A DNA stretch of 64,000 bases from a virus, in IMG/VR virus record IMGVR_UViG_3300013101_002049, positions 32,001-96,000 of that record; one strand, written 5' to 3'. Under the pieces are notes generated by a model. It did no database searches and was not told the DNA's origin. It was given only the letters and a program-made list of their open reading frames with translations. Both the position numbers and the translations under genes were made by a program. This document shows, one piece after another, positions 1-64,000 of this stretch (position 1 is the first letter of the stretch; every line of letters starts with the position of its first letter).

Positions 1-2
1 AC

Positions 3-3000
3 TTTGGTCGTAAATTGTCCACTAGATTTGGAACTAAAGGTGTTTCAGTTACTCCTGGTAAAATTCCTACAGATATACAAGAAATTCAAGATGTAGCTAA
101 AGCTATGGCTGGTGGTTTAGTGGCTAAAGTTGAACCTGGCGCAGGGCTTGGTTTTGCTAAAATGCCTAAAAGTGTCGGCGAGATGATATCCGATATGTTA
201 GAAAAGACTTTGTCAGGCGAAGATCTTGGTTGGGCAGATATGTTTAGTCAAGAAATACTTGACGATTTAATAACAAGATTACGTGCATCTGGTAATAAAT
301 TTATAGTAGATTTATTTACTGAAGCTAGTTACGGTATAGTTTCTAAAGAAGAAGCTGAGAAACAAAAGAAATTATTTTCAGAGACAGCTAATGTTTATAG
401 TGAACTTTTTGGTAAGTCTTTAATGGGCGGTGTTAAAGGCATAGAACAAGTTCAAGAGGACTATGTTGATAAATTAGGTCAAGCACCTTTTAAATTACAA
501 CCTATTGAAGCCCGTATCAGTGCTCGTGGTGTAGCTAAACGCGGGTTGATGCCAGAAGTACTTGAAGGTATGGTTAATAATTTAATTGGATCTTTAGAAG
601 AGTCTACAGCTATAAAAGATGTTGATTTAACTGCTGATCCTGGTGTTCGTAAAAAGATGAATGATTATTTACGAGCATTAACTTATTCAGCATTGGATTC
701 GGCAGAGCAAAAAGCTGTAACTAAAAGATTAAGAGCTGAAGGTGCTAGTGAACAAGACATAGAACGTTTAAAAGATTTTGAAAAACAATGGTCTGTGTAT
801 ACTGACATAGTTAATGAGTATGGAAAGACTATGAAGAGTTTTGTTTCTCCAAAGTTTTTGCAAATTGTGGAGGAACCTCATCTATTTAAGGAATGGTCAG
901 AACGTGATATTTCTAAAGGTGTACGTGGGGAAAAATTAAATTTTCAAGCTTTTGCCGCTTATGCTGGTATTTTTGGTGAAGGTTCTAAAATGATGGAGGA
1001 ATTGTCTGGGGCTACATCGTTAGCGTCTCGTGAAGGATGGGAACTAATACGCGCTTTACAAATGTTAGACCCATCTATGAAAGATTTAGCTAAAACTATG
1101 ACCGAAAGTTTGAAAACTGTGAAGTTAAGTGATGTGGATGTTTTCACTGGTCGTACAGCAGAAATTGGAGAACTAGAAGAGACTATTTTTGATGTTGGTA
1201 AATTTCCAGCACCTTTTAAATTAAAAATTCCATCTACTGCTCCGGGTAAATTGGGTGAATTTGAAGATCTTTATGTACCTGGACCTGCCGCACGCGCCAC
1301 TTATGCTGAAGAATTGATGGGAGGACGCGTATCCCCTACGAATATAGCAAGATATTTGAGTAATTTAGTTGAAAGGGCTAAAAACGTTGAAAATTTGATG
1401 GCGCTTTCTAAGGAAGGCGAGTTGGATCTAAACGATGAATCGGCTCGAAAATTCGCTAATACAATAAGAGCAGAGCTTACTGAAAAATTAACTTCTACTT
1501 ATAAAGAATTTGCAGGCATTGAGCAGAAACAAGTTGTTACTCCTGCAAATATTGAATTTATGCAGAGCTATATAGATCAATTGAAAAAATCTCTTTCTCC
1601 AGTACGTCATGTAGCCCCAATATATATGACTGCTGAAGCTAAGCGTGGTAATTTAAGGTCTCAAACGGAATTAGAGTCCGTGGAATCTTACGAGCGCCAG
1701 TTAAGAAAAACAGATCCTGGCAAAATGTATAGTAAACTGCTTAGTCGTATTATGGATATTTTAATTGGAGCTCAGCCAGAATCATTGAAAGCTGAGGAAT
1801 CAAAGATAGAAAGGGCTAGGAAGAAATTTACAGAAACTGGTGATGTTCCTAAAGAATATGCTAAGCAATTTCAAAATTTGGGTAAGTTTTATGAAAATGA
1901 TTTTGATAAAATGTTGGCTGCTTTTCAAAAACGTGTTGAAGAACGACGCGCTGCTAGAGCCGCATTTGATATAGAATTAGAAGCAGGTAATTTAAAAGAA
2001 TTTTCTGAAAACGTCGGTCTTAATTTACATATGACTGTTAAGGAATCTTTAGAAAGAGCTTTGCAGTCGTTAAGTCGTGCACGAGTTTCTTATTATGAAG
2101 AATTAGCTAAACAAGTTATTGGTCCAAAACATGGTATAGAACAAACATTTTTCCAAAGAACTATCCCATTTAGTGTAACGGCTAAAGCGGTAACTGCTGT
2201 TACTGATAAAACCAAAGAGCTCGATAAAGCTATCACCAATTTGTCTAGCAGAAGTGGGTCTAATTTTGATAACATAATCGATAAACTTAAAGAAATAAAA
2301 AAAGAACATGTTGATTATATAGCAAAAGCCAAACAATTGGGTATGCCAGTACTTAAAGAAGGTGAGATTGGTATACATCCTGAGATGGCTGAACAAATTA
2401 AATTAAAGCAAGCGGGCCGAGAAACTGATTTATCTAAATTACTTTCAGAACAATTAGAAGAAGCTTATGTGACTACTGTACGATATCCATTTACAGGAAC
2501 ACTCAGTGTTCAACCTCATAAAGCTAAATTAATGGAAACCGGATTAGCCAGACAGTCATTGGCTGTACCTGGTGCACCAGAAATGAATATAGCTTCTATG
2601 ACAGAAGAAGTTGTTAAGCCGTTAAGAGAACATATCGATAAATTGGTAGCTGAACGGGAACAACTATGGGAGCGTGGTGGTGATGATGCCGCACAAAAAG
2701 CTGCCGAGTTGTCTAAAGAAATAGAGGGTTTAATATCATTAACTAAGGAGTTGACGCCTAAGTTTGTTAATATGGAACAGAAGCTTGACTTTGATGGTGA
2801 TGCATTATTTTTGCATACTGGTCAAGTTGAAGATTCTCGTATGGAGATTAAGAAGCATTTTGAAGCACTAGGTGATGATGTTACATCTGTGAGATCTTTG
2901 TTTAACACATTATTTACTGCCGTAGAAGAAACTAATGTAAAAGCTCTTTCTGAAATGGCTTATATATTCGGTAAGAAGCAGCCAATGGAAAAGGGCTTTA

Positions 3001-3620
3001 AATTTTTGGAAAAGCCTTATATTGAAAAAGAAGTATCTAATCTTGGTTTAGATGAAGTATTTAAATCTTTGTCTACGTATGAATCTAAAAAACCAGAAAC
3101 TGATGTTGATTTTAAAAATTGGGTTTCTAAATATTTAACAGAAAATGTTTTTCCTGAAGTATTTAGAAAAGCCGGTGGTACTGAAGCCGAAAGAGCCGCA
3201 TTTGCCGGAAAAGCTACTGCTGCTTTTGCGGGCGGGGGAGCTGGCATCCCTATGGGGCCTGGTGCTGGTGAGTTTGAAAAAACTGCATCTAAATTATTGG
3301 AAGAATTAATTAGGCGTCGTTTATGGGAACAAAAATATAGTGATGCTATTGTTGGTCAGTTATATAAATTACAAACTGGTCAGACTGTTGAAGGTATTAG
3401 TAGAGTAGCTCGTTTAACTGAGCTTGAAACTGGTTTCGGCGCTGGTTTAGCTGGAACTGGTAAGCGTAAATTTGAACCCGCTACGGAATTTTTAGAAAGA
3501 TGGCCTAAGGAAAGTATAGTATTAGGAAATAGACCTGTTCAAGAATTTGCAGCTCGTATGAATGAAATTTTAAGATTTGTTATTCAAAAAGGTCTTGATG
3601 AAAAACACGCTGGTGTAGAG
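3..3620 (+). other. Single-chain double-psi beta-barrel RNA polymerase region (beta C-terminal part fused to beta'-like part)
   Basis: GRKLSTRFGTKG (6-41) ~ beta GDKMAGRHGNKG with the same K..K spacing. PIEARISARGVAKRGLMPEVLE (501-566) ~ [52 protein letters not shown] (1266-1377) ~ beta' [49 protein letters not shown] ~ [20 protein letters not shown]. VRYP (2478-2489) ~ NRAP. KLDFDGDALFLH (DFDGD 2787-2801) ~ NADFDGDQMAVH. QKGLDEKHAG (3585-3614) is trigger-loop-like. Confidence 0.88.
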
Positions 3621-6600
3621 GCAGTTGGTAAACACATTATAGCTAATGTTGGCAAAAAAGGTGGAGCCGAAGCTATAATGAATATTATGGAGAAAGAGGA
3701 AGATCAGTTTAAGGATTTATGGAAGTTTAATGATCAGATAAAACAAGAAGCTAAACTTAGATTAGGTAAACATCCTACTGAAACTCTTCGTGAAGAATTA
3801 AAGAGATTTCAACCAGATATAGCTGAAGATATGTTAGCTGGGATGTCTCGACAAGAATTAATTGATAGAATTACTAAACAAATAGATTTAAGTGCTGTAT
3901 TTGAAGAACTGTTTAGAATGATTAAGAGACAAGCTATTAAAGGTTACGTTAAAGAATTACGTGGTGGATTAGAAGATCTACCAGTTGAGCAACGAGCTAA
4001 AACTGAAGCGGAAGTAGCTCGTATGGGTGGATTTGAACCTTATGCTCGTAAAAAGATAGAAGAAGAATCTATGGAAGATAGGGGTATTAGCATATTAAAA
4101 TATGTTACTACCAATTTAGAGCCATTATATAAACTACGTACTAGTATGGAAACCATTGGTACTGTAGGTAGTCGTGCTGGTATAAAACCTGATGTTGATA
4201 TTATTTTACCAGAGCAGAAAAGAGAAGCTGAACGACTTAGTGATGTTTATGAGAATACTTTAAAAACCGCTTATGTATTATCTAGGTCTATGAAAGGTAT
4301 TGTTTCTGGGGCTCAAGGTGGCGCCCATTCTATGATGGTATTAAGCTCTGTTCAAAAAAGATTGGAAGAGCTTAGTGCTATAGCTAAGAGGGCGGAAGAC
4401 CTCGGAGTGCCTATGGCAGCAGAAGCCCCAATACCAACAAAACGTATGGAATATGCTGGTGGCGCCTATATGGCAGAGGCTCCTACTCTTTTTGAGGATA
4501 TATGGTCTAAAGCTTTGATGTCTCAAACTAGATTGGGACCAATAGAACAATTAGATCCTTTAGAATCATGGAATAAAAATATAGAACGTTTAAATAAAGT
4601 TAAAAAACAAACTGAGAGTGAGTTAGAAAATTTATCTCAAACTCTTGGTATTCCTATGATTGGTAAGGAAGAAAAGAGTAAAGTTTTCTTTGAATTTGGT
4701 GAAAAAAACGAAGATGTAGTAAAAGCAATAGATCTTAGATCTAAGGCGTTTGGTGAATTTCTTTCAACTAAGCAACCAGAATTAACACCGGAAGAAGTAA
4801 GAAAATCAACAGATGAATATGCTAAATTTATGACTGATTTACTTAAGTTTCAGGTATCAATGTCTGAACAGGCTAGACGTGTATCTGAAGCTATGAAGGC
4901 AGTTCCATTTCAGAAAACCTATCTAGAAAAATCATTCGCTGGCTTGGCTTCTCGAGCCGGAAAATCCCCAACCGAAATAGCAAATGAAATGTCATCTATG
5001 GAAGAGTCATCTTCTAAAGCATTTGATAAAGAGATAGTTGCTAAAAGAGAACGACGTTTGCAAGATATACAAGATTATTTTGCTAAGCAACGAACATCAA
5101 CAGCTCAATCTATGATAGATGTAGCAGCTACTGATCAACCGCAGGTAATACCTGATAGAGATCTTGCTGATAAGGTTAGACAGGCTGCACAGGATTCTAT
5201 ACAACAAATAGCTGAGGTTGTTAATGAAACGGTTGTGTATAAAACTCGTCAGGCTTTGAAAGGTTTGGAGCGTAGAGCTGGCGGTGGTGCTTCGGCTGGT
5301 GGTGAGGAAAAAAGATTAGCTGAATTATATCGTGCTAGTGGTATAGCTGGTGGTGGCGGTTACGGAGGTGTGCCACAACCAGAGGCTATTTTAAGACAAA
5401 TGCTCGGGTTAACTGAACCTAATATGCTTATGGAAGCAACTGCTTTTAGAGGCACTGCTTTACATAGACGTAAGCAATTAGAGATGGGCCGTAAGTATAA
5501 ACAATTTGGTGGTTTTGAGTTAGAAGGTTTGACCAGATATATTGAAGAGGGCCAAGATTTAATGACTGGGCATTTTGATGTAATTTATAAAGAATCTGAA
5601 GATGCTCAGAGAAAATTGGCCGATATTAAAACTATTTATAGTGGTAGAACATTTAAAGCATTGGAAACTTTAGCTAATAATATTAGTAAAGGCGGTATAA
5701 CTTTAGATTCAGCGTTAAAGAAATTTGAAGAAAGTCAATCGGCTTTTGACAAAGAGTTAGCTAGAAGATTGAATAGTTATATTAGTCAAATTAATTTTTA
5801 TTTAGAATCTAATAAAGACGCTATTGGAGAAATTATTGTAGTTAGTGCGGAAGATCCTACTAAGGAAGCTAAAATCGAAATTGGTGGATTTGATCCAGCA
5901 TTATTTGCTAAGGATATTCAAGTAGTAAAAGATGCGAAAATGAAAGTAGCTGAATTATTAGAGGCATTATCTAAAACAGATGATCCTGAAACAATAAAAT
6001 CTTTATTTAGTGATTATAGAGGTGTCTATGAAGCTTTAGTTGATAAGTTAGGTGAAGTTACATTTGAAACCGTATCAGCCGCATTGCCCACCAGACCTAC
6101 TTTTGAAGTACTTGAACAGTCACGTTTAAAAAGTTGGGAAGAATTTGCTTCCACTTTGAATAAGGAAGATCAAGATTTATTTGAAAAGCTAAGCGCTGAA
6201 TATTTAACAGCGTTTGAAAGAATGCGTGGTCCTCGTGCTGAGAAAGTATTTAAGAAATGGCGTATGGAAGGTGTTCCAGCTGGTGGTGCGGGAGCTCCAC
6301 CTGCGGGGGGAGCTCCTCCTGGTGGTGCTGGAGGCGGCGACGGTTTTGATGATGATGAGTTTAGTGAGTTTAATAAAAAAATACAAGCCATTTTAAATAA
6401 GTTGCGTCAGGGTATTGAAATTGATCCAAGCGAAATACTTAAATTAATGGAATTGTATGAACAGGCTCGTAGAAAGTTTAACGAATTGATGGGTAGTAGA
6501 GATCCAAAATTATTTAAGGATATGACTGCTAAATATCAAAAATTAATCGAGGAAATTAAACAAACAGTATCTACAGAATATAAAGGTGGATTTGAATCAG

Positions 6601-9600
6601 CTTATAGAATGTATAATATGCGAGAAAAAGTTGATTCTAATATGGCTGATAATCTTAAAAAGATGGAGAAAGATTATAGTCGATTCAGAACTTTAGATAT
6701 TGAAACTGAAGCACCAGATAGACCGGAAGCAATGCATAAGAATTTAAAGGCTTTATTTGAAGTGGCTCGTCGAAGACATGGTCTTGTTGGATCTGATACT
6801 AAAAAGTTTGGTGCTGATATTGAAAGCTTGATTAAATCAGTGACAGAAGAAGGACCTGGTTTAGATATTTCACGTCAAATAATAGCTGCAGTAGATAAAC
6901 TTCCTAAAGAAAAACGTGGATACACAGTAAGTATATGGAAACATTATAGGAAGGCTGTAAGTGAATACTTTTTGAAAGAATTAGATAGATTACAAGAAGA
7001 AATTGAAAGTGCTCGAACTGAAGATGAGGCTCGTGAATCTTATGCTCAATATGAAAAAACACTTCGTCATTTTAGAGAAACTATAGTTAAAAATTTGGGT
7101 AAAGTTAGTGATATATATACTGAAAAAGCATTTGGTGGAACTCGTGAATTTGTAGATCCTGGGTTGGCTAAATTAACTGGTACTTTTAGAACTAAGGATG
7201 AAATCTCTGAAATTGCTCGAGCAAGTTCGAGATTATCAGGTGAGTTTCAACCTATAGTTGATATGCTTATAGGTGAAGGTTCTGGGGAAGATATCGAAGC
7301 ATTAGTGCCGCCTATTGAAAAAGTGCGACGTGCATTCGAAATGTTGACTTCTGATGCAGAGGAATTTAAAAAGACGTTAACTGATGAAGATGCTTTTAGA
7401 AGATTTGGTGATCAAATAGCTAAACAGTGGGATTTTACTAAAACTGTTAAAGGTGTTACTCAGTTAAGAGCCGCTTTAGAATCCTGGAATAGAATGCAAG
7501 TAGCAGGTATTGGTGATGTTGGTCCGAGTGCTTCTTATACCGAAGCTCAACGTAAAAATATTGAAGAGACTATTAAATTATTGAGACAGTTGGAGAAATC
7601 ATTTGTACCAACTGGTGGGACGGCTGCGTCCGAAATGGGTTTGGTAGGAGTACCCGGATTTTTGTCTACTTCCGAACAAGAGGCTTTACATAAAAGAAAT
7701 ATAGCAATGACTCGTAAGTATTTTGCTACTCCTGAAGAGGAAGGCGGACCAGAGAGAGGCCGTGCATTTACTTATAGATATAAAATAGTAGATCCTTCCA
7801 CAAAGCAAATAGTTCGTAATGTAGCGGAAGAGTTTAGAGGTCTTGGTGATACTGTTGATAGTACTGGTAGAAAGATGGGTGTATTTAGACAGAGAACTGA
7901 AGACCTATTAAAACAATTCCAGGAAAGACGTGGATTTGGTCAGGCATTCGGTCGTGTTATTAGATGGGGTTTGGCAAGTAATGTGGTTTATGGGTCTGTT
8001 AAAGCTCTTAAAGGTATGGTTAATGTTATAAGTGATGTAGAATATGGTATCGCTGTTTTACGTCAAGTTATGAGCCCTCTTGAAAGTGATTTTGAAGGTA
8101 TTACTATGGCAGCAGTGGATTTTGCTAAAGAGTTTGGATTGCCTATTAGAAATGTTATAGATTCTATGAGGGTGTTTGCTCAGCAAGGTTTGGCACAAGC
8201 AGATGTTATTGATAGGACTAGAACGTCTACTTTAGCTGCGAACGTTACCACATTAAATGCGGCAGATGCTACAGAAGCTTTGACAGCTGCAACAAAAGTT
8301 TATGGTTTACAAGGTCAGAGTACTCTTAGATTTTTAGATTCATGGAGTCAAGTAGAAGCTCGACACGCTATTACATCTGCTGATTTAGCGAATGCGTTGA
8401 AAAAGGCTGCGGCAGCTGCTAAAACATCTGGTGTGGATTTTGATCAGTTGAATGCAATTGTTACTGGTATCGGCGAAACTTCACGTCAAACTGGTAAGGA
8501 AATTGGTACTTCATTGAGATTTATGTTTAGAAGGCTACAAGGTGAAAAAGGTCCTAAAGAACTTGGTAAAATAGGTGTTCCGGTTCTTACACCTCAAGGT
8601 GATATTAGATCTGGGTTTGAAGTACTTGGGCAGTTAGCTGATAAATGGGGTGATTTAAATCAAGCTCAGAGATTAGCTATAGCTCAAGCTATTGGTGGTC
8701 GTCGTCATTATAATAGTTTAATTATTTTAATGGACCATTGGGGTGATGTATTAGATACATTACAAGATAGTATAAACTCAAAGGGCGCTGCTGAACGACG
8801 AAATGCTATCGTAATGGATACATATGCAAAGAAGCTCGAACAGGTAAGAGCATCTCTTACTGAATTACAAATTCAATTTGGTAAATTCGCATTACCTATA
8901 GCTAAAGGTGCATTAACTGGACTTAAATTACTTATTGAAACTATTTCAAATATACCTACATCTATTAAAGTAGCTTTTGCTGCTGTAGCTTCGTTCTTTA
9001 CTTTATTAACAAAAGGTGGTAGTTTGTTTGATAAAGTTGCTATGAGTTTTACTAGTTCTGGTAATATATTTGGAGATTTTATTAAGACTGCAAAATCTGA
9101 ATTAAGTAAAGGTGTGTATGAGATTTTTGGAGAAGGTATTGGTGGATTTAGTTTAGATAATGTATTTAAAGATATAAATACCGAAGGTTTGAAACAGTTT
9201 ACTGAAGCTACTAAGATGGGAGATCTTGAGTCGGGATTAGGTAAATCTGTATATGTACTTGCCAAAGTAGGTAGATCTTGGAATAATTTTTTAACTGATA
9301 TAACTAAAGGTAGTGCGTCCGCTACTAATAAAATAGCACATATGTTTGATTTTATAGGTGATAAGTTAATAATGGGAGGTGCGGCGTTAGGTGAAAAAGG
9401 TGGACCTGCGGGTATAATTACTGGAGCTTTAACAGCTGCTTTGGGATCTGTATCTGAAATGGCTGGTTATGGTACTGAGAAAGTAGCCAAGATGTTGGGA
9501 TTGACCGCTGAGCAAATGGCCAGATTGACTAGATCAAGCACTGGAGTTGTTGGCGCATTAGCACCTATGATAGGTTCATTTTTCGCTTTAAAACCTTTAT

Positions 9601-12600
9601 TGTCTGCTGCATGGGATAATTTTAAGAAATTAGCTTTATCAGCCAGTGATTATGAAAAATCTATGAGTGGTTTACGTATGCTTCATAGTGGTGAGTTAGA
9701 ACGTATAAAAGACCTTGGTTATGAATATGATAAGTTATCTAAACGAATGTCAGATATAAGCATTTCTATGCGACCAGATGTAAAAGCTCGTCAGCAAGAA
9801 AGAGAAGAATACAAAAGTCCGCTGCATGAATTAGGTAAGTTGTATGGTGAGGCTACTGATTATGGTAACAAATTAGCAGAAACTAATATTGATTTAGTTA
9901 GTGGATTTGATAAATTTGGTAATGCAATTTTAAAAACCACTGATAACATGAAAGGCTATTTGGAGGTATTAGAATCTGCACAGCAACGTAAAATGGCTGA
10001 AACTGAATTGGGTGTGTTAGGTGTTTATGTAAAAGATTTAACCAAAACTACTGGTTTGGAGTCATTTAAAAACGAGTTTAAAAAGTTTTTAGCTGAAATT
10101 CCAGTGATAGGTGAATCGTTAGCTAAAGCTATAAAAGTATCTCCTGCTAAATCTATAGAAGAATTAAGAGAAAAAGTAGAAGATTTAATAGCGTTAAGAA
10201 ATAAATATCCTTTGACTACTTCATTTGATATTGATTTAAATAAATATAATCAACAATTAGCTGAAGTTAGAAAGTCTTATAAACAGACTTATAATGATTT
10301 TTTAAGAACATTAAGTAATATTCCTGTCGAAGGTTTAAATCCAGCTCAAGTGTCTGAGATGTTTAGTAGACCTGAATTTAAGGAAGGTTTTGAAGTAATA
10401 GCCAATATAGAGCCAAGATTACAAACTGGTGCTTTAAGAGGTAAAGTAAATTGGCAAGATGTTCTTGGTACAGAGGTTCTTAAAAAGTTGTATCCGAGTA
10501 AGCCGTTAGATTTTACAGCACAGTTAACTAAAGGTTTGCTAGAACAAGCTAATATTAGTCCTAGAGACGCAGAAGCTTTTTCTGGTGATATTGTATTGTT
10601 TACGGATGAAATTGCTAAGAAATATGAAATGGCTGGTAACCAAGCCATTTTGAAAATGCAGGAAACTAGTGAAGGTATTGTTAAATGGACAGTACAATTT
10701 TTTGATAAAGAATTATCTACTATTAAAGAATTGCCATTTGATAAGGTATCCAAATTTGTAGATTCTATATTTCCAGTACAAGCAATATCTGATAGATTAT
10801 ATGAAAATATTGAAGTATTAAAAGAATTTGTAGCGGGTGCGGGTGCTGGTCTTCGTGGTATTACTGAAAAAACTTTTAAAAAAGATTTTAGTTTAGGAGA
10901 AAGATTTTTTAGCCAGTTACCTACAACTACGTTGCTACAAACTACTAAGGGGTATGAACCTGGGCGTGGTTTTGGTGAAGTGCCTTTTAAGTCAGGATGG
11001 GATAAATGGATAGATGATAATTTTTTCAAACCTATGACTGAATATACACGGCTGTTGGAACAATTAAAACCAGCTGATTTACCAACTGGTGAATCTGAAT
11101 TAGCACCAGGTCTTACAGAAGATATTGCTTCTCTTCAAGATATATTGAAAAATAATCAAGTTGTGCTACAATATAGAGCTGTTCATGAAGATTTAATAAA
11201 ATCCATATCTGAAGGTAGTCGAGTTTTAAAAGAAAATATTGCTGCTGAACGTAATAGAAATGAATATATTGTACAAAGTAGTGGTTATTTGAAGGGCCTT
11301 GCCGAAGATATGGCTGATGTTAATTTAGGGGTTAAAAAATATACTGATCTTACATTACAACAAAGACTAGCTTTGGCTGAAGTTGGTAGAAATATGCAGC
11401 CATTTACAACAGCACGTCAACAATATAGGGAAGGTACGGTAGAAAGACAATCGATAGTAGATTCTATAACTAATATAGATAAATCATTGATAGCTGTACG
11501 TGAAATAGGTGATGTAGCTAGAAGTTTTGGGGCTGCTTTACCTACTCAAGATCTTGCAAACTATATAGAAGAAATTGCTAAAACTGGTGATCGTGGTACT
11601 GGATTACTTCTTGGTGAAACAAAGAAAGTGGAAAGTAATACAGCTGCTACGGTAGAAAGATTAGACCAGATATTGGAACAAGGTGGTGACTCAGCTGCTA
11701 TTGAGCGGATTGTTGAACGTACCAGTGGTCGTCGTAATATTATAGATAAGTTGGAATACTTAACAGAAAGACGTAATAAAGCAGCTAAAAAAGATAACAC
11801 AGAATTAGTAACGACTTATGATAGAGCCATTGATAAACTTACCTCTAAACTTGTTAGTGAAGTTGGGCCAGAAAAAGCTCTCAAATATGTTGGCAAAAAC
11901 GCTCCAATGTTTTTTGGTAAGCAAGATTATACTCAGGCTGAGTTTATAAAAAGAGCACTTGGAAATACTAATTTTGAAGGATTTAGTAAAGCTTTAGAAA
12001 GAGTTCAGCCAGGTATAACTAAAACCAAAGAATTCACAGATCTTGTTGCACTACAACAAGAGCAGTCTACAGAACAGGTGGTAAGTAATAAAAATCTTCA
12101 GAAATTATTAGCTATATACAGTACTATAGAACATTTTAATAAGGTTTCAACTAATAGACAAATAAAAGCTTTAGATTCTCAATTAGGCGAACTTGAAGTT
12201 CAAAGAAAAGAATTACAAAAAGCTGGTACACCTACAGAAGATATAACAAATAAAATAGCTGAACTTACTACACAGCGCGGAGAACTTGCAACAAGAGCTT
12301 CTGGACAAGCTATGCGTGAGGTTATAGCTCCAATAGCACTAGCTTCGCAAGAAATAGCTAAATCGTTTGGTGTTACAGATAGACAGTTGCGTATACTTGG
12401 CGGAACTATTGGTGGTACTTATCTTGCTTGGAAAGCTTGGAATAAATTAACTGGAGAACCAATTCCAGAATATATAGAAGAACTCGGCGCTAAGTCAGCA
12501 GAAGCAGCGCAACGTATGTCTCAAGAAGGTATTTCTGGTAAGGCGTGGAGAACATATTATGCTGCTAAAGATGTTGTGTTTGGTAAAAATCTTGATGAAA

Positions 12601-15600
12601 AGTTAAAAGAAGCAGAGAAGAAAATTAAAGAAGAAAAAGTATTAACTGAAGAAGAAACAAAACGAGCTACAGAAAAGGTTATGTATGCCGGTAAAGGCAA
12701 AGAAGCCCCACTTTTATTAGAGAGCGGCATGACTGATAAAAAGAAACCCACTGATGTGCTTAAAGATATGTTGAAGGATTTTAAAAATGATTTTAAGCAG
12801 AGCGGTGAAACAATAATTCAAGGTGCGGAAAAAGCCGAAGATAGTGTTGTTACTGGGGCAGAGGGATTTATGAGTAGGCTTAAAAAAGCTATACCAGATA
12901 AAGAGAAATTTGGTGAACTTAAAGAGGCCATGAAAGATGTATTTAAAAAGTATTACGGTAAAGGGACTGCTACGGGGGCTGGTATATTAGGAAGTGCTGG
13001 CATATATTCAGAAGAAAAGGCTGCTGAACAGAGAGAAACTAGTGCCAAAATTATGTCGGAATTGCGTAGATTGATGCGTAAATATGGTATTAAGCCAGAA
13101 GAAGATACTGTTATTTTTGGTGGCGAACGTGCAGAAGAAAGCGAAGTTAGACGAGCTGGTAAAGCTGAAAGTTTAGGGCAGGCTGTTAGACGCGCTGTTG
13201 AATATACAAAAGCCAAAGACAAAGCCAGACCAGCGGAAGATAAAATATTAGACGAAAATTCTGCTCAAACTGGAATACTACATGGAATATATGAACAAAC
13301 TAAACGTACAGCCGAAAACACTAATACTTTCTCTGAGAATTTAAGCGATGAATTAAAAGCTGGACGTGAAGATCGTAGAGATGAAGTAGATAATATTTTA
13401 ACCAATGTTGATAAATTGAGAGGTGAATATTTAGAAAGAGCTGGGACTAGAGTTAGTCCATTGAAACAAATCGTAGCAGCTTTGTTGGCGGCTACTTCTG
13501 CTGGTTATGTAAGTGAAAAAAGTGAGCAGCGTCGAAGAAATAATGAGTTAGAAAATAGAGCTGAAAAACAAGTAGAGCTTGTTGATAATATTATAGAAAA
13601 ATATCCAGATGTTATTAGCAAAGCTATCGGTGATTTTAATACTACCATCGTAAATGCCGGAGAGGGTTTATCAGTTGAAACTGAAAAAGTTCAAAAAGCT
13701 GTTGATACTGAAGCCTCAGAAAAAACTATGGTAAGCCGATTGGAAGATTTGCGTAATCGTATGACTGAAGCATATGAGAGTGTGAATGAGTCTATGGAGG
13801 AAGCTGCACAACGAATGTCTGAATTAGAATTAGCAGAAGAAATGAAAAAACAGCTTGAAGATTTAGATAACGCTATAAAGAGTTCGACAGCTATACAAAA
13901 TCTTGAAAAAAAATTCAGCGTAGAAACTAGTGGTGTATTAGCTGGTAAACGTGCTCCGCAATTTCAACTTGGTACTCAGAGCATGTTAGATTTGTCTCCA
14001 GCTGAGTCATTAACATTTAAAGAAGATTATAGTAGACCTATAATGGGTAGTATTAAACGCACAATGAATAATTTCACAGGTGCTATTGGTTCTGTTTGGG
14101 AAAAAGCTATGGGGTCCATCGGTAATGCTATTAGCACTGTTACTTTACATATTTTTGATGACACCTATTCTGATTTAGCTGAACAATATGAGCAAGGCAC
14201 TTCTGAACTATCACATTTGATGGAGGTTGCGTCTAGTATAACTACTGAAATGACTGCATTACGAGCAGCTCCTATGACAGATGAATCAAAAGCTAGATAT
14301 GAAGCTTTAGAAGATAATCTCGGTGAAATAACTGATAGGATGGGTGATTTAAATGAAAGTTTGATCAAAACTTCTGTTAGTTTACAAAGTGTTATAGCTG
14401 CTGAAGAATTTCGTATTAGAACGCTTAAAACTGAAGTTGAAGCGAGTGCTAAATTTAGCCAAGCATATGTGGGCACTATGATTCCTACTGATCCTTTTAG
14501 TTATCTTGGTAAGCAGGGATTAGGAGCTGGGGGTTTTGATTTACAATTGGCTAAAACTTCTGATGAGTTAACTAATAGTGAAAGACTTTTATTAGAAGCT
14601 AGAAAATCTAATAACACTGATCTTATAGATAGTATACATAAATATACCGCATTAACTTCAGTATTGGATGGTCAGAAACAACAAGCTGCTGAAACCGCTG
14701 GAAAAATCAGTAAATTAATAATAGAGTATCGAGAGCAATCTAAGGTTTTAGGAATAAATCACGATAAAGTTAAATTGATTAAAAATAGTTTAGATTCTCA
14801 GATAAAGTCATATATGACTTTAAAAGACTCTATGGATAAACATATAGAATCATTGAAAGAATTAGATGCAGTGCAATCAGGTTTAAATTTTAGTAGATTG
14901 ATTAATGAATTGCAAGGACTTAAAAAGAGTTATTTAGAGACATCTAGAGCTAATGAATTTAAACGTATTACTGAGGGTGTGGATAAGATATTAGGTGGCT
15001 CGCATCCTTTGGCTAAAGTAGCTCCATCATACGCTGCTTTACAAGCTGGGGTACCGGAAGATCAATTGTTAAACATGAATAAATATCAATTGAGAATGGC
15101 AGAGTTAGTTGCTCAACCGGGGCCTGGGCCAACACTTGAACAGGTAAATGCCATTAGGTTTGGTAAAACAGTAGATGTATGGGCTTATGAGCAAGCTAAG
15201 CAAAATGATGAATTGAGACGTCAGCGTGAACAGGCAATTCAATATAACAATGCTTTTTCTAGAGCTATTAAAACCGCCGAAGCTACTGGAACTGAGCAGG
15301 ATGTAGCGAAATTGAGAGAATTACAAGGCGCTTTTATTAAAGAAGCTAAAACAATGTATGAAGTAAAAGAGGTTGATGAGAGCGGAGTACGTTATTATAA
15401 AGGTATAGATTTCGATAAATATATAAGAGCGAGTGAAGGTTTATTTAAAGATTTAGGTTTAGGGGATATGGAATCTAATGTAACTATGCCTATTGTTACT
15501 TCTATTGATAATAATACTAAAAGAATAATAGCAGCGCTTCAAGGCAAAGATCTTTATAAAGATACAGAGAGAGGCTTTTTCAGTAAACTTTTTGGATTTG

Positions 15601-18600
15601 GTAATGATGATTTGATTGATAAAAAACAATCTGGTGGGTTTATTACTGGTCCTGGAGGTCCGCGAGAGGATCGTGTATTAACTAGAGTAAGTCCTGGTGA
15701 ATATGTTATAAAAGCAAGTTCGGCAAAAAATATAGCTAATAAGTATGGAGCTGGTGTATTACATTCTATGAATAATACAGGTGAGATGCCTAAAGTTGCT
15801 AAAGGAGGATTAATACCTAGATTTCAAGACGGTGGTCGTCCTGATGAATTTATAAAAGCTTCTAGCACAGATGAAGTACCTGAAGGTATGGTTTATGATT
15901 ATGATTTAGGTGGTTTTAGAAAGAAAGTAACTATAGAGGATGTGGAAAGAACTCATTCTGAGGTCAAAGGCATGCTAAAAAGTATGGAAGCCTTTGATAG
16001 ATATTCACAAATGAAGGCAGAACAAGAAACCGAGGAATATATGGATCAGCTAGATGAAAAGATGAAGCAAAAATATTCCATTAGCGGTGTATTTAGGTCT
16101 TTAGGAGACAAACTAAGTGCTGCTCGTAAAAAAAATCAAGGGTTAGGATTTGATTTTTCTAAAGATAAAGGAACTGTTGGTAATATTGCTGAAGCTGTGG
16201 AAGGAGTAACCAGCACAGGTAAAGTGTTTTCTTTGGGAGTATTGGAATCTGTACCTAGATTATTCCAATGGGTTGCTCAGATTGGTGAGGGGATGTTTGG
16301 ATTAGGTAAAACAGCCATTACTAAAGGTACTAAAGCCGAAACTTATACAAAGGGTTTTAAAAATATAATTGATTTTTATACTAAGAAAGATGTATTGAAA
16401 GAAACAGGGTCTATACTTAAAGATACTGGTATCGGTTTAACTAAAGGTATAGGTGATATGTTTGTAAGACTAGGCGAAGGTGATATGACAGCCGCTTATG
16501 ATGTAGCTTCTTTGGTTGCTCCTATTAAAAGTGGAGCTGCTTTAAAATCAGGCAAGTTTTTTAAAGCAGGAAAACTTGCGCCTTCTAAGTATTACAAAGA
16601 GCTATTATCGAATAGAAGTACTGATACAATTGCTAAAAGTTATCGTAAATTGTTTCCTAATAAAAAGGTTTTTGAAGATACTATGGAAGCTTATTATAAA
16701 AAAGTTTATTCTGAAACGATGGATCCAAGTAAAATAGACGCGTCTATTCGTTTGATAAATGAAATTAGGAAAGGTGCTATAATTGAGCCGTCTTTAGGTG
16801 AAAAAGTAATGGGGGCAGGAATTGGAGTTAAAACTAAGGCTAGTGAAATTTTTAGTGGTATTAAATCTAAATCTAAAGATGCTTGGAGTTTTGGTAATAA
16901 AAATATTGATGAAGCAATACGCATTATGAGTGATAAGTCTAAGAAATATAGAAAGGGGTTTAGTGAAAAATATAAACAAGCTGGTGGTATATCTGGTATA
17001 GCTGATAAAGCGGCTAGTAATTTGAATAAATTTGATGATTGGGTGGATGAGCTTGTGAAATCAGCTGGCCCAAAAGTTTCTAGTATGGCAAATACTGCTA
17101 AAGAATATACTAAAACTGGTATTGGAAAAGCTAAAACTGCTGCATTTGGAGTAACTAAGAAAGCTGCTAAATATACGGCTTTAAAAGGACTGGATCTGTT
17201 AACACCAAGGTCACTTAAATGGTTGTATAATTTTATAAAAGAAAGACCAGAGATTTTTTCTGATATGGCAAAGAAAGGAAAGTCTTTTTATGAGTCATTT
17301 GCTAAAAAATTTAGCGGCAGCGAAAGTGCTGATTGGGGTAAAAAAGCTAGTGGTTTTTGGAACCGTTGGGATGCTGGAGAATATAGTAAAAAGTCTGGTA
17401 ATTATAGATGGAGATCAGGTTCTAGTGAAAAAGCAGAATCAGGTAGTTATAGAAATAGAAGAGATTTTTGGGAAGAGGGTTTAAAAAATGAGGATCCTGA
17501 AGCTTATAGAAAGTATCAACAGTATAAAGAAACCGCAAAGGAAAATATGCGTCGTCGCGCTGAGGAACAAGCGGCATATAAGAGTAGTCGAAAGTCAGCA
17601 AAAGATATTAGAGATGAATTACTACGGGCTAAAGCTAAATATGGGTCTCAATCAAAAGAATATCAAGATTTATTTAATGATTTTTTAAATAAATATGTTC
17701 GTGGAAAAGGTGGGTCAGTTGATAGTGGTATAAATAAGTTTTCATTGAGTGTTGCTCATCCAGAAGGTTTTGGAGAAGGCGGTTTAATAAAATCGCTTTG
17801 GAAAGCTATATTTGGTCAGGCTAAAAAAGAAGATAAAACAATTACTTCGGTATTTCAAGCATCCGATGTGATTAATAAGCGTAAAAAATCTCAAGCTGAA
17901 CAGATAAAAGCTATTTTTGGTGAAAAAAAATCTGGTGGGTTAATAGGTTTTAAAGATGGTGGTGGTGTATTATCTACTAAGGCTTACCAAGATGTACATA
18001 AGTATTTTGTAGATGAAGAAGCCGAGACGCCCGAATGGAATAAGGAAATAGCTGGGTATCTTAGAACAAGAATAAGTAAAATAGAAGATTTAGACGCTTA
18101 TTATTTATCTGAAGATTTAAAAAAGATTGAAGAAGGAGATAAAAAAAGTTGGAAGGAATTTTATAATAAGATATTAGATTATGAAGATATTGCTGATAAA
18201 GTTTTTGAGTCTATTCCAGCCCCTATTATTCCGAAAAAAGAATCTGGTACTGGTGGTTATAATTTAAAGAAAGGAATGAAGGCTGCTAGTGGTAGAACTC
18301 GTGCTGCGCAATTAAAAGAAATTATGGATGCTACGAAAGCACAGGGTGGTTTGTTAAAGGGGTATGCTAAAGGCGGCGGTACTGATAGTATGCTAGCGGC
18401 TTTAAGTCCTGGTGAATTTGTATTAAATAAAGAGGCTACTGATAAAATAAGTAGTAAATATGGGCTAAAATCACTTGAATTTATGAATAAAGAAGGTGAA
18501 CTGCCTGGGTTTGCTTTAGGCGGTATTGTAGCTAAGCGGAGTTATGCGGATGGTGGTCCAGTTTATGATAGTAAAGCTATAACTAATGTATCTGTAGATA

Positions 18601-19202
18601 CTTTAAATACACAGCAGTTGGGTGAAGAGATAGGGGATAGTATTGCTAGAAAACTTGAATCTGTTACATTTAAACCAGTCGAGCTTGCTGAAGATTCTAT
18701 TGAAATTTCCTCAGATTCTATTAAAGGTATATCAGATGCCATTGAGAGTGTAAATAGGGGTGTAACGGCTGTAGGAGCTGAGGAGGCCACTACAAAGATT
18801 GACGAATTTATCGACGCTGCTAACTCTAGATTAGAAACATTTTCTGTAAAAATAGATGAGCAAAGTGAATCGATTGAGATACTACATACAAGTATTGAAG
18901 AAGCTACTGATAGAATTAATGATATAGATGTTACTTCTATAAATATGAAGTTGGGTGAGTTAGAACTAAGTGTTTCCGAATTAGTTACTAAAGATGAATT
19001 AAATGTTTCAGGTAGTGATCTTGATTCGAATATAGATTATAAAATACATGAAGCTATTAATTTTATAGAAGAGAGATATATATCTGGAGTTAAAACAGAT
19101 ATAAATATCATTAATGGTAAAATAAGTGATTTACAATATGACCTGGATGATACAAAAGATCACCTTAATGGTGAAGTAAGTAGATTGGGATGGGGGATTT
19201 AA
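3..19202 (+). CDS. Giant fusion protein (5'-truncated): two-barrel RNA polymerase + PD-(D/E)XK nuclease + phage tail tape measure protein
   Basis: The frame is open from position 3 (FGRKLSTRFGTKGV), so the TTG at 15 is not the real start. It contains RNAP motifs (3-3620), nuclease motifs (5430-5810), a TP901-type tape-measure core (7935-8900) and tape-measure C-terminal GG motifs. It lies directly upstream of hub/baseplate-like genes. Confidence 0.9.
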   Translation, partial: FGRKLSTRFGTKGVSVTPGKIPTDIQEIQDVAKAMAGGLVAKVEPGAGLGFAKMPKSVGEMISDMLEKTLSGEDLGWADMFSQEILDDLITRLRASGNKFIVDLFTEASYGIVSKEEAEKQKKLFSETANVYSELFGKSLMGGVKGIEQVQEDYVDKLGQAPFKLQPIEARISARGVAKRGLMPEVLEGMVNNLIGSLEESTAIKDVDLTADPGVRKKMNDYLRALTYSALDSAEQKAVTKRLRAEGASEQDIERLKDFEKQWSVYTDIVNEYGKTMKSFVSPKFLQIVEEPHLFKEWSERDISKGVRGEKLNFQAFAAYAGIFGEGSKMMEELSGATSLASREGWELIRALQMLDPSMKDLAKTMTESLKTVKLSDVDVFTGRTAEIGELEETIFDVGKFPAPFKLKIPSTAPGKLGEFEDLYVPGPAARATYAEELMGGRVSPTNIARYLSNLVERAKNVENLMALSKEGELDLNDESARKFANTIRAELTEKLTSTYKEFAGIEQKQVVTPANIEFMQSYIDQLKKSLSPVRHVAPIYMTAEAKRGNLRSQTELESVESYERQLRKTDPGKMYSKLLSRIMDILIGAQPESLKAEESKIERARKKFTETGDVPKEYAKQFQNLGKFYENDFDKMLAAFQKRVEERRAARAAFDIELEAGNLKEFSENVGLNLHMTVKESLERALQSLSRARVSYYEELAKQVIGPKHGIEQTFFQRTIPFSVTAKAVTAVTDKTKELDKAITNLSSRSGSNFDNIIDKLKEIKKEHVDYIAKAKQLGMPVLKEGEIGIHPEMAEQIKLKQAGRETDLSKLLSEQLEEAYVTTVRYPFTGTLSVQPHKAKLMETGLARQSLAVPGAPEMNIASMTEEVVKPLREHIDKLVAEREQLWERGGDDAAQKAAELSKEIEGLISLTKELTPKFVNMEQKLDFDGDALFLHTGQVEDSRMEIKKHFEALGDDVTSVRSLFNTLFTAVEETNVKALSEMAYIFGKKQPMEKGFKFLEKPYIEKEVSNLGLDEVFKSLSTYESKKPETDVDFKNWVSKYLTENVFPEVFRKAGGTEAERAAFAGKATAAFAGGGAGIPMGPGAGEFEKTASKLLEELIRRRLWEQKYSDAIVGQLYKLQTGQTVEGISRVARLTELETGFGAGLAGTGKRKFEPATEFLERWPKESIVLGNRPVQEFAARMNEILRFVIQKGLDEKHAGVEAVGKHIIANVGKKGGAEAIMNIMEKEEDQFKDLWKFNDQIKQEAKLRLGKHPTETLREELKRFQPDIAEDMLAGMSRQELIDRITKQIDLSAVFEELFRMIKRQAIKGYVKELRGGLEDLPVEQRAKTEAEVARMGGFEPYARKKIEEESMEDRGISILKYVTTNLEPLYKLRTSMETIGTVGSRAGIKPDVDIILPEQKREAERLSDVYENTLKTAYVLSRSMKGIVSGAQGGAHSMMVLSSVQKRLEELSAIAKRAEDLGVPMAAEAPIPTKRMEYAGGAYMAEAPTLFEDIWSKALMSQTRLGPIEQLDPLESWNKNIERLNKVKKQTESELENLSQTLGIPMIGKEEKSKVFFEFGEKNEDVVKAIDLRSKAFGEFLSTKQPELTPEEVRKSTDEYAKFMTDLLKFQVSMSEQARRVSEAMKAVPFQKTYLEKSFAGLASRAGKSPTEIANEMSSMEESSSKAFDKEIVAKRERRLQDIQDYFAKQRTSTAQSMIDVAATDQPQVIPDRDLADKVRQAAQDSIQQIAEVVNETVVYKTRQALKGLERRAGGGASAGGEEKRLAELYRASGIAGGGGYGGVPQPEAILRQMLGLTEPNMLMEATAFRGTALHRRKQLEMGRKYKQFGGFELEGLTRYIEEGQDLMTGHFDVIYKESEDAQRKLADIKTIYSGRTFKALETLANNISKGGITLDSALKKFEESQSAFDKELARRLNSYISQINFYLESNKDAIGEIIVVSAEDPTKEAKIEIGGFDPALFAKDIQVVKDAKMKVAELLEALSKTDDPETIKSLFSDYRGVYEALVDKLGEVTFETVSAALPTRPTFEVLEQSRLKSWEEFASTLNKEDQDLFEKLSAEYLTAFERMRGPRAEKVFKKWRMEGVPAGGAGAPPAGGAPPGGAGGGDGFDDDEFSEFNKKIQAILNKLRQGIEIDPSEILKLMELYEQARRKFNELMGSRDPKLFKDMTAKYQKLIEEIKQTVSTEYKGGFESAYRMYNMREKVDSNMADNLKKMEKDYSRFRTLDIETEAPDRPEAMHKNLKALFEVARRRHGLVGSDTKKFGADIESLIKSVTEEGPGLDISRQIIAAVDKLPKEKRGYTVSIWKHYRKAVSEYFLKELDRLQEEIESARTEDEARESYAQYEKTLRHFRETIVKNLGKVSDIYTEKAFGGTREFVDPGLAKLTGTFRTKDEISEIARASSRLSGEFQPIVDMLIGEGSGEDIEALVPPIEKVRRAFEMLTSDAEEFKKTLTDEDAFRRFGDQIAKQWDFTKTVKGVTQLRAALESWNRMQVAGIGDVGPSASYTEAQRKNIEETIKLLRQLEKSFVPTGGTAASEMGLVGVPGFLSTSEQEALHKRNIAMTRKYFATPEEEGGPERGRAFTYRYKIVDPSTKQIVRNVAEEFRGLGDTVDSTGRKMGVFRQRTEDLLKQFQERRGFGQAFGRVIRWGLASNVVYGSVKALKGMVNVISDVEYGIAVLRQVMSPLESDFEGITMAAVDFAKEFGLPIRNVIDSMRVFAQQGLAQADVIDRTRTSTLAANVTTLNAADATEALTAATKVYGLQGQSTLRFLDSWSQVEARHAITSADLANALKKAAAAAKTSGVDFDQLNAIVTGIGETSRQTGKEIGTSLRFMFRRLQGEKGPKELGKIGVPVLTPQGDIRSGFEVLGQLADKWGDLNQAQRLAIAQAIGGRRHYNSLIILMDHWGDVLDTLQDSINSKGAAERRNAIVMDTYAKKLEQVRASLTELQIQFGKFALPIAKGALTGLKLLIETISNIPTSIKVAFAAVASFFTLLTKGGSLFDKVAMSFTSSGNIFGDFIKTAKSELSKGVYEIFGEGIGGFSLDNVFKDINTEGLKQFTEATKMGDLESGLGKSVYVLAKVGRSWNNFLTDITKGSASATNKIAHMFDFIGDKLIMGGAALGEKGGPAGIITGALTAALGSVSEMAGYGTEKVAKMLGLTAEQMARLTRSSTGVVGALAPMIGSFFALKPLLSAAWDNFKKLALSASDYEKSMSGLRMLHSGELERIKDLGYEYDKLSKRMSDISISMRPDVKARQQEREEYKSPLHELGKLYGEATDYGNKLAETNIDLVSGFDKFGNAILKTTDNMKGYLEVLESAQQRKMAETELGVLGVYVKDLTKTTGLESFKNEFKKFLAEIPVIGESLAKAIKVSPAKSIEELREKVEDLIALRNKYPLTTSFDIDLNKYNQQLAEVRKSYKQTYNDFLRTLSNIPVEGLNPAQVSEMFSRPEFKEGFEVIANIEPRLQTGALRGKVNWQDVLGTEVLKKLYPSKPLDFTAQLTKGLLEQANISPRDAEAFSGDIVLFTDEIAKKYEMAGNQAILKMQETSEGIVKWTVQFFDKELSTIKELPFDKVSKFVDSIFPVQAISDRLYENIEVLKEFVAGAGAGLRGITEKTFKKDFSLGERFFSQLPTTTLLQTTKGYEPGRGFGEVPFKSGWDKWIDDNFFKPMTEYTRLLEQLKPADLPTGESELAPGLTEDIASLQDILKNNQVVLQYRAVHEDLIKSISEGSRVLKENIAAERNRNEYIVQSSGYLKGLAEDMADVNLGVKKYTDLTLQQRLALAEVGRNMQPFTTARQQYREGTVERQSIVDSITNIDKSLIAVREIGDVARSFGAALPTQDLANYIEEIAKTGDRGTGLLLGETKKVESNTAATVERLDQILEQGGDSAAIERIVERTSGRRNIIDKLEYLTERRNKAAKKDNTELVTTYDRAIDKLTSKLVSEVGPEKALKYVGKNAPMFFGKQDYTQAEFIKRALGNTNFEGFSKALERVQPGITKTKEFTDLVALQQEQSTEQVVSNKNLQKLLAIYSTIEHFNKVSTNRQIKALDSQLGELEVQRKELQKAGTPTEDITNKIAELTTQRGELATRASGQAMREVIAPIALASQEIAKSFGVTDRQLRILGGTIGGTYLAWKAWNKLTGEPIPEYIEELGAKSAEAAQRMSQEGISGKAWRTYYAAKDVVFGKNLDEKLKEAEKKIKEEKVLTEEETKRATEKVMYAGKGKEAPLLLESGMTDKKKPTDVLKDMLKDFKNDFKQSGETIIQGAEKAEDSVVTGAEGFMSRLKKAIPDKEKFGELKEAMKDVFKKYYGKGTATGAGILGSAGIYSEEKAAEQRETSAKIMSELRRLMRKYGIKPEEDTVIFGGERAEESEVRRAGKAESLGQAVRRAVEYTKAKDKARPAEDKILDENSAQTGILHGIYEQTKRTAENTNTFSENLSDELKAGREDRRDEVDNILTNVDKLRGEYLERAGTRVSPLKQIVAALLAATSAGYVSEKSEQRRRNNELENRAEKQVELVDNIIEKYPDVISKAIGDFNTTIVNAGEGLSVETEKVQKAVDTEASEKTMVSRLEDLRNRMTEAYESVNESMEEAAQRMSELELAEEMKKQLEDLDNAIKSSTAIQNLEKKFSVETSGVLAGKRAPQFQLGTQSMLDLSPAESLTFKEDYSRPIMGSIKRTMNNFTGAIGSVWEKAMGSIGNAISTVTLHIFDDTYSDLAEQYEQGTSELSHLMEVASSITTEMTALRAAPMTDESKARYEALEDNLGEITDRMGDLNESLIKTSVSLQSVIAAEEFRIRTLKTEVEASAKFSQAYVGTMIPTDPFSYLGKQGLGAGGFDLQLAKTSDELTNSERLLLEARKSNNTDLIDSIHKYTALTSVLDGQKQQAAETAGKISKLIIEYREQSKVLGINHDKVKLIKNSLDSQIKSYMTLKDSMDKHIESLKELDAVQSGLNFSRLINELQGLKKSYLETSRANEFKRITEGVDKILGGSHPLAKVAPSYAALQAGVPEDQLLNMNKYQLRMAELVAQPGPGPTLEQVNAIRFGKTVDVWAYEQAKQNDELRRQREQAIQYNNAFSRAIKTAEATGTEQDVAKLRELQGAFIKEAKTMYEVKEVDESGVRYYKGIDFDKYIRASEGLFKDLGLGDMESNVTMPIVTSIDNNTKRIIAALQGKDLYKDTERGFFSKLFGFGNDDLIDKKQSGGFITGPGGPREDRVLTRVSPGEYVIKASSAKNIANKYGAGVLHSMNNTGEMPKVAKGGLIPRFQDGGRPDEFIKASSTDEVPEGMVYDYDLGGFRKKVTIEDVERTHSEVKGMLKSMEAFDRYSQMKAEQETEEYMDQLDEKMKQKYSISGVFRSLGDKLSAARKKNQGLGFDFSKDKGTVGNIAEAVEGVTSTGKVFSLGVLESVPRLFQWVAQIGEGMFGLGKTAITKGTKAETYTKGFKNIIDFYTKKDVLKETGSILKDTGIGLTKGIGDMFVRLGEGDMTAAYDVASLVAPIKSGAALKSGKFFKAGKLAPSKYYKELLSNRSTDTIAKSYRKLFPNKKVFEDTMEAYYKKVYSETMDPSKIDASIRLINEIRKGAIIEPSLGEKVMGAGIGVKTKASEIFSGIKSKSKDAWSFGNKNIDEAIRIMSDKSKKYRKGFSEKYKQAGGISGIADKAASNLNKFDDWVDELVKSAGPKVSSMANTAKEYTKTGIGKAKTAAFGVTKKAAKYTALKGLDLLTPRSLKWLYNFIKERPEIFSDMAKKGKSFYESFAKKFSGSESADWGKKASGFWNRWDAGEYSKKSGNYRWRSGSSEKAESGSYRNRRDFWEEGLKNEDPEAYRKYQQYKETAKENMRRRAEEQAAYKSSRKSAKDIRDELLRAKAKYGSQSKEYQDLFNDFLNKYVRGKGGSVDSGINKFSLSVAHPEGFGEGGLIKSLWKAIFGQAKKEDKTITSVFQASDVINKRKKSQAEQIKAIFGEKKSGGLIGFKDGGGVLSTKAYQDVHKYFVDEEAETPEWNKEIAGYLRTRISKIEDLDAYYLSEDLKKIEEGDKKSWKEFYNKILDYEDIADKVFESIPAPIIPKKESGTGGYNLKKGMKAASGRTRAAQLKEIMDATKAQGGLLKGYAKGGGTDSMLAALSPGEFVLNKEATDKISSKYGLKSLEFMNKEGELPGFALGGIVAKRSYADGGPVYDSKAITNVSVDTLNTQQLGEEIGDSIARKLESVTFKPVELAEDSIEISSDSIKGISDAIESVNRGVTAVGAEEATTKIDEFIDAANSRLETFSVKIDEQSESIEILHTSIEEATDRINDIDVTSINMKLGELELSVSELVTKDELNVSGSDLDSNIDYKIHEAINFIEERYISGVKTDINIINGKISDLQYDLDDTKDHLNGEVSRLGWGI
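5310..5940 (+). other. PD-(D/E)XK (RecB/Cas4-like) nuclease domain within the giant ORF
   Basis: Ordered RecB-family motifs: RGTALH, E(GL), GHFDVI, LADIKT and SQINFYLE (QxxxY). No Cys, so no Fe-S cluster. Confidence 0.75.
7935..8900 (+). other. TP901-family tape measure core domain
   Basis: AVDFAKEFGLPIRNVIDSMRVFAQQG...LAANVTTLNAADATEALTAA...FLDSWSQVEARHAITSADLANALKKAAAAAKTSGVDFDQLNAIVTGIGETSRQTGKEIGTSLRFMFRRL is the typical pattern of this domain. Confidence 0.9.
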
Positions 19203-19205
19203 TAA

Positions 19206-21344
19206 ATGCCTATAAATTCAGATGATAGATTTTATGAATGGGAAGGGATAGGAGAAAGGTGGATCACTAAAGAAGAATCTTTTGATAGTGAATACCCATC
19301 TAAGCCTCAAAAAGAAGGAGATTCTGTAGCTAAATGGGTTATTGAAGATGTTTTTGGTTTGACTTTGGATGATGATTCTAGAGATATAGGCAGTACTTTA
19401 CCTGGTTATGATATTATTGGGCGTGATCCTTATGATGTTGTTAGATTGTCTCTTATAGCTGATGTGGTAAAAGAAGGAATATTTTATGAGTGTTATATGG
19501 ATGGTGAAGGTATTGTTCATTATTATAGTATAGGCGTAGATCGTAGTGATATAGATAGGCATATTTTGTACTCAATAGATAATGGTGAGATGCAGATGAA
19601 ATGTGATAATGTAATGGTTACAGGATATGATCCACCACCGAAACGATATGCTGGTAATGAATTTAATTTATTAACATTTGCTAATTCCTTAATAAATTCT
19701 GGTGATCAAGATTTATGGGATTTGGATAGAGGTTCATATCCATTATATACTACTTTTGCAGAAGTACTTGGTCCAGAGGCATGTCCATTTAAGTTTGAAG
19801 GATCTATAGAATATGGCGGTAATCCAGATACGTTGGATGATATAGAACCGGAACAATTTGAAAGACTTTTAGTATATAATCCAGAGGAATTTGAGAGTGT
19901 TGTTAATTATTTTTATAAAATAGAAGTCGATTTTTTTGATCAATATAATACTACAGTATCTTTTTCTGATACTAGTGTTAGATATCAAGAATTAGATGGT
20001 TTTGGTAAATTGCAAACACGAAATTGGGTATCTAGTGATAGATATATTAGTAAATATTGTTTGGAAGGCCGCCTTGACGAACCAGATCCTGATGTTGGAG
20101 TTAGATTACCCAGAAGTAATGAATATAAATTTAAAGGTGTTGCGGATGTTTATATTTATGGTTATAAATTAAAATCGATAAAGCTTAATTATACTTTTAG
20201 TTTGGATAAGGAAAAAATTAATGATCCATCTGGTTCAGAAGTATTTGTTGTTACTTTGGATACAATGCTAAGCGAACCGTTTAAATTAACTAAGGATGAA
20301 GATTATATTATAGTACAAGACCCAGCCAATCCAAAATATTCTAAGATAGTGTTTTCATGTAATGTGAGCGAAAATCATCTTCATTATTTTGGTGGTAATT
20401 TTGATTCTGGAGATAATATAAAATTTCGTGTAAGTGAAAAGTGCATATATAAAAATCGTGAAGGTAACGATTATTCTATGGCCGATTTATTAAGCGATGG
20501 TACTCAACTTTACAGAAGCGGTTATTTGAGTGATCAGCGAAGTACTGCTATAGTTGATAGTAGAGATTTTTATACTGCTGTTATTTTTCCTACTGGTGAA
20601 GGAAGTTCAGGTTATGTGGTAGAAAAAATAGTAGTTGTTTATCAATGGAATAATCCATCGATTGTTATAAAAGATCTTAGAAATGATATAGATAGTAATA
20701 AATTAGCAGAGTCAGTGAGAGCAAGTTTTTATCCTATGATCTTAAAAGATGCACCGGCGCCTATTGCTTTTTCAGGGCCTGGTGATTCTAGTGCCTCATT
20801 ATTAGATCAGAATGAGGTTAGACCTGATTACGATCCTAGTACGGCGCAAAATTTTCAACCCACTGAATATGCACGAGCAATGTCTTCGATGGAAGCTGGA
20901 GATGTCCGAGTGTCTATGCCTTTTGCTGATGATGATGAGTGTATTTTTATTGCTGAAAAAATAAAAGAGATGCAAACTGATGTAGCTCATAATGTTGTGT
21001 ATATGTGTTCGCCAGATGCAGAACCAATTTTGGGTCAAAAAATTAATGATGGTGTTATAAATGAAATTGAATATTCTTATCAAGATAGTAGTCAGTATTT
21101 GATATCTGTTACAGCTGGTCCACAATGGCGAGGTGGTGATTCTTGGGATAATTCTTTGTATAAAATGGAAACTGATAATCCAGTTTTAACTGGTACTGTA
21201 TTGAAAATTAGTGACGATAATGTTAGATGTAATGTTAGGGTTAATAAAGTGGGCGTTGTGGAATGTATAAATGGTACTAGAGATTTATTAGGTGTAGGTG
21301 ATAAAGTTAAGGTTACGTTATATAATAATCCAGTAAGCTTATAA
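19206..21344 (+). CDS. Putative baseplate hub/tail-tip protein with C-terminal OB-fold-like domain
   Basis: 712 aa acidic ORF immediately after the tape measure gene. The C-terminus LTGTVLKIS..CNVRV..LGVGDKVKVTLYNN resembles the OB fold of spike proteins. Confidence 0.5.
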   Translation: MPINSDDRFYEWEGIGERWITKEESFDSEYPSKPQKEGDSVAKWVIEDVFGLTLDDDSRDIGSTLPGYDIIGRDPYDVVRLSLIADVVKEGIFYECYMDGEGIVHYYSIGVDRSDIDRHILYSIDNGEMQMKCDNVMVTGYDPPPKRYAGNEFNLLTFANSLINSGDQDLWDLDRGSYPLYTTFAEVLGPEACPFKFEGSIEYGGNPDTLDDIEPEQFERLLVYNPEEFESVVNYFYKIEVDFFDQYNTTVSFSDTSVRYQELDGFGKLQTRNWVSSDRYISKYCLEGRLDEPDPDVGVRLPRSNEYKFKGVADVYIYGYKLKSIKLNYTFSLDKEKINDPSGSEVFVVTLDTMLSEPFKLTKDEDYIIVQDPANPKYSKIVFSCNVSENHLHYFGGNFDSGDNIKFRVSEKCIYKNREGNDYSMADLLSDGTQLYRSGYLSDQRSTAIVDSRDFYTAVIFPTGEGSSGYVVEKIVVVYQWNNPSIVIKDLRNDIDSNKLAESVRASFYPMILKDAPAPIAFSGPGDSSASLLDQNEVRPDYDPSTAQNFQPTEYARAMSSMEAGDVRVSMPFADDDECIFIAEKIKEMQTDVAHNVVYMCSPDAEPILGQKINDGVINEIEYSYQDSSQYLISVTAGPQWRGGDSWDNSLYKMETDNPVLTGTVLKISDDNVRCNVRVNKVGVVECINGTRDLLGVGDKVKVTLYNNPVSL

Positions 21345-21360
21345 ATAGGAGTTATTTTGT

Positions 21361-21987
21361 ATGGCTACAATAGAAAGAGAGGCTATAAGGGCTTCTATTA
21401 CATTGGGAGATATTGAAATAAGCACACCAGATGTGATTTCTTTTAATGTTAGAAAGTCTCGTGGTCAAAAAGCGGCTACTTTTTCAGCTAGTGTTAAAAT
21501 GGACGCCGCTGCTATGAGTAATGGTGGTTTGTCTTTAATATCTAAAGGTGTTGTTATAGAAGCAGGTGTTAAAGGATCGGAAAGGACTATTTTTACTGGT
21601 GTAGTTCAAAAAGTTACAGTTAATCCAATTAGAACAGACGCTTTAAAGGTTATGGTAAGTTTAGCCGGTAAAGATAATATGAGTGTAATGGAAGGACAAA
21701 AGATAAATAGAAGAGTTAAGACTTATAGAGATGGCGACACACCGCCAGAACGTTGGGGAGTAGTAACTGCTATCGAGGAAGATAATACACCAGTTAAGAC
21801 TGGTTTCGGATTTAAGAGATTTTCTAAGAAAAAAACAGCAGTATTTAATATTGGTAAATTAGCTGTAACTTTTACTCAAGGTGCGTATGTTGATCAAGAA
21901 TTAATTAGAGAATCTTTTGGTGTACCTGTTGGAAATATATTGGTTGAAAAATTAGAAGTAGAAGATTCAACTACTGATGAAGATTAG
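21361..21987 (+). CDS. Baseplate hub-like protein
   Basis: Pattern VISFNVRKSRGQKAATFSASV...VVIEAG....TIFTGVVQKV....VSLAGKD, typical of phage hub (gpD/gp44-like) N-termini. AGGAG SD upstream. Confidence 0.55.
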   Translation: MATIEREAIRASITLGDIEISTPDVISFNVRKSRGQKAATFSASVKMDAAAMSNGGLSLISKGVVIEAGVKGSERTIFTGVVQKVTVNPIRTDALKVMVSLAGKDNMSVMEGQKINRRVKTYRDGDTPPERWGVVTAIEEDNTPVKTGFGFKRFSKKKTAVFNIGKLAVTFTQGAYVDQELIRESFGVPVGNILVEKLEVEDSTTDED

Positions 21988-22006
21988 TTATAAGAGGTGA
22001 TGTATA

Positions 22007-22402
22007 ATGGCACTTACACGTGAAGCTGAGGATAAATCACAAACAGTTATTAATTGTGCAGTTAATGATGTTATTAAATTAACACGTCCTTTATATTATA
22101 AAGGAATTGAGCAAGGCGATGATAAGACCGTTTCAGTTAATGGTTTTAAAATACTATATCCAGAATTAGGTAGTTTTATTAATTATAGCACCGATGAAGG
22201 TAAGACTTGGGTTAAATACAAACATCAAAAAAGCGGACAACAAATTATTGAATTTATATCACATGATTTAGGTATTCATACATTTACTTGTATTATACAA
22301 GGTATAAGTGTGCATGACCATGCGAGTATTCCGATGGGCGGTCCTGCATACGCTACTTATTATAGTGAGCCTAGCACACATAGTGATGAGGAGGGGGGAT
22401 AG
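22007..22402 (+). CDS. Putative spike-tip-associated protein (HxH motif)
   Basis: 131 aa. GISVHDH (HDH 22313-22321) near the C-terminus resembles the metal-binding HxH of central spike tips. GAGGTG SD. Confidence 0.4.
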   Translation: MALTREAEDKSQTVINCAVNDVIKLTRPLYYKGIEQGDDKTVSVNGFKILYPELGSFINYSTDEGKTWVKYKHQKSGQQIIEFISHDLGIHTFTCIIQGISVHDHASIPMGGPAYATYYSEPSTHSDEEGG

Positions 22403-22404
22403 TA

Positions 22405-23019
22405 ATGGCATGGTGTACTTGTAATATAGCAGCTGAATTTACAGAATTAGCTGGATATGGTATAATTTCAGCTAATTTAAATGCTAGTACTCCTATAACA
22501 CTTACAGCTGATGGATTAGCTATGTATGGTCCCGCTACTGGTAATTTATCTATTACAGCTTATTCTCCACTTATTAATGATTTAGAGTGTCCAGGAAGGG
22601 CCGGAACCAGTTTTGGATGGACGCAAAAAATTGATTGTGATACTGAAGATTCGATACTTAAAGTTTATTTTATTCCAAATGGTATAGCTAAAGCTTATAT
22701 GGAGGGTGATGTAACAGATCAAATTACTATGACAGATATAGCTGGTAGGTCAAATTATATAACTTTAGAAGCAAGTGCGGCTAATGGGCCTGCCAGCCCC
22801 GCTTTAAAATTATCTCATCAAGATGGGCATAGTTTATTATATAGTGGAAGACCTATACAAGTAACTCCAAATAGTGGTACGGATAATACTATTTTGGAAT
22901 TTATGGCTAATATATTGCCTGTTGGATCAGAGTTATATATGAATAATTTTACTTGGACCTACGATCCGCCTGGTATTCCAAGAGTTAGCTATTCTTTTTT
23001 ATTTAAGTACAATAATTAA
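22405..23019 (+). CDS. Hypothetical virion structural protein
   Basis: 204 aa beta-rich ORF tightly packed in the tail operon. Confidence 0.6.
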   Translation: MAWCTCNIAAEFTELAGYGIISANLNASTPITLTADGLAMYGPATGNLSITAYSPLINDLECPGRAGTSFGWTQKIDCDTEDSILKVYFIPNGIAKAYMEGDVTDQITMTDIAGRSNYITLEASAANGPASPALKLSHQDGHSLLYSGRPIQVTPNSGTDNTILEFMANILPVGSELYMNNFTWTYDPPGIPRVSYSFLFKYNN

Positions 23020-23033
23020 TGGAGGTGTGTAAA

Positions 23034-23327
23034 ATGGACGGCGAAAGCTACTCTTCAGATATATATAAATTAAGGTCTGCTGGACCTACGCCAGTTAGTC
23101 CTGGTAGATTTGTAATTCAAACATTTGGTATAGATCACAATACAGTTAAAACATATCCTGCTACTACTACAATTAATAATTCAGATGATATGGCTGGTAT
23201 TTATGGTGGTATATATATTTCAGCGAATTGGCAAAGATTACCATATTTGAATAGTGTAGGCAAACGTTTGTTTAGTGGTAGTACTGTAAGTAAACCAGAT
23301 TGGATAGATCGGGACGAATTAACTTAA
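23034..23327 (+). CDS. Hypothetical protein
   Basis: ORF track gives 23019. GGAGG at 23021-23025 favours the ATG at 23034. Confidence 0.6.
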   Translation: MDGESYSSDIYKLRSAGPTPVSPGRFVIQTFGIDHNTVKTYPATTTINNSDDMAGIYGGIYISANWQRLPYLNSVGKRLFSGSTVSKPDWIDRDELT

Positions 23328-23338
23328 AGGAGGCTATT

Positions 23339-23590
23339 ATGGCTAGAGGAGAAACTATCGAATTTATTGATTGTGGATCTTTATCTATTAGTTATGATGC
23401 TACTGGTAAAGCAACTATTTCTTGTAATGTTATTCGTAATGATGCTACTAGTTTACAAAATGATTACAATACATGGAGATTAGGCGGTGTATTTTTTGAC
23501 GGGAATGTTATGAGTTTAAATCAATCGCCTATGATAGGTAGTGGTGGTTGGAATCAGTGGCAATTAAGATGGGAAGGAGTTGGAAATTAA
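23339..23590 (+). CDS. Hypothetical small structural protein
   Basis: AAGGAGG SD precedes the ATG at 23339 (ORF track start 23300 is a TTG overlap). Confidence 0.65.
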   Translation: MARGETIEFIDCGSLSISYDATGKATISCNVIRNDATSLQNDYNTWRLGGVFFDGNVMSLNQSPMIGSGGWNQWQLRWEGVGN

Positions 23591-23591
23591 T

Positions 23592-23780
23592 ATGGCTTGT
23601 TGTGGAAAACGAAGTACCCAGCCATTTTCAGTAATGGGTGGGTATAAATATCTTACTAATTCTCAAATAAATGCTAGGCTAGAAGTTTTTAAACGGATTT
23701 ATTGTAAAGCTTGTAGTGAAAGGTATAATTGTAATTTTGATATTTATAATAAATGTACAATTAGACCTCAGATTAAATAA
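23592..23780 (+). CDS. Small Cys-rich protein
   Basis: MACCGKR...CKAC....C......C; AAGGAG SD upstream. Confidence 0.6.
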   Translation: MACCGKRSTQPFSVMGGYKYLTNSQINARLEVFKRIYCKACSERYNCNFDIYNKCTIRPQIK

Positions 23781-23791
23781 GGAGGTTTGTT

Positions 23792-24478
23792 ATGGCTATT
23801 CTAATTGGAGCTAATACACAGGTAACGGGAGATGTACAAGGTGTGATTTCAGCACAATGGGGTATTAGTCCACAAATAAATAGACTATGGCAATTAGGGT
23901 CTTGGGATCCCTATAATCAACTGGCAACACGAGTTACTAATATAAGTTTAACTATTTATGCAGGCGGTGGTCCAACAATTAGTTTACAACCTGCTACTGC
24001 TTGTGTGGATAGCAGTGCAGTTCTTAATATCACCATCACCCCGGGTTCTTGTGGCACTGTGCCAGCAGGTTTAGGTGGTAATTTCACAGTTTATTTATCT
24101 AGTTATTCTTATAATAAGGGTGATGCTATTGGCTTTGGTCAACAGAGCTATAGCGGTCAAACTTGGCCCGGTGGGGCTGGTCCAGGTGGTGGAGGAGCCA
24201 ATGTTGAATTTACGGATGCGCCAACTGTTGTTTTACAAGGAAGAGCTGAAGGTAATTCTACAATTGATGCTGGTTTAGGCACAGGTGTAAGTTTTAGTAG
24301 TGGTTGGGACGTTTATGGTACGCAAGGAAGTGTAAGTGCTGGGTTTCCTGGTACTGGTCAGGCTAACGAAGTAAGGCATGGTTTAGTAGATCAAATTTCT
24401 AATGGTGATTTACGAAATGATGGTAAGTCTGGTCAAGCGAGTGTTAATATACCACATCAACCATTGTATTTCGGATAA
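23792..24478 (+). CDS. Tail tube-like / tube initiator protein (tentative)
   Basis: GVISAQWGISPQINRLWQLGS followed by ISLTIY resembles tail tube N-terminal strands. Gly-rich; AAGGAGG SD. Confidence 0.4.
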   Translation: MAILIGANTQVTGDVQGVISAQWGISPQINRLWQLGSWDPYNQLATRVTNISLTIYAGGGPTISLQPATACVDSSAVLNITITPGSCGTVPAGLGGNFTVYLSSYSYNKGDAIGFGQQSYSGQTWPGGAGPGGGGANVEFTDAPTVVLQGRAEGNSTIDAGLGTGVSFSSGWDVYGTQGSVSAGFPGTGQANEVRHGLVDQISNGDLRNDGKSGQASVNIPHQPLYFG

Positions 24479-24492
24479 GGAGGAGAGGTATT

Positions 24493-24921
24493 ATGGGATT
24501 TTCAGTGTCAGAGCGTTATAGATTGGAATTACATTGGAGTAAGGCTAAGTATAAGGTAGATCAAGAAACAATGTTGGAAGGATGCTACTTTTCTGGTCCA
24601 GTTTTAAATGAGGTATGGCAGTTACAACAAGAAGATTATATTGATTTAGATTTTGGTGGTCAGTATATGATTTTTATGAATTTTTATTATATAGCTCGAT
24701 TATCATGGAAAGGTGTCAAACATACTACTGAGAAAATAATGTTATCAAAAGTTGTATTAAAGAACAAAAATTTGAATGTCATTCCTAAATTAAAAGATGA
24801 TGATTATATAGTGATTGATACACAAAACCATGAAGATCAACGACATTTATATAGTTTGGTTTATCCATCTTATTTAATAAGAAATGATGGGGAACTTTAC
24901 GATTTTGGGAGTAAAAAATAA
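24493..24921 (+). CDS. Hypothetical protein
   Basis: 142 aa ORF with strong AGGAGGAGAGG SD. Confidence 0.7.
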   Translation: MGFSVSERYRLELHWSKAKYKVDQETMLEGCYFSGPVLNEVWQLQQEDYIDLDFGGQYMIFMNFYYIARLSWKGVKHTTEKIMLSKVVLKNKNLNVIPKLKDDDYIVIDTQNHEDQRHLYSLVYPSYLIRNDGELYDFGSKK

Positions 24922-25361
24922 TGCCAAGTGATGAGTTTATAGCACATAGAAAAGGAGCTGCGGCTCATTTAAAAGAAATAGGATGGGAAAGATATTTTGG
25001 TACTACTACAAGTGGTAATTTACCACAATACAAAGCTACATCTAATCCATGTAATGTGAATGTGGGTGCTTTAAATCCACAATTAGTGGATGATTTGGAT
25101 ATTAAAGGTGGATCATTTCGATTTTATCATATTAAATGTCATTATTCTACAGAGTCAGGTACGCATGAAATAGTAGATAAGAATCCTTTAAGTCCTACTT
25201 ATGGGCAAATGATTACTATACCAGCTGGCGATATTGCTGCTCATACTGTGACCAGCGGCATTATGATAAAGCATAATCGTGGCTCAAAGTATGGTTGGTT
25301 ATGCGTCGATGATAATTGCCCATATTATCAAAATACTGGAAGACGCTATTTTTATTTCTAA
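24921..25361 (+). CDS. Hypothetical protein (Cys/His-containing)
   Basis: 146 aa, TAATG-coupled to the previous gene; C-terminal WLCVDDNCPYY. Confidence 0.7.
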   Translation: MPSDEFIAHRKGAAAHLKEIGWERYFGTTTSGNLPQYKATSNPCNVNVGALNPQLVDDLDIKGGSFRFYHIKCHYSTESGTHEIVDKNPLSPTYGQMITIPAGDIAAHTVTSGIMIKHNRGSKYGWLCVDDNCPYYQNTGRRYFYF

Positions 25362-25376
25362 TAGGAGGATATTGAT

Positions 25377-26354
25377 ATGGCTGTTAATGTTACAGTATAT
25401 GATTTAGATAATTACCCCGACAATAGTAAAACTGTTACTACTGACCAAAAGACATTGGTGCCTGTAGGTTATGAAGGGGATGAACAATGGGTATTGTCAT
25501 TCTCGACTACGGCTTATAGTGATAACACTAATAGAACTGCTATTCAGGATATTTATGTTCGTGAAATGAAAGCTGGTTGGATTAAGAGTTCTGGTTTTAC
25601 TGGAACAAGTGGGAAGTTTACTTTAGTTTCTGGAAGTTCTAATCAACTAAAAGTTAAAATGGATGCAAGTGCTGGTGCTACTGGTCAGGGCGGTTATTAT
25701 GTAATTGAACTTACCGCAGGTGTAAATTTAACTGGTGATGCTATTGCTGCGGATATGGAAGATCAGATTAGAGCAATACCAGATAGTGCTAGTTGGAATT
25801 CATCTGATGCTGGTTATCAACTTTCTTACAAAAATGCTATGGTAGATTTTACTGATGGTAGGTTTTGGATTGTGTCTGGAAATGTTGGGAAATATTACAC
25901 TGGTACAGAAAGATCTTCAGTAGCAGTAGCTAAATATAGTACTGATACTTGCTATGAAGATTTAGGTTTTGATTTGGCTATTAGCAGTGAAAGTATAGCG
26001 GGTACTTCTGCTAAAGAAGCATTATTGGCGTCTGATTATACTACTGATACTGCTTCAATGGTTATCGGGGCTGGTACTGGCGTAGCCGCTGGTGATTGTA
26101 TGTTTATTACTGATGGAACTAATACTGATTATTTCGAGGTTATTTCTGTTAGTGGTACAACTTTAACCGTTGCAACAAGTGGTGCCAATGGATTTACTGG
26201 TGTATCCAATAGTTATACAGCTAATGTAAGTAAAGTTCAATTGTTGAAGTATCAGGATCCAGAACAAGTTCCAGCTGCATATCATAATACAATAGATAGT
26301 ATAACCAGGTGGGGAATAATGTCGATTGCTAACGTCATTGATTTCTCTTCTTAA
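25377..26354 (+). CDS. Virion structural protein
   Basis: 325 aa Ser/Thr/Gly-rich. N-terminus is paralogous to 27021..27533 (GDEQWVLSFSTT vs GEHMWVLEIGTT). AGGAGG SD. Confidence 0.7.
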   Translation: MAVNVTVYDLDNYPDNSKTVTTDQKTLVPVGYEGDEQWVLSFSTTAYSDNTNRTAIQDIYVREMKAGWIKSSGFTGTSGKFTLVSGSSNQLKVKMDASAGATGQGGYYVIELTAGVNLTGDAIAADMEDQIRAIPDSASWNSSDAGYQLSYKNAMVDFTDGRFWIVSGNVGKYYTGTERSSVAVAKYSTDTCYEDLGFDLAISSESIAGTSAKEALLASDYTTDTASMVIGAGTGVAAGDCMFITDGTNTDYFEVISVSGTTLTVATSGANGFTGVSNSYTANVSKVQLLKYQDPEQVPAAYHNTIDSITRWGIMSIANVIDFSS

Positions 26355-26388
26355 GTTATTTCAACTAGTTATGGAAAAGGAGTATTAA

Positions 26389-27019
26389 ATGAAAGTTAAA
26401 TGGTTACCGGAAGAGGTCGAATTTTTAGAAAATAATTACGAAGAAATGCTATATAAAGATATTTGATAGATAACTATAATGAAATGCCTGTTGTTAAAAT
26501 TGCTAAAAATTTGAAATGTGTGACAAATATGTGTTGAAAAAGATAAAATTGTTTACAGGCTATAAAAATAAGATTGTAGAACTTGAGCCAGATAAACCCC
26601 ACTATAAGACACCTTATCAAATAACATTTCATGGTAATAAGGTTTGGCAATTTTTTAGACGATTAGGTATGGATAATAATAAACTACATAATGCTGTTTT
26701 TCCTAAAAATATTTCTGGTGAGTTTATACCACATATTATTAGAGGGTTGTTTGATGGTGATGGATCTATATCTATGAGTAAAAATACTGGTTACCCTTTT
26801 GTTCGTATATGTGGTACTAGAAATGTAGTGGATTATGTAACTGATTATATTGGGTTATATAACACATTACATCAGAATAGTGATATTAATTATACTATTC
26901 AATATACTGGTGAAAGAGCTTTACAATTTCTTAGTTGTATTTATAATAATTCTATTAATTACACTAGGATGAATAGAAAATATGATAAGTATATTAAAGC
27001 TTTAAAATGGGGCAATTGA
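26389..27019 (+). pseudogene. Degenerate LAGLIDADG homing endonuclease
   Basis: AAGGAG SD + ATG 26389 gives MKVKWLPEEVEFLENNYEEMLYKDI then TGA 26464. A second repeat fragment (LIDNYNEMPVVKIAKNLK) lies in another frame from 26463. The 26516-27019 ORF in the third frame has only the second LAGLIDADG helix (HIIRGLFDGDGSI). Confidence 0.8.
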
Positions 27020-27020
27020 T

Positions 27021-27533
27021 ATGTCCGAGTTTTATGTACATAATAGTTTAAACATAACTAAGTCTGTTAAATTTAATATAACTCTGCGATATTTCGTTAT
27101 TAAAGGCGAAAGAGGCGAGCATATGTGGGTATTGGAAATTGGAACTACCCATCCTGATAGGAACGGTGATCCAATATCTGCTAAAAAAATTCATCGAATT
27201 TCGGCTGAGGATTTGGATGAAATTATCGAAGATGCTCTTTCTGATCTATGCTCTCAAATAGATTGGACTCCGTTTGTAGATGATGTAGATGCTCCTTATG
27301 TTGATACTTTATATCCAGATGACAGAACTACTGTGTCCATAGGATCTGATGTATATATGGTTATAAAAGAAAAATTGCCTGCCGCTGGTATTGATTTATC
27401 TAATTTGAAAGTGACTTTGAATAATAGTACTGTTGATTTTGATATAACTAGTGAAGTATCTATCGAAGGTGACCCATATGAATATAGTTTAAAATGGTCG
27501 CCACCACTAAGAGTTTATGATACATATGATTAA
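27021..27533 (+). CDS. Virion protein with C-terminal Ig-like domain
   Basis: DAPYVDTLYP...GIDLSNLKVTLN matches the Ig-like repeats at the end of 31124..33682. Confidence 0.65.
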   Translation: MSEFYVHNSLNITKSVKFNITLRYFVIKGERGEHMWVLEIGTTHPDRNGDPISAKKIHRISAEDLDEIIEDALSDLCSQIDWTPFVDDVDAPYVDTLYPDDRTTVSIGSDVYMVIKEKLPAAGIDLSNLKVTLNNSTVDFDITSEVSIEGDPYEYSLKWSPPLRVYDTYD

Positions 27534-27544
27534 GGGAGCTTATT

Positions 27545-28804
27545 ATGGCTGAAAATATTAAATTGCGAAAAAGAAATTTTACGGTTGATCAAGGTTATTT
27601 CTATACCATAGAGGAAGACCGTGATAATTTACTTCAGAAGACTGATGATGGTAATACAGCATTTTCATATCCATTGGATACATTAATTACTAATACGCCT
27701 TTAAGTTTAGAATTTGATGGTGTATATTTTTGGTCTCTTGAGCAGGCTAGTGCTAACAATGTTGATATTAAAAGATGGAAAATAGATAATTATGTTTGTA
27801 AATTACAACAAACTATTAATTTAACTGCTGGTACACATTATTATAATTCAGAGGCTTTTTCTGTAGAACATTATCATACTGAGTTAGCTATGGTGGCAAC
27901 TAGTGGTACCAATACTGTTAAATTTGATGACTATTGGGATAATTCTGATTTAATGGGTTTTACAACTACTAGTGGTGATGGTTTGACTATTCATTTGGGA
28001 CCAAATTCTAATGGTGAGGAAGAGGATGTTGAAGTTGTAACTACTGTATCTGGCGGTGTGATTATTTCGGGTACTTTACAATATAGTTATGCTGAAGATG
28101 ACGCTGTTAATTTTTATACGCATATATGGTTGTTTAATAACAACGATGAACAAAGTACAGCTACTGGTGCTTTATATAAAATAGATGCTTATACAGGAGA
28201 ATATATTAAACATTATCCTGGTGGTGCGTATAAAGATATTGATGCGGCTACTTTTTATACAGTTAATTCTTTTACTGAATATGGTGATGTTGATACGTTG
28301 GCTTATGTAAAAAGTACAAATACTTTATTTGTCAATATAAGTGCTGAAAATGATGTTGGCGGACTTGATTATTATGGTTCGATGGTTATGGAGAATATTC
28401 AAAGTAATGAAGCTTCTGTTTTAACTATTTATGATTTAGCTATGGATGATCAAAATATTTATCGATTACAAAAAGGGCCTGATGGTGGTGGTGGAGAAAG
28501 TTGGAGTTATTATAGTTATGAGTTATCATCTCTTGATAGTTTTGTAACTTCTATTTCATTAGCAGCTTATCCATCTGTTATAGCGGCGAATGGTGTAAGT
28601 ACTACTGATATTAAAGCAATTGTGCGTGATCAATTTTTACAGCCAATATCTAGTAGATTGGTTTATTTTTCTGATGATGATTCTAGTGGCTATATTATAA
28701 CTTCACCAGTAAGTACTAATTCTAATGGTTTAGCTGCAACAGTATATAAATCAGGTACTAGCGCTCGAGAAGTGAAGATAACTGCTGTCGTGGAACAAGT
28801 TTAA
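27545..28804 (+). CDS. Virion protein, paralog family A, C-terminal Big-1 (invasin-type) Ig domain
   Basis: C-terminal SISLAAYPSVIAANGVSTTDIKAIVRDQFLQP...TNSNGLA. N-terminus shared with the next two ORFs. Confidence 0.75.
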   Translation: MAENIKLRKRNFTVDQGYFYTIEEDRDNLLQKTDDGNTAFSYPLDTLITNTPLSLEFDGVYFWSLEQASANNVDIKRWKIDNYVCKLQQTINLTAGTHYYNSEAFSVEHYHTELAMVATSGTNTVKFDDYWDNSDLMGFTTTSGDGLTIHLGPNSNGEEEDVEVVTTVSGGVIISGTLQYSYAEDDAVNFYTHIWLFNNNDEQSTATGALYKIDAYTGEYIKHYPGGAYKDIDAATFYTVNSFTEYGDVDTLAYVKSTNTLFVNISAENDVGGLDYYGSMVMENIQSNEASVLTIYDLAMDDQNIYRLQKGPDGGGGESWSYYSYELSSLDSFVTSISLAAYPSVIAANGVSTTDIKAIVRDQFLQPISSRLVYFSDDDSSGYIITSPVSTNSNGLAATVYKSGTSAREVKITAVVEQV

Positions 28805-28815
28805 GGGGTATTTAG

Positions 28816-31113
28816 ATGGCTTATGAGAATATTCGCTTTGTAAAACCTAATATGGAGTTTGTAGATGGTTATTTTTATACCATGGATGAAAGCTCGGATA
28901 TGTTGGTTCAAAAAGTGGATGATGGATCAACCGCTTATTCTTATCCTTTAGATGTTCTTATAGGGGGTACTGTTAGCTCTTTGCAATATGATGGAGCTAA
29001 TTTTTGGACTTTACAAGACAGTGGTAATGGTTTTGTAATTAAAAGGTGGCGAATTGAAAATCATATAGCTAAACTTAAAGACAGTTTTACTTATACAGAC
29101 ACAGCTGAAATTAATTACGACGCAGATACTTTTGCGGTGGAAAATTATAGAACCGAATTTGACTGTACTGTTTCAGGTGGTGATTTGATAGTTTGCCCTG
29201 ATGAATATTATGATTCAGTTATTACATCTGGTACGGTTTTAACTTTAGGCCCAAACAGATATGATCAACGAGAGGAAGTAACTGTTAGTGGGGTTATCGG
29301 CTCAGATGTGATATTAGTTAGTGGGACTCAATATACTTATGAGTCAGGCGATTCAATAAGTATGTATCGAAGTTTTTTTGTATTTAATAACTATACTGGT
29401 TTAAGTTCAGCTAAAGGAAATTTAATGCGATTTAATGCTTATACCGGGGATTTAATAGCATCTGATTCAAGAACAGATTATAAAGATATAACTGCTTGCA
29501 CTTTTGCGCGGGTTCAGAATTTGTTACGTGATTATGATGATGCTCATACTGTTATTTTTGTAAAAAGTACTAGCGCAAGGTTTCGAAATATATCAGATTT
29601 AGTAGATATATTACGAGCTGATAGTGTAAATGATAATTTTAATGGGCCAAATGGGTCATCTCCTAATACTACTAGATGGTCTACAACATATGGAAATCCG
29701 ATAATTTATAATAATCAATTGTTTTGTTCAACTGTTATAAATGGAAAAGATGAAATAGTATCAAATTATGAGTTAATTGGAGATTTTAGTGCTCAGATAA
29801 GTGGATCTCTTGATGGTTATACAACTTTTTCTGGTGCTGAATTTGAACATTATATGCGATTTATATTTAGTAATGATGAGTATTGTACTATTAGTAGGGT
29901 TTACAATAGTTTATTTGGAGACGCTATAATTGCGGATTATTATGGATTTACACAGAGTGACATTGATTTAACTGAACCAGGTGGTACTATTGCAGCAAGA
30001 AATTATTGGAGTAGTGATTATCCATCTAAAGCGATAGATAACAATACTAGTACTTATTACCAGTCTAACGGAACTTCATGGCCTAAATGGCTAGCCTATG
30101 ATTTTGAAGTTCCTACAATTATTAATAAAGTAAGGATATATTTTTATCCAAATCATTTTTCTAGTACTGTATATGTACAAGGATCTAATGATTTAAATCC
30201 TGATTGGGATAGTAAAGCATGGAATGTGGTATATACTATGACAGGATTAAGTTCTGGGTCTTGGCAAGAGAGGGAGTTTAGTAATACTGATGTATATAGA
30301 TTTTATAGATTGTGGGGTAATTCTGGCGGACCTGGTAGTAATGGTTGGTGGTGTATATATGAAATAGAAATGATGGGTTCTCGTTACATAGGAGTAGCTG
30401 TTACTTCTAGTGGTGTTAGTTTTGATGAGTATAGGTTTAAAATTAATAGAACCGATTCGGATTTAAGTTTTTATTATAAAGCTTTAACTTCTGGTATATT
30501 AGATACCACATGGAATGACCTTGGGTCTATGTCTTTATATGAATATGATGGTTCTATGTGTTTAGGATTACATAGTGCTTCAGTAACAGTTTCTGGTGCA
30601 TATTTTGATGATTTAATTTATAATTCAGGACATGTTAGATATCCTCCTGTGGATATTCCTTATTATGATGTAATGGTTATGGATAATATAAGATCAAATC
30701 AAAGTACTATAATTCCAATAACAGATATATCATATTATAATGGGAATTTATATAGATTACAAGATGAAGGCACTTATTACGGAGTAGATAATGATTGGGG
30801 CTCACAATATAATTACGTTTGTTCTCCTGTTAGATCTTTTATTGATTCAATAACAGTAGATGCTTATCCAATTATTTTACCAGCAAATGCTCGGAATATA
30901 TCAACTATAACCTGTATAGTTTTAGACCAGTATTCAAACGGCGCAATTAATAAACCTATAAATTTTACCGATACTGATGATTATGGTTATATTACTATTA
31001 ATCCACAAAATACTGATGCTCTTGAAGGAACTGGGGAAGCTGTGACGTATTATGTAGCAGGTGTTGATGTACACACTGTTACTATACAAGGTACAGTTAC
31101 TCAGTATGATTAA
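28816..31113 (+). CDS. Virion protein, paralog family A, with inserted F5/8 type C (discoidin) domain and C-terminal Big-1
   Basis: YPSKAIDNNTSTYYQS...WLAYDF...YRFYRL...IYEIEM (~30000-30380) is discoidin-like. Termini are homologous to 27545..28804. Confidence 0.75.
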   Translation: MAYENIRFVKPNMEFVDGYFYTMDESSDMLVQKVDDGSTAYSYPLDVLIGGTVSSLQYDGANFWTLQDSGNGFVIKRWRIENHIAKLKDSFTYTDTAEINYDADTFAVENYRTEFDCTVSGGDLIVCPDEYYDSVITSGTVLTLGPNRYDQREEVTVSGVIGSDVILVSGTQYTYESGDSISMYRSFFVFNNYTGLSSAKGNLMRFNAYTGDLIASDSRTDYKDITACTFARVQNLLRDYDDAHTVIFVKSTSARFRNISDLVDILRADSVNDNFNGPNGSSPNTTRWSTTYGNPIIYNNQLFCSTVINGKDEIVSNYELIGDFSAQISGSLDGYTTFSGAEFEHYMRFIFSNDEYCTISRVYNSLFGDAIIADYYGFTQSDIDLTEPGGTIAARNYWSSDYPSKAIDNNTSTYYQSNGTSWPKWLAYDFEVPTIINKVRIYFYPNHFSSTVYVQGSNDLNPDWDSKAWNVVYTMTGLSSGSWQEREFSNTDVYRFYRLWGNSGGPGSNGWWCIYEIEMMGSRYIGVAVTSSGVSFDEYRFKINRTDSDLSFYYKALTSGILDTTWNDLGSMSLYEYDGSMCLGLHSASVTVSGAYFDDLIYNSGHVRYPPVDIPYYDVMVMDNIRSNQSTIIPITDISYYNGNLYRLQDEGTYYGVDNDWGSQYNYVCSPVRSFIDSITVDAYPIILPANARNISTITCIVLDQYSNGAINKPINFTDTDDYGYITINPQNTDALEGTGEAVTYYVAGVDVHTVTIQGTVTQYD

Positions 31114-31123
31114 GGGGTAATTT

Positions 31124-33682
31124 ATGGCTGATATTAGATTCGATGACGGAAATTTTTGTATAGGAACTTATCCTGGTACTTTTTGTAGTATGAATGATGC
31201 TAATGACCTATTAGTAACCAAAAACACTTCAAATGGTACGGTTGGTATTCAATATACACTAGAGCCAGAATTAAGCTTGCAAGTGTTGAGTTTAGAGTAT
31301 GTTGGACCAAAAGATCTTACAGCCACTGAGTTTGGGGGGCCATTACCTTTTTTTAGTTTGGATTCAAGCTATATTCGTAAATGGGAATTAAACAATCCTA
31401 TTTCATTGGGTAGTGTAAGTAGTGGTATTAATAATGGTAATTATACTACTATGGCTGTTGAGCATTATACTACTTCATTTAGCGCTGCTACAGCTACTGG
31501 AACTGGTAGAATAAAAGTTGATGATGATACTTATATAGATGTGGGAACAGAGCTTTTATTAGGGCCTAGTGATGATGCAGGAGATGACGGGGCTTATGAA
31601 TATGTTGAAGTTACTAGTATTTCTGGTGGTTGGGTTTATATAACATCAGATGGTGTTACTCCTCCACATCATCAATATGATAATGGAAATGATATTACTT
31701 TTGCTAAATATATTTATGTGTTTAGTAATGATGGGTATTTGAGAAAACTTAATTTAGATTATTCAGTAGTTGAAACAAAATACAGTGACATATATGCAGG
31801 TGTAAGTGCAGCTGCTTGGAGTGATAATTATAAAGCTGTGGGGTTCGTAAAAGACGGGGGTTATAGTCTGTTATACGTAGACCCATATCAGAATTATCAG
31901 ATATTGAAATCACATACTTTGAATACTGTGAAGGCTGATAAGGCGCTTACTTGGACTGTGTATGATTTAGCTTTTGAAGGGGCATCTATTTATAGGTTAC
32001 AACACGGTATGACTCTCGTAGATGATGATGGTGATTATTCTAATACAGATTGGGGGTCGTTATATAGTTACCATGAAGATGTAAGTACACCATATACTAA
32101 AAGTATTTCAATTGTGGTAGATCCAGCTGGTATAGTTGTTAATGATGATGTTGTAACGTTAACAGTGGTTGTTAGAGATCAATATGGTATTGGATTATTA
32201 GGTAAAACTGTTACTTTTTCAGATGATGATTCTTATGGTACGTTTGATCCTATAGGTGGTACAGCAGTAACCAATGCAAGTGGAATTGCTGAAATTAATT
32301 ATGATCTTAATAAGCCTGGTGGAGATGTGCCTGGTTTTTCATCAAGCCATGATATTAGGATAGATATAAAAACAGACGGATCTTCTTCATTTACTGGTAG
32401 TTCATGGGTATGGGATGGTATGAATTTGTTATGTCATCGCAAGTTTACAATAGCAGCTGATGATTTTATTGAACAAAAACAGACTTTGAGTGGTGATTAT
32501 CCTGTAGAAGGAGATGATTTATATACACAAATGTATATGACTCAAATATCTGAAATGGAGAATGATTTTTATTTAAAAGCAAAAAGTAAATTTCAGTTTC
32601 CAGGTGGTGATTGGGGTTCTGGAGGAGCGCCATCAAATCAAACAACTTCTGTAAAACAATTGGAAGAGTTTGGAAGTGATATGAATTTTGACCAGATAGA
32701 TAAAGAAATTGATTCCGAAGTTTATTTGGATCAAGATAAAGAACAAGATAATGAATTACAAGTTAGTCAAACATATGTTAGTCGTCATGTTTTAACTGGG
32801 CATTATGATAGTACTGATATAGATCAATTTAGGTTTATTGAAGATGCTATACCGGCTTTTTGGTCAGAAAAAAATTCTGTAAGTACAAATATTTGGATCA
32901 GGCTCAGACCTTTTGCGTATAGTTTAAATCAAAGTACGTTAATTTTTAAAGTCAGAGAAATTTCATATGTAGGTGATACACATTGGCAAGATGTTACATC
33001 TTCCTGTGCAGTTAGTACGTTTGATGCTGGCGGCGGTCTTCTTGGTTTAGATATTACATATGATCCGCCAACGGATTTTCATCACAACGGAATTGTGTAT
33101 GTCGATATTGTAGTTTATGATACAGCATCGACTCCAAATATAATCGTTACTGACTATTGGTTTAAAATTATTCAAGATTATAAAGCTCCTTATATCGAAA
33201 ATGAGTATCCTTCTCGTGGTGAGGAGGATGTTGTTCGAAATACAAATATTTCGTTTGATATAAAGGATGCGGGGGTAGGTGTAGATATAAGTACATTAGA
33301 ATTTTATGTCAATAACAGAAAGAAAACACCTGTTATTTCGAATATTTCTGGTGGTTATCACGTTGAATATAACCCACCAAATGATTTCTTTTATGGTCAA
33401 ACTGCTGAAATAACAGTTAAAGTGAAAGATGCCTCGGATTATGAAAATGCATTACATGATATGTGGAGATTTTACATTGAAGAGAGCACTGGCCCTTGGA
33501 TAGACCCTGATAGTTTTTATCCGGATAATTGTACTAAAGGGGTGTCCAGAAAATGGTCCGAAATATCATTTAATGTGTATGGAATCAATGACACGGGGGT
33601 GGATAGAGACAGTATTGTAGTGCATATTGGCGGTAAGGAAAGGGGTGTAACCATAACCCCTATTATATACCGCATAAGTTAA
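31124..33682 (+). CDS. Virion protein, paralog family A, Big-1 plus C-terminal Ig-like repeats
   Basis: Shared AVEHY..LLLGP..EYVEV and VYDLAF...IYRLQ blocks; VTLTVVVRDQYG Big-1; APYIENEYP..GVDISTLEFYVN repeats. Confidence 0.75.
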   Translation: MADIRFDDGNFCIGTYPGTFCSMNDANDLLVTKNTSNGTVGIQYTLEPELSLQVLSLEYVGPKDLTATEFGGPLPFFSLDSSYIRKWELNNPISLGSVSSGINNGNYTTMAVEHYTTSFSAATATGTGRIKVDDDTYIDVGTELLLGPSDDAGDDGAYEYVEVTSISGGWVYITSDGVTPPHHQYDNGNDITFAKYIYVFSNDGYLRKLNLDYSVVETKYSDIYAGVSAAAWSDNYKAVGFVKDGGYSLLYVDPYQNYQILKSHTLNTVKADKALTWTVYDLAFEGASIYRLQHGMTLVDDDGDYSNTDWGSLYSYHEDVSTPYTKSISIVVDPAGIVVNDDVVTLTVVVRDQYGIGLLGKTVTFSDDDSYGTFDPIGGTAVTNASGIAEINYDLNKPGGDVPGFSSSHDIRIDIKTDGSSSFTGSSWVWDGMNLLCHRKFTIAADDFIEQKQTLSGDYPVEGDDLYTQMYMTQISEMENDFYLKAKSKFQFPGGDWGSGGAPSNQTTSVKQLEEFGSDMNFDQIDKEIDSEVYLDQDKEQDNELQVSQTYVSRHVLTGHYDSTDIDQFRFIEDAIPAFWSEKNSVSTNIWIRLRPFAYSLNQSTLIFKVREISYVGDTHWQDVTSSCAVSTFDAGGGLLGLDITYDPPTDFHHNGIVYVDIVVYDTASTPNIIVTDYWFKIIQDYKAPYIENEYPSRGEEDVVRNTNISFDIKDAGVGVDISTLEFYVNNRKKTPVISNISGGYHVEYNPPNDFFYGQTAEITVKVKDASDYENALHDMWRFYIEESTGPWIDPDSFYPDNCTKGVSRKWSEISFNVYGINDTGVDRDSIVVHIGGKERGVTITPIIYRIS

Positions 33683-33717
33683 TCTAACCAACTTATATAT
33701 AGAGGATTACATCCAAA

Positions 33718-34338
33718 ATGACTATATTAATTGATAATTTTTCGGTGGGAGTTGAAGAATGGTTACCTGTTGCAGATTTAGTATCTTTTTCGGTGGATGT
33801 GGTAGACTTATCTTCTACAATAAGTACATCTGGAACATATTTTTTGCACGACGGCATGATTGTGTCCACAGTTTTATCTGGAATACCGAATGGTTATAGA
33901 GCTTATTATTACCCAACTAGTGTTGCGTCTAGCGGCACGATAACTTTAACAATCCATGCGGAAAACACAAATTCGGGTATTTTGGAACATAATTATTATT
34001 TATTGTATGGTTATCATGTTGAATTTAATGAGCTTATAGATTGGGGACCGAAGTCCACCGTAGTAACATCTGTTCAGGCATCAAATTTGGCTTTTTGTCC
34101 TAATACAGAGGGAGAAGCGGCGTATTTTGAAACTCGTGATTTAGAATCCTATGATTTAAGGGCTTCAATATCTGCTATTGATAGTGTAGATTTGGGAGCT
34201 TCTATTTATCCTCAAAATAAATTTTTCTTTTATGGAAGAACTTATACGATAACCGTTTCTGGAATAAAGGACTTTGGGGGAAACGAATTAGATCCTGTTG
34301 TTTTTAGTTTTACTATAGAGAATCCAAACGATACATAA
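33718..34338 (+). CDS. Virion protein with C-terminal Ig-like strand set
   Basis: Ends GRTYTITVSGIKDFGGNELDPVVFSFT (Big_5-like); contains two DLxASI repeats. Confidence 0.65.
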   Translation: MTILIDNFSVGVEEWLPVADLVSFSVDVVDLSSTISTSGTYFLHDGMIVSTVLSGIPNGYRAYYYPTSVASSGTITLTIHAENTNSGILEHNYYLLYGYHVEFNELIDWGPKSTVVTSVQASNLAFCPNTEGEAAYFETRDLESYDLRASISAIDSVDLGASIYPQNKFFFYGRTYTITVSGIKDFGGNELDPVVFSFTIENPNDT

Positions 34339-34393
34339 AGAGATTTATCAAAATGTTGTTAGGAATAAATATAATTATAGGGAGGTATAAATT

Positions 34394-35962
34394 ATGGCTG
34401 CTGTGACAAGGTGGGTTGCCTATGATGTGAGTGCAGAAGGTGCTATTGGTGATGGGGATAATGGATGTAAGGGAACGCAGGGTTATTCTATAGCAACTGC
34501 AAGTGTTGGTGATACATTTAATATAGGTCCCACAACTAATAGGTTACATCTTAGTATTGGTGGTGATTCTGCTCCGTATATTACTTTATATTCTGGATCT
34601 AATCTGGATGCAAGGTTTGTAGCAAGAGACATCACTGAAAAATTAAGAGCTTTAGGTAAAGGCACTGAAGATTATGATAAAGCCATTTGTAAATGGGAAA
34701 ATGATGGTACGAATGGAAATCGTTTTGCGATTTATCCTGGTGAATTAGGTGTTGGGTCTCAGGTTGTGGTAGCAACTAGTGGTACTAATTCAGCACACGC
34801 AGTGCTTGGTTGGACTACAAAAAGCGAGGCTGGTGGATCTGCTACTTCTAACACGTTTAATGGCACGGCATCAATTTCTGGAACTTATTATGGTTTAGTT
34901 TCAGAAGTATATAAAATTGTAATTAGTGATGATAATGATGCTACTCGTGGTATAGGTTCAGCAAGTAAAGGCGGCGGAAATACATATGCTGGGACTATGT
35001 CCACTGGTGGTGTGTTTAATAATAATTCTGATATTGAATATGTTATAAGTATAGATGTTACCAATGGAACAACTATGGGCGCAGGAACTGGTAATGTTCC
35101 AACAATGGGCTGGACATCAACTGGAAGTGCTGATGACTCAAGTGTTAATACAGAGTTATTATATCCAGATTATTGGTATAAAGTAGGTAGTAAAGGATTA
35201 ATGGTTAAATTTACTGATGCAGTTTTTAATACTGCAAGTCCTGCTTGGACCATCCAGTGTTATAAACCAGATGGCGCTGGTGGGGGGGCTTCATCTCCAG
35301 TAGGAACAGCTCAATATGTATATAGTTCTGATAGAGGTGATATGAGTAGTTCTCCGACTACCACTATTTCAGGTAGTTATACTGTATTAGGTTCTCGTGG
35401 TGTGTCAATTAAATTTAATCCAACTGGTGGTGGTGATGATCTTGCTGCTGGTGATGAATTTTATGTAATTTGTGCTGGACCAGATAATGCCGCACCTGCG
35501 TATCCAAATGTAACATCAATAAATTATGGAAATGTTACGGTTTCTACTGAGAGCGCTGTTAAATGTGTTATGTTTGAAATTGAATCTGGTGCTGTTCAGA
35601 TGAGTACTGTAAAATTTGGTTTACAAAGTCATGGTACATTTTCTCATCATAACGAAGGTAATTCTGATACCTATTTTAGATTTGGTACCGTTGGTATGGG
35701 AAATGAAGCTGGTACAGGCGACACTGATGGTATTGAATGGTATCCTAATATAGCAGCTACGGATATTGATGGTGATACTCCGCCTAGTTATTTATATGCT
35801 ACTGAAGATAATTTGTCTGTTGTGTCAACAGCTGATGCTAGTGAATCTATTGGTAATTATGGTTTGGTTGCTGATCCTGTATGGTTAAATATAAGATTAG
35901 GCGCTGCAGAAACTGGTGCCAATTCTACTATTAACTATAGGTGCTATTTCGACTATAGTTAG
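34394..35962 (+). CDS. Gly/Thr/Ser-rich virion structural protein
   Basis: 522 aa; GGGAGG SD; shares an internal module with 25377..26354 and 45179..52006. Confidence 0.7.
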   Translation: MAAVTRWVAYDVSAEGAIGDGDNGCKGTQGYSIATASVGDTFNIGPTTNRLHLSIGGDSAPYITLYSGSNLDARFVARDITEKLRALGKGTEDYDKAICKWENDGTNGNRFAIYPGELGVGSQVVVATSGTNSAHAVLGWTTKSEAGGSATSNTFNGTASISGTYYGLVSEVYKIVISDDNDATRGIGSASKGGGNTYAGTMSTGGVFNNNSDIEYVISIDVTNGTTMGAGTGNVPTMGWTSTGSADDSSVNTELLYPDYWYKVGSKGLMVKFTDAVFNTASPAWTIQCYKPDGAGGGASSPVGTAQYVYSSDRGDMSSSPTTTISGSYTVLGSRGVSIKFNPTGGGDDLAAGDEFYVICAGPDNAAPAYPNVTSINYGNVTVSTESAVKCVMFEIESGAVQMSTVKFGLQSHGTFSHHNEGNSDTYFRFGTVGMGNEAGTGDTDGIEWYPNIAATDIDGDTPPSYLYATEDNLSVVSTADASESIGNYGLVADPVWLNIRLGAAETGANSTINYRCYFDYS

Positions 35963-36063
35963 AGTAAAATTAAATAGTTATACAGATATAGCATATTGTT
36001 ATTTATTCCATTTTTATTCTAGCAAAATCCATAAAATATCCTATAATATATATAGGAGGCTTT

Positions 36064-37992
36064 ATGAATACTAATAGCAATATGATAAAAACTAAAAAAA
36101 TTTGTCCAGTATGTGGTAAGGTTGTAAATAATCTGAATCAACATATTAGTATGATGTCCAAATCATGTAAAGCGCATGACGCTTATCAGTATGGCAGACT
36201 GGAGAGTTGTTTTAATAGTGAGTCCTCTTTATCTGAGATTTCTACTTTGTTAGGCATAGAAAGACATAGTCTAACCAAATTGTTTAAATTATATTTTGGC
36301 AATAATAAAACTGTAGGTAGGAATGAATTTAATAGAAGAAATAGTATATCTAATAAAAAAAGTGGTAAGTCTAATACACGTACTAAAACTTCAATATCAT
36401 ATGAAACGATCAAGAAATCTTTTGAGGTTGAGGGGTATAAACTATTATCTACTGAGTATATAAATAATCGCCAAAAATTAAAATATGTGTGTAAAAATGG
36501 GCATAGAGGTGAAATTAATTGGACTAAATGGCGAATTGGACAGCGTTGCGCTAAATGCTCAAAATATAGAAATAGATATAATATTAATTATATTAAAAAG
36601 TCTTTCGAATCTGAAGGGTATCTGCTTTTGTCGGATACTTATATAGATTCTGAAACACCTCTTGATTTTATCTGTCCAAATGGGCATAAGCATGCTATAT
36701 CATGGTCTGCTTGGAATAATCAGCATCAAAGGTGTGCTATATGTGCTGGGGTGTCCAGGACTAGTTATGAACAAATTAAAAGCTCTTTTGAAAAAGAGGG
36801 ATATGAATTATTAACAAAAGTTTATATAAATAATCGTCAAAAATTAGATTTTATATGTCCTAATAGTCATAAGTGCTCTATTACGTGGAGCGCTTGGTCG
36901 AAGGGAGGTCGTTGTAAAATTTGTAGTGGATTATATATCGATGAAGATGTAGTTATAAAAGATGTAACATCAAATGGATATATATTAATAGGAAAGTATA
37001 CTAATTCTCACATACCTATGCATTTAATTTGCCCAAATGGCCATGATTATTATGTGTCATGGCACAACTGGAGTTCTAAAGGGTATAGATGTCCCAGATG
37101 CACGAATGTAGGCACATCTTATCAGGAAACAGATTTATTATCTTGTATTAAATCAATTTATGATGGTGAAATAATAGATAGATCAAAAACTATAATATCT
37201 CCATATGAATTAGATATAGTAATTCCAGATAAAAAAATAGCCATAGAATACTGCGGTCTGTATTGGCATTCAGAATTATCTGGAAAAGATCGTAAGTACC
37301 ACCTAAGTAAGTTAGAACTTTGTAATGAAAAAGGTTATAGATTGATAACTATTTTTGAAGACGAATGGTTATCAAACAAAGATTTAGTAATTTCAAGACT
37401 TAAAAACATTTTATCTTTGGACAATGAAAGAATATATGCTCGTCAATGCACTGTTAAGGAAATCACTGTTACTGAAGCTAAAAAGTTTTGTAATGAAAAC
37501 CACCTTCAAGGTTATAATGGATCAAATATAAAATTAGGTTTATTTTATAATGATGAGTTGGTTTCGGTTATGACATTTTCTAAGCCTTCAATTTCTAAAG
37601 GGGGTAAGAATAGAAATCGAAATATATGGGAATTGCAGAGGTTTTGTTCTAAAAGAGGTATAACTGTTGTAGGAGGAGCTTCGAAGCTTTTAAAATATTT
37701 TGAAAGAACTTATGATTGGATTCAAATATTTTCTTATGCGGACCGCCGTTGGTCGAATGGGAATTTATATGAAAAATTAGGGTTTGATTTTGATAAGTAT
37801 ACTGTGTTAAATTACTGGTATTTTAAATCAAATAAGTTAGAAAGAATTCATAGGTTTGCTTTAAGAAAACAACCCTATGAATCTAAAAATAAAACTGAGT
37901 GGGAATTACGACAAGATGAGGGTTATAATAGAATATGGGATTGTGGTAATATCAAATATATAAAATATAAGAACAATATTAAGGACAAGTGA
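36064..37992 (+). CDS. Hef-like free-standing homing endonuclease: Zn-ribbon repeats + Vsr/PD-(D/E)XK-type nuclease + GNAT-like C-terminal domain
   Basis: Four ~60-aa repeats with C(P/K)N(G/S)H...W....RCxxC; ELDIVIPDKKIAIEYCGLYWH nuclease motif; C-terminal NHLQG...WELQRF...GGASKLL...SYADRRWSNGNLYEKLGF. Basic composition unlike its neighbours. Confidence 0.8.
   Translation: MNTNSNMIKTKKICPVCGKVVNNLNQHISMMSKSCKAHDAYQYGRLESCFNSESSLSEISTLLGIERHSLTKLFKLYFGNNKTVGRNEFNRRNSISNKKSGKSNTRTKTSISYETIKKSFEVEGYKLLSTEYINNRQKLKYVCKNGHRGEINWTKWRIGQRCAKCSKYRNRYNINYIKKSFESEGYLLLSDTYIDSETPLDFICPNGHKHAISWSAWNNQHQRCAICAGVSRTSYEQIKSSFEKEGYELLTKVYINNRQKLDFICPNSHKCSITWSAWSKGGRCKICSGLYIDEDVVIKDVTSNGYILIGKYTNSHIPMHLICPNGHDYYVSWHNWSSKGYRCPRCTNVGTSYQETDLLSCIKSIYDGEIIDRSKTIISPYELDIVIPDKKIAIEYCGLYWHSELSGKDRKYHLSKLELCNEKGYRLITIFEDEWLSNKDLVISRLKNILSLDNERIYARQCTVKEITVTEAKKFCNENHLQGYNGSNIKLGLFYNDELVSVMTFSKPSISKGGKNRNRNIWELQRFCSKRGITVVGGASKLLKYFERTYDWIQIFSYADRRWSNGNLYEKLGFDFDKYTVLNYWYFKSNKLERIHRFALRKQPYESKNKTEWELRQDEGYNRIWDCGNIKYIKYKNNIKDK
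36397..37110 (+). repeat. Four tandem Zn-ribbon-encoding repeats (~180 bp)
   Basis: IKKSFEVEGYKLLSTEYINNRQKL / IKKSFESEGYLLLSDTYIDSETPL / IKSSFEKEGYELLTKVYINNRQKL / VIKDVTSNGYILIGKYTNSHIPM. Confidence 0.85.
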
Positions 37993-38102
37993 ATTATTTA
38001 GGTTAAGAATATAGGACGGGATGGTCTCTACAATAGTGTGGTTGTAAGATAATAGTTTTAAGGGAAATGGAGTAAAAAATGAATAATTGTATAAAATTTT
38101 AT

Positions 38103-38151
38103 AAAGAGTACAGTGGTCTATATTTTTATATGGATTGTTGTGCTCTTTTTT
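38103..38151 (+). terminator. Long RNA hairpin with U-tract (intrinsic terminator or processing stem)
   Basis: 38103-38123 pairs with 38128-38148 over 21 consecutive pairs (6 G.U), TTTT loop, T-run to 38151. Confidence 0.7.
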
Positions 38152-38163
38152 AATGGTGGCAGT

Positions 38164-39063
38164 ATGCAAAGAGGTAAAAGAAGTATTCAATTAGATAAAA
38201 ATAAAAATAGTATAATTAATATGTATAATAATGGGTTAACTCAACAGGATATAGCTGATAAATTTGGTGTACATCAAGGTACTATAGGAAGACGTTTAAT
38301 TAAATGGGGAATCACTAGTGGCAGAAATTTGGATAATGATATTATTAAAGAGATGTATGTGAAAGATTGTTATACTTGTAGAGAGATAGCGGAAAGATTT
38401 AGGGTAAGTGTTTCGTGTATAAATAATAGATTACATACTATGAGTATATATCGTAAATGTATAAATAGAGATTTTGTGCGTACTGCACTTAGAGTGGATA
38501 TATCTAAAAATGTTTTAAAAGATTTATATTTCAATAAAAAGTTAACTATGAATAATATAGCTGAGAAGTTTAATTGTAGTAGATCTTCTATATACAGAAG
38601 GATGATGGAATATGGATTGAGACCACGGAATAAAGTAGAAGCCGCTAATAGGGGCATTAATCATCATAATTATAATAAACATATGTCTAAAAAGTCGAAA
38701 GACAAATTGATTAAGTAGTTATCTAAAATTGATCGTCCTATTAAAACTTATGGTAAAGGGAATGGATCTTATTATATAACACCCAATCAGGGTAAGCGAT
38801 GGATGAGGTCTGGATGGGAAATTAAAGTTGCTGACTATTTGACTAATAACAATTATGACTGGTATTATGAACATAAATGGTTAAAAATAGGCGATGAATA
38901 TTACATCCCTGATTTTTATTTACCTACGGAGAATAAGTATATAGAAGTTAAGGGATGGAAGACTGATAAGACTATGTACAAATATAATAAAGCGAAGGCT
39001 ATGTACAATATAGAATTGTGGGATTATCACAAATTAATTGAGCTTGGTATACCAACCAGGTAA
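38164..39063 (+). pseudogene. HTH-repeat/NUMOD3-like + PD-(D/E)XK homing endonuclease interrupted by one in-frame TAG
   Basis: ORFs 38113..38718 and 38803..39063 are in the same frame, separated only by TAG 38716-38718; the intervening 28 codons are open. Three HTH repeats, NHHNYNKHMSKKSKDKL, then RSGWE..YIPDFYLP..YIEVKG. Confidence 0.8.
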
Positions 39064-39079
39064 TTTATAGGAGATAAGT

Positions 39080-39397
39080 ATGAAAGAATTTATCGGATGG
39101 GAAGTACAATTAAAAGACGGTACTATTATACGAGAAGGGTCTATGGAGTGGAAGGAAGTGCCAAAGAGGGCGATAGTTAGACTTTCATTGTATCATTATA
39201 ATGGACGTAGATGGGATTTAACTGGTAAGGAGGCGTATGGTATAAAGACAACTGCTTCTATGGTTCCTGGAATTCAAGAGAGTTTTCGGATTGAACGTAG
39301 GACCATTTATTACTATGAAGGTGCGTCAAAGGTTTGTTATCATGTAGATGAAACAACTGGCCGATTTGATATGGAGGTCATTGATAATAGTGAGTAA
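39080..39397 (+). CDS. Hypothetical protein
   Basis: 105 aa, AGGAG SD. Confidence 0.7.
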   Translation: MKEFIGWEVQLKDGTIIREGSMEWKEVPKRAIVRLSLYHYNGRRWDLTGKEAYGIKTTASMVPGIQESFRIERRTIYYYEGASKVCYHVDETTGRFDMEVIDNSE

Positions 39398-42300
39398 GAA
39401 TAAATGTCAATATTGGGTTAATGAGCCTATTGTATGTGAATATTGGGATGAGGTAAATCAGGTTTGTATTTATGCACCTCAGAGTGCTTCTGACGCAGAT
39501 GCGGCTAGTAGGGCACCTTATTGTAATCGGATAGGTACAGATGCATCTTGTGACCAATATACAGGAGATGGTTCTAAACAATATAGGTGTATTTTACCAG
39601 ACCCAAATAGACATGTAGGACAAAGAGATGTTCCTGGTGGTGGTAAATGGACTCTGGATCAGATTAATGGATATAATGATGGTCAGTGTGATGGTAATGG
39701 TACTGATGCTACTTGTTCTGGTTACTCACCTTATCACATGGGTTTTTCATCTATACAGCCGGATAAATATCCTTATGCAGCTGATTTAGAACAATTTGCT
39801 ACAGTTCCTTCTGGATTGGTTTTTAGACTACCTCTTTATTATGATGTTTCTTATATAAGGGCTCAGTTGGGTAGATGCTTTTGGTGGCGGGAGGAAGCCC
39901 AAGAATTCTCAATTGATAGTAATACCGGTAGAATAAACAATGTACCTACACAATGTTTGAATAGAAATGATGAAAAAATACAGGAATATTGGAATGATCA
40001 TAGTTATGATAAAGATTTAGGTATGTGGAAAGCCCCGTGTAATGGTGCCAAACCAGAATGTCCAGGATATACTGGGGTTTGTTGGGAATATTGTGTTGAT
40101 CCTAAAATGAGCCAAGGTGACAAGGTTTTGGCGGAGCAGATTTTGGAGCTGCGATATTATCTTTTTAAGGAAAATTGGGATCTTGATAAATATAAAGATT
40201 CGTTTGCTGAACCAGATATTCAAGCATGGGCGGGTAAAATACATCAAGCGTTAAGTACTGTCAATCCTTTTCAGGTTAATTGGATTATAGATGCATGGCG
40301 TGTTTATTTACCAGATTTTGATTATTTTCATACTGAAAGAGAAAAGCTGCCTTTAACCGCTGGTACCGCTTCAAATAATTATGAAGGTGAATATCCTGAT
40401 TTAGTTAAAGAACTTAAATCAATACCTTTAAAACCAATTATACGAAACAAGTTTGAAACGTTAGAATTTCCCGATGGAGAATATAATGTTTTTGAATCTT
40501 CCGATATAAATCACGAAGACGTAGTAATTTTAGGTGACACATTTTGGTATAATAGTGTTGTTTATGCTATAAATTTGTCTGATCCAGAATTGTCCTTTTT
40601 GCCTAAAGATGAGTTATTACGATATGGTAGTTTATTCGAAATGGAGCAGGCTTGGAGTGATACTACTGGTAAATTTGATGAATTTTATGATGAATTATCT
40701 AATGATTTAGATTTTGTATTAAAAGCTTTTCCTGAAAAAGCCCCTACGTCTTTAGTGGATTCACATTTAAATATGTTTTATATTGGCTCAAAAACTTTTT
40801 GGGGTGATAATGACATATTTGTGTTTGATAAAGGTAGTGGAACGTGGGAATATGATCATATTCATTTTAAAAAATTATTTGTTGGCGGGGTAATAGGTCA
40901 AACGTCTTTTAAAATAGAAGGTGAAGGAACTGCTGATTATTTACCATCATATCAAGATGATTTTGTAGCTTACACTAATAGAAATGGTGAGATAACTTTT
41001 AGTTTCTTTCCTATGGTGTCAGCTTGGTTTGGTGAATCTTGTGATATGGCCTATTTATATAACGATGCTGTGCGTGAACGTTTACCAGCTAATAATCTTA
41101 TTATGCCATTATCAAAGACATATGTGGTTGGCTATAAATTATACAAAATTTTATTTGGTCAGGAAATGGAATTATCTATAACTGATGGAAGTTTAAGAGT
41201 ACTGGGTAATGCAGGTTATATACTTGTAATTATACCAGATACATACAAAGATTTATCAAACGCGGTGCGCCCATGGGAAATAGATGGGAAAATGTATTTA
41301 TATTATGCTGAAGATGATAGAATAGAGATGGAAGTGTATGAAAAGGGCACCGATCGTTTAGAAGTAAATCAATTTATAATAAAACCTAAAAATATAAATG
41401 AATTTAAACAAATATGTAATAATACTTATTTATATATAAATAAATTATATACATATGAAAAGCATAGTTTTGGTGAAGTTCCGGAAAGATCTCATTATGG
41501 TTCAGAAGTTGTGCCTGATTCTTATGTAACGGTTAGTGGTAGTGATCCAGATTCCGTTATTTATCGAGATGATATTATGGAATTAGAAAATGATGAATAT
41601 AATTATACATTGAGTAAATTTGGTTATGATCCATTGATTATGTCGGTCGTATTAAAAGGACGAACTGGTAGAACACGCGGTCAGATTAAAACAAAATTAT
41701 TGACTTGGGTTAGACAACCTTATTGTCGTGATGTTGAAATTTTTTACTCATGGTCAGCTTCTTATAGGAAATATACTTTATTACCTGAGTATAATTGTTA
41801 TGGTAAGCCAGGTGCGGAGTATGAGGTAGACGAAAATGATGCGCCTGTTTCTATAAATAATGGATATGTACCTCCTTGTGGTGATCACGATTTGAGTTTT
41901 TTTTCTGAGACCGGTCCCATGTGGTATCCATATAATGAATGTGATAATTATGCACGATATAATATAGTAGGTAATCTTACTGAATTTGATATTCGCATAA
42001 TGGAACCTTTTTGGGAAGGTGTTGATCCGCCCCATGGTAAATGGGATATACGTATGTTAGGTCCGGCCGATCATTTTGGTTATACTTGTGATTCGCATGC
42101 TCATTTATGGAATTGTTTGTGTGATTGGTCTTTTTGTAATGAGGACAAATTAGGTGAAAATAGATTTTCCGGATATGGTTATTACCGCTGTGGTCTTGAT
42201 TTTTTAGCTAAAGAAAGAGCTTTAAGAAATGACGGATCTTTGCCTAAATTCGGTAATGTATACCGGGATTTTCTCAGAAGTTATAGATCTATGGATAATA

Positions 42301-44777
42301 TAGATTATTATGTTGTGAACGAAGCGTCGTCTTCATTTGTACGTAAGAATAAATGGGTTCCAGCTAATGAGTTTTATACAGTGGCAGATATTGGTGCTAC
42401 AACACAGGATTATCCCTATTTGTTATATTGTAGTAGTGATTATTATGATGATGGTTCTTTTTTTATAAATCCATTTGGTTTATATTTGGTAGATGATGAT
42501 TTAGAAAATATTCCAATAGACGAAAAAATAAAAGTAGATGGATCTACAAATTTACCAGTACGTTATAGATTTGATGATGTGTTTAGAACACATAGTTCTT
42601 TAGCTGGTTTATATTACCCATATCCTAAAAATCCTTATCAAGCTATGGTAGGTAGTATATTAGTTGATATAATAACTTGGTATACATATAATGATTACCC
42701 AGATGGTGATAGTACTAAATCTATTCAATGGGCATGGCAGGAAATTTGGAAAGATATTGATAGATATCGTGTTGTGTATGACAATAGTTTATCCGTTACT
42801 TATTTAGGAAGTCATCCAATTTTAGATGAGGAAGATTCTTATTTTGATGAGTATATAGATTCTAATTATGAAGATATCAGCGGGGATATTAAAGGGCGCC
42901 ATTTATTTTTAAATGTGGAGTATCCAGAATATAAATATGATTTTAAATTAGGTGAACACAGATTAGTTTGTGATGAGGGTGATTCAACAATTAATATTTT
43001 AGCCCCTATAAAAGAGGAATCAGGGGTATTTACTGGTAATTATTGGCAGATACAATTAAATAATGGTCCGGTTAGATGTTTTGATGCAAGTGGCGATTGG
43101 GTAAATACAGTTAGTGGGTGTAATAAAGATTTATATGATACTTGTACCATGTCCCCATGGGTGACTGATATAACATTGTTCGATACTGGATATAATAGCA
43201 CAATACCTTCTTCAGATCGTACTATTCAAACTTATGATAGTATTGGTGACCCTGTTTATGAATATTATCAAAGAGGTTTAAATATAGCGATTGATGATAC
43301 AAAACTTGATTTAGTACCTTCAAAAATGGTAGTTTTAAATGAAGATAAGTATTTAGTTAGTTGTGATGTAGCTCCAAACTGTTTAGATAGTGGTTCTAAA
43401 ATTCCTTGGTCTGATATAATTCCAGGTGATTGGTATCCTAATACTACTGGTAACTACTATTATGCTAAATATTGTTGCGGTAATACAGATTCGGGTGATG
43501 GAGTTAACATTGATTTTAAATTTCAGGATAGTAATGGGGAGGAACAACAGCGTGTAATTTCTGGTGTTCTTATTGAATTTAAATATGGATCTATAGAGAC
43601 AGAAGGAAGAACTCCACCTATAGAAGGTGCAGATTACTTTGGTAGTCTTTATCATTTACCAGGTTTAAAAATGTATAGTTCGTCTAATGGTTCAAATTGG
43701 ACGGAAGTGTATAGTTTGGACGCTATGTATTTAGCTACTAAATATGATGTTTATGAAAATAAAACTGGATTTTATAATTTAGGAGTAAATGCTCGGGATT
43801 ATCTCAATGGTTATTCTTATTTTAGAATATCCTTTAGAATATCACCTACTAATACCGAAGTTGAAAGTCGAAAAGGTCTTTCTAAATATTACGATATAAT
43901 CAGTACAACTAATATTGTTGGAATTAATGGAATAAAGCTTTATTTTGGAGATTTAGTGGATGCGGTTGAGGACATCGTCACTTATGAACGAAAATATAAT
44001 ATATCTTATGGTGAGCATGGTGATTTTCCACCTCATGGATATGAATCGACAGGATCTTTATTATATCCTACTCCAACTGATAAATCTACAGTATATCAAT
44101 ACGACACTATTGGTGGTGTAGTTGGTATGCCAGGTAGTAGTGGGGAAGTTAATTCTATGAACAAAGTTCGTGGTAGAATAATGCAAGAATGTGTAGCTGA
44201 TAAATCTCGATTAGATATTAGTGGTGGTGGAAGCAATGCTTGGTTATACAAAGCTGAAGCTGAGCAGAAAAAAATTCATGATGAAATAGCTATAAATAAG
44301 GGCAACACAGCTTTTACTTTAACGTCAGTTACGCCACCAGGTTTAGAAGATTTTTTGAATGAGATGGAATTATCGTTTCCGACGTGGTCTTGTTCTTTTA
44401 CTAACACGTTAGTCAGGCCACTTAGTCCTATATTGGAACGCGGATTATATAGTCCATGTGGGCATAGTTTTGATAGAGACATGGAGAATGCTCATTTGGA
44501 ATATAATTGCGGTAAGCACGGTACTCCATTTCACAGATCTACTGAAGTAGTGTATGATTATGTATTTAGGCATTATTGTAGTGATTATGAACAGGAAATG
44601 GTTGATGTATTGGTAGCTTATTATAGAGGTATTGGTAATTTGTTAATTAATCCATTTGTGTTTATCCAAGCTGATGCTGCTAGAGCTAGTCGATTTAGTT
44701 CACATTATAGAACTTATAGAGCTCAGGGCGGTGATGTGGTTTTGAGTTTTCCTCCAATAGTGGATCCAATAAATTAG
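39390..44777 (+). CDS. Large Cys-rich virion/tail protein
   Basis: ~1795 aa. GGAGGT at 39373-39378 supports the GTG start at 39390 (track start 39348). Dense Cys/Trp/Tyr N-terminus, acidic overall. Confidence 0.75.
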   Translation: MSKNKCQYWVNEPIVCEYWDEVNQVCIYAPQSASDADAASRAPYCNRIGTDASCDQYTGDGSKQYRCILPDPNRHVGQRDVPGGGKWTLDQINGYNDGQCDGNGTDATCSGYSPYHMGFSSIQPDKYPYAADLEQFATVPSGLVFRLPLYYDVSYIRAQLGRCFWWREEAQEFSIDSNTGRINNVPTQCLNRNDEKIQEYWNDHSYDKDLGMWKAPCNGAKPECPGYTGVCWEYCVDPKMSQGDKVLAEQILELRYYLFKENWDLDKYKDSFAEPDIQAWAGKIHQALSTVNPFQVNWIIDAWRVYLPDFDYFHTEREKLPLTAGTASNNYEGEYPDLVKELKSIPLKPIIRNKFETLEFPDGEYNVFESSDINHEDVVILGDTFWYNSVVYAINLSDPELSFLPKDELLRYGSLFEMEQAWSDTTGKFDEFYDELSNDLDFVLKAFPEKAPTSLVDSHLNMFYIGSKTFWGDNDIFVFDKGSGTWEYDHIHFKKLFVGGVIGQTSFKIEGEGTADYLPSYQDDFVAYTNRNGEITFSFFPMVSAWFGESCDMAYLYNDAVRERLPANNLIMPLSKTYVVGYKLYKILFGQEMELSITDGSLRVLGNAGYILVIIPDTYKDLSNAVRPWEIDGKMYLYYAEDDRIEMEVYEKGTDRLEVNQFIIKPKNINEFKQICNNTYLYINKLYTYEKHSFGEVPERSHYGSEVVPDSYVTVSGSDPDSVIYRDDIMELENDEYNYTLSKFGYDPLIMSVVLKGRTGRTRGQIKTKLLTWVRQPYCRDVEIFYSWSASYRKYTLLPEYNCYGKPGAEYEVDENDAPVSINNGYVPPCGDHDLSFFSETGPMWYPYNECDNYARYNIVGNLTEFDIRIMEPFWEGVDPPHGKWDIRMLGPADHFGYTCDSHAHLWNCLCDWSFCNEDKLGENRFSGYGYYRCGLDFLAKERALRNDGSLPKFGNVYRDFLRSYRSMDNIDYYVVNEASSSFVRKNKWVPANEFYTVADIGATTQDYPYLLYCSSDYYDDGSFFINPFGLYLVDDDLENIPIDEKIKVDGSTNLPVRYRFDDVFRTHSSLAGLYYPYPKNPYQAMVGSILVDIITWYTYNDYPDGDSTKSIQWAWQEIWKDIDRYRVVYDNSLSVTYLGSHPILDEEDSYFDEYIDSNYEDISGDIKGRHLFLNVEYPEYKYDFKLGEHRLVCDEGDSTINILAPIKEESGVFTGNYWQIQLNNGPVRCFDASGDWVNTVSGCNKDLYDTCTMSPWVTDITLFDTGYNSTIPSSDRTIQTYDSIGDPVYEYYQRGLNIAIDDTKLDLVPSKMVVLNEDKYLVSCDVAPNCLDSGSKIPWSDIIPGDWYPNTTGNYYYAKYCCGNTDSGDGVNIDFKFQDSNGEEQQRVISGVLIEFKYGSIETEGRTPPIEGADYFGSLYHLPGLKMYSSSNGSNWTEVYSLDAMYLATKYDVYENKTGFYNLGVNARDYLNGYSYFRISFRISPTNTEVESRKGLSKYYDIISTTNIVGINGIKLYFGDLVDAVEDIVTYERKYNISYGEHGDFPPHGYESTGSLLYPTPTDKSTVYQYDTIGGVVGMPGSSGEVNSMNKVRGRIMQECVADKSRLDISGGGSNAWLYKAEAEQKKIHDEIAINKGNTAFTLTSVTPPGLEDFLNEMELSFPTWSCSFTNTLVRPLSPILERGLYSPCGHSFDRDMENAHLEYNCGKHGTPFHRSTEVVYDYVFRHYCSDYEQEMVDVLVAYYRGIGNLLINPFVFIQADAARASRFSSHYRTYRAQGGDVVLSFPPIVDPIN

Positions 44778-44785
44778 GAGTAATT

Positions 44786-45178
44786 ATGTTTACTATTAAG
44801 TGTGATAAATGTTCTGGTAATTTGGTAATGGATATGCGTTCTACTATGAACAACTATATAAAGGATGATTGGAAGTACGAAATAGATATTGATACTGGAA
44901 AATTGATTGAAGATTCTATTCAGAAATATTTGATTTATACTTGCAAAAAGTGTGGAACAAACTATAAGTTTACCTATAAAGAATGGGAAAAACGTTATAG
45001 AAAAGAATTAGCGACACAGATTATGGAAATTAAAAAGATGAAAGTATTTAGAACATTGAATCCAGCTGCTATAAAAGAAGAAAATGGAATAGAATTTTGT
45101 GGTCAATGTAGTGGGTATGCTGGAGACGGATATTGTTTAGTGGATATTATTAAACAGTGTTCTATAAGGAAATCATAA
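44786..45178 (+). CDS. Zn-finger-like protein
   Basis: CDKC, CKKC, CGQC plus two further Cys; AGGAG SD. Confidence 0.7.
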   Translation: MFTIKCDKCSGNLVMDMRSTMNNYIKDDWKYEIDIDTGKLIEDSIQKYLIYTCKKCGTNYKFTYKEWEKRYRKELATQIMEIKKMKVFRTLNPAAIKEENGIEFCGQCSGYAGDGYCLVDIIKQCSIRKS

Positions 45179-48100
45179 ATGTCATATAATTTTTTAAGAG
45201 ATTCCAGATATATAAGAAATTCATTTCTATGTATGTATGATACATTGGACGGGTATTCGTCTGATTTTCATGAAAATGGTGACGTAGATGGTTGGGATCT
45301 GTATAATAATATATATTTATATGGATGTTGGAATGGTGTTTTATTTGGAACATCTTATGATAGAGATTGTTATATAGGTCGTTCCGCTAATTTATTACCT
45401 ATCGAGGCTGAATATTATTATGTAGTTAAAATAATGATGAAAGTTACTAATAATAATTCTGACAAAGCTGTGCAAGGTCTTACAACTGGTAGAATTAGAT
45501 GGACTCGTTTGGGTGATAGTAGTTGGGATTCGAATAAACAAATGGATTTTGATATTACAGCGGACGATAAATGGCATTTATATACTATTAATATGGGGCC
45601 GGCTCAGTGGTGGCAAGGCGATATTAGTAATTTGAGAATTTATCCTTTTCTTGATGGTTGGTCTGGTGATGAATTTGCCATTAAATATGTTAAAATTAGT
45701 TCGCAAAATAAGTATGCTTGTACTAATACACAATGTCCTTATTATTTAAGTTATGAACACCCCTGTCCTGGTGGCGGTAGTAGGGGTAGTTGTGAGTCTG
45801 GTTTACAAAATACTACATATACAACTATATCTGGAGTAAACGATAAGTTTTCTATAAATATAGACGGCTATGGAGAAGAAACATTTGATTTAGGTACTAA
45901 TGAAAATGTTACTCCAATAGAGATGGCAAAAATTCTCGCAAATAATATAGCTTCTCTTAATGTAGGAGGTTATTCATATGTTGAAGTTGATTATTCTGAA
46001 AATGATAAATTAAAAATATATTCTGGAACAGTAGGATCAGACAGTTCAGTGATGGTTGTGGATTCATCCGCCGCCAGAGCTCTTGGTTTTTTCGATAATG
46101 AAGGTAATGATATTTCAACTACTGAAATAGGCACTGATCCGGCTGATGGGTTTGATTATGCGTCATCACGTATGCTGACTGCATTGGAAATTAATAAGTT
46201 GATTGATGGGCGTACTAATTCGTTTGCATACATTCATAATCCACAACAATATAATATTGAAGGTGGTCGTAGAGATTTTAATGAAATTGGAACTTCTCGA
46301 TTGCTGTCTGGGGTTACTTCTGGTGAATATTATCAGTCATTAAATAATACAGGACGAACTTTAATAGATTTATCTCATCCAATAAATAATAATGGGTGGC
46401 TTAAAGCTATTTATATGTATGGAAAAATAACGTCGTTGGCTAAGATAAAGATATTAAGACCTAAAAAAGACGGTACATTTACTGTAGTTTATTCATTGGA
46501 TATGCCCACAGAAGATGCTACTAAGCTTTATACTACTAGACCTATTAATTATCGGGTTGATTGTGATATATTAGTTACTAAGGGTGATGTTATTGGGATT
46601 TATAATGCTGATTTATATGTTGGTGTTACGTTAAATGGCCGCCCGGATGCTGTGTTTCAGCAGTTAGCTGGTGATGTTGTGGTTGGTGATGCGATAGATG
46701 CTGGTGAAGTTTATTCATTTGGTGTTGCTGGATTCGCTATATATGCTCGTGGAGATAGATGGCAAGATAATATAGTTTTAGATATTGATTTAGGTGATAG
46801 AATTAATATTGAAGAAATGAACATTTATGGTAGAGAAGAATCTGATGAATTTGAATTTAATATAGCATCTTGTTTAGATTTAAGTTGGGATGTTGATTTA
46901 TATAATGAAACACATTACCATTCAGGTGTTAGATGGACTGATGGTACTACTTGGACTGAAACTCATTTGAATGTTGGTTATGGGCATAGTTGTTTAAATG
47001 ATTGTGTTAGAACGGCTGATAATGGTAGGCAAGGTGATACGTTTACATCTGGACCTAATGGCATGGAAACTTACGGCCATCATGCATATTTTTATGTTGA
47101 TGGTGACGCTGAGTGGTTGTATTCATTCAGTTGTACTGGTAAAACTGAATATTGTTGGCCGTATGTACCTGGATCAGCATATGGTACTACACGTACGGCT
47201 GGTGTAGGAGGTTTTACACGGGACCCTATTTCATTTACGTTGATGTTTCCTTATAATTTTACAACTAAAATTCATAAAAGTATAGTTTATTTTAAAGAAC
47301 GTAATAATTTTCGTAGTATTGAGTTATCTTATTATCTTGGGCCTTATCAATCTACTGGTAATGCATACAAAGACTCACGATTTATGAGGGTGCCTGATTA
47401 TACTTCGGTAAAATTAGATGGGCTGGAATATTTACCTGATTCGGATGATATGTCAAATGATTATATTTTTAATAACCCAACCAATGAAGATATACAATTT
47501 GCTCGAGCTAATAGATATGATCCAATTAATTGGCGTGAATATAGGGCTGCTTTGATTACTGATTGGACTATTTTAGAACATAATTTCGATCCGGTAGGAT
47601 GTGCTGGTTTTAGAATTTACACTAATAATCATAATAGTACAAAGATTATGGAAATGGAGTTGTATAGTAAAGTTGAAACTGACCCGTCGTTATTAGATAA
47701 TGTGTCATTGTCATTTTCTGATTATGGAGAAATATGGATTGATGTATCATTTGAAGAAATAAATGATAGTAAAATTTCTGGATTTATGGGTGGTGCGCCT
47801 AGGTATATGCGTTTGGAATTTTCATCTGCTACTACATTTGAATTAAATGAAATTGAATGTTTGGTTGGTGATCAAGTTAAATTAGAAGATTGTAAAGATA
47901 TTATTGATTTAAACCATGCGCCAAATAAAAGAATAGGTGATTCAACTCCGATAGTGTTAGAGAATGTTTATGATAAAGCTTTTGATTTAAGTGTTGATAT
48001 ACCAAGGGAAACTAGTGAAAGCGAAGATATTATTTTTTGGAGCAAATTAAATTCGCAAACAGATGTTGAAGATCCACAAATTGGTCCTGGTTGTAAATTG

Positions 48101-51100
48101 TATAAAAATGATGATTATGATATTCGAAATGACAATAAGCAGTGTGCTATAAATGTACCTGCATATGGGTTAAAAAATATAATTGATAATAAAAATTCTT
48201 ATGTTTATGAAAATGCTGGGGATTGGAGATTTCATGAAGTTTTATCAAGCGGAGTTTCATTGGATTATTCTAATAGTGAAATTGATTTTAGAGAAACGTT
48301 GGTTACTTTTCCTGCCGTATCTAGTAAATATTGGAAAATAGTGCATAGTGATTCGGGTCTTTTATTAAGTAATATTACTCCATATTTTGACGATACTGAT
48401 AGAGACGTAGGTGAAGTTTATGCATGGAGCACTAATGATAATTTGTCACAGAATTATACTTTAACGCATCGAGATGGGCTTGATATAGAAGGAAGTCCAT
48501 TACGAAATGATGTAACTGGAGAAGCACTTGATTTGATTTGGAGTATTGTTCCTTCAGGCACTATAATTATGGATAATATGGGTGCTGTGGTTGATAATTA
48601 TACTGGTAGTAGTAGTCCTTATATAATTAGTACATTTGATTCTATGACAGATTTTACATTTTTTATTGATTTTATAATGTATAGAGCATCAGATAATAGG
48701 ATGGCAATTACACAAGTTGATTTTTTAGATAGCGGTGATAATCGAGTAATACGATGGGAAATTTATGATTATTGGGTAGGTAGTCAGCAAACAGCTCATA
48801 GATTATATGATAAATCAACACCATTATGGGGTGATCATGTATATGTAACGATTAATAATACAGCCACAGATTTTAATGGTTTATACATAGAGCGGCAAGG
48901 TAGTAATTTAATTTATAAATTGAATGGAGTAGAATATTATAATGGGTCTTTTTCTGCTGATGCTGTGGCTAAGATGAAAATTGTATTGGCAAGATCGCCA
49001 AGTTATACTCCACCAGATAAACATGGTGTGTATTTTTCATCTCAAGAAACTATGGGTTTTAGTTTGGATAGTAGTGAGGCGTTAAATAAAATACGATTTA
49101 GACATTTAAATGGTAATTTTCCGTCATCAGCAGAAATTTGGGTTAGCCCCGATAATGGTAATAACTATATTAAATGGAGTAATTTGACATTAGAGGAATC
49201 AAATCAGACGTTTTATCAGTATTTTGCTATTGATTTAGAAAAACGACATGATCTTGCGATATTAAGAAACTATGGCGAAGCATCAAATAAACTTTGGTTA
49301 AGTGTAGATGACTCTAATGTAACATATTCAAATACAGAAACCAGTGATGTTGAAAGTGTAGTATGGGACAATACGGATTATGATGATACACGATGGATTA
49401 GAATAGCATTATTGTGTGGTGATGGTGTTAGAAGATGGTTAAGAAAAGTAGGTATATATCCCGATATTACTACTGCATATTGTATAGGTGGTGGATATAA
49501 TTGTGAATGGTATTCTTTGGGTAATATTTTATCGGATTATTATAACCCGATAAATGTAGCTTATGGCGCTGTTGTAACTGGAACTAATAATTACTTTAGA
49601 GATTTTTATCCTGATAATGCAGTGGATGGTATTAGTACCGATTATAGATCGCAGGCATGCTGGGGCTTTGATGATAGTGATGGTGATCCTTATTTAGAAA
49701 TTGATTTTGGCCAATTGTATGATATAAATAAGATTGTATTATATCATGGGTATAGTCCTGATGATGATGATTATATGAACGTGGATTACAATTTTAAAGT
49801 ATCTACCACAGTCAGCGGTGATGATTTTACTACCGTGTTTTCGATAACGAGTAATTCTGATTTTACTAGAACTCATTATTTTACACCGGTTTCGGCACGT
49901 AGAGCACGATTAACAATAACAGATTATGATCATGGCAGATTATTTATTGTTGATCCGATTACAAATGAATACGAAGTATTTCTCGGTAGTTTTTTACGAG
50001 AGATTGGGGTATATACATATACTGATGTTGGATATATAAATAGTGAAAACTGGCCGATAGTTTGTATGAATTTATTAGATCAATTTCAGATAGTGAATCA
50101 TGAATTGATTAATAAAGATCCGTCAGATACAGATACAGATTGGGATAATGATGAAATTTATTTTAAATATTCGGATAATATATTTAATGATCCAGAAAAG
50201 GTTTCGTTTACTAGGGCGGGTAGTGAAGTAGAGATTTATTCTACAAGTGATAGTTCTGGAGATGCGGCGACCACCTTTGAATATATTTTTGATGAAAATG
50301 TATATTTTGATGCTGGAAGTTATAATGTAGAATGGCAGTCATATTATAATCAGTCAGATGCTGAAATTAGTTTAACTTTAGAAGGTCCTGATTTAGCTGA
50401 ATTGTATGCTGAGACAATAAGTACAACTTGGGCAGATGAATCGGGTGTAATTGAAGTGCCTATGGATGGATTTTATACTGTTAAAGTAGTTCAACACGAA
50501 AATTCTGAGAATCATTGGGGTGGTAGAAATGTGTATATATACAGAATGGCTGGTTTGACTAAATGGGTATCAGTTAAACGAGACACCGCAGAAAATTATT
50601 CTTGGGACGATGATTCAGCCAAATATGGAGCTGATTATTTGACGTTAATAAAGATATTTGGTGATACAAAATATATACCTACGGAATATGGTTGGTGGTG
50701 GCAATCTACTTTGAGTGAAATCAGTAATGATAGTTTGTTAGTAAAGACCGGAGCTAGGTCTTTGAAAATATCTTATCCCACATCATCGGGTATTGATACA
50801 GTTCAATTTTTTGAAGGCGATGATTTTGGTCAGGATGTTTATTTTTCTGCAAAAGATATGTTACATTTTTGGTTGTATATTGATGACGTGTCTGAATTAG
50901 ATACAGCTACTGGTGATATTACATTTGGAATAATAAATGATGCTGATCCGGCTTATTATATTTGGTATATTGAAAATTTAAGTTTGAATACAGGTTGGAA
51001 TAGTTTAAAGTTAAAGTTTGAAGATGCTGAATATACTTATCCGGTACCGAGTCAGTCTGATTATATATTTGGGTATTTGAATGCTGGTTTGGATTTTCGT

Positions 51101-52006
51101 ACTAATAATAGAAACTTTAGTTCTTTTAGAATTAGATATAAAGGGTCAGGTAATCCATTTACTATGTATATTGATGATTTACAAATTAAGCGTAATACTT
51201 TTGATGATGATGTTAAATTTAATAAAGGTTTGTGTTTAACTGGTTATGATTATTTAGATATACCATTATCTGGAGTTACATTAGAACGCGGTGCGATTGA
51301 GTTTTGGGTTAAATTCTATACTGATACTTATGGAATTGATATATTTGGTGATATGAATTCAAGGTCGTTATTTACTATGGTGAATAATAATAATGATGTA
51401 ATATCGTTGGGCATAAGATCTGGTTATTGGTTTGCACCAAATGCTGGTCATGTTAGAAAAGCTTTGAATTTATTTGAAGTAAATAATAATTTGTTACCAC
51501 CAGAATATGTTTTTTCTATCGGTGATACAGCACATATAGCTTTGGTTTGGAGTAATGATGGTGAATATTTAGATAACGGCGACACCATAAGAATGTATAT
51601 TAATGGCGAGTTAGCTGTAAGAAATAATATAGCATGGAATGTTGAAGATACTAAGGCACTTTCAATAAGATTGGGTGGTGCAAATACGCAGTTAGCTTTA
51701 AACAGTGATTCTTATGGTAGTGCAGTATTTGATAATGTTAAAATTTATAATTATTGTAAAACAAGTTTTACTCCTAATGAAGAAGGTATTGCTAAAGATA
51801 AGGTATATACCCCTAATGAGTTTATACAAATATCGAAAGATGATGTTAATTTTTATGGTTTAGGTTCAGATCAATTACCATTGGTATTTTCACAAGTACC
51901 CGCTGGAGCTTCTAGAACTATTTATTTAAGAACAAATAAAAATGAAAATTTTGGGCGGGGTAAAACGACCGCTAATTTAATAGTTGAATGGTTAACAACG
52001 GTGTAA
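45179..52006 (+). CDS. Very large tail/baseplate protein with carbohydrate-binding-like, discoidin and LamG-like domains
   Basis: 2275 aa. YPDNAVDG...YLEIDFGQLYDINKIVLYHG...ARRARLTI is discoidin-like; GAIEFWVK...HIALVW...MYING...FDNVKIYN is LamG-like. Confidence 0.75.
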   Translation: MSYNFLRDSRYIRNSFLCMYDTLDGYSSDFHENGDVDGWDLYNNIYLYGCWNGVLFGTSYDRDCYIGRSANLLPIEAEYYYVVKIMMKVTNNNSDKAVQGLTTGRIRWTRLGDSSWDSNKQMDFDITADDKWHLYTINMGPAQWWQGDISNLRIYPFLDGWSGDEFAIKYVKISSQNKYACTNTQCPYYLSYEHPCPGGGSRGSCESGLQNTTYTTISGVNDKFSINIDGYGEETFDLGTNENVTPIEMAKILANNIASLNVGGYSYVEVDYSENDKLKIYSGTVGSDSSVMVVDSSAARALGFFDNEGNDISTTEIGTDPADGFDYASSRMLTALEINKLIDGRTNSFAYIHNPQQYNIEGGRRDFNEIGTSRLLSGVTSGEYYQSLNNTGRTLIDLSHPINNNGWLKAIYMYGKITSLAKIKILRPKKDGTFTVVYSLDMPTEDATKLYTTRPINYRVDCDILVTKGDVIGIYNADLYVGVTLNGRPDAVFQQLAGDVVVGDAIDAGEVYSFGVAGFAIYARGDRWQDNIVLDIDLGDRINIEEMNIYGREESDEFEFNIASCLDLSWDVDLYNETHYHSGVRWTDGTTWTETHLNVGYGHSCLNDCVRTADNGRQGDTFTSGPNGMETYGHHAYFYVDGDAEWLYSFSCTGKTEYCWPYVPGSAYGTTRTAGVGGFTRDPISFTLMFPYNFTTKIHKSIVYFKERNNFRSIELSYYLGPYQSTGNAYKDSRFMRVPDYTSVKLDGLEYLPDSDDMSNDYIFNNPTNEDIQFARANRYDPINWREYRAALITDWTILEHNFDPVGCAGFRIYTNNHNSTKIMEMELYSKVETDPSLLDNVSLSFSDYGEIWIDVSFEEINDSKISGFMGGAPRYMRLEFSSATTFELNEIECLVGDQVKLEDCKDIIDLNHAPNKRIGDSTPIVLENVYDKAFDLSVDIPRETSESEDIIFWSKLNSQTDVEDPQIGPGCKLYKNDDYDIRNDNKQCAINVPAYGLKNIIDNKNSYVYENAGDWRFHEVLSSGVSLDYSNSEIDFRETLVTFPAVSSKYWKIVHSDSGLLLSNITPYFDDTDRDVGEVYAWSTNDNLSQNYTLTHRDGLDIEGSPLRNDVTGEALDLIWSIVPSGTIIMDNMGAVVDNYTGSSSPYIISTFDSMTDFTFFIDFIMYRASDNRMAITQVDFLDSGDNRVIRWEIYDYWVGSQQTAHRLYDKSTPLWGDHVYVTINNTATDFNGLYIERQGSNLIYKLNGVEYYNGSFSADAVAKMKIVLARSPSYTPPDKHGVYFSSQETMGFSLDSSEALNKIRFRHLNGNFPSSAEIWVSPDNGNNYIKWSNLTLEESNQTFYQYFAIDLEKRHDLAILRNYGEASNKLWLSVDDSNVTYSNTETSDVESVVWDNTDYDDTRWIRIALLCGDGVRRWLRKVGIYPDITTAYCIGGGYNCEWYSLGNILSDYYNPINVAYGAVVTGTNNYFRDFYPDNAVDGISTDYRSQACWGFDDSDGDPYLEIDFGQLYDINKIVLYHGYSPDDDDYMNVDYNFKVSTTVSGDDFTTVFSITSNSDFTRTHYFTPVSARRARLTITDYDHGRLFIVDPITNEYEVFLGSFLREIGVYTYTDVGYINSENWPIVCMNLLDQFQIVNHELINKDPSDTDTDWDNDEIYFKYSDNIFNDPEKVSFTRAGSEVEIYSTSDSSGDAATTFEYIFDENVYFDAGSYNVEWQSYYNQSDAEISLTLEGPDLAELYAETISTTWADESGVIEVPMDGFYTVKVVQHENSENHWGGRNVYIYRMAGLTKWVSVKRDTAENYSWDDDSAKYGADYLTLIKIFGDTKYIPTEYGWWWQSTLSEISNDSLLVKTGARSLKISYPTSSGIDTVQFFEGDDFGQDVYFSAKDMLHFWLYIDDVSELDTATGDITFGIINDADPAYYIWYIENLSLNTGWNSLKLKFEDAEYTYPVPSQSDYIFGYLNAGLDFRTNNRNFSSFRIRYKGSGNPFTMYIDDLQIKRNTFDDDVKFNKGLCLTGYDYLDIPLSGVTLERGAIEFWVKFYTDTYGIDIFGDMNSRSLFTMVNNNNDVISLGIRSGYWFAPNAGHVRKALNLFEVNNNLLPPEYVFSIGDTAHIALVWSNDGEYLDNGDTIRMYINGELAVRNNIAWNVEDTKALSIRLGGANTQLALNSDSYGSAVFDNVKIYNYCKTSFTPNEEGIAKDKVYTPNEFIQISKDDVNFYGLGSDQLPLVFSQVPAGASRTIYLRTNKNENFGRGKTTANLIVEWLTTV

Positions 52007-52018
52007 AGGGGATAGATT

Positions 52019-55000
52019 ATGTCAAAATACAATTTGATAAGAAATGGCGCGTTTTCTGGATCAGGGGATCATAGTTTTACTTGGGCTGATCTAGAATTAC
52101 TTCAAGATGGAAATACTACAAGTAGTGGTGTAACTATTTCTGGAACTAATAATTTGATTGTGGATTTATCGCAACGTATAAAAGTAGATGGTATTCGTTT
52201 GTATGCGAGTGATATGAGTAAGTCCAGTAACATACATTTTTACTATAAGAATGGAACTTCTGATAGTTATACCTCATTGATTACGAGTTCTGGAACTTAT
52301 TATTCTACAACTATTCCTGCCCCTTCCGCACCGAGATATGTTAAAGTAACTATTAGTGGTGTGTCCATGGATTTATATGAATTTCAAGTATTTAATGATG
52401 ATTATATTGTAAACTTCGGTGAAAATGGGCAGCAGTATGTAGAATATATTGAAAGTACTCCAATTGGTGAGATAGGTGATCCACAAGCTATACCTATTTA
52501 TAATAATAGTGAAAATAATATGGCGGCTACTGCGTATACTTGTGTAGAAGCTGTTGGTTCTGGCTATGATAATTACATTGAAATTTCGGCTAGTGAAAAT
52601 GGCCCCTATTATGCTATAGAAGACGGCGCGGTAATAGAGAATGATTCACTTGCATCAACTTGGCGTTGGAGTGATGGTACTTTGACTGATGTTGAAGTTA
52701 ATGATCAAAGTAATTTAGAAGTATCAATAGGTATAGGATCTAAATTGAATGAAATTCAGTCAGATGTTAAAACATATAATTGGTATGTAACGGAATCGGC
52801 TTGGGATTTTGATCCTATTAGTAAAAAAATGTATACTAGCGGTAGTGATGGTATATATAAATTATGGGAATATCATTATGAAAATGATACATATACTTAT
52901 ATAGGTGAATTAGGCGGCGGCACTGTTACTAGTGAAGCTTGGAAAGGATCAATGTGTGTTTTAAATAATAAGATTTATTCTATTCCAGAATCTACTCAAG
53001 TATTCGGCTGTTATGATTTAAGCGGTCCTGCGGGTAATTGGACTACATTATCTGGGCATCCTCATGCATTGTCTGGAGATAATGCACGTAGAGTGCTTTG
53101 TAGTGACTATAGTAGATATATTTATTGTATTGATGTAGCTAGGCATAGTCTAGTTAGGCGATTTTATAGATATGACACCACTACGTCAGGTTGGTATAGT
53201 TTGGACATCAATTACAGTTATGCTAATTCAGATAATTATTCTATGTCAGCTCATTTTGTTTATGATTATGATAGGGATTATATTTATTTTTCACATCAAA
53301 ATGGAGGTAATATGTGGAATATTCAAAGATACAATGTAGCCGCAGATAGTTGGAATACAACTTATTATAATCTCACTGCTTTAAAAACTAGCCCTGCTGC
53401 AGGAAGTTACGCGGCTATATCATATAATAATAATACGATATGGGTAGCTTTTAGCGCTGATAAGGCTGATGATGATATTTATGGTATTAATCTTGCTACT
53501 GGTGTGACAACTCGTTATACAAATATTAGTTGGGAACTGGAGCATTGGGGTGATGGTAGTGGTTATGCTAATCGTTCATCATATTTAATAGCTATAGATG
53601 CTTTACCTGGAGACACTACTTCTTCTCATATATTTGCAGGTCAAGTAGATTTAGATCGAACTCGAATTTTTACATTTCCTAGTTTTGATTTTTGTGATTA
53701 TGGTAGTTACACAACACCTATTTTAAAATTAGAAGATAAGTATAATTCGAGTTATTTTTATATAGATGGAAACACGAATAGTGTTTCTGGTAGTATTAGT
53801 TATGATGCAGATACTTATAATGGTACTATTCGAGTTCGTAGTTCAGATACAGAGCCAGTGATTATATATGAGTCTTATTTAGTATATATGGAGAATGCTG
53901 ATATACATATAGTTAGTTGGTCGCCTTATAACGATGAATATGTTGATTCTGAAAAATGGGCGTCTAGTCATAGAAGTACTTCACCTGGGGCTATAGCAGT
54001 TGATTGGCAAGATGGTAGATCTGCTATATGTTGGGGATATGGTTATTATGGTTATCATGAAAATGCTATTATAGAGGTTTATGATAGGGAAGGTTCTACT
54101 CTTTATTCTGAAAATACTGGTATTGATTATTATTATTATTTTAATGATAAATTGCAATTTGAAGGCGAGCATGGTTTGTGGGGTTATGGAAATGTTGATA
54201 GTTCAAATAATCGAATACTTAAACATTTAGATGAGGATTTAAGCGTTATAGCTTCGTATAGTGAGAGTTTACAAGATTTTTTATATGATTTAGCAACTGA
54301 ATATAACGGAAGAGGCTGTTGGTATACTAATTCTATTGATGATACGTTAGTGCATATGAATAGTGATTGTACTAAAATAAATACTATTATTATGAATTCA
54401 CCAAGAAGTGTAGCTCGAACTACTGATGGTGGTTGTTGGGTACATGATACGGAGGATGAAAAAGTTTATAGATATGATTGGAGTGGTAATAGAATTAAAA
54501 CTTTTGATTTACCTTATAATGCGATGTATCAAACACATGGGTTAAGTTTTATAATAGATGATCGCAGAGATGGTTTTTGGTATCGTCATGGTGATATAAT
54601 ACGTCATGTGACTAGTGCCGGTGCTGTGGATGTAGGACCGGTTACGGTGGTGGATTCTAATCAAATGTTTGGATCTCCAATTGGTTGTTTTGTACATTCA
54701 TCTGATGATAATAAGATGTATTGGATTAATATGAACGGCGGTATTGAAAGTTATCATTCTATGCCTGGAGGTGAATCTACTATTATATCTGGGTTTTATT
54801 ATGGTTACGATGAATTTGAAGAATTTAAAGAGCATTATATTCCGGTTTCTTATGACCCAGTTTGGGGAACTGGTGGTAGTTTGGAATGGCAAGAAGTAAG
54901 GAAAGATGGTTATTTTTTACCAAAAACTCAATATCACCAGGCAGAAATTACTTTAAGAGGAACAGCAGAATTAGAAAAAATTATTATAGCGCCAGCTGTA

Positions 55001-55126
55001 AAAGTTCAAGATATACAACCAAAAAGTAGTCGAAATATGTATGTGCGAACAAATATACCGCTCGAGGCTGATATATCTGATTATGAAATAAAATTAAGAA
55101 CTTGGTGGGGGATAGAAGATATTTAA
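52019..55126 (+). CDS. Tail protein with beta-propeller (Kelch-like and NHL-like) domains
   Basis: Repeats such as YIY...FYRYDTTTSGW and IQRYNVAADSW; PRSVARTTDGGCWVHDTEDEKVYRYD. Confidence 0.65.
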   Translation: MSKYNLIRNGAFSGSGDHSFTWADLELLQDGNTTSSGVTISGTNNLIVDLSQRIKVDGIRLYASDMSKSSNIHFYYKNGTSDSYTSLITSSGTYYSTTIPAPSAPRYVKVTISGVSMDLYEFQVFNDDYIVNFGENGQQYVEYIESTPIGEIGDPQAIPIYNNSENNMAATAYTCVEAVGSGYDNYIEISASENGPYYAIEDGAVIENDSLASTWRWSDGTLTDVEVNDQSNLEVSIGIGSKLNEIQSDVKTYNWYVTESAWDFDPISKKMYTSGSDGIYKLWEYHYENDTYTYIGELGGGTVTSEAWKGSMCVLNNKIYSIPESTQVFGCYDLSGPAGNWTTLSGHPHALSGDNARRVLCSDYSRYIYCIDVARHSLVRRFYRYDTTTSGWYSLDINYSYANSDNYSMSAHFVYDYDRDYIYFSHQNGGNMWNIQRYNVAADSWNTTYYNLTALKTSPAAGSYAAISYNNNTIWVAFSADKADDDIYGINLATGVTTRYTNISWELEHWGDGSGYANRSSYLIAIDALPGDTTSSHIFAGQVDLDRTRIFTFPSFDFCDYGSYTTPILKLEDKYNSSYFYIDGNTNSVSGSISYDADTYNGTIRVRSSDTEPVIIYESYLVYMENADIHIVSWSPYNDEYVDSEKWASSHRSTSPGAIAVDWQDGRSAICWGYGYYGYHENAIIEVYDREGSTLYSENTGIDYYYYFNDKLQFEGEHGLWGYGNVDSSNNRILKHLDEDLSVIASYSESLQDFLYDLATEYNGRGCWYTNSIDDTLVHMNSDCTKINTIIMNSPRSVARTTDGGCWVHDTEDEKVYRYDWSGNRIKTFDLPYNAMYQTHGLSFIIDDRRDGFWYRHGDIIRHVTSAGAVDVGPVTVVDSNQMFGSPIGCFVHSSDDNKMYWINMNGGIESYHSMPGGESTIISGFYYGYDEFEEFKEHYIPVSYDPVWGTGGSLEWQEVRKDGYFLPKTQYHQAEITLRGTAELEKIIIAPAVKVQDIQPKSSRNMYVRTNIPLEADISDYEIKLRTWWGIEDI

Positions 55127-55148
55127 TTGAATAAGGAGTAAAATTAAT

Positions 55149-55946
55149 ATGGGATATGCTACATGGAATCCATCAGATAAGCATAGTGATATAACATTAT
55201 CTAATGGTAATTTAACTGTGGGACATACTGGTTCCACTTATAGGTCTGTTAGATCTACTGTAAGTGTTAGCAGTGGTAAATGGTATTGGGAAATTACTGT
55301 TGATTCGTCTAGAGACCAAGTTTTTGGTGTGGGTAATAGTAGCGCGTCATTAAGTGAAGCACCTGGATGGAGTGATACTAGTGGCTGGGGTCTACAAGGT
55401 TATTATAGCCCAACAAGGTTATATCACAATGGAAGTTATGATGGTTATGGAAGTCAGTGGTCAGATAACGATGTTATAGGAGTAGCTCTTGATTTGGATA
55501 ATGGTAAATTGTGGTTTTCTAAAAATGGAGTATATCCAAATGGTGGAGATCCAGCTAATGGTACTAACCCTGGAGCAACTGGAGTAAGCGGGCACATTTA
55601 TGCTATGGTTTCTCCGTATAATAGTAGTTGTTCGTCAACTACAAATTTTGGAAGTACACCATTTTCTTATACTGTGCCTAATGGATTTATGGCTGGTTTA
55701 ACTGATTATTTAGGTTATTTTTCTGGTTACGTTAAAGAGGGGGATGTAGCTGTTAGTAGAATTGTAAGATTGTATAATAGGAATAGTGGTTTATTAGTAG
55801 ATTCAACTACATCAAGTGGTAATGGTTATTATTATGTCGAAACAACATATTCTGGTGCACATTATTTAATAGCTTTAGATGATGATAGTGGTGATAGTTA
55901 TAATATGGCTCGTTTAGATAAAATGATTCCTGTTAGTATAATTTAA
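55149..55946 (+). CDS. SPRY/B30.2 domain virion protein
   Basis: TWNPSDKHSDITLSNGNLTV...SGKWYWEITV...DVIGVALDLDNGKLWFSKNG; C-terminal module shared with 56774..58063 and 58386..62453. Confidence 0.85.
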   Translation: MGYATWNPSDKHSDITLSNGNLTVGHTGSTYRSVRSTVSVSSGKWYWEITVDSSRDQVFGVGNSSASLSEAPGWSDTSGWGLQGYYSPTRLYHNGSYDGYGSQWSDNDVIGVALDLDNGKLWFSKNGVYPNGGDPANGTNPGATGVSGHIYAMVSPYNSSCSSTTNFGSTPFSYTVPNGFMAGLTDYLGYFSGYVKEGDVAVSRIVRLYNRNSGLLVDSTTSSGNGYYYVETTYSGAHYLIALDDDSGDSYNMARLDKMIPVSII

Positions 55947-55958
55947 AAGGAGGCAAAA

Positions 55959-56768
55959 ATGTCTATTTATGATCCACCTATTGGAAATGATGCTGATCTT
56001 ATTTTTGTGTCTCCTGGTTATGAAGCTCCATTAGGGAATGATTCTGATTTGATTTTCGGTCCAGATATCATAGAAACGCTTTATCAGATTTGGACTGACG
56101 ATGATTATGTTTATGCTGCTACAGCAAGAGGTTTAGATATTTATGACATTGAAACTGAAGAAAAATATGCTTTTATAAATTATTCAAATGGATTTAATAC
56201 AGTATGGGCAAACGATGATAGAGTTTTTGTTGGCACAACTAATAGTGGTGTCAAATATTTTAATAAAACTTGTATTAGTGGTAGTATTAGTGATCCATAC
56301 AATTTAATTATTTGTTTAAGTGATTTAAGTGATCTAACTTATTATAGTCAATTAACATCAACTTATATTAAATATATCCATGGAAATAGTGATAAATTAT
56401 TGATTATCACAAACAGCGGTATCGATGTGGTAAAATTAGATCCACAGAGTTATCGAAGTCATTCTACAATGACAAGTGGTGTAAAAGGATTTATGACCTC
56501 GACTGGAAAATTTTACTATACAGTTTCAGGTACAAATGAATGGGCTATACATCGACTTAATACATGTTTAGTTGATTGGTCGGTTCCAGATAATGTGTAT
56601 AGAACTGGAGGTAGTATATTTGATGCTGACTTAACATTAAATGATATGTTTGTTACTGAAAATACTGCGTCGAATGATATATCAAACACATTGTTTGTTG
56701 CGACTTCAAGTGGTGTTTATGTAATTGATGAAGGAAATGATCTATATGCTATTTATTATAAGGAGTAA
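55959..56768 (+). CDS. Virion protein, propeller-like, with duplicated N-terminal YxxP.GNDxDLIF motif
   Basis: YDPPIGNDADLIF / YEAPLGNDSDLIF; VYAATARGLDIYD, VFVGTTNSGVKYF and LFVATSSGVYVID blades. Confidence 0.65.
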   Translation: MSIYDPPIGNDADLIFVSPGYEAPLGNDSDLIFGPDIIETLYQIWTDDDYVYAATARGLDIYDIETEEKYAFINYSNGFNTVWANDDRVFVGTTNSGVKYFNKTCISGSISDPYNLIICLSDLSDLTYYSQLTSTYIKYIHGNSDKLLIITNSGIDVVKLDPQSYRSHSTMTSGVKGFMTSTGKFYYTVSGTNEWAIHRLNTCLVDWSVPDNVYRTGGSIFDADLTLNDMFVTENTASNDISNTLFVATSSGVYVIDEGNDLYAIYYKE

Positions 56769-56773
56769 AAATT

Positions 56774-58063
56774 ATGCCTTGGTTAGAAGGATGGTCTAAT
56801 AGAATAAAACTGACATTAGATGGATCTAAAATTGATGAAGATCTTACTGATTTTCCATTGATGATTAATGTTGCATCGGGAACTGGTCGTACTAATAGCG
56901 ATATAACTGATGTGTTTGATGAATTGTCTACAATTTCCGGAACTAAAAAAATAGCTGTAACAACTAGTGACGGTGAAACTCAGTGTTACATTGAAATAGA
57001 GATTTGGGATTGGATTAATAAAGATGCTTATCTTTGGACTAAAGTTCCAACTATTACATCTGGAACAAATATAAATCTTTATTTATACTATGATAAAGAT
57101 CAGCCTGATAATACAACTTATGTTGAGAATACTGGAACTTATCCAGCAACGGAAGTGTGGGATGATAATTTTAAAGCAGTATATCATTTTTCAGAGTCCA
57201 GCGGTCAATTAATAGATTCAACCTCTAATAATTTCAATTGTACTGTTAATGGGAGTACTACTAGAAATCATGATTCTCCAGTAGGATATGCGTATAATTT
57301 TGATGGATCTGGGGATTACGCTGAGACCTTATCAAATATAGGTATATCATCTGATGATGTTAGAACATCTCAAGTAGTAATAAAAGCTAATTCAACATCT
57401 CAGTCTCAGTGGGCTTATTATTTAGGTTGGGGAGGTACAAACACGCTTATTGATTGGAATATGAACCACTTTAACGATACTGGTCGATGGGGAACAAGTT
57501 TGTGGGGTGTAGCTTATGATTATGATAGTAGTGTAGATATTGACACTGATAATTGGCATATTAATACATTCAGATATGATGGGTCTAATGTGTCTTCATT
57601 TATTGATTTAACTGAATTTGGTGTTAATGCACATACACCTAACACTTCAGATACTCATTTATTTATCGGTGGTGGTCATTACGGTGGTAGGGATTTTAAT
57701 TGTAAAATTTCTGAAGTGAGGATATCTGATATAAATAGAGCTGATGCTTGGCTTAAAGCCGATTATTATTCAGTTCATGATGATTTAATAACTTTTAGTG
57801 ATCCAGATAAAAGTGGACCACCAGTTTTAAGTTTTTCTGGTTATACTTATGAGATTGGATTACCGGTGTCAAGGATTGTGAGAGCTTATCGCCGTGATAC
57901 TGGCGAGCTGGTAGATGAAACTACATCTGATTCATCAGGGTATTATTATTTAAATACTACAATTAGTGGCGAACATTCATTAGTTTGTTTAGATGACGTT
58001 GGTGGAAATGATTATAATGATTTGATTATAGGGTGTGCTACTGCTTCTGGGATAGGAGGTTAG
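56774..58063 (+). CDS. DUF2341 + LamG-like tail protein
   Basis: WLEGWSNRIKLTLD..DEDLTDFPLMI...YIEIEIWD....AYLWTKVP...LYLYYD; AVYHFSE...ISEVRISDINR. Confidence 0.75.
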   Translation: MPWLEGWSNRIKLTLDGSKIDEDLTDFPLMINVASGTGRTNSDITDVFDELSTISGTKKIAVTTSDGETQCYIEIEIWDWINKDAYLWTKVPTITSGTNINLYLYYDKDQPDNTTYVENTGTYPATEVWDDNFKAVYHFSESSGQLIDSTSNNFNCTVNGSTTRNHDSPVGYAYNFDGSGDYAETLSNIGISSDDVRTSQVVIKANSTSQSQWAYYLGWGGTNTLIDWNMNHFNDTGRWGTSLWGVAYDYDSSVDIDTDNWHINTFRYDGSNVSSFIDLTEFGVNAHTPNTSDTHLFIGGGHYGGRDFNCKISEVRISDINRADAWLKADYYSVHDDLITFSDPDKSGPPVLSFSGYTYEIGLPVSRIVRAYRRDTGELVDETTSDSSGYYYLNTTISGEHSLVCLDDVGGNDYNDLIIGCATASGIGG

Positions 58064-58065
58064 TT

Positions 58066-58371
58066 ATGAATAATTTTAATTTCACTGAATCTGGTTATAT
58101 TCCTCCGTTACAAACTGAATATAATTTTAATTTTGGAGAAGTATATAGTGTTTATAATATTATCAAGAGTTTGTCAGATTATTTTGTTGCAATATGGGCA
58201 GATTCGGACGCAAGTTTAGAAAACGGTAAGATGTATGTTAGTTCGGCTGCATCATTTAATATAATAAATTTAAGTACTCATAGTGTCGAAGACTATTATA
58301 CTGAAAGTCATGCTGGAGAAGCTGGTGAAGTACTAGAAGGTGATGATATAGTTGATGTTAACACACTATAA
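58066..58371 (+). CDS. Small virion protein
   Basis: AGGAGG SD before the ATG at 58066; N-terminal FNFTESGYIPP...FNFG motif. Confidence 0.65.
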   Translation: MNNFNFTESGYIPPLQTEYNFNFGEVYSVYNIIKSLSDYFVAIWADSDASLENGKMYVSSAASFNIINLSTHSVEDYYTESHAGEAGEVLEGDDIVDVNTL

Positions 58372-58385
58372 AGGAGACCTACAAC

Positions 58386-61300
58386 ATGGGTTTTGATACA
58401 TGGCAAAATAAATTAAAATTAACAATAGATTCTTCTAAAATAGACGAAGATCTTACCAATTTCCCAATTTTGGTAGCTTTGTCTTCTGGAACTGGTATAA
58501 CTAATTATGATGCTACTGATGTGTTTGACCAGTTGGAGCCGAATACTATCTCTGGGGTTGCTGTGTCTGGTACATACGATGATTATACAAAATTGATGCT
58601 CCATATGGATGGGGATTTTTCTGATTCACAACATACTATTACTATGAATGGTAATCCTAAATTATATGCTACTGGAATATTTAACGGTAGTATGTATTTT
58701 GATGGTGCTGGTGATTATTTAAATATTCCTGATAGTAGTGATTTTGATTTGACTTCTGTATTTACTATTGATTTTTGGTTTAAAACTAATACTTCAAACC
58801 AATGTTGTTTACTTAATACTGGAAATGCTAACAATTCCAATGAGTATCAGATCGAAATGAATAGAACAGCAGGTAAGTTGTCAGTGTATTCTTCTGGACA
58901 AAAATGTGTAACTGCTAGTTCTTGGAATGATAACAATTGGCATCATTGCGCTTTAGTCTGTGATGGCACAGATATGAAAATGTATATAGATGGTGTAAAA
59001 GATGGAGAAGAACTTTCTTACGCTCCATCGTGGACACCTACTGGAATGTATATAGGTTCTGCTGGAGGGTCTGAATATTACACTGGTTATATAGATGAAT
59101 TACGTATATCAAAAGGGATATCAAGATGGACTTCAAATTTTACTACGCCGACTGAACCTTATACAACTGACTCTGGAACAGTTCTTTTGCTTCATATGGA
59201 TGGAGATCAGTCTGAGTCACAACACACAGTTACTTTTAATGGTAACCCACAGTTGTACGCTACTGGTAAATTTAATGGTAGTATGTATTTTGATGGTACA
59301 GGAGATTATTTAAGTCTAAGTGATGATTCTGATTGGGATTTTGGAACTGGTGATTTTACTATAGATTTTTGGATAAATCCAGGAGTACTTCCAGCTAATT
59401 ATTTTGAATTATCTGGAACAGCTACTGGTGATATGTTTATAGGTGGTAGATCTGGAACAGTAGGTATAGGTAGGGTAAATGTAGCTTGGGATCAGGAATA
59501 TGTAGGGGGACTTTCTACCACTACATGGGCTCATATAGCTTTTGTTAGATTTAGTGGTGTATTAACTATTTATGTCAATGGTTTAAGTATTGGTTCGGAT
59601 AATAATACTAATGATTATGATTTTAACTCTTTATATGTTGGTCGCCAATCAGGTTACTATTATACTGGTTATATAGATGAATTACGATTTTCTAAAGGAA
59701 TTGCTCGTTGGACTTCAAATTTTATTCCTCCAACTGGACCTTATGGAAGTTCATGGGATAACAGAAAAAAAATAGCTGTAACTACTGAAGTTGCTTCTCC
59801 TGGTATATATGATCCAATGACTAAATTATTATTGCATATGGACGGTGACCAGTCTGATTCTGAGCATACAGTCACATTTGCTGGAAATGCACAAAGTTAT
59901 TCAGCTATTGGTAAATTTGATGGAAGTTATAAATTTGATGGAGCTGGTGACTATTTGAATTTAGGAAGTGATTCTGATTGGAATTTTGGGTCGGAAGAAT
60001 TTACTATAGATTTTTGGATGTATGCTACTTCGAATGCAGATGAACGAGATGGTTTAATATGTGTCCAAAATGGATCAGGTGATATTGAAATACACATTGG
60101 TTTAGGCGTAGCTAGTTGGGGCAGCGCGGGTGATAAAATATGTTTATCTATTAATTATTCTGGTGGTTGGGGAGCAGATTTAGTTGGGTCTATTGGAGTA
60201 TGTGATTCTACTTGGCATCATGTAGCTATTACTAAAAGTGGTACCTCTTGGAAAACTTATATCGATGGCGTTGAGGATATCTCTACCACTTATAGTTTTA
60301 GTCCAGGAGCTGGAACATTGTTAATAGGTGCGCATATAACTACTGATAGATGGTTTAATGGTTATTTAGATGAAGTCCGAATTTCGAAAGGAGTTGTTCG
60401 ATGGGATTCTAGTTTTACCCCACCAACAGAGGCTTATACGACTGATTCCGGAACAGTTTTGCTGCTTCATATGGATGGTGACCAATCTAGGTCAGAGCAT
60501 TCATTTATGTTTAACGGTAATCCGCAAATTTCCTCTGCTGAATATAAATTTAATAGTAGTTACTATTTTGATGGCAGCGGGGATTATTTGTCTATACCAT
60601 CATCTACTGATTTTGGATTTGGTACAGATGATTTTACAATAGAATGTTGGACAAAATTTGGGGGAAGTCAAACAAACGATTCGGTTATTTGTGCTAATTG
60701 GGAAGAAACTGGTGGTTCTTGGGCGGCTAATGAATGGACACTTCATAATAATCATCATGTTAGTGGAGGTTATTGGTCATTTTGGGTATATAATATAAAT
60801 TCTAGTGCAGAGATATTAGTGTCTACATCAGCATCAAATGATGATACTTGGACACATGTAGCTGTGGTTAGATCTGGTCAGAATTTTTATTTATTTGTTA
60901 ATGGTGTTTTAGAAGATTCTACGTCTTCTAATCTTTCATTGGATGGTGGTGGATCTCACCCAGTTTATATAGGCGGGGATATAAGTACTATGTATTTAAC
61001 TGGGTATGTTGAAGAGTTTCGTATATCTAAAGGAATAGCACGGTGGACCACAACATTCAGCGGGTTGTTGCCAACAGATGCTTATGCTAGATCTACAGGC
61101 GAAGTGCAATTACCAGTAGAAATAGAACGTTGGGATAGTATAAATGAAAAAGCATGGTTGTGGACTCAGGTTCCAACTATTACGTCTGGTACTGATACAG
61201 ATTTATATTTGTATTATGATAAAGATCAATCTGATAATACAACTTATATAGGAGATACCGGTGAAGTAGCATCTCAAAATGTGTGGGATAATGATTTTGT

Positions 61301-62453
61301 TGGTGTTTGGCATATGAGTCAAGATCCATCTGGTGGGCTTAGTACTATAAAAGATTCTACTTCATCTGTTAATGATGGGACCCCAGCTGGTTCTATGACT
61401 TCTACCGATTTAGTTGATGGTAAAATAAGTAAAGCCTTAGATTTTGATGGTAGTGATGATGTTATTACTCTTGGTACTATAACTACAGCAGCGTGGACGG
61501 CTGAAATTATATCGAAACCTATTAATTACACACAAAGCGGTGATGGTTTTATTGTTTTTGATGGCAATGGTATTGTTCAGGCAAATGGTTATTGGGCTTT
61601 ACTCGAAAATAGTGATTGTCAACGAAAAGGTAATTCCCTTTCTATAAGCGGTGATTTTGTAAACATAGTGGCTTCTTATGATGGAAGTTCTGTTTATAAA
61701 ATGTATGAAAATGGTGTAGAAAATAGTTCATCACATGTTAATAGTGGTTGGGCTTTAGGTGATAAATACTATATAGCAGAGGGGTATAGTAGTCGTAGAC
61801 CAGAAGGTAAAATTGACGAGGTTCGAGTGTCTAATACTGAGCGTTCTACTGCTTGGGTAAAATCTACTTATTATTCTAATTGGAATAATTTAATAACTTT
61901 TTCTGAATCATCGTTTGTTAATTTTGTTTTTAGTAATCCGGTTCCGGCGGATGCGTCCACTCAGTATGGTTATAGACATTTACTTAAAATAACTGTTACT
62001 ACTAGTGGTAATACCGCTGCGTCATATGCGAATGATATTACTTTTTATGATGGGTCGGATAATAAAATAGGTAACACAGTATCTGGTGTGTCAAGTGGGG
62101 CACAATCAACTAGTACTGACTATTATCTTACTCCGACCGCTGGTACTAATAGTTGGTATGTATATTCAACTGCTAGCGGTTATGATGGCACAAGTTCTAC
62201 TTATAGTTTTAATAATTTGTTTTTATGTGCGGGGTATACTGAGGTAGATGGTGTAAGAACTTCAGGTATTCCTGTTAGATTATATAAACGTAGTGATGGG
62301 TCGATGTTAGGTGAGGCTGTGACAAGTGGTGTAAGTGGTACATTTGTAATACCGACAAGTTATACGGGATATCATTATGCAGTGGCTTTACATCCTACAG
62401 ATGATTATCGCAATGCAGAAATTTATGATTGGTTAGCTCCGGTAGTTTCATAA
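58386..62453 (+). CDS. DUF2341 protein with five LamG-like domains (putative receptor-binding/tail fibre protein)
   Basis: Four repeats LLHMDG...S(M/Y)xFDGxGDYL...FTI(D/E)xW...H.A....GY(I/L/V)(D/E)ExRxSKG(I/V)xRW, plus a fifth LamG after the DUF2341 C-terminal half. Confidence 0.85.
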   Translation: MGFDTWQNKLKLTIDSSKIDEDLTNFPILVALSSGTGITNYDATDVFDQLEPNTISGVAVSGTYDDYTKLMLHMDGDFSDSQHTITMNGNPKLYATGIFNGSMYFDGAGDYLNIPDSSDFDLTSVFTIDFWFKTNTSNQCCLLNTGNANNSNEYQIEMNRTAGKLSVYSSGQKCVTASSWNDNNWHHCALVCDGTDMKMYIDGVKDGEELSYAPSWTPTGMYIGSAGGSEYYTGYIDELRISKGISRWTSNFTTPTEPYTTDSGTVLLLHMDGDQSESQHTVTFNGNPQLYATGKFNGSMYFDGTGDYLSLSDDSDWDFGTGDFTIDFWINPGVLPANYFELSGTATGDMFIGGRSGTVGIGRVNVAWDQEYVGGLSTTTWAHIAFVRFSGVLTIYVNGLSIGSDNNTNDYDFNSLYVGRQSGYYYTGYIDELRFSKGIARWTSNFIPPTGPYGSSWDNRKKIAVTTEVASPGIYDPMTKLLLHMDGDQSDSEHTVTFAGNAQSYSAIGKFDGSYKFDGAGDYLNLGSDSDWNFGSEEFTIDFWMYATSNADERDGLICVQNGSGDIEIHIGLGVASWGSAGDKICLSINYSGGWGADLVGSIGVCDSTWHHVAITKSGTSWKTYIDGVEDISTTYSFSPGAGTLLIGAHITTDRWFNGYLDEVRISKGVVRWDSSFTPPTEAYTTDSGTVLLLHMDGDQSRSEHSFMFNGNPQISSAEYKFNSSYYFDGSGDYLSIPSSTDFGFGTDDFTIECWTKFGGSQTNDSVICANWEETGGSWAANEWTLHNNHHVSGGYWSFWVYNINSSAEILVSTSASNDDTWTHVAVVRSGQNFYLFVNGVLEDSTSSNLSLDGGGSHPVYIGGDISTMYLTGYVEEFRISKGIARWTTTFSGLLPTDAYARSTGEVQLPVEIERWDSINEKAWLWTQVPTITSGTDTDLYLYYDKDQSDNTTYIGDTGEVASQNVWDNDFVGVWHMSQDPSGGLSTIKDSTSSVNDGTPAGSMTSTDLVDGKISKALDFDGSDDVITLGTITTAAWTAEIISKPINYTQSGDGFIVFDGNGIVQANGYWALLENSDCQRKGNSLSISGDFVNIVASYDGSSVYKMYENGVENSSSHVNSGWALGDKYYIAEGYSSRRPEGKIDEVRVSNTERSTAWVKSTYYSNWNNLITFSESSFVNFVFSNPVPADASTQYGYRHLLKITVTTSGNTAASYANDITFYDGSDNKIGNTVSGVSSGAQSTSTDYYLTPTAGTNSWYVYSTASGYDGTSSTYSFNNLFLCAGYTEVDGVRTSGIPVRLYKRSDGSMLGEAVTSGVSGTFVIPTSYTGYHYAVALHPTDDYRNAEIYDWLAPVVS
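58575..61090 (+). repeat. Four tandem LamG-encoding repeats (~600 bp)
   Basis: Recurrent DNA catatggatgg..., tttgatgg...gattattt, tctaaaggaat/tcaaaagggat near 58.6, 59.2, 59.8 and 60.5 kb. Confidence 0.85.
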
Positions 62454-62464
62454 GGAGATCTTGA

Positions 62465-64000
62465 ATGGCATATGAAAAACCACCTATAAATAGAGTACCT
62501 TTTAGGTTTAGTTCAACTGGCTATTCAGCTCCAGATTTTAGTAATGAGCCATTTCAGTTCGGACTTAGACCTTCTCAGCAACAAACTGCTGATATGCGAG
62601 CTATGCTTGAGGTGTTTGGTAAATATTGCACCTCGACGTATACTTATGTTAAAGAAAGAAAAACATATGTTGTAGGTTACAGCGCTCACGGAGTACAAAT
62701 TTTAAAAGGTAAAACGATTTATGGTGGTATACGAGATCTTTGTGCATCGTTAGTAAGAACACCCCCATATTCAGATTTACCAGCATATATTTTTGTGGCC
62801 TATAATTTTCTTGATTTAAATGGTTATATAAAAGCTACTATACAAGCCTACGCTGATTTGGTGGCTGAAGTTTATGGCGTACCTCCGTCGGATTTACCAG
62901 CTTTTATACATGGTTTTGATACTAGAAATATCCCTGCTACTATTTATGGATGGGCTATAAAAGACCTACCGGCTTATATTGGTACTCATCCGCCAAGTGA
63001 TTTGGCGGCTATTTTAAATGTAATTGAAATAAGGAATTTGTCAGCGTCAATTACAGGTGAATGGTGGCACGGACAAGCTGATTTAGGGGCAGAATTTTAT
63101 CGTATATGGGATCGTAAATATAAAGATTTACAGGCAATTTTACATGGTTGGCAAGAAGTTAATTTACCAGCTTATATTACTGCGGTTTATTTTAAAGATA
63201 TTAATGCTCGAATTCAGAGTAGTACAATAGTTGATTTGTTAGCTTATTTAAGCGCAGTCGCGCCAGTAGATTTGTCCGCTTTAATACATGGATTCGATAC
63301 AAGAGATTTACCAGCTTATCTTACTGGTCAGTATGGTCCATATGATATACAAGCTTATTTGACCACTATACCTCCAAGAGATTTGAATGCGCGTATTAGA
63401 GGTTTTAAAGGAATAGAAGTTTCGTTTGATTTACAAGGTATAGTCGGTGGTTGGGGTATCGGTGATTTGTCAGCGTATATTAATTCTATTAACTCAGTAG
63501 ATTTGTCGGCGTATTTAAATCCTACAGGAAAGTCATCAGATATCGGTGCTTCAATTATACCTAATACCATTTTAATGAAACGAGCTATTCAGATCCCATT
63601 ATTGGAACATAAAGATTTGAATGCATTAGTTAATTTTATGTGTTTTGGGTCAGGATATAAAGATTTATCAGCTTATGTTTATACACTTTATAAGTTAGAT
63701 TTACCTGCTAATATTATAGGGTGGTATGGTAATACTTCTGATAATATTAAAGATTTAGGCGCTTATATAAATGCGGAAGATTATACCGTTCAAGATAAGT
63801 TTAATTTAAGATATGTTCCAGAGATAGATAAGTATTCAAGATTAAAATTAAAATTTGGTGTACATGATAAGTACACAACTTGGGATACATTTAGAATATT
63901 ATATGAAACTTATTATGCTAAAAATTTACCTGCCTCTATAACAGGTGTGTTAACAAGCAGTGATTTAGGTGCCAGTTTAACAGCGGTTTTTGATTGGAAT
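62465..64000 (+). CDS. Repeat-rich virion protein (3'-truncated; missing from the ORF track)
   Basis: AAGGAG SD then ATG 62465 MAYEKPPINRVPFRFSSTGYSAPDFSNEPFQFG. Frame open to the window end, with ~12-aa repeats DLPAFIHGFDTR/NIPATIYGWAIK/DLPAYIGTHPPS/DLAAILNVIEIR. Confidence 0.85.
   Translation, partial: MAYEKPPINRVPFRFSSTGYSAPDFSNEPFQFGLRPSQQQTADMRAMLEVFGKYCTSTYTYVKERKTYVVGYSAHGVQILKGKTIYGGIRDLCASLVRTPPYSDLPAYIFVAYNFLDLNGYIKATIQAYADLVAEVYGVPPSDLPAFIHGFDTRNIPATIYGWAIKDLPAYIGTHPPSDLAAILNVIEIRNLSASITGEWWHGQADLGAEFYRIWDRKYKDLQAILHGWQEVNLPAYITAVYFKDINARIQSSTIVDLLAYLSAVAPVDLSALIHGFDTRDLPAYLTGQYGPYDIQAYLTTIPPRDLNARIRGFKGIEVSFDLQGIVGGWGIGDLSAYINSINSVDLSAYLNPTGKSSDIGASIIPNTILMKRAIQIPLLEHKDLNALVNFMCFGSGYKDLSAYVYTLYKLDLPANIIGWYGNTSDNIKDLGAYINAEDYTVQDKFNLRYVPEIDKYSRLKLKFGVHDKYTTWDTFRILYETYYAKNLPASITGVLTSSDLGASLTAVFDWN

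Follow-up and report, generated by a model that had tools for sequence, protein, structure and literature searches.

A giant phage tail tape measure protein with a predicted single-chain two-barrel RNA polymerase among its N-terminal cargo

Here, we describe a phage polyprotein of 7,531 residues in which the signatures of a cell-type, two-barrel RNA polymerase (RNAP) precede a tail tape measure core in one reading frame. The gene likely encodes a tail tape measure protein that carries enzymes as cargo in its first 3,500 residues. We are also fairly confident that the beta-like and beta'-like modules of this cargo make up a single-chain, cell-type two-barrel RNAP of about 2,100 residues. By analogy with a Thermus phage, injection of the tape measure would probably bring the phage's own transcription enzyme into the host.

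Gene, domain order and family

The first-pass annotation proposed a single uninterrupted frame at nt 3-19202 (+ strand) of the window, the whole 64,000-nt stretch of DNA that was analysed. This is a real open frame, encoding residues 1133-7531 of the polyprotein, and is cut by the window edge. Recovery of the upstream sequence, which the annotation had called for, places the true start at a TTG codon (genome position 28607), 3,394 nt before the window begins, preceded by the ribosome-binding site AGGGGG. The length of the full polyprotein agrees with that of P0002, a database protein. Residue n of the window is residue n+1132 of the full-length protein, and the window lacks an N-terminal exonuclease and the greater part of the beta-like module, which are encoded further upstream. 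In full-length numbering, the parts run as follows:

aa ~115-320 (upstream of the window): DEDDh 3'-5' exonuclease
aa ~440-1480: beta-like RNAP module
aa ~1490-2510: beta'-like RNAP module
aa ~2950-3070: candidate PD-(D/E)xK nuclease, between Gly-rich linkers
aa ~3600-4100: TP901-type tape measure core
after the core: further ruler of about 3,400 residues

In window coordinates, the features that follow the polymerase are:

nt 5277-5303, + strand: Gly-rich linker AGGGASAGG
nt 5349-5936, + strand: candidate PD-(D/E)xK (RecB/Cas4-like) nuclease, with motifs GTALH, GHFD, DIK and SQINFY
nt 6276-6338, + strand: Gly/Pro/Ala-rich linker of 21 aa
nt 8118-8699, + strand: TP901-type core, PF10145 PhageMin_Tail (window aa 2706-2899)
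nt 8952-9605, + strand: two hydrophobic segments after the core (full-length aa 4116-4135 and 4314-4333; Kyte-Doolittle scan)
nt 15621-18620, + strand: C-terminal ruler part, with matches to phrog_3547, phrog_25241 and phrog_6090

The tape measure assignment rests on family matches. A TP901-type core had been expected in the same frame beyond the RNAP motifs, and PF10145 indeed matches there, profile positions 6-201 being covered in two halves (24.7 and 44.3 bits) across the query cut point. The same family scores 96.3 bits in a homolog (P0098), and phrog_4211 matches the core at 4e-32 and 4e-36. Conservation across the family, as seen in the conservation profile, peaks in this core. Two copies of the tape measure motif GG..G.GG......LSPGE[YF]V occur in the C-terminal ruler (nt 15690-15716 and 18405-18431). 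The ruler part totals about 3,900 residues, from which we infer a very long tail. The genomic context includes a major head protein gene upstream, and the gene order on that side is kept in four relatives (L007-L009 and L030). Flanking genes, including those downstream, matched no Pfam or PHROG family. The "hub genes" of the first-pass annotation are named by position only; a downstream 712-aa ORF returned a weak base-plate lead, and nothing else, from the ESM Atlas.

The genome record is 150 kb long with an estimated completeness of 57%, implying a genome of well over 200 kb, and the genome ends are absent from it. GC content is 34%, with no sign of a thermophilic host. Ribosome-binding sites are of the AGGAGG type and promoters of the TATAAT type. 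An archaeal host was considered and rejected: in GTDB, the sole match is to a contig of 16 kb that was binned under Woesearchaeota, and mis-binning of that contig is more likely, given these ribosome-binding sites and promoters. A search for a second RNAP of the same family in the record found none, though at roughly 57% completeness the genome could still hold one.

Is the fusion itself real? The polymerase and tape measure parts might belong to a chimeric assembly; alternatively, several genes might have been read as one. Consistent with an artefact, the gene is broken in some relatives: it is split near residues 3505-3570 (own numbering) in L007 and L008, falls into seven or more overlapping ORFs in L030, and stops at 4,004 aa in L009. 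However, the gene is interrupted at one site in L007 and at another in L008, apparently by indels, one being a deletion of about 32 nt, and both GC content and GC skew are even along the whole gene. Moreover, 66 independent metagenomic homologs (6.5-8.0 kaa) carry the RNAP and the TP901-type core on one polypeptide, uninterrupted and in the same order; these homologs, each of 6,500 aa or more, come from JGI, ENA, NCBI and Logan assemblies. Because at least 66 independent homologs share this arrangement, we conclude that the fusion is no assembly chimera and regard an artefact of either kind as extremely improbable. A split kept through the family, or a programmed frameshift, at the boundary of cargo and ruler was also considered and rejected, as the breaks in L007 and L008 differ in position and one of them is the ~32-nt deletion.

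The family as a whole comprises 101 clusters at 50% identity, and nearly all full-length members measure 6.8-8.0 kaa and contain PF10145. One relative (P0067) begins at the beta'-like module. A tblastn search of 50,697 phage records gave no match, and a related-locus search seeded with a single protein found no related locus. As the first-pass annotation anticipated, the sources label these proteins only "TP901 family phage tail tape measure protein", and we found no paper describing this family. Cysteine is absent from all 7,531 residues, versus 1.36% in the rest of the genome, and the median count across the 66 homologs is likewise 0.

The polymerase modules

The features of the polymerase that fall within the window are listed below (DPBB, double-psi beta-barrel):

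nt 6-44, + strand: beta-type DPBB-B signature GRKLSTRFGTKGV with two catalytic-type lysines (full-length aa 1134-1146)
nt 513-581, + strand: RISARGVAKRGLMPEVLEGMVNN, a conserved block close to where the beta-like module ends; R, S, G, KRG, E, E and N invariant
nt 1074-3932, + strand: beta'-like module (window aa ~358-1310), with a clamp-like region, DPBB-A and a bridge-helix/trigger-loop-like region
nt 2094-2165, + strand: switch-2-like motif YEELAKQVIGPKHGIEQTFFQRTI, paired by hhalign with E. coli beta' 324-347
nt 2169-2852, + strand: DPBB-A (window aa ~723-950), including PVLKEGEIGIHPEMA, RYPFTGTLS and LDFDGDALFLH
nt 2784-2816, + strand: metal-binding LDFDGDALFLH, within DPBB-A
nt 3360-3614, + strand: K..TG...E...R...E...G...G block and NE..RF...QKGLDEKHAG block, candidate bridge helix and trigger loop

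All the RNAP motifs named by the first-pass annotation lie where it had located them: lysines K4 and K12 in GRKLSTRFGTKGV (nt 6-44), GVAKRG within nt 513-581, GEKLNF at nt 927-944, IGPKHGIEQTFFQR at nt 2094-2165, LKEGEIGIHPEMA at nt 2346-2390, RYPFTGTLS at nt 2481-2507, DFDGD at nt 2787-2801 and QKGLDEKH at nt 3585-3614. Comparison with E. coli RpoB/RpoC by hhalign gave five local matches (NFEDS, GDKxxxRHGxKGV, switch 2, P.L...CG.P..MA and DFDGDxxxxH), and the signatures run in the E. coli order, beta then beta', as had been claimed. Across 42-66 homologs, with identity down to 26%, these motifs show little or no variation; on this sequence evidence, they are not there by chance. Database searches with the RNAP region returned nothing significant in Pfam, in PHROG or among PDB sequences (phmmer with the single sequence, a broad profile and two focused beta profiles), the broad profile yielding only coiled-coil noise.

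Structural evidence is strongest for the beta'-like module. Residues 208-1160 of its AlphaFold (AF2) model (pLDDT 76) align by VIA-align to the largest subunits of RNAPs with Z 9.4-11.4 over 240-413 residues; matches include 7ob9_A (Z 11.4 over 378 aa), 7eu0_A (Z 11.3), 9mu7_A (Z 11.0), 2pmz_A (Z 10.5) and 6edt_D (Z 9.4 over 413 aa). Beta'/Rpb1 chains likewise dominate the Foldseek top 50 for this model, with the caveat that Foldseek searches of PDB and BFVD with both module models gave no match at E <= 1e-3, E-values being 0.02 or worse. The alignments to cellular beta' begin at the N-terminus of that subunit, and an isolated clamp domain (3qqc_A) matches the model at Z 8.8, a score below 13 and over a largely helical part. 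The model suggests that the beta' module holds a clamp-like region.

Isolated DPBB domains fit model residues 573-800, among them 7dww_A (Z 9.7, rmsd 2.3 Å, 84 aa), 7dvc_A, 7dbo_B and 1cz5_A. D2061, D2063, G2064, D2065 and H2070 are invariant in the 66-sequence set; the three invariant aspartates and the superposition on DPBBs together identify DPBB-A as a barrel with a metal-binding DxDxD loop. PF00623 gives a weak, sub-threshold match exactly at the DFDGD barrel in the phage genome (11 bits against a cut-off of 25.3), and does so at DFDGD in six of ten relatives as well. As modelled, then, the region around DFDGD is a double-psi beta-barrel in a beta'/Rpb1-like scaffold. The switch-2-like motif, RxPxxGxxS and DFDGDxxxxH are near-invariant in the 66 giant homologs, G1839, F1849, R1851 and P1854 of the first being strictly so. 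Two further blocks of invariant residues, K2254...G2280 and N2319...G2336, fall inside the range aligned to beta' and are candidates for the bridge helix and trigger loop.

The beta part is less well supported than the beta' part. Its partner motif TFEDQIVISG lies upstream of the window (full-length aa 1009-1018). TFEDQ and GRKxxTRxGxKGV are invariant in the 66 homologs, as is GRKLSTRFGTKGV in 20 focused sequences. By hhalign, GRKLSTRFGTKGV pairs with GDKMAGRHGNKGV of E. coli beta (1063-1075) and TFEDQ with E. coli beta 811-822, in both cases at motif level only (E 0.09-0.2). The RISARGVAKRGLMPEVLEGMVNN block would correspond to the C-terminal region of beta. The N-terminal lobes (full-length aa 438-944) align in order to second-largest RNAP subunits, which occupy ranks 1, 2, 3, 5, 8, 17, 22 and 29 for beta model 2; the scores are Z 4.8-6.5, and folds with no relationship can also score Z 5-6.5. 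Each barrel was modelled separately, with 22 sequences behind the beta model. DPBB-B (full-length aa ~1000-1160) has pLDDT below 50, and the two-barrel active site is therefore not visible as a structure. An ESM Atlas search with the beta DPBB region was uninformative, and a six-frame search of the phage genome with PF00562 gave no match.

One might ask whether the RNAP-like region is an inactive structural relic, kept only as bulk, a plug or a spacer within the tape measure. Its strong divergence, the lack of a significant Pfam match and the poorly modelled second barrel are in line with decay. Against this, the three aspartates, the next histidine, both lysines, the ED pair and R.P..G..S stay invariant down to 26% identity, and conservation of the RNAP blocks ranks with the highest in the whole polyprotein, far above that of the C-terminal ruler. 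We give the relic very little credence.

Possible roles of the cargo

The polymerase is flanked by two predicted nucleases. PF00929 matches the N-terminal exonuclease at 30.9 bits (cut-off 24), and phrog_192, annotated "DNA polymerase exonuclease subunit", matches it at 4e-14. For the candidate PD-(D/E)xK domain, the "added nuclease" of the first-pass annotation, the support comes from motifs: an alignment of four sequences shows no variation at G, E, G..D, D.K and SQ...Y, and conservation of these positions in 66 homologs is about 80%. Neither Pfam nor PDB sequences gave a match. One may speculate that both nucleases act on nucleic-acid ends at entry.

Such neighbors raise the possibility that the two-barrel module serves DNA synthesis or repair, with primase- or PolD-like synthesis or end-processing that converts or protects the incoming genome ends. 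The exonuclease is of the DEDDh type found in DNA polymerase proofreading, a candidate nuclease follows the polymerase, in the fragmented relative L030 the same gene position codes for LigD_N and RNase H domains, and PolD likewise uses two DPBBs (PMC10770324). Yet every one of the top structural matches is to an RNAP largest subunit or to QDE-1, with no PolD chain in the top 50, and the motifs fit signatures specific to RNAPs (NADFDGD-type, switch 2, GDKxxxRHGxKG-type). This role appears quite improbable.

We favor delivery of the polymerase for transcription. By analogy with the Thermus phage protein gp96, and from general knowledge of tape measures, the protein, probably a trimer, would reside inside a very long tail, within its lumen. 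Upon infection it would be expelled ahead of the DNA, the N-terminal cargo leaving last, beside the leading DNA end. The cargo might then fold or refold in the host cytoplasm, and the polymerase could transcribe the first-entering genes without host RNAP and perhaps help to pull the DNA in. Against this, a polymerase of about 235 kDa that includes a clamp-like domain cannot, once folded, go through a tail tube as such.

It is also possible that the polymerase is active and injected but has a mainly mechanical job, pulling a very long genome through the tail, with gene expression secondary. T7 RNAP and the N4 RNAPs pull genomes in by transcribing. The implied genome size and the very long tail implied by the ruler would suit such a motor, and coupling of translocation to transcription is proposed in the discussion of PMC10770324. 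On the other hand, nothing separates this idea from delivery for transcription, the two being compatible, and no promoter is identified at a genome end, the ends being missing from the 150-kb record. We consider a chiefly mechanical role unlikely.

Should this lineage have fused such a polymerase to its tape measure independently of the Thermus phages, about 400 kDa of cysteine-free enzyme cargo would be stored in the tail tube, threaded through it and folded in the host. How a large enzyme is stored and passed through a tail becomes a more pressing question. Tail-delivered transcription would be a general strategy instead of a Thermus oddity, and the standard "tape measure protein" annotation would be hiding a predicted transcription enzyme and two predicted nucleases. 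For structural and evolutionary studies, the polymerase would offer a natural single-chain, zinc-free and cysteine-free version of the cellular RNAP core.

Comparison with known virion and cellular polymerases

The closest parallel is gp96 of Thermus phage P23-45 (Oshimavirus), for which RNAP activity, presence in the virion and pre-early transcription have been demonstrated (PMC10770324, Chaban et al. 2024). It is the only published virion RNAP fused to a tape measure, described for one small group of Thermus phages. Like the present protein, gp96 places a two-barrel RNAP with DFDGD N-terminal to a ruler on one polypeptide, has no cysteine (in 5,002 aa), and has a very long tape measure that implies a very long tail. 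The first-pass annotation cited it as a precedent for an N-terminal fusion; the concept carries over, and the wording was loose, as the gp96 RNAP starts at residue 1 and the present one after about 440 residues that include the exonuclease. A second nuclease then follows the polymerase here. The gp96 RNAP measures about 1,100 aa and is flat, without a clamp, a shape proposed to let it pass the tail (PMC10770324), whereas the present polymerase measures about 2,100 aa and has beta-lobe-like and clamp-like parts. Neither the RNAP nor the ruler shows sequence similarity to gp96 (hhalign probability 2.8%; blastp and HMM comparison along the 5,002 aa), which argues for a separate lineage, as first proposed. 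Structurally, gp96 is a weak match (8h2m_A, Z 7.7 over 114 aa) compared with cellular subunits (Z 11 over 350-380 aa). We lean towards the view that, in a large and widespread lineage of jumbo phages with long tails, a full-size, single-chain, clamp-bearing beta-beta' RNAP of cellular type, flanked by two nucleases, became joined to the tape measure independently of the Thermus phages. The gp96-type solution would thereby be found in an unrelated and much larger lineage, with a polymerase twice the size and a layout nearer to cellular beta/beta'.

Two other injected polymerases, the two-barrel gp66 of crAss-like phage phi14:2 and the T7-like vRNAP of N4, act in early transcription as parts of giant virion proteins (PMC10770324). 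As here, the polymerase lies inside a very large virion protein, but in short-tailed phages and not in a tape measure. The N4 enzyme has an unrelated fold, and gp66 is absent from the top structural matches of the beta' model. Polyvalent proteins (Iyer et al. 2017, PMC5512222) are also giant multi-enzyme polypeptides predicted to be delivered with DNA; their description makes no mention of tape measure proteins or two-barrel RNAPs. As in polyvalent proteins, the cargo varies among relatives, with an exonuclease and a PD-(D/E)xK candidate here, and LigD_N and RNase H in L030. Neither a metallopeptidase, in which it differs from gp96, nor a processing peptidase, in which it differs from polyvalent proteins, was found in the present protein.

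Both modules have their best structural matches among the cellular RNAPs (RpoB/RpoC, Rpb2/Rpb1). The motif order is the same, and the beta part precedes the beta' part, an arrangement shared with the rpoBC operon of bacteria. TFEDQ and the first lysine are 125 aa apart here and 252 aa apart in E. coli. The Cys4 zinc sites of cellular beta' are absent, since there are no cysteines, and RNA_pol_Rpb1 (PF00623) stays at 11 bits. In contrast to the cellular enzymes, the present polymerase falls under every Pfam threshold and forms one chain inside a virion structural protein.

The giant gene and its family

The frame taken by the first-pass annotation as a tape measure fused to an RNA polymerase (RNAP) is indeed open along window 3..19202 (+), but the window edge cuts it and its start lies outside. 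The true start, 3,394 nt upstream, is a TTG preceded by the ribosome-binding site AGGGGG, and the product is 7,531 aa long, as is the same product in the protein collection (P0002). Full-length positions equal window aa n + 1132. The window spans positions 32001-96000 of an IMG/VR virus record. All genes lie on the + strand; GC is about 34%, and GC and GC skew are even.

Tape-measure identity is indicated by PF10145 (PhageMin_Tail), of which profile positions 6-201 are matched at window aa 2706-2899 (24.7 + 44.3 bits, in two pieces because the query was cut within the domain). Several tape-measure PHROGs match this core and two C-terminal motif copies. The motif, GG..G.GG......LSPGE[YF]V..., occurs at window 15690-15716 and 18405-18431, about 900 aa apart, and both copies match the same PHROGs. 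The gene for a major head protein (phrog_2522) is located 24 kb upstream of the big gene. The immediate neighbours of the big gene have no family matches, so the label "hub genes" given earlier to those downstream holds for position only. Upstream of the window, the head-tail region contains a 1,812-aa ORF (genome 14911-20349; L002:911-6346) whose sole match is PF12789 (phage tail repeat).

Scanned in full with HMMER, 1.84 billion representatives yielded 101 clusters at 50% identity, whose full-length members are nearly all 6.8-8.0 kaa. PF10145 is found in all 42 of the close and distant homologs (42/42), and PF00929 in many. Because the same giant PF10145-bearing proteins recur across the family, the fusion is real and not an assembly chimera, the alternative raised in the first-pass annotation. 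In the source annotation, homologs bear no other name than "TP901 family phage tail tape measure protein", with a single exception: a truncated copy is listed as "DNA polymerase III epsilon subunit-like". No match turned up in 50,697 deposited phage genomes, and the available 150 kb (a 150,128-bp record with an estimated completeness of about 57%) contain no second polymerase of the same family.

Several relatives are broken (L007, L008, L030) or truncated (L009), at differing, indel-like points. In L007:18560-18680 and L008:20560-21500 (JGI samples 3300033141 and 3300042089), the giant gene is interrupted immediately ahead of the tape-measure core. A conserved split was considered, but the sites differ (at one, about 32 nt are deleted, and L008 is broken a second time), and assembly indels or decay are the probable cause. 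In a distant relative (L030:4729-21477, ENA ERZ25039603), the upstream gene order is the same and the giant gene falls into at least 7 overlapping ORFs; in these, LigD_N (3'-phosphoesterase) and RNase H/RVT_3 domains follow the beta'-like part, so enzyme cargo varies within the family. The homolog at L009:21919-32015 ends at 4,004 aa and adjoins opposite-strand DEAD-helicase and DpdG genes (a Dpd-type DNA modification cluster), which may reflect a misjoin or an insertion. The sole match among 185,579 GTDB species genomes, a 16-kb contig (L010, CAZRJS010000021.1) in a MAG assigned to Candidatus Woesearchaeota, is most likely of phage origin and wrongly binned.

The polymerase-like modules

Invariant residues were read from an alignment of 66 homologs of at least 6,500 aa.

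Invariant blocks in the 66 homologs (full-length aa)
1006-1025, T..FEDQ....G.LA...T
1134-1146, GRK..TR.G.KGV
1303-1325, R.S..G..KRG...E..E....N
1839-1854, G.........F.R..P
1912-1920, G.P.L...E
1959-1967, R.PFTG..S
2058-2070, QKLD.DGD....H
2254-2280 and 2319-2336, two additional blocks

When family profiles were compared with E. coli RpoB and RpoC by hhalign, the best local matches fell exactly on these motif sites, in the order RpoB then RpoC: beta 811-822 (NFEDSILVSERV) and 1063-1075 (GDKMAGRHGNKGV), then beta' 324-347 (switch 2), 359-373 (PYLRLHQCGLPKKMA) and 460-479 (DFDGDQMAVH...). Singly the matches are non-significant (E 0.009-0.5); it is their placement on catalytic signatures in a common order that suggests homology. 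Profile-to-sequence searches of the PDB found no RNAP. PF00623 has a sub-threshold match at DFDGD in this genome and in 6 of 10 relatives; PF00562 has no match in this genome.

For the beta'-like module, window aa 151-1350 were folded from a 32-sequence alignment (mean pLDDT 76) and the model was searched with VIA-align against 48,161 PDB representatives. The top matches are RNAP largest subunits, spanning model residues 208-1160: human Pol I A190 (Z 11.4 over 378 aa), plant NRPD1 (11.3), Drosophila Rpb1 (11.0), vaccinia and archaeal A' (10.5) and M. tuberculosis beta' (9.4 over 413 aa). On the DFDGD-bearing residues 573-800, isolated double-psi beta-barrels superpose, among them the designed 7dww_A (Z 9.7, rmsd 2.3 A, 84 aa) and 7dvc_A, 7dbo_B (the DPBB domain of a VCP-like ATPase), VAT-N and the CDC48 N domain; residues 189-567 are matched by an isolated archaeal clamp domain (Z 8.8). 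The best 50 Foldseek matches are nearly all beta'/Rpb1-type chains, none at E <= 1e-3.

The larger part of the beta-like module lies upstream of the window. Its model (full-length aa 330-1500, 22 sequences, pLDDT 69) is good at aa ~449-929 and poor at ~1000-1160. Foldseek found nothing with it; VIA-align placed RNAP second-largest subunits at ranks 1, 2, 3, 5, 8, 17, 22 and 29 (plastid and Xanthomonas beta, AR9 beta-N, the Thermus beta1 domain, vaccinia Rpo132, Mtb beta B1/B2, NRPD2, ASFV RPB2). The N-terminal lobes of all these align in order to aa 438-944 with Z of only 4.8-6.5, values reachable by chance, and it is the recurrence of one family that suggests a beta lobe in the model.

Taken together, the region is very probably an RNAP homolog, and we predict with good confidence that it is catalytically competent.

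The homolog P0067 (7,100 aa, JGI) begins at the beta'-like module, its aa 88-1211 aligning with aa 1386-2519 here. Its beta-like part may be missing or may be a separate upstream gene. DFDGD stands at residue 765, near its position (779) in gp96, the tape measure of Thermus phage P23-45.

An exonuclease, a candidate nuclease, probable delivery and a promoter-like motif

At the N-terminus lies a DEDDh exonuclease (PF00929, 30.9 bits against a cut-off of 24; phrog_192, 4e-14). Between two Gly-rich linkers, window nt 5349-5936 encode conserved GTALH, GHFD, DIK and SQINFY, the pattern of a candidate RecB/Cas4-like PD-(D/E)xK nuclease, for which Pfam and the PDB offered no support.

The protein has no cysteine in 7,531 residues (at the 1.36% of the genome's other ORFs, one would expect about 100), and the median in the 66 homologs is 0. 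Zinc sites like those of cellular beta' are thereby excluded, and the absence fits a protein obliged to cross tail and cell envelope and then fold. By analogy with gp96, we lean towards a polymerase that passes through the tail into the host and performs the first transcription there. From a ruler part of about 3,900 aa, a tail some 0.6-0.8 um long would be expected; if the tape measure is trimeric, three polymerases would be delivered.

A promoter-like motif, TTTTTnTCTAGCAAAAT-N10-11-TATTCTATAATAtA, long and conserved, has seven copies, mostly in the few intergenic gaps.

Copies of the promoter-like motif
window 36010-36056 (genome 68010-68056)
genome 96509
genome ~123440
genome 133674
genome 140973
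genome 141612
genome 148820

Its geometry is sigma-70-like (TAGCAA, 16 nt, TATAAT), yet conservation extends to many more positions. The motif may label a single temporal class, transcribed either by the host RNAP together with a phage factor or by the phage's own polymerase.

Comparison with P23-45 gp96

In gp96, a 5,002-aa tape measure, the first ~1,100 aa form an active two-barrel RNAP, which is flat, lacks a clamp, is a virion component and performs the transcription of pre-early genes (Chaban et al. 2024, PMC10770324). The present family appears neither in papers citing that work nor in polyvalent-protein or jumbo-phage surveys. No part of the present protein has sequence similarity to gp96, and gp96 aligns to the beta' model over 114 aa only (VIA-align Z 7.7). 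What the two share is the fusion concept and the absence of cysteine, gp96 being cysteine-free too. The present polymerase is about twice the size of that of gp96 and keeps beta-lobe-like and clamp-like parts; unlike gp96, it has an exonuclease ahead of it and a second, candidate nuclease behind.
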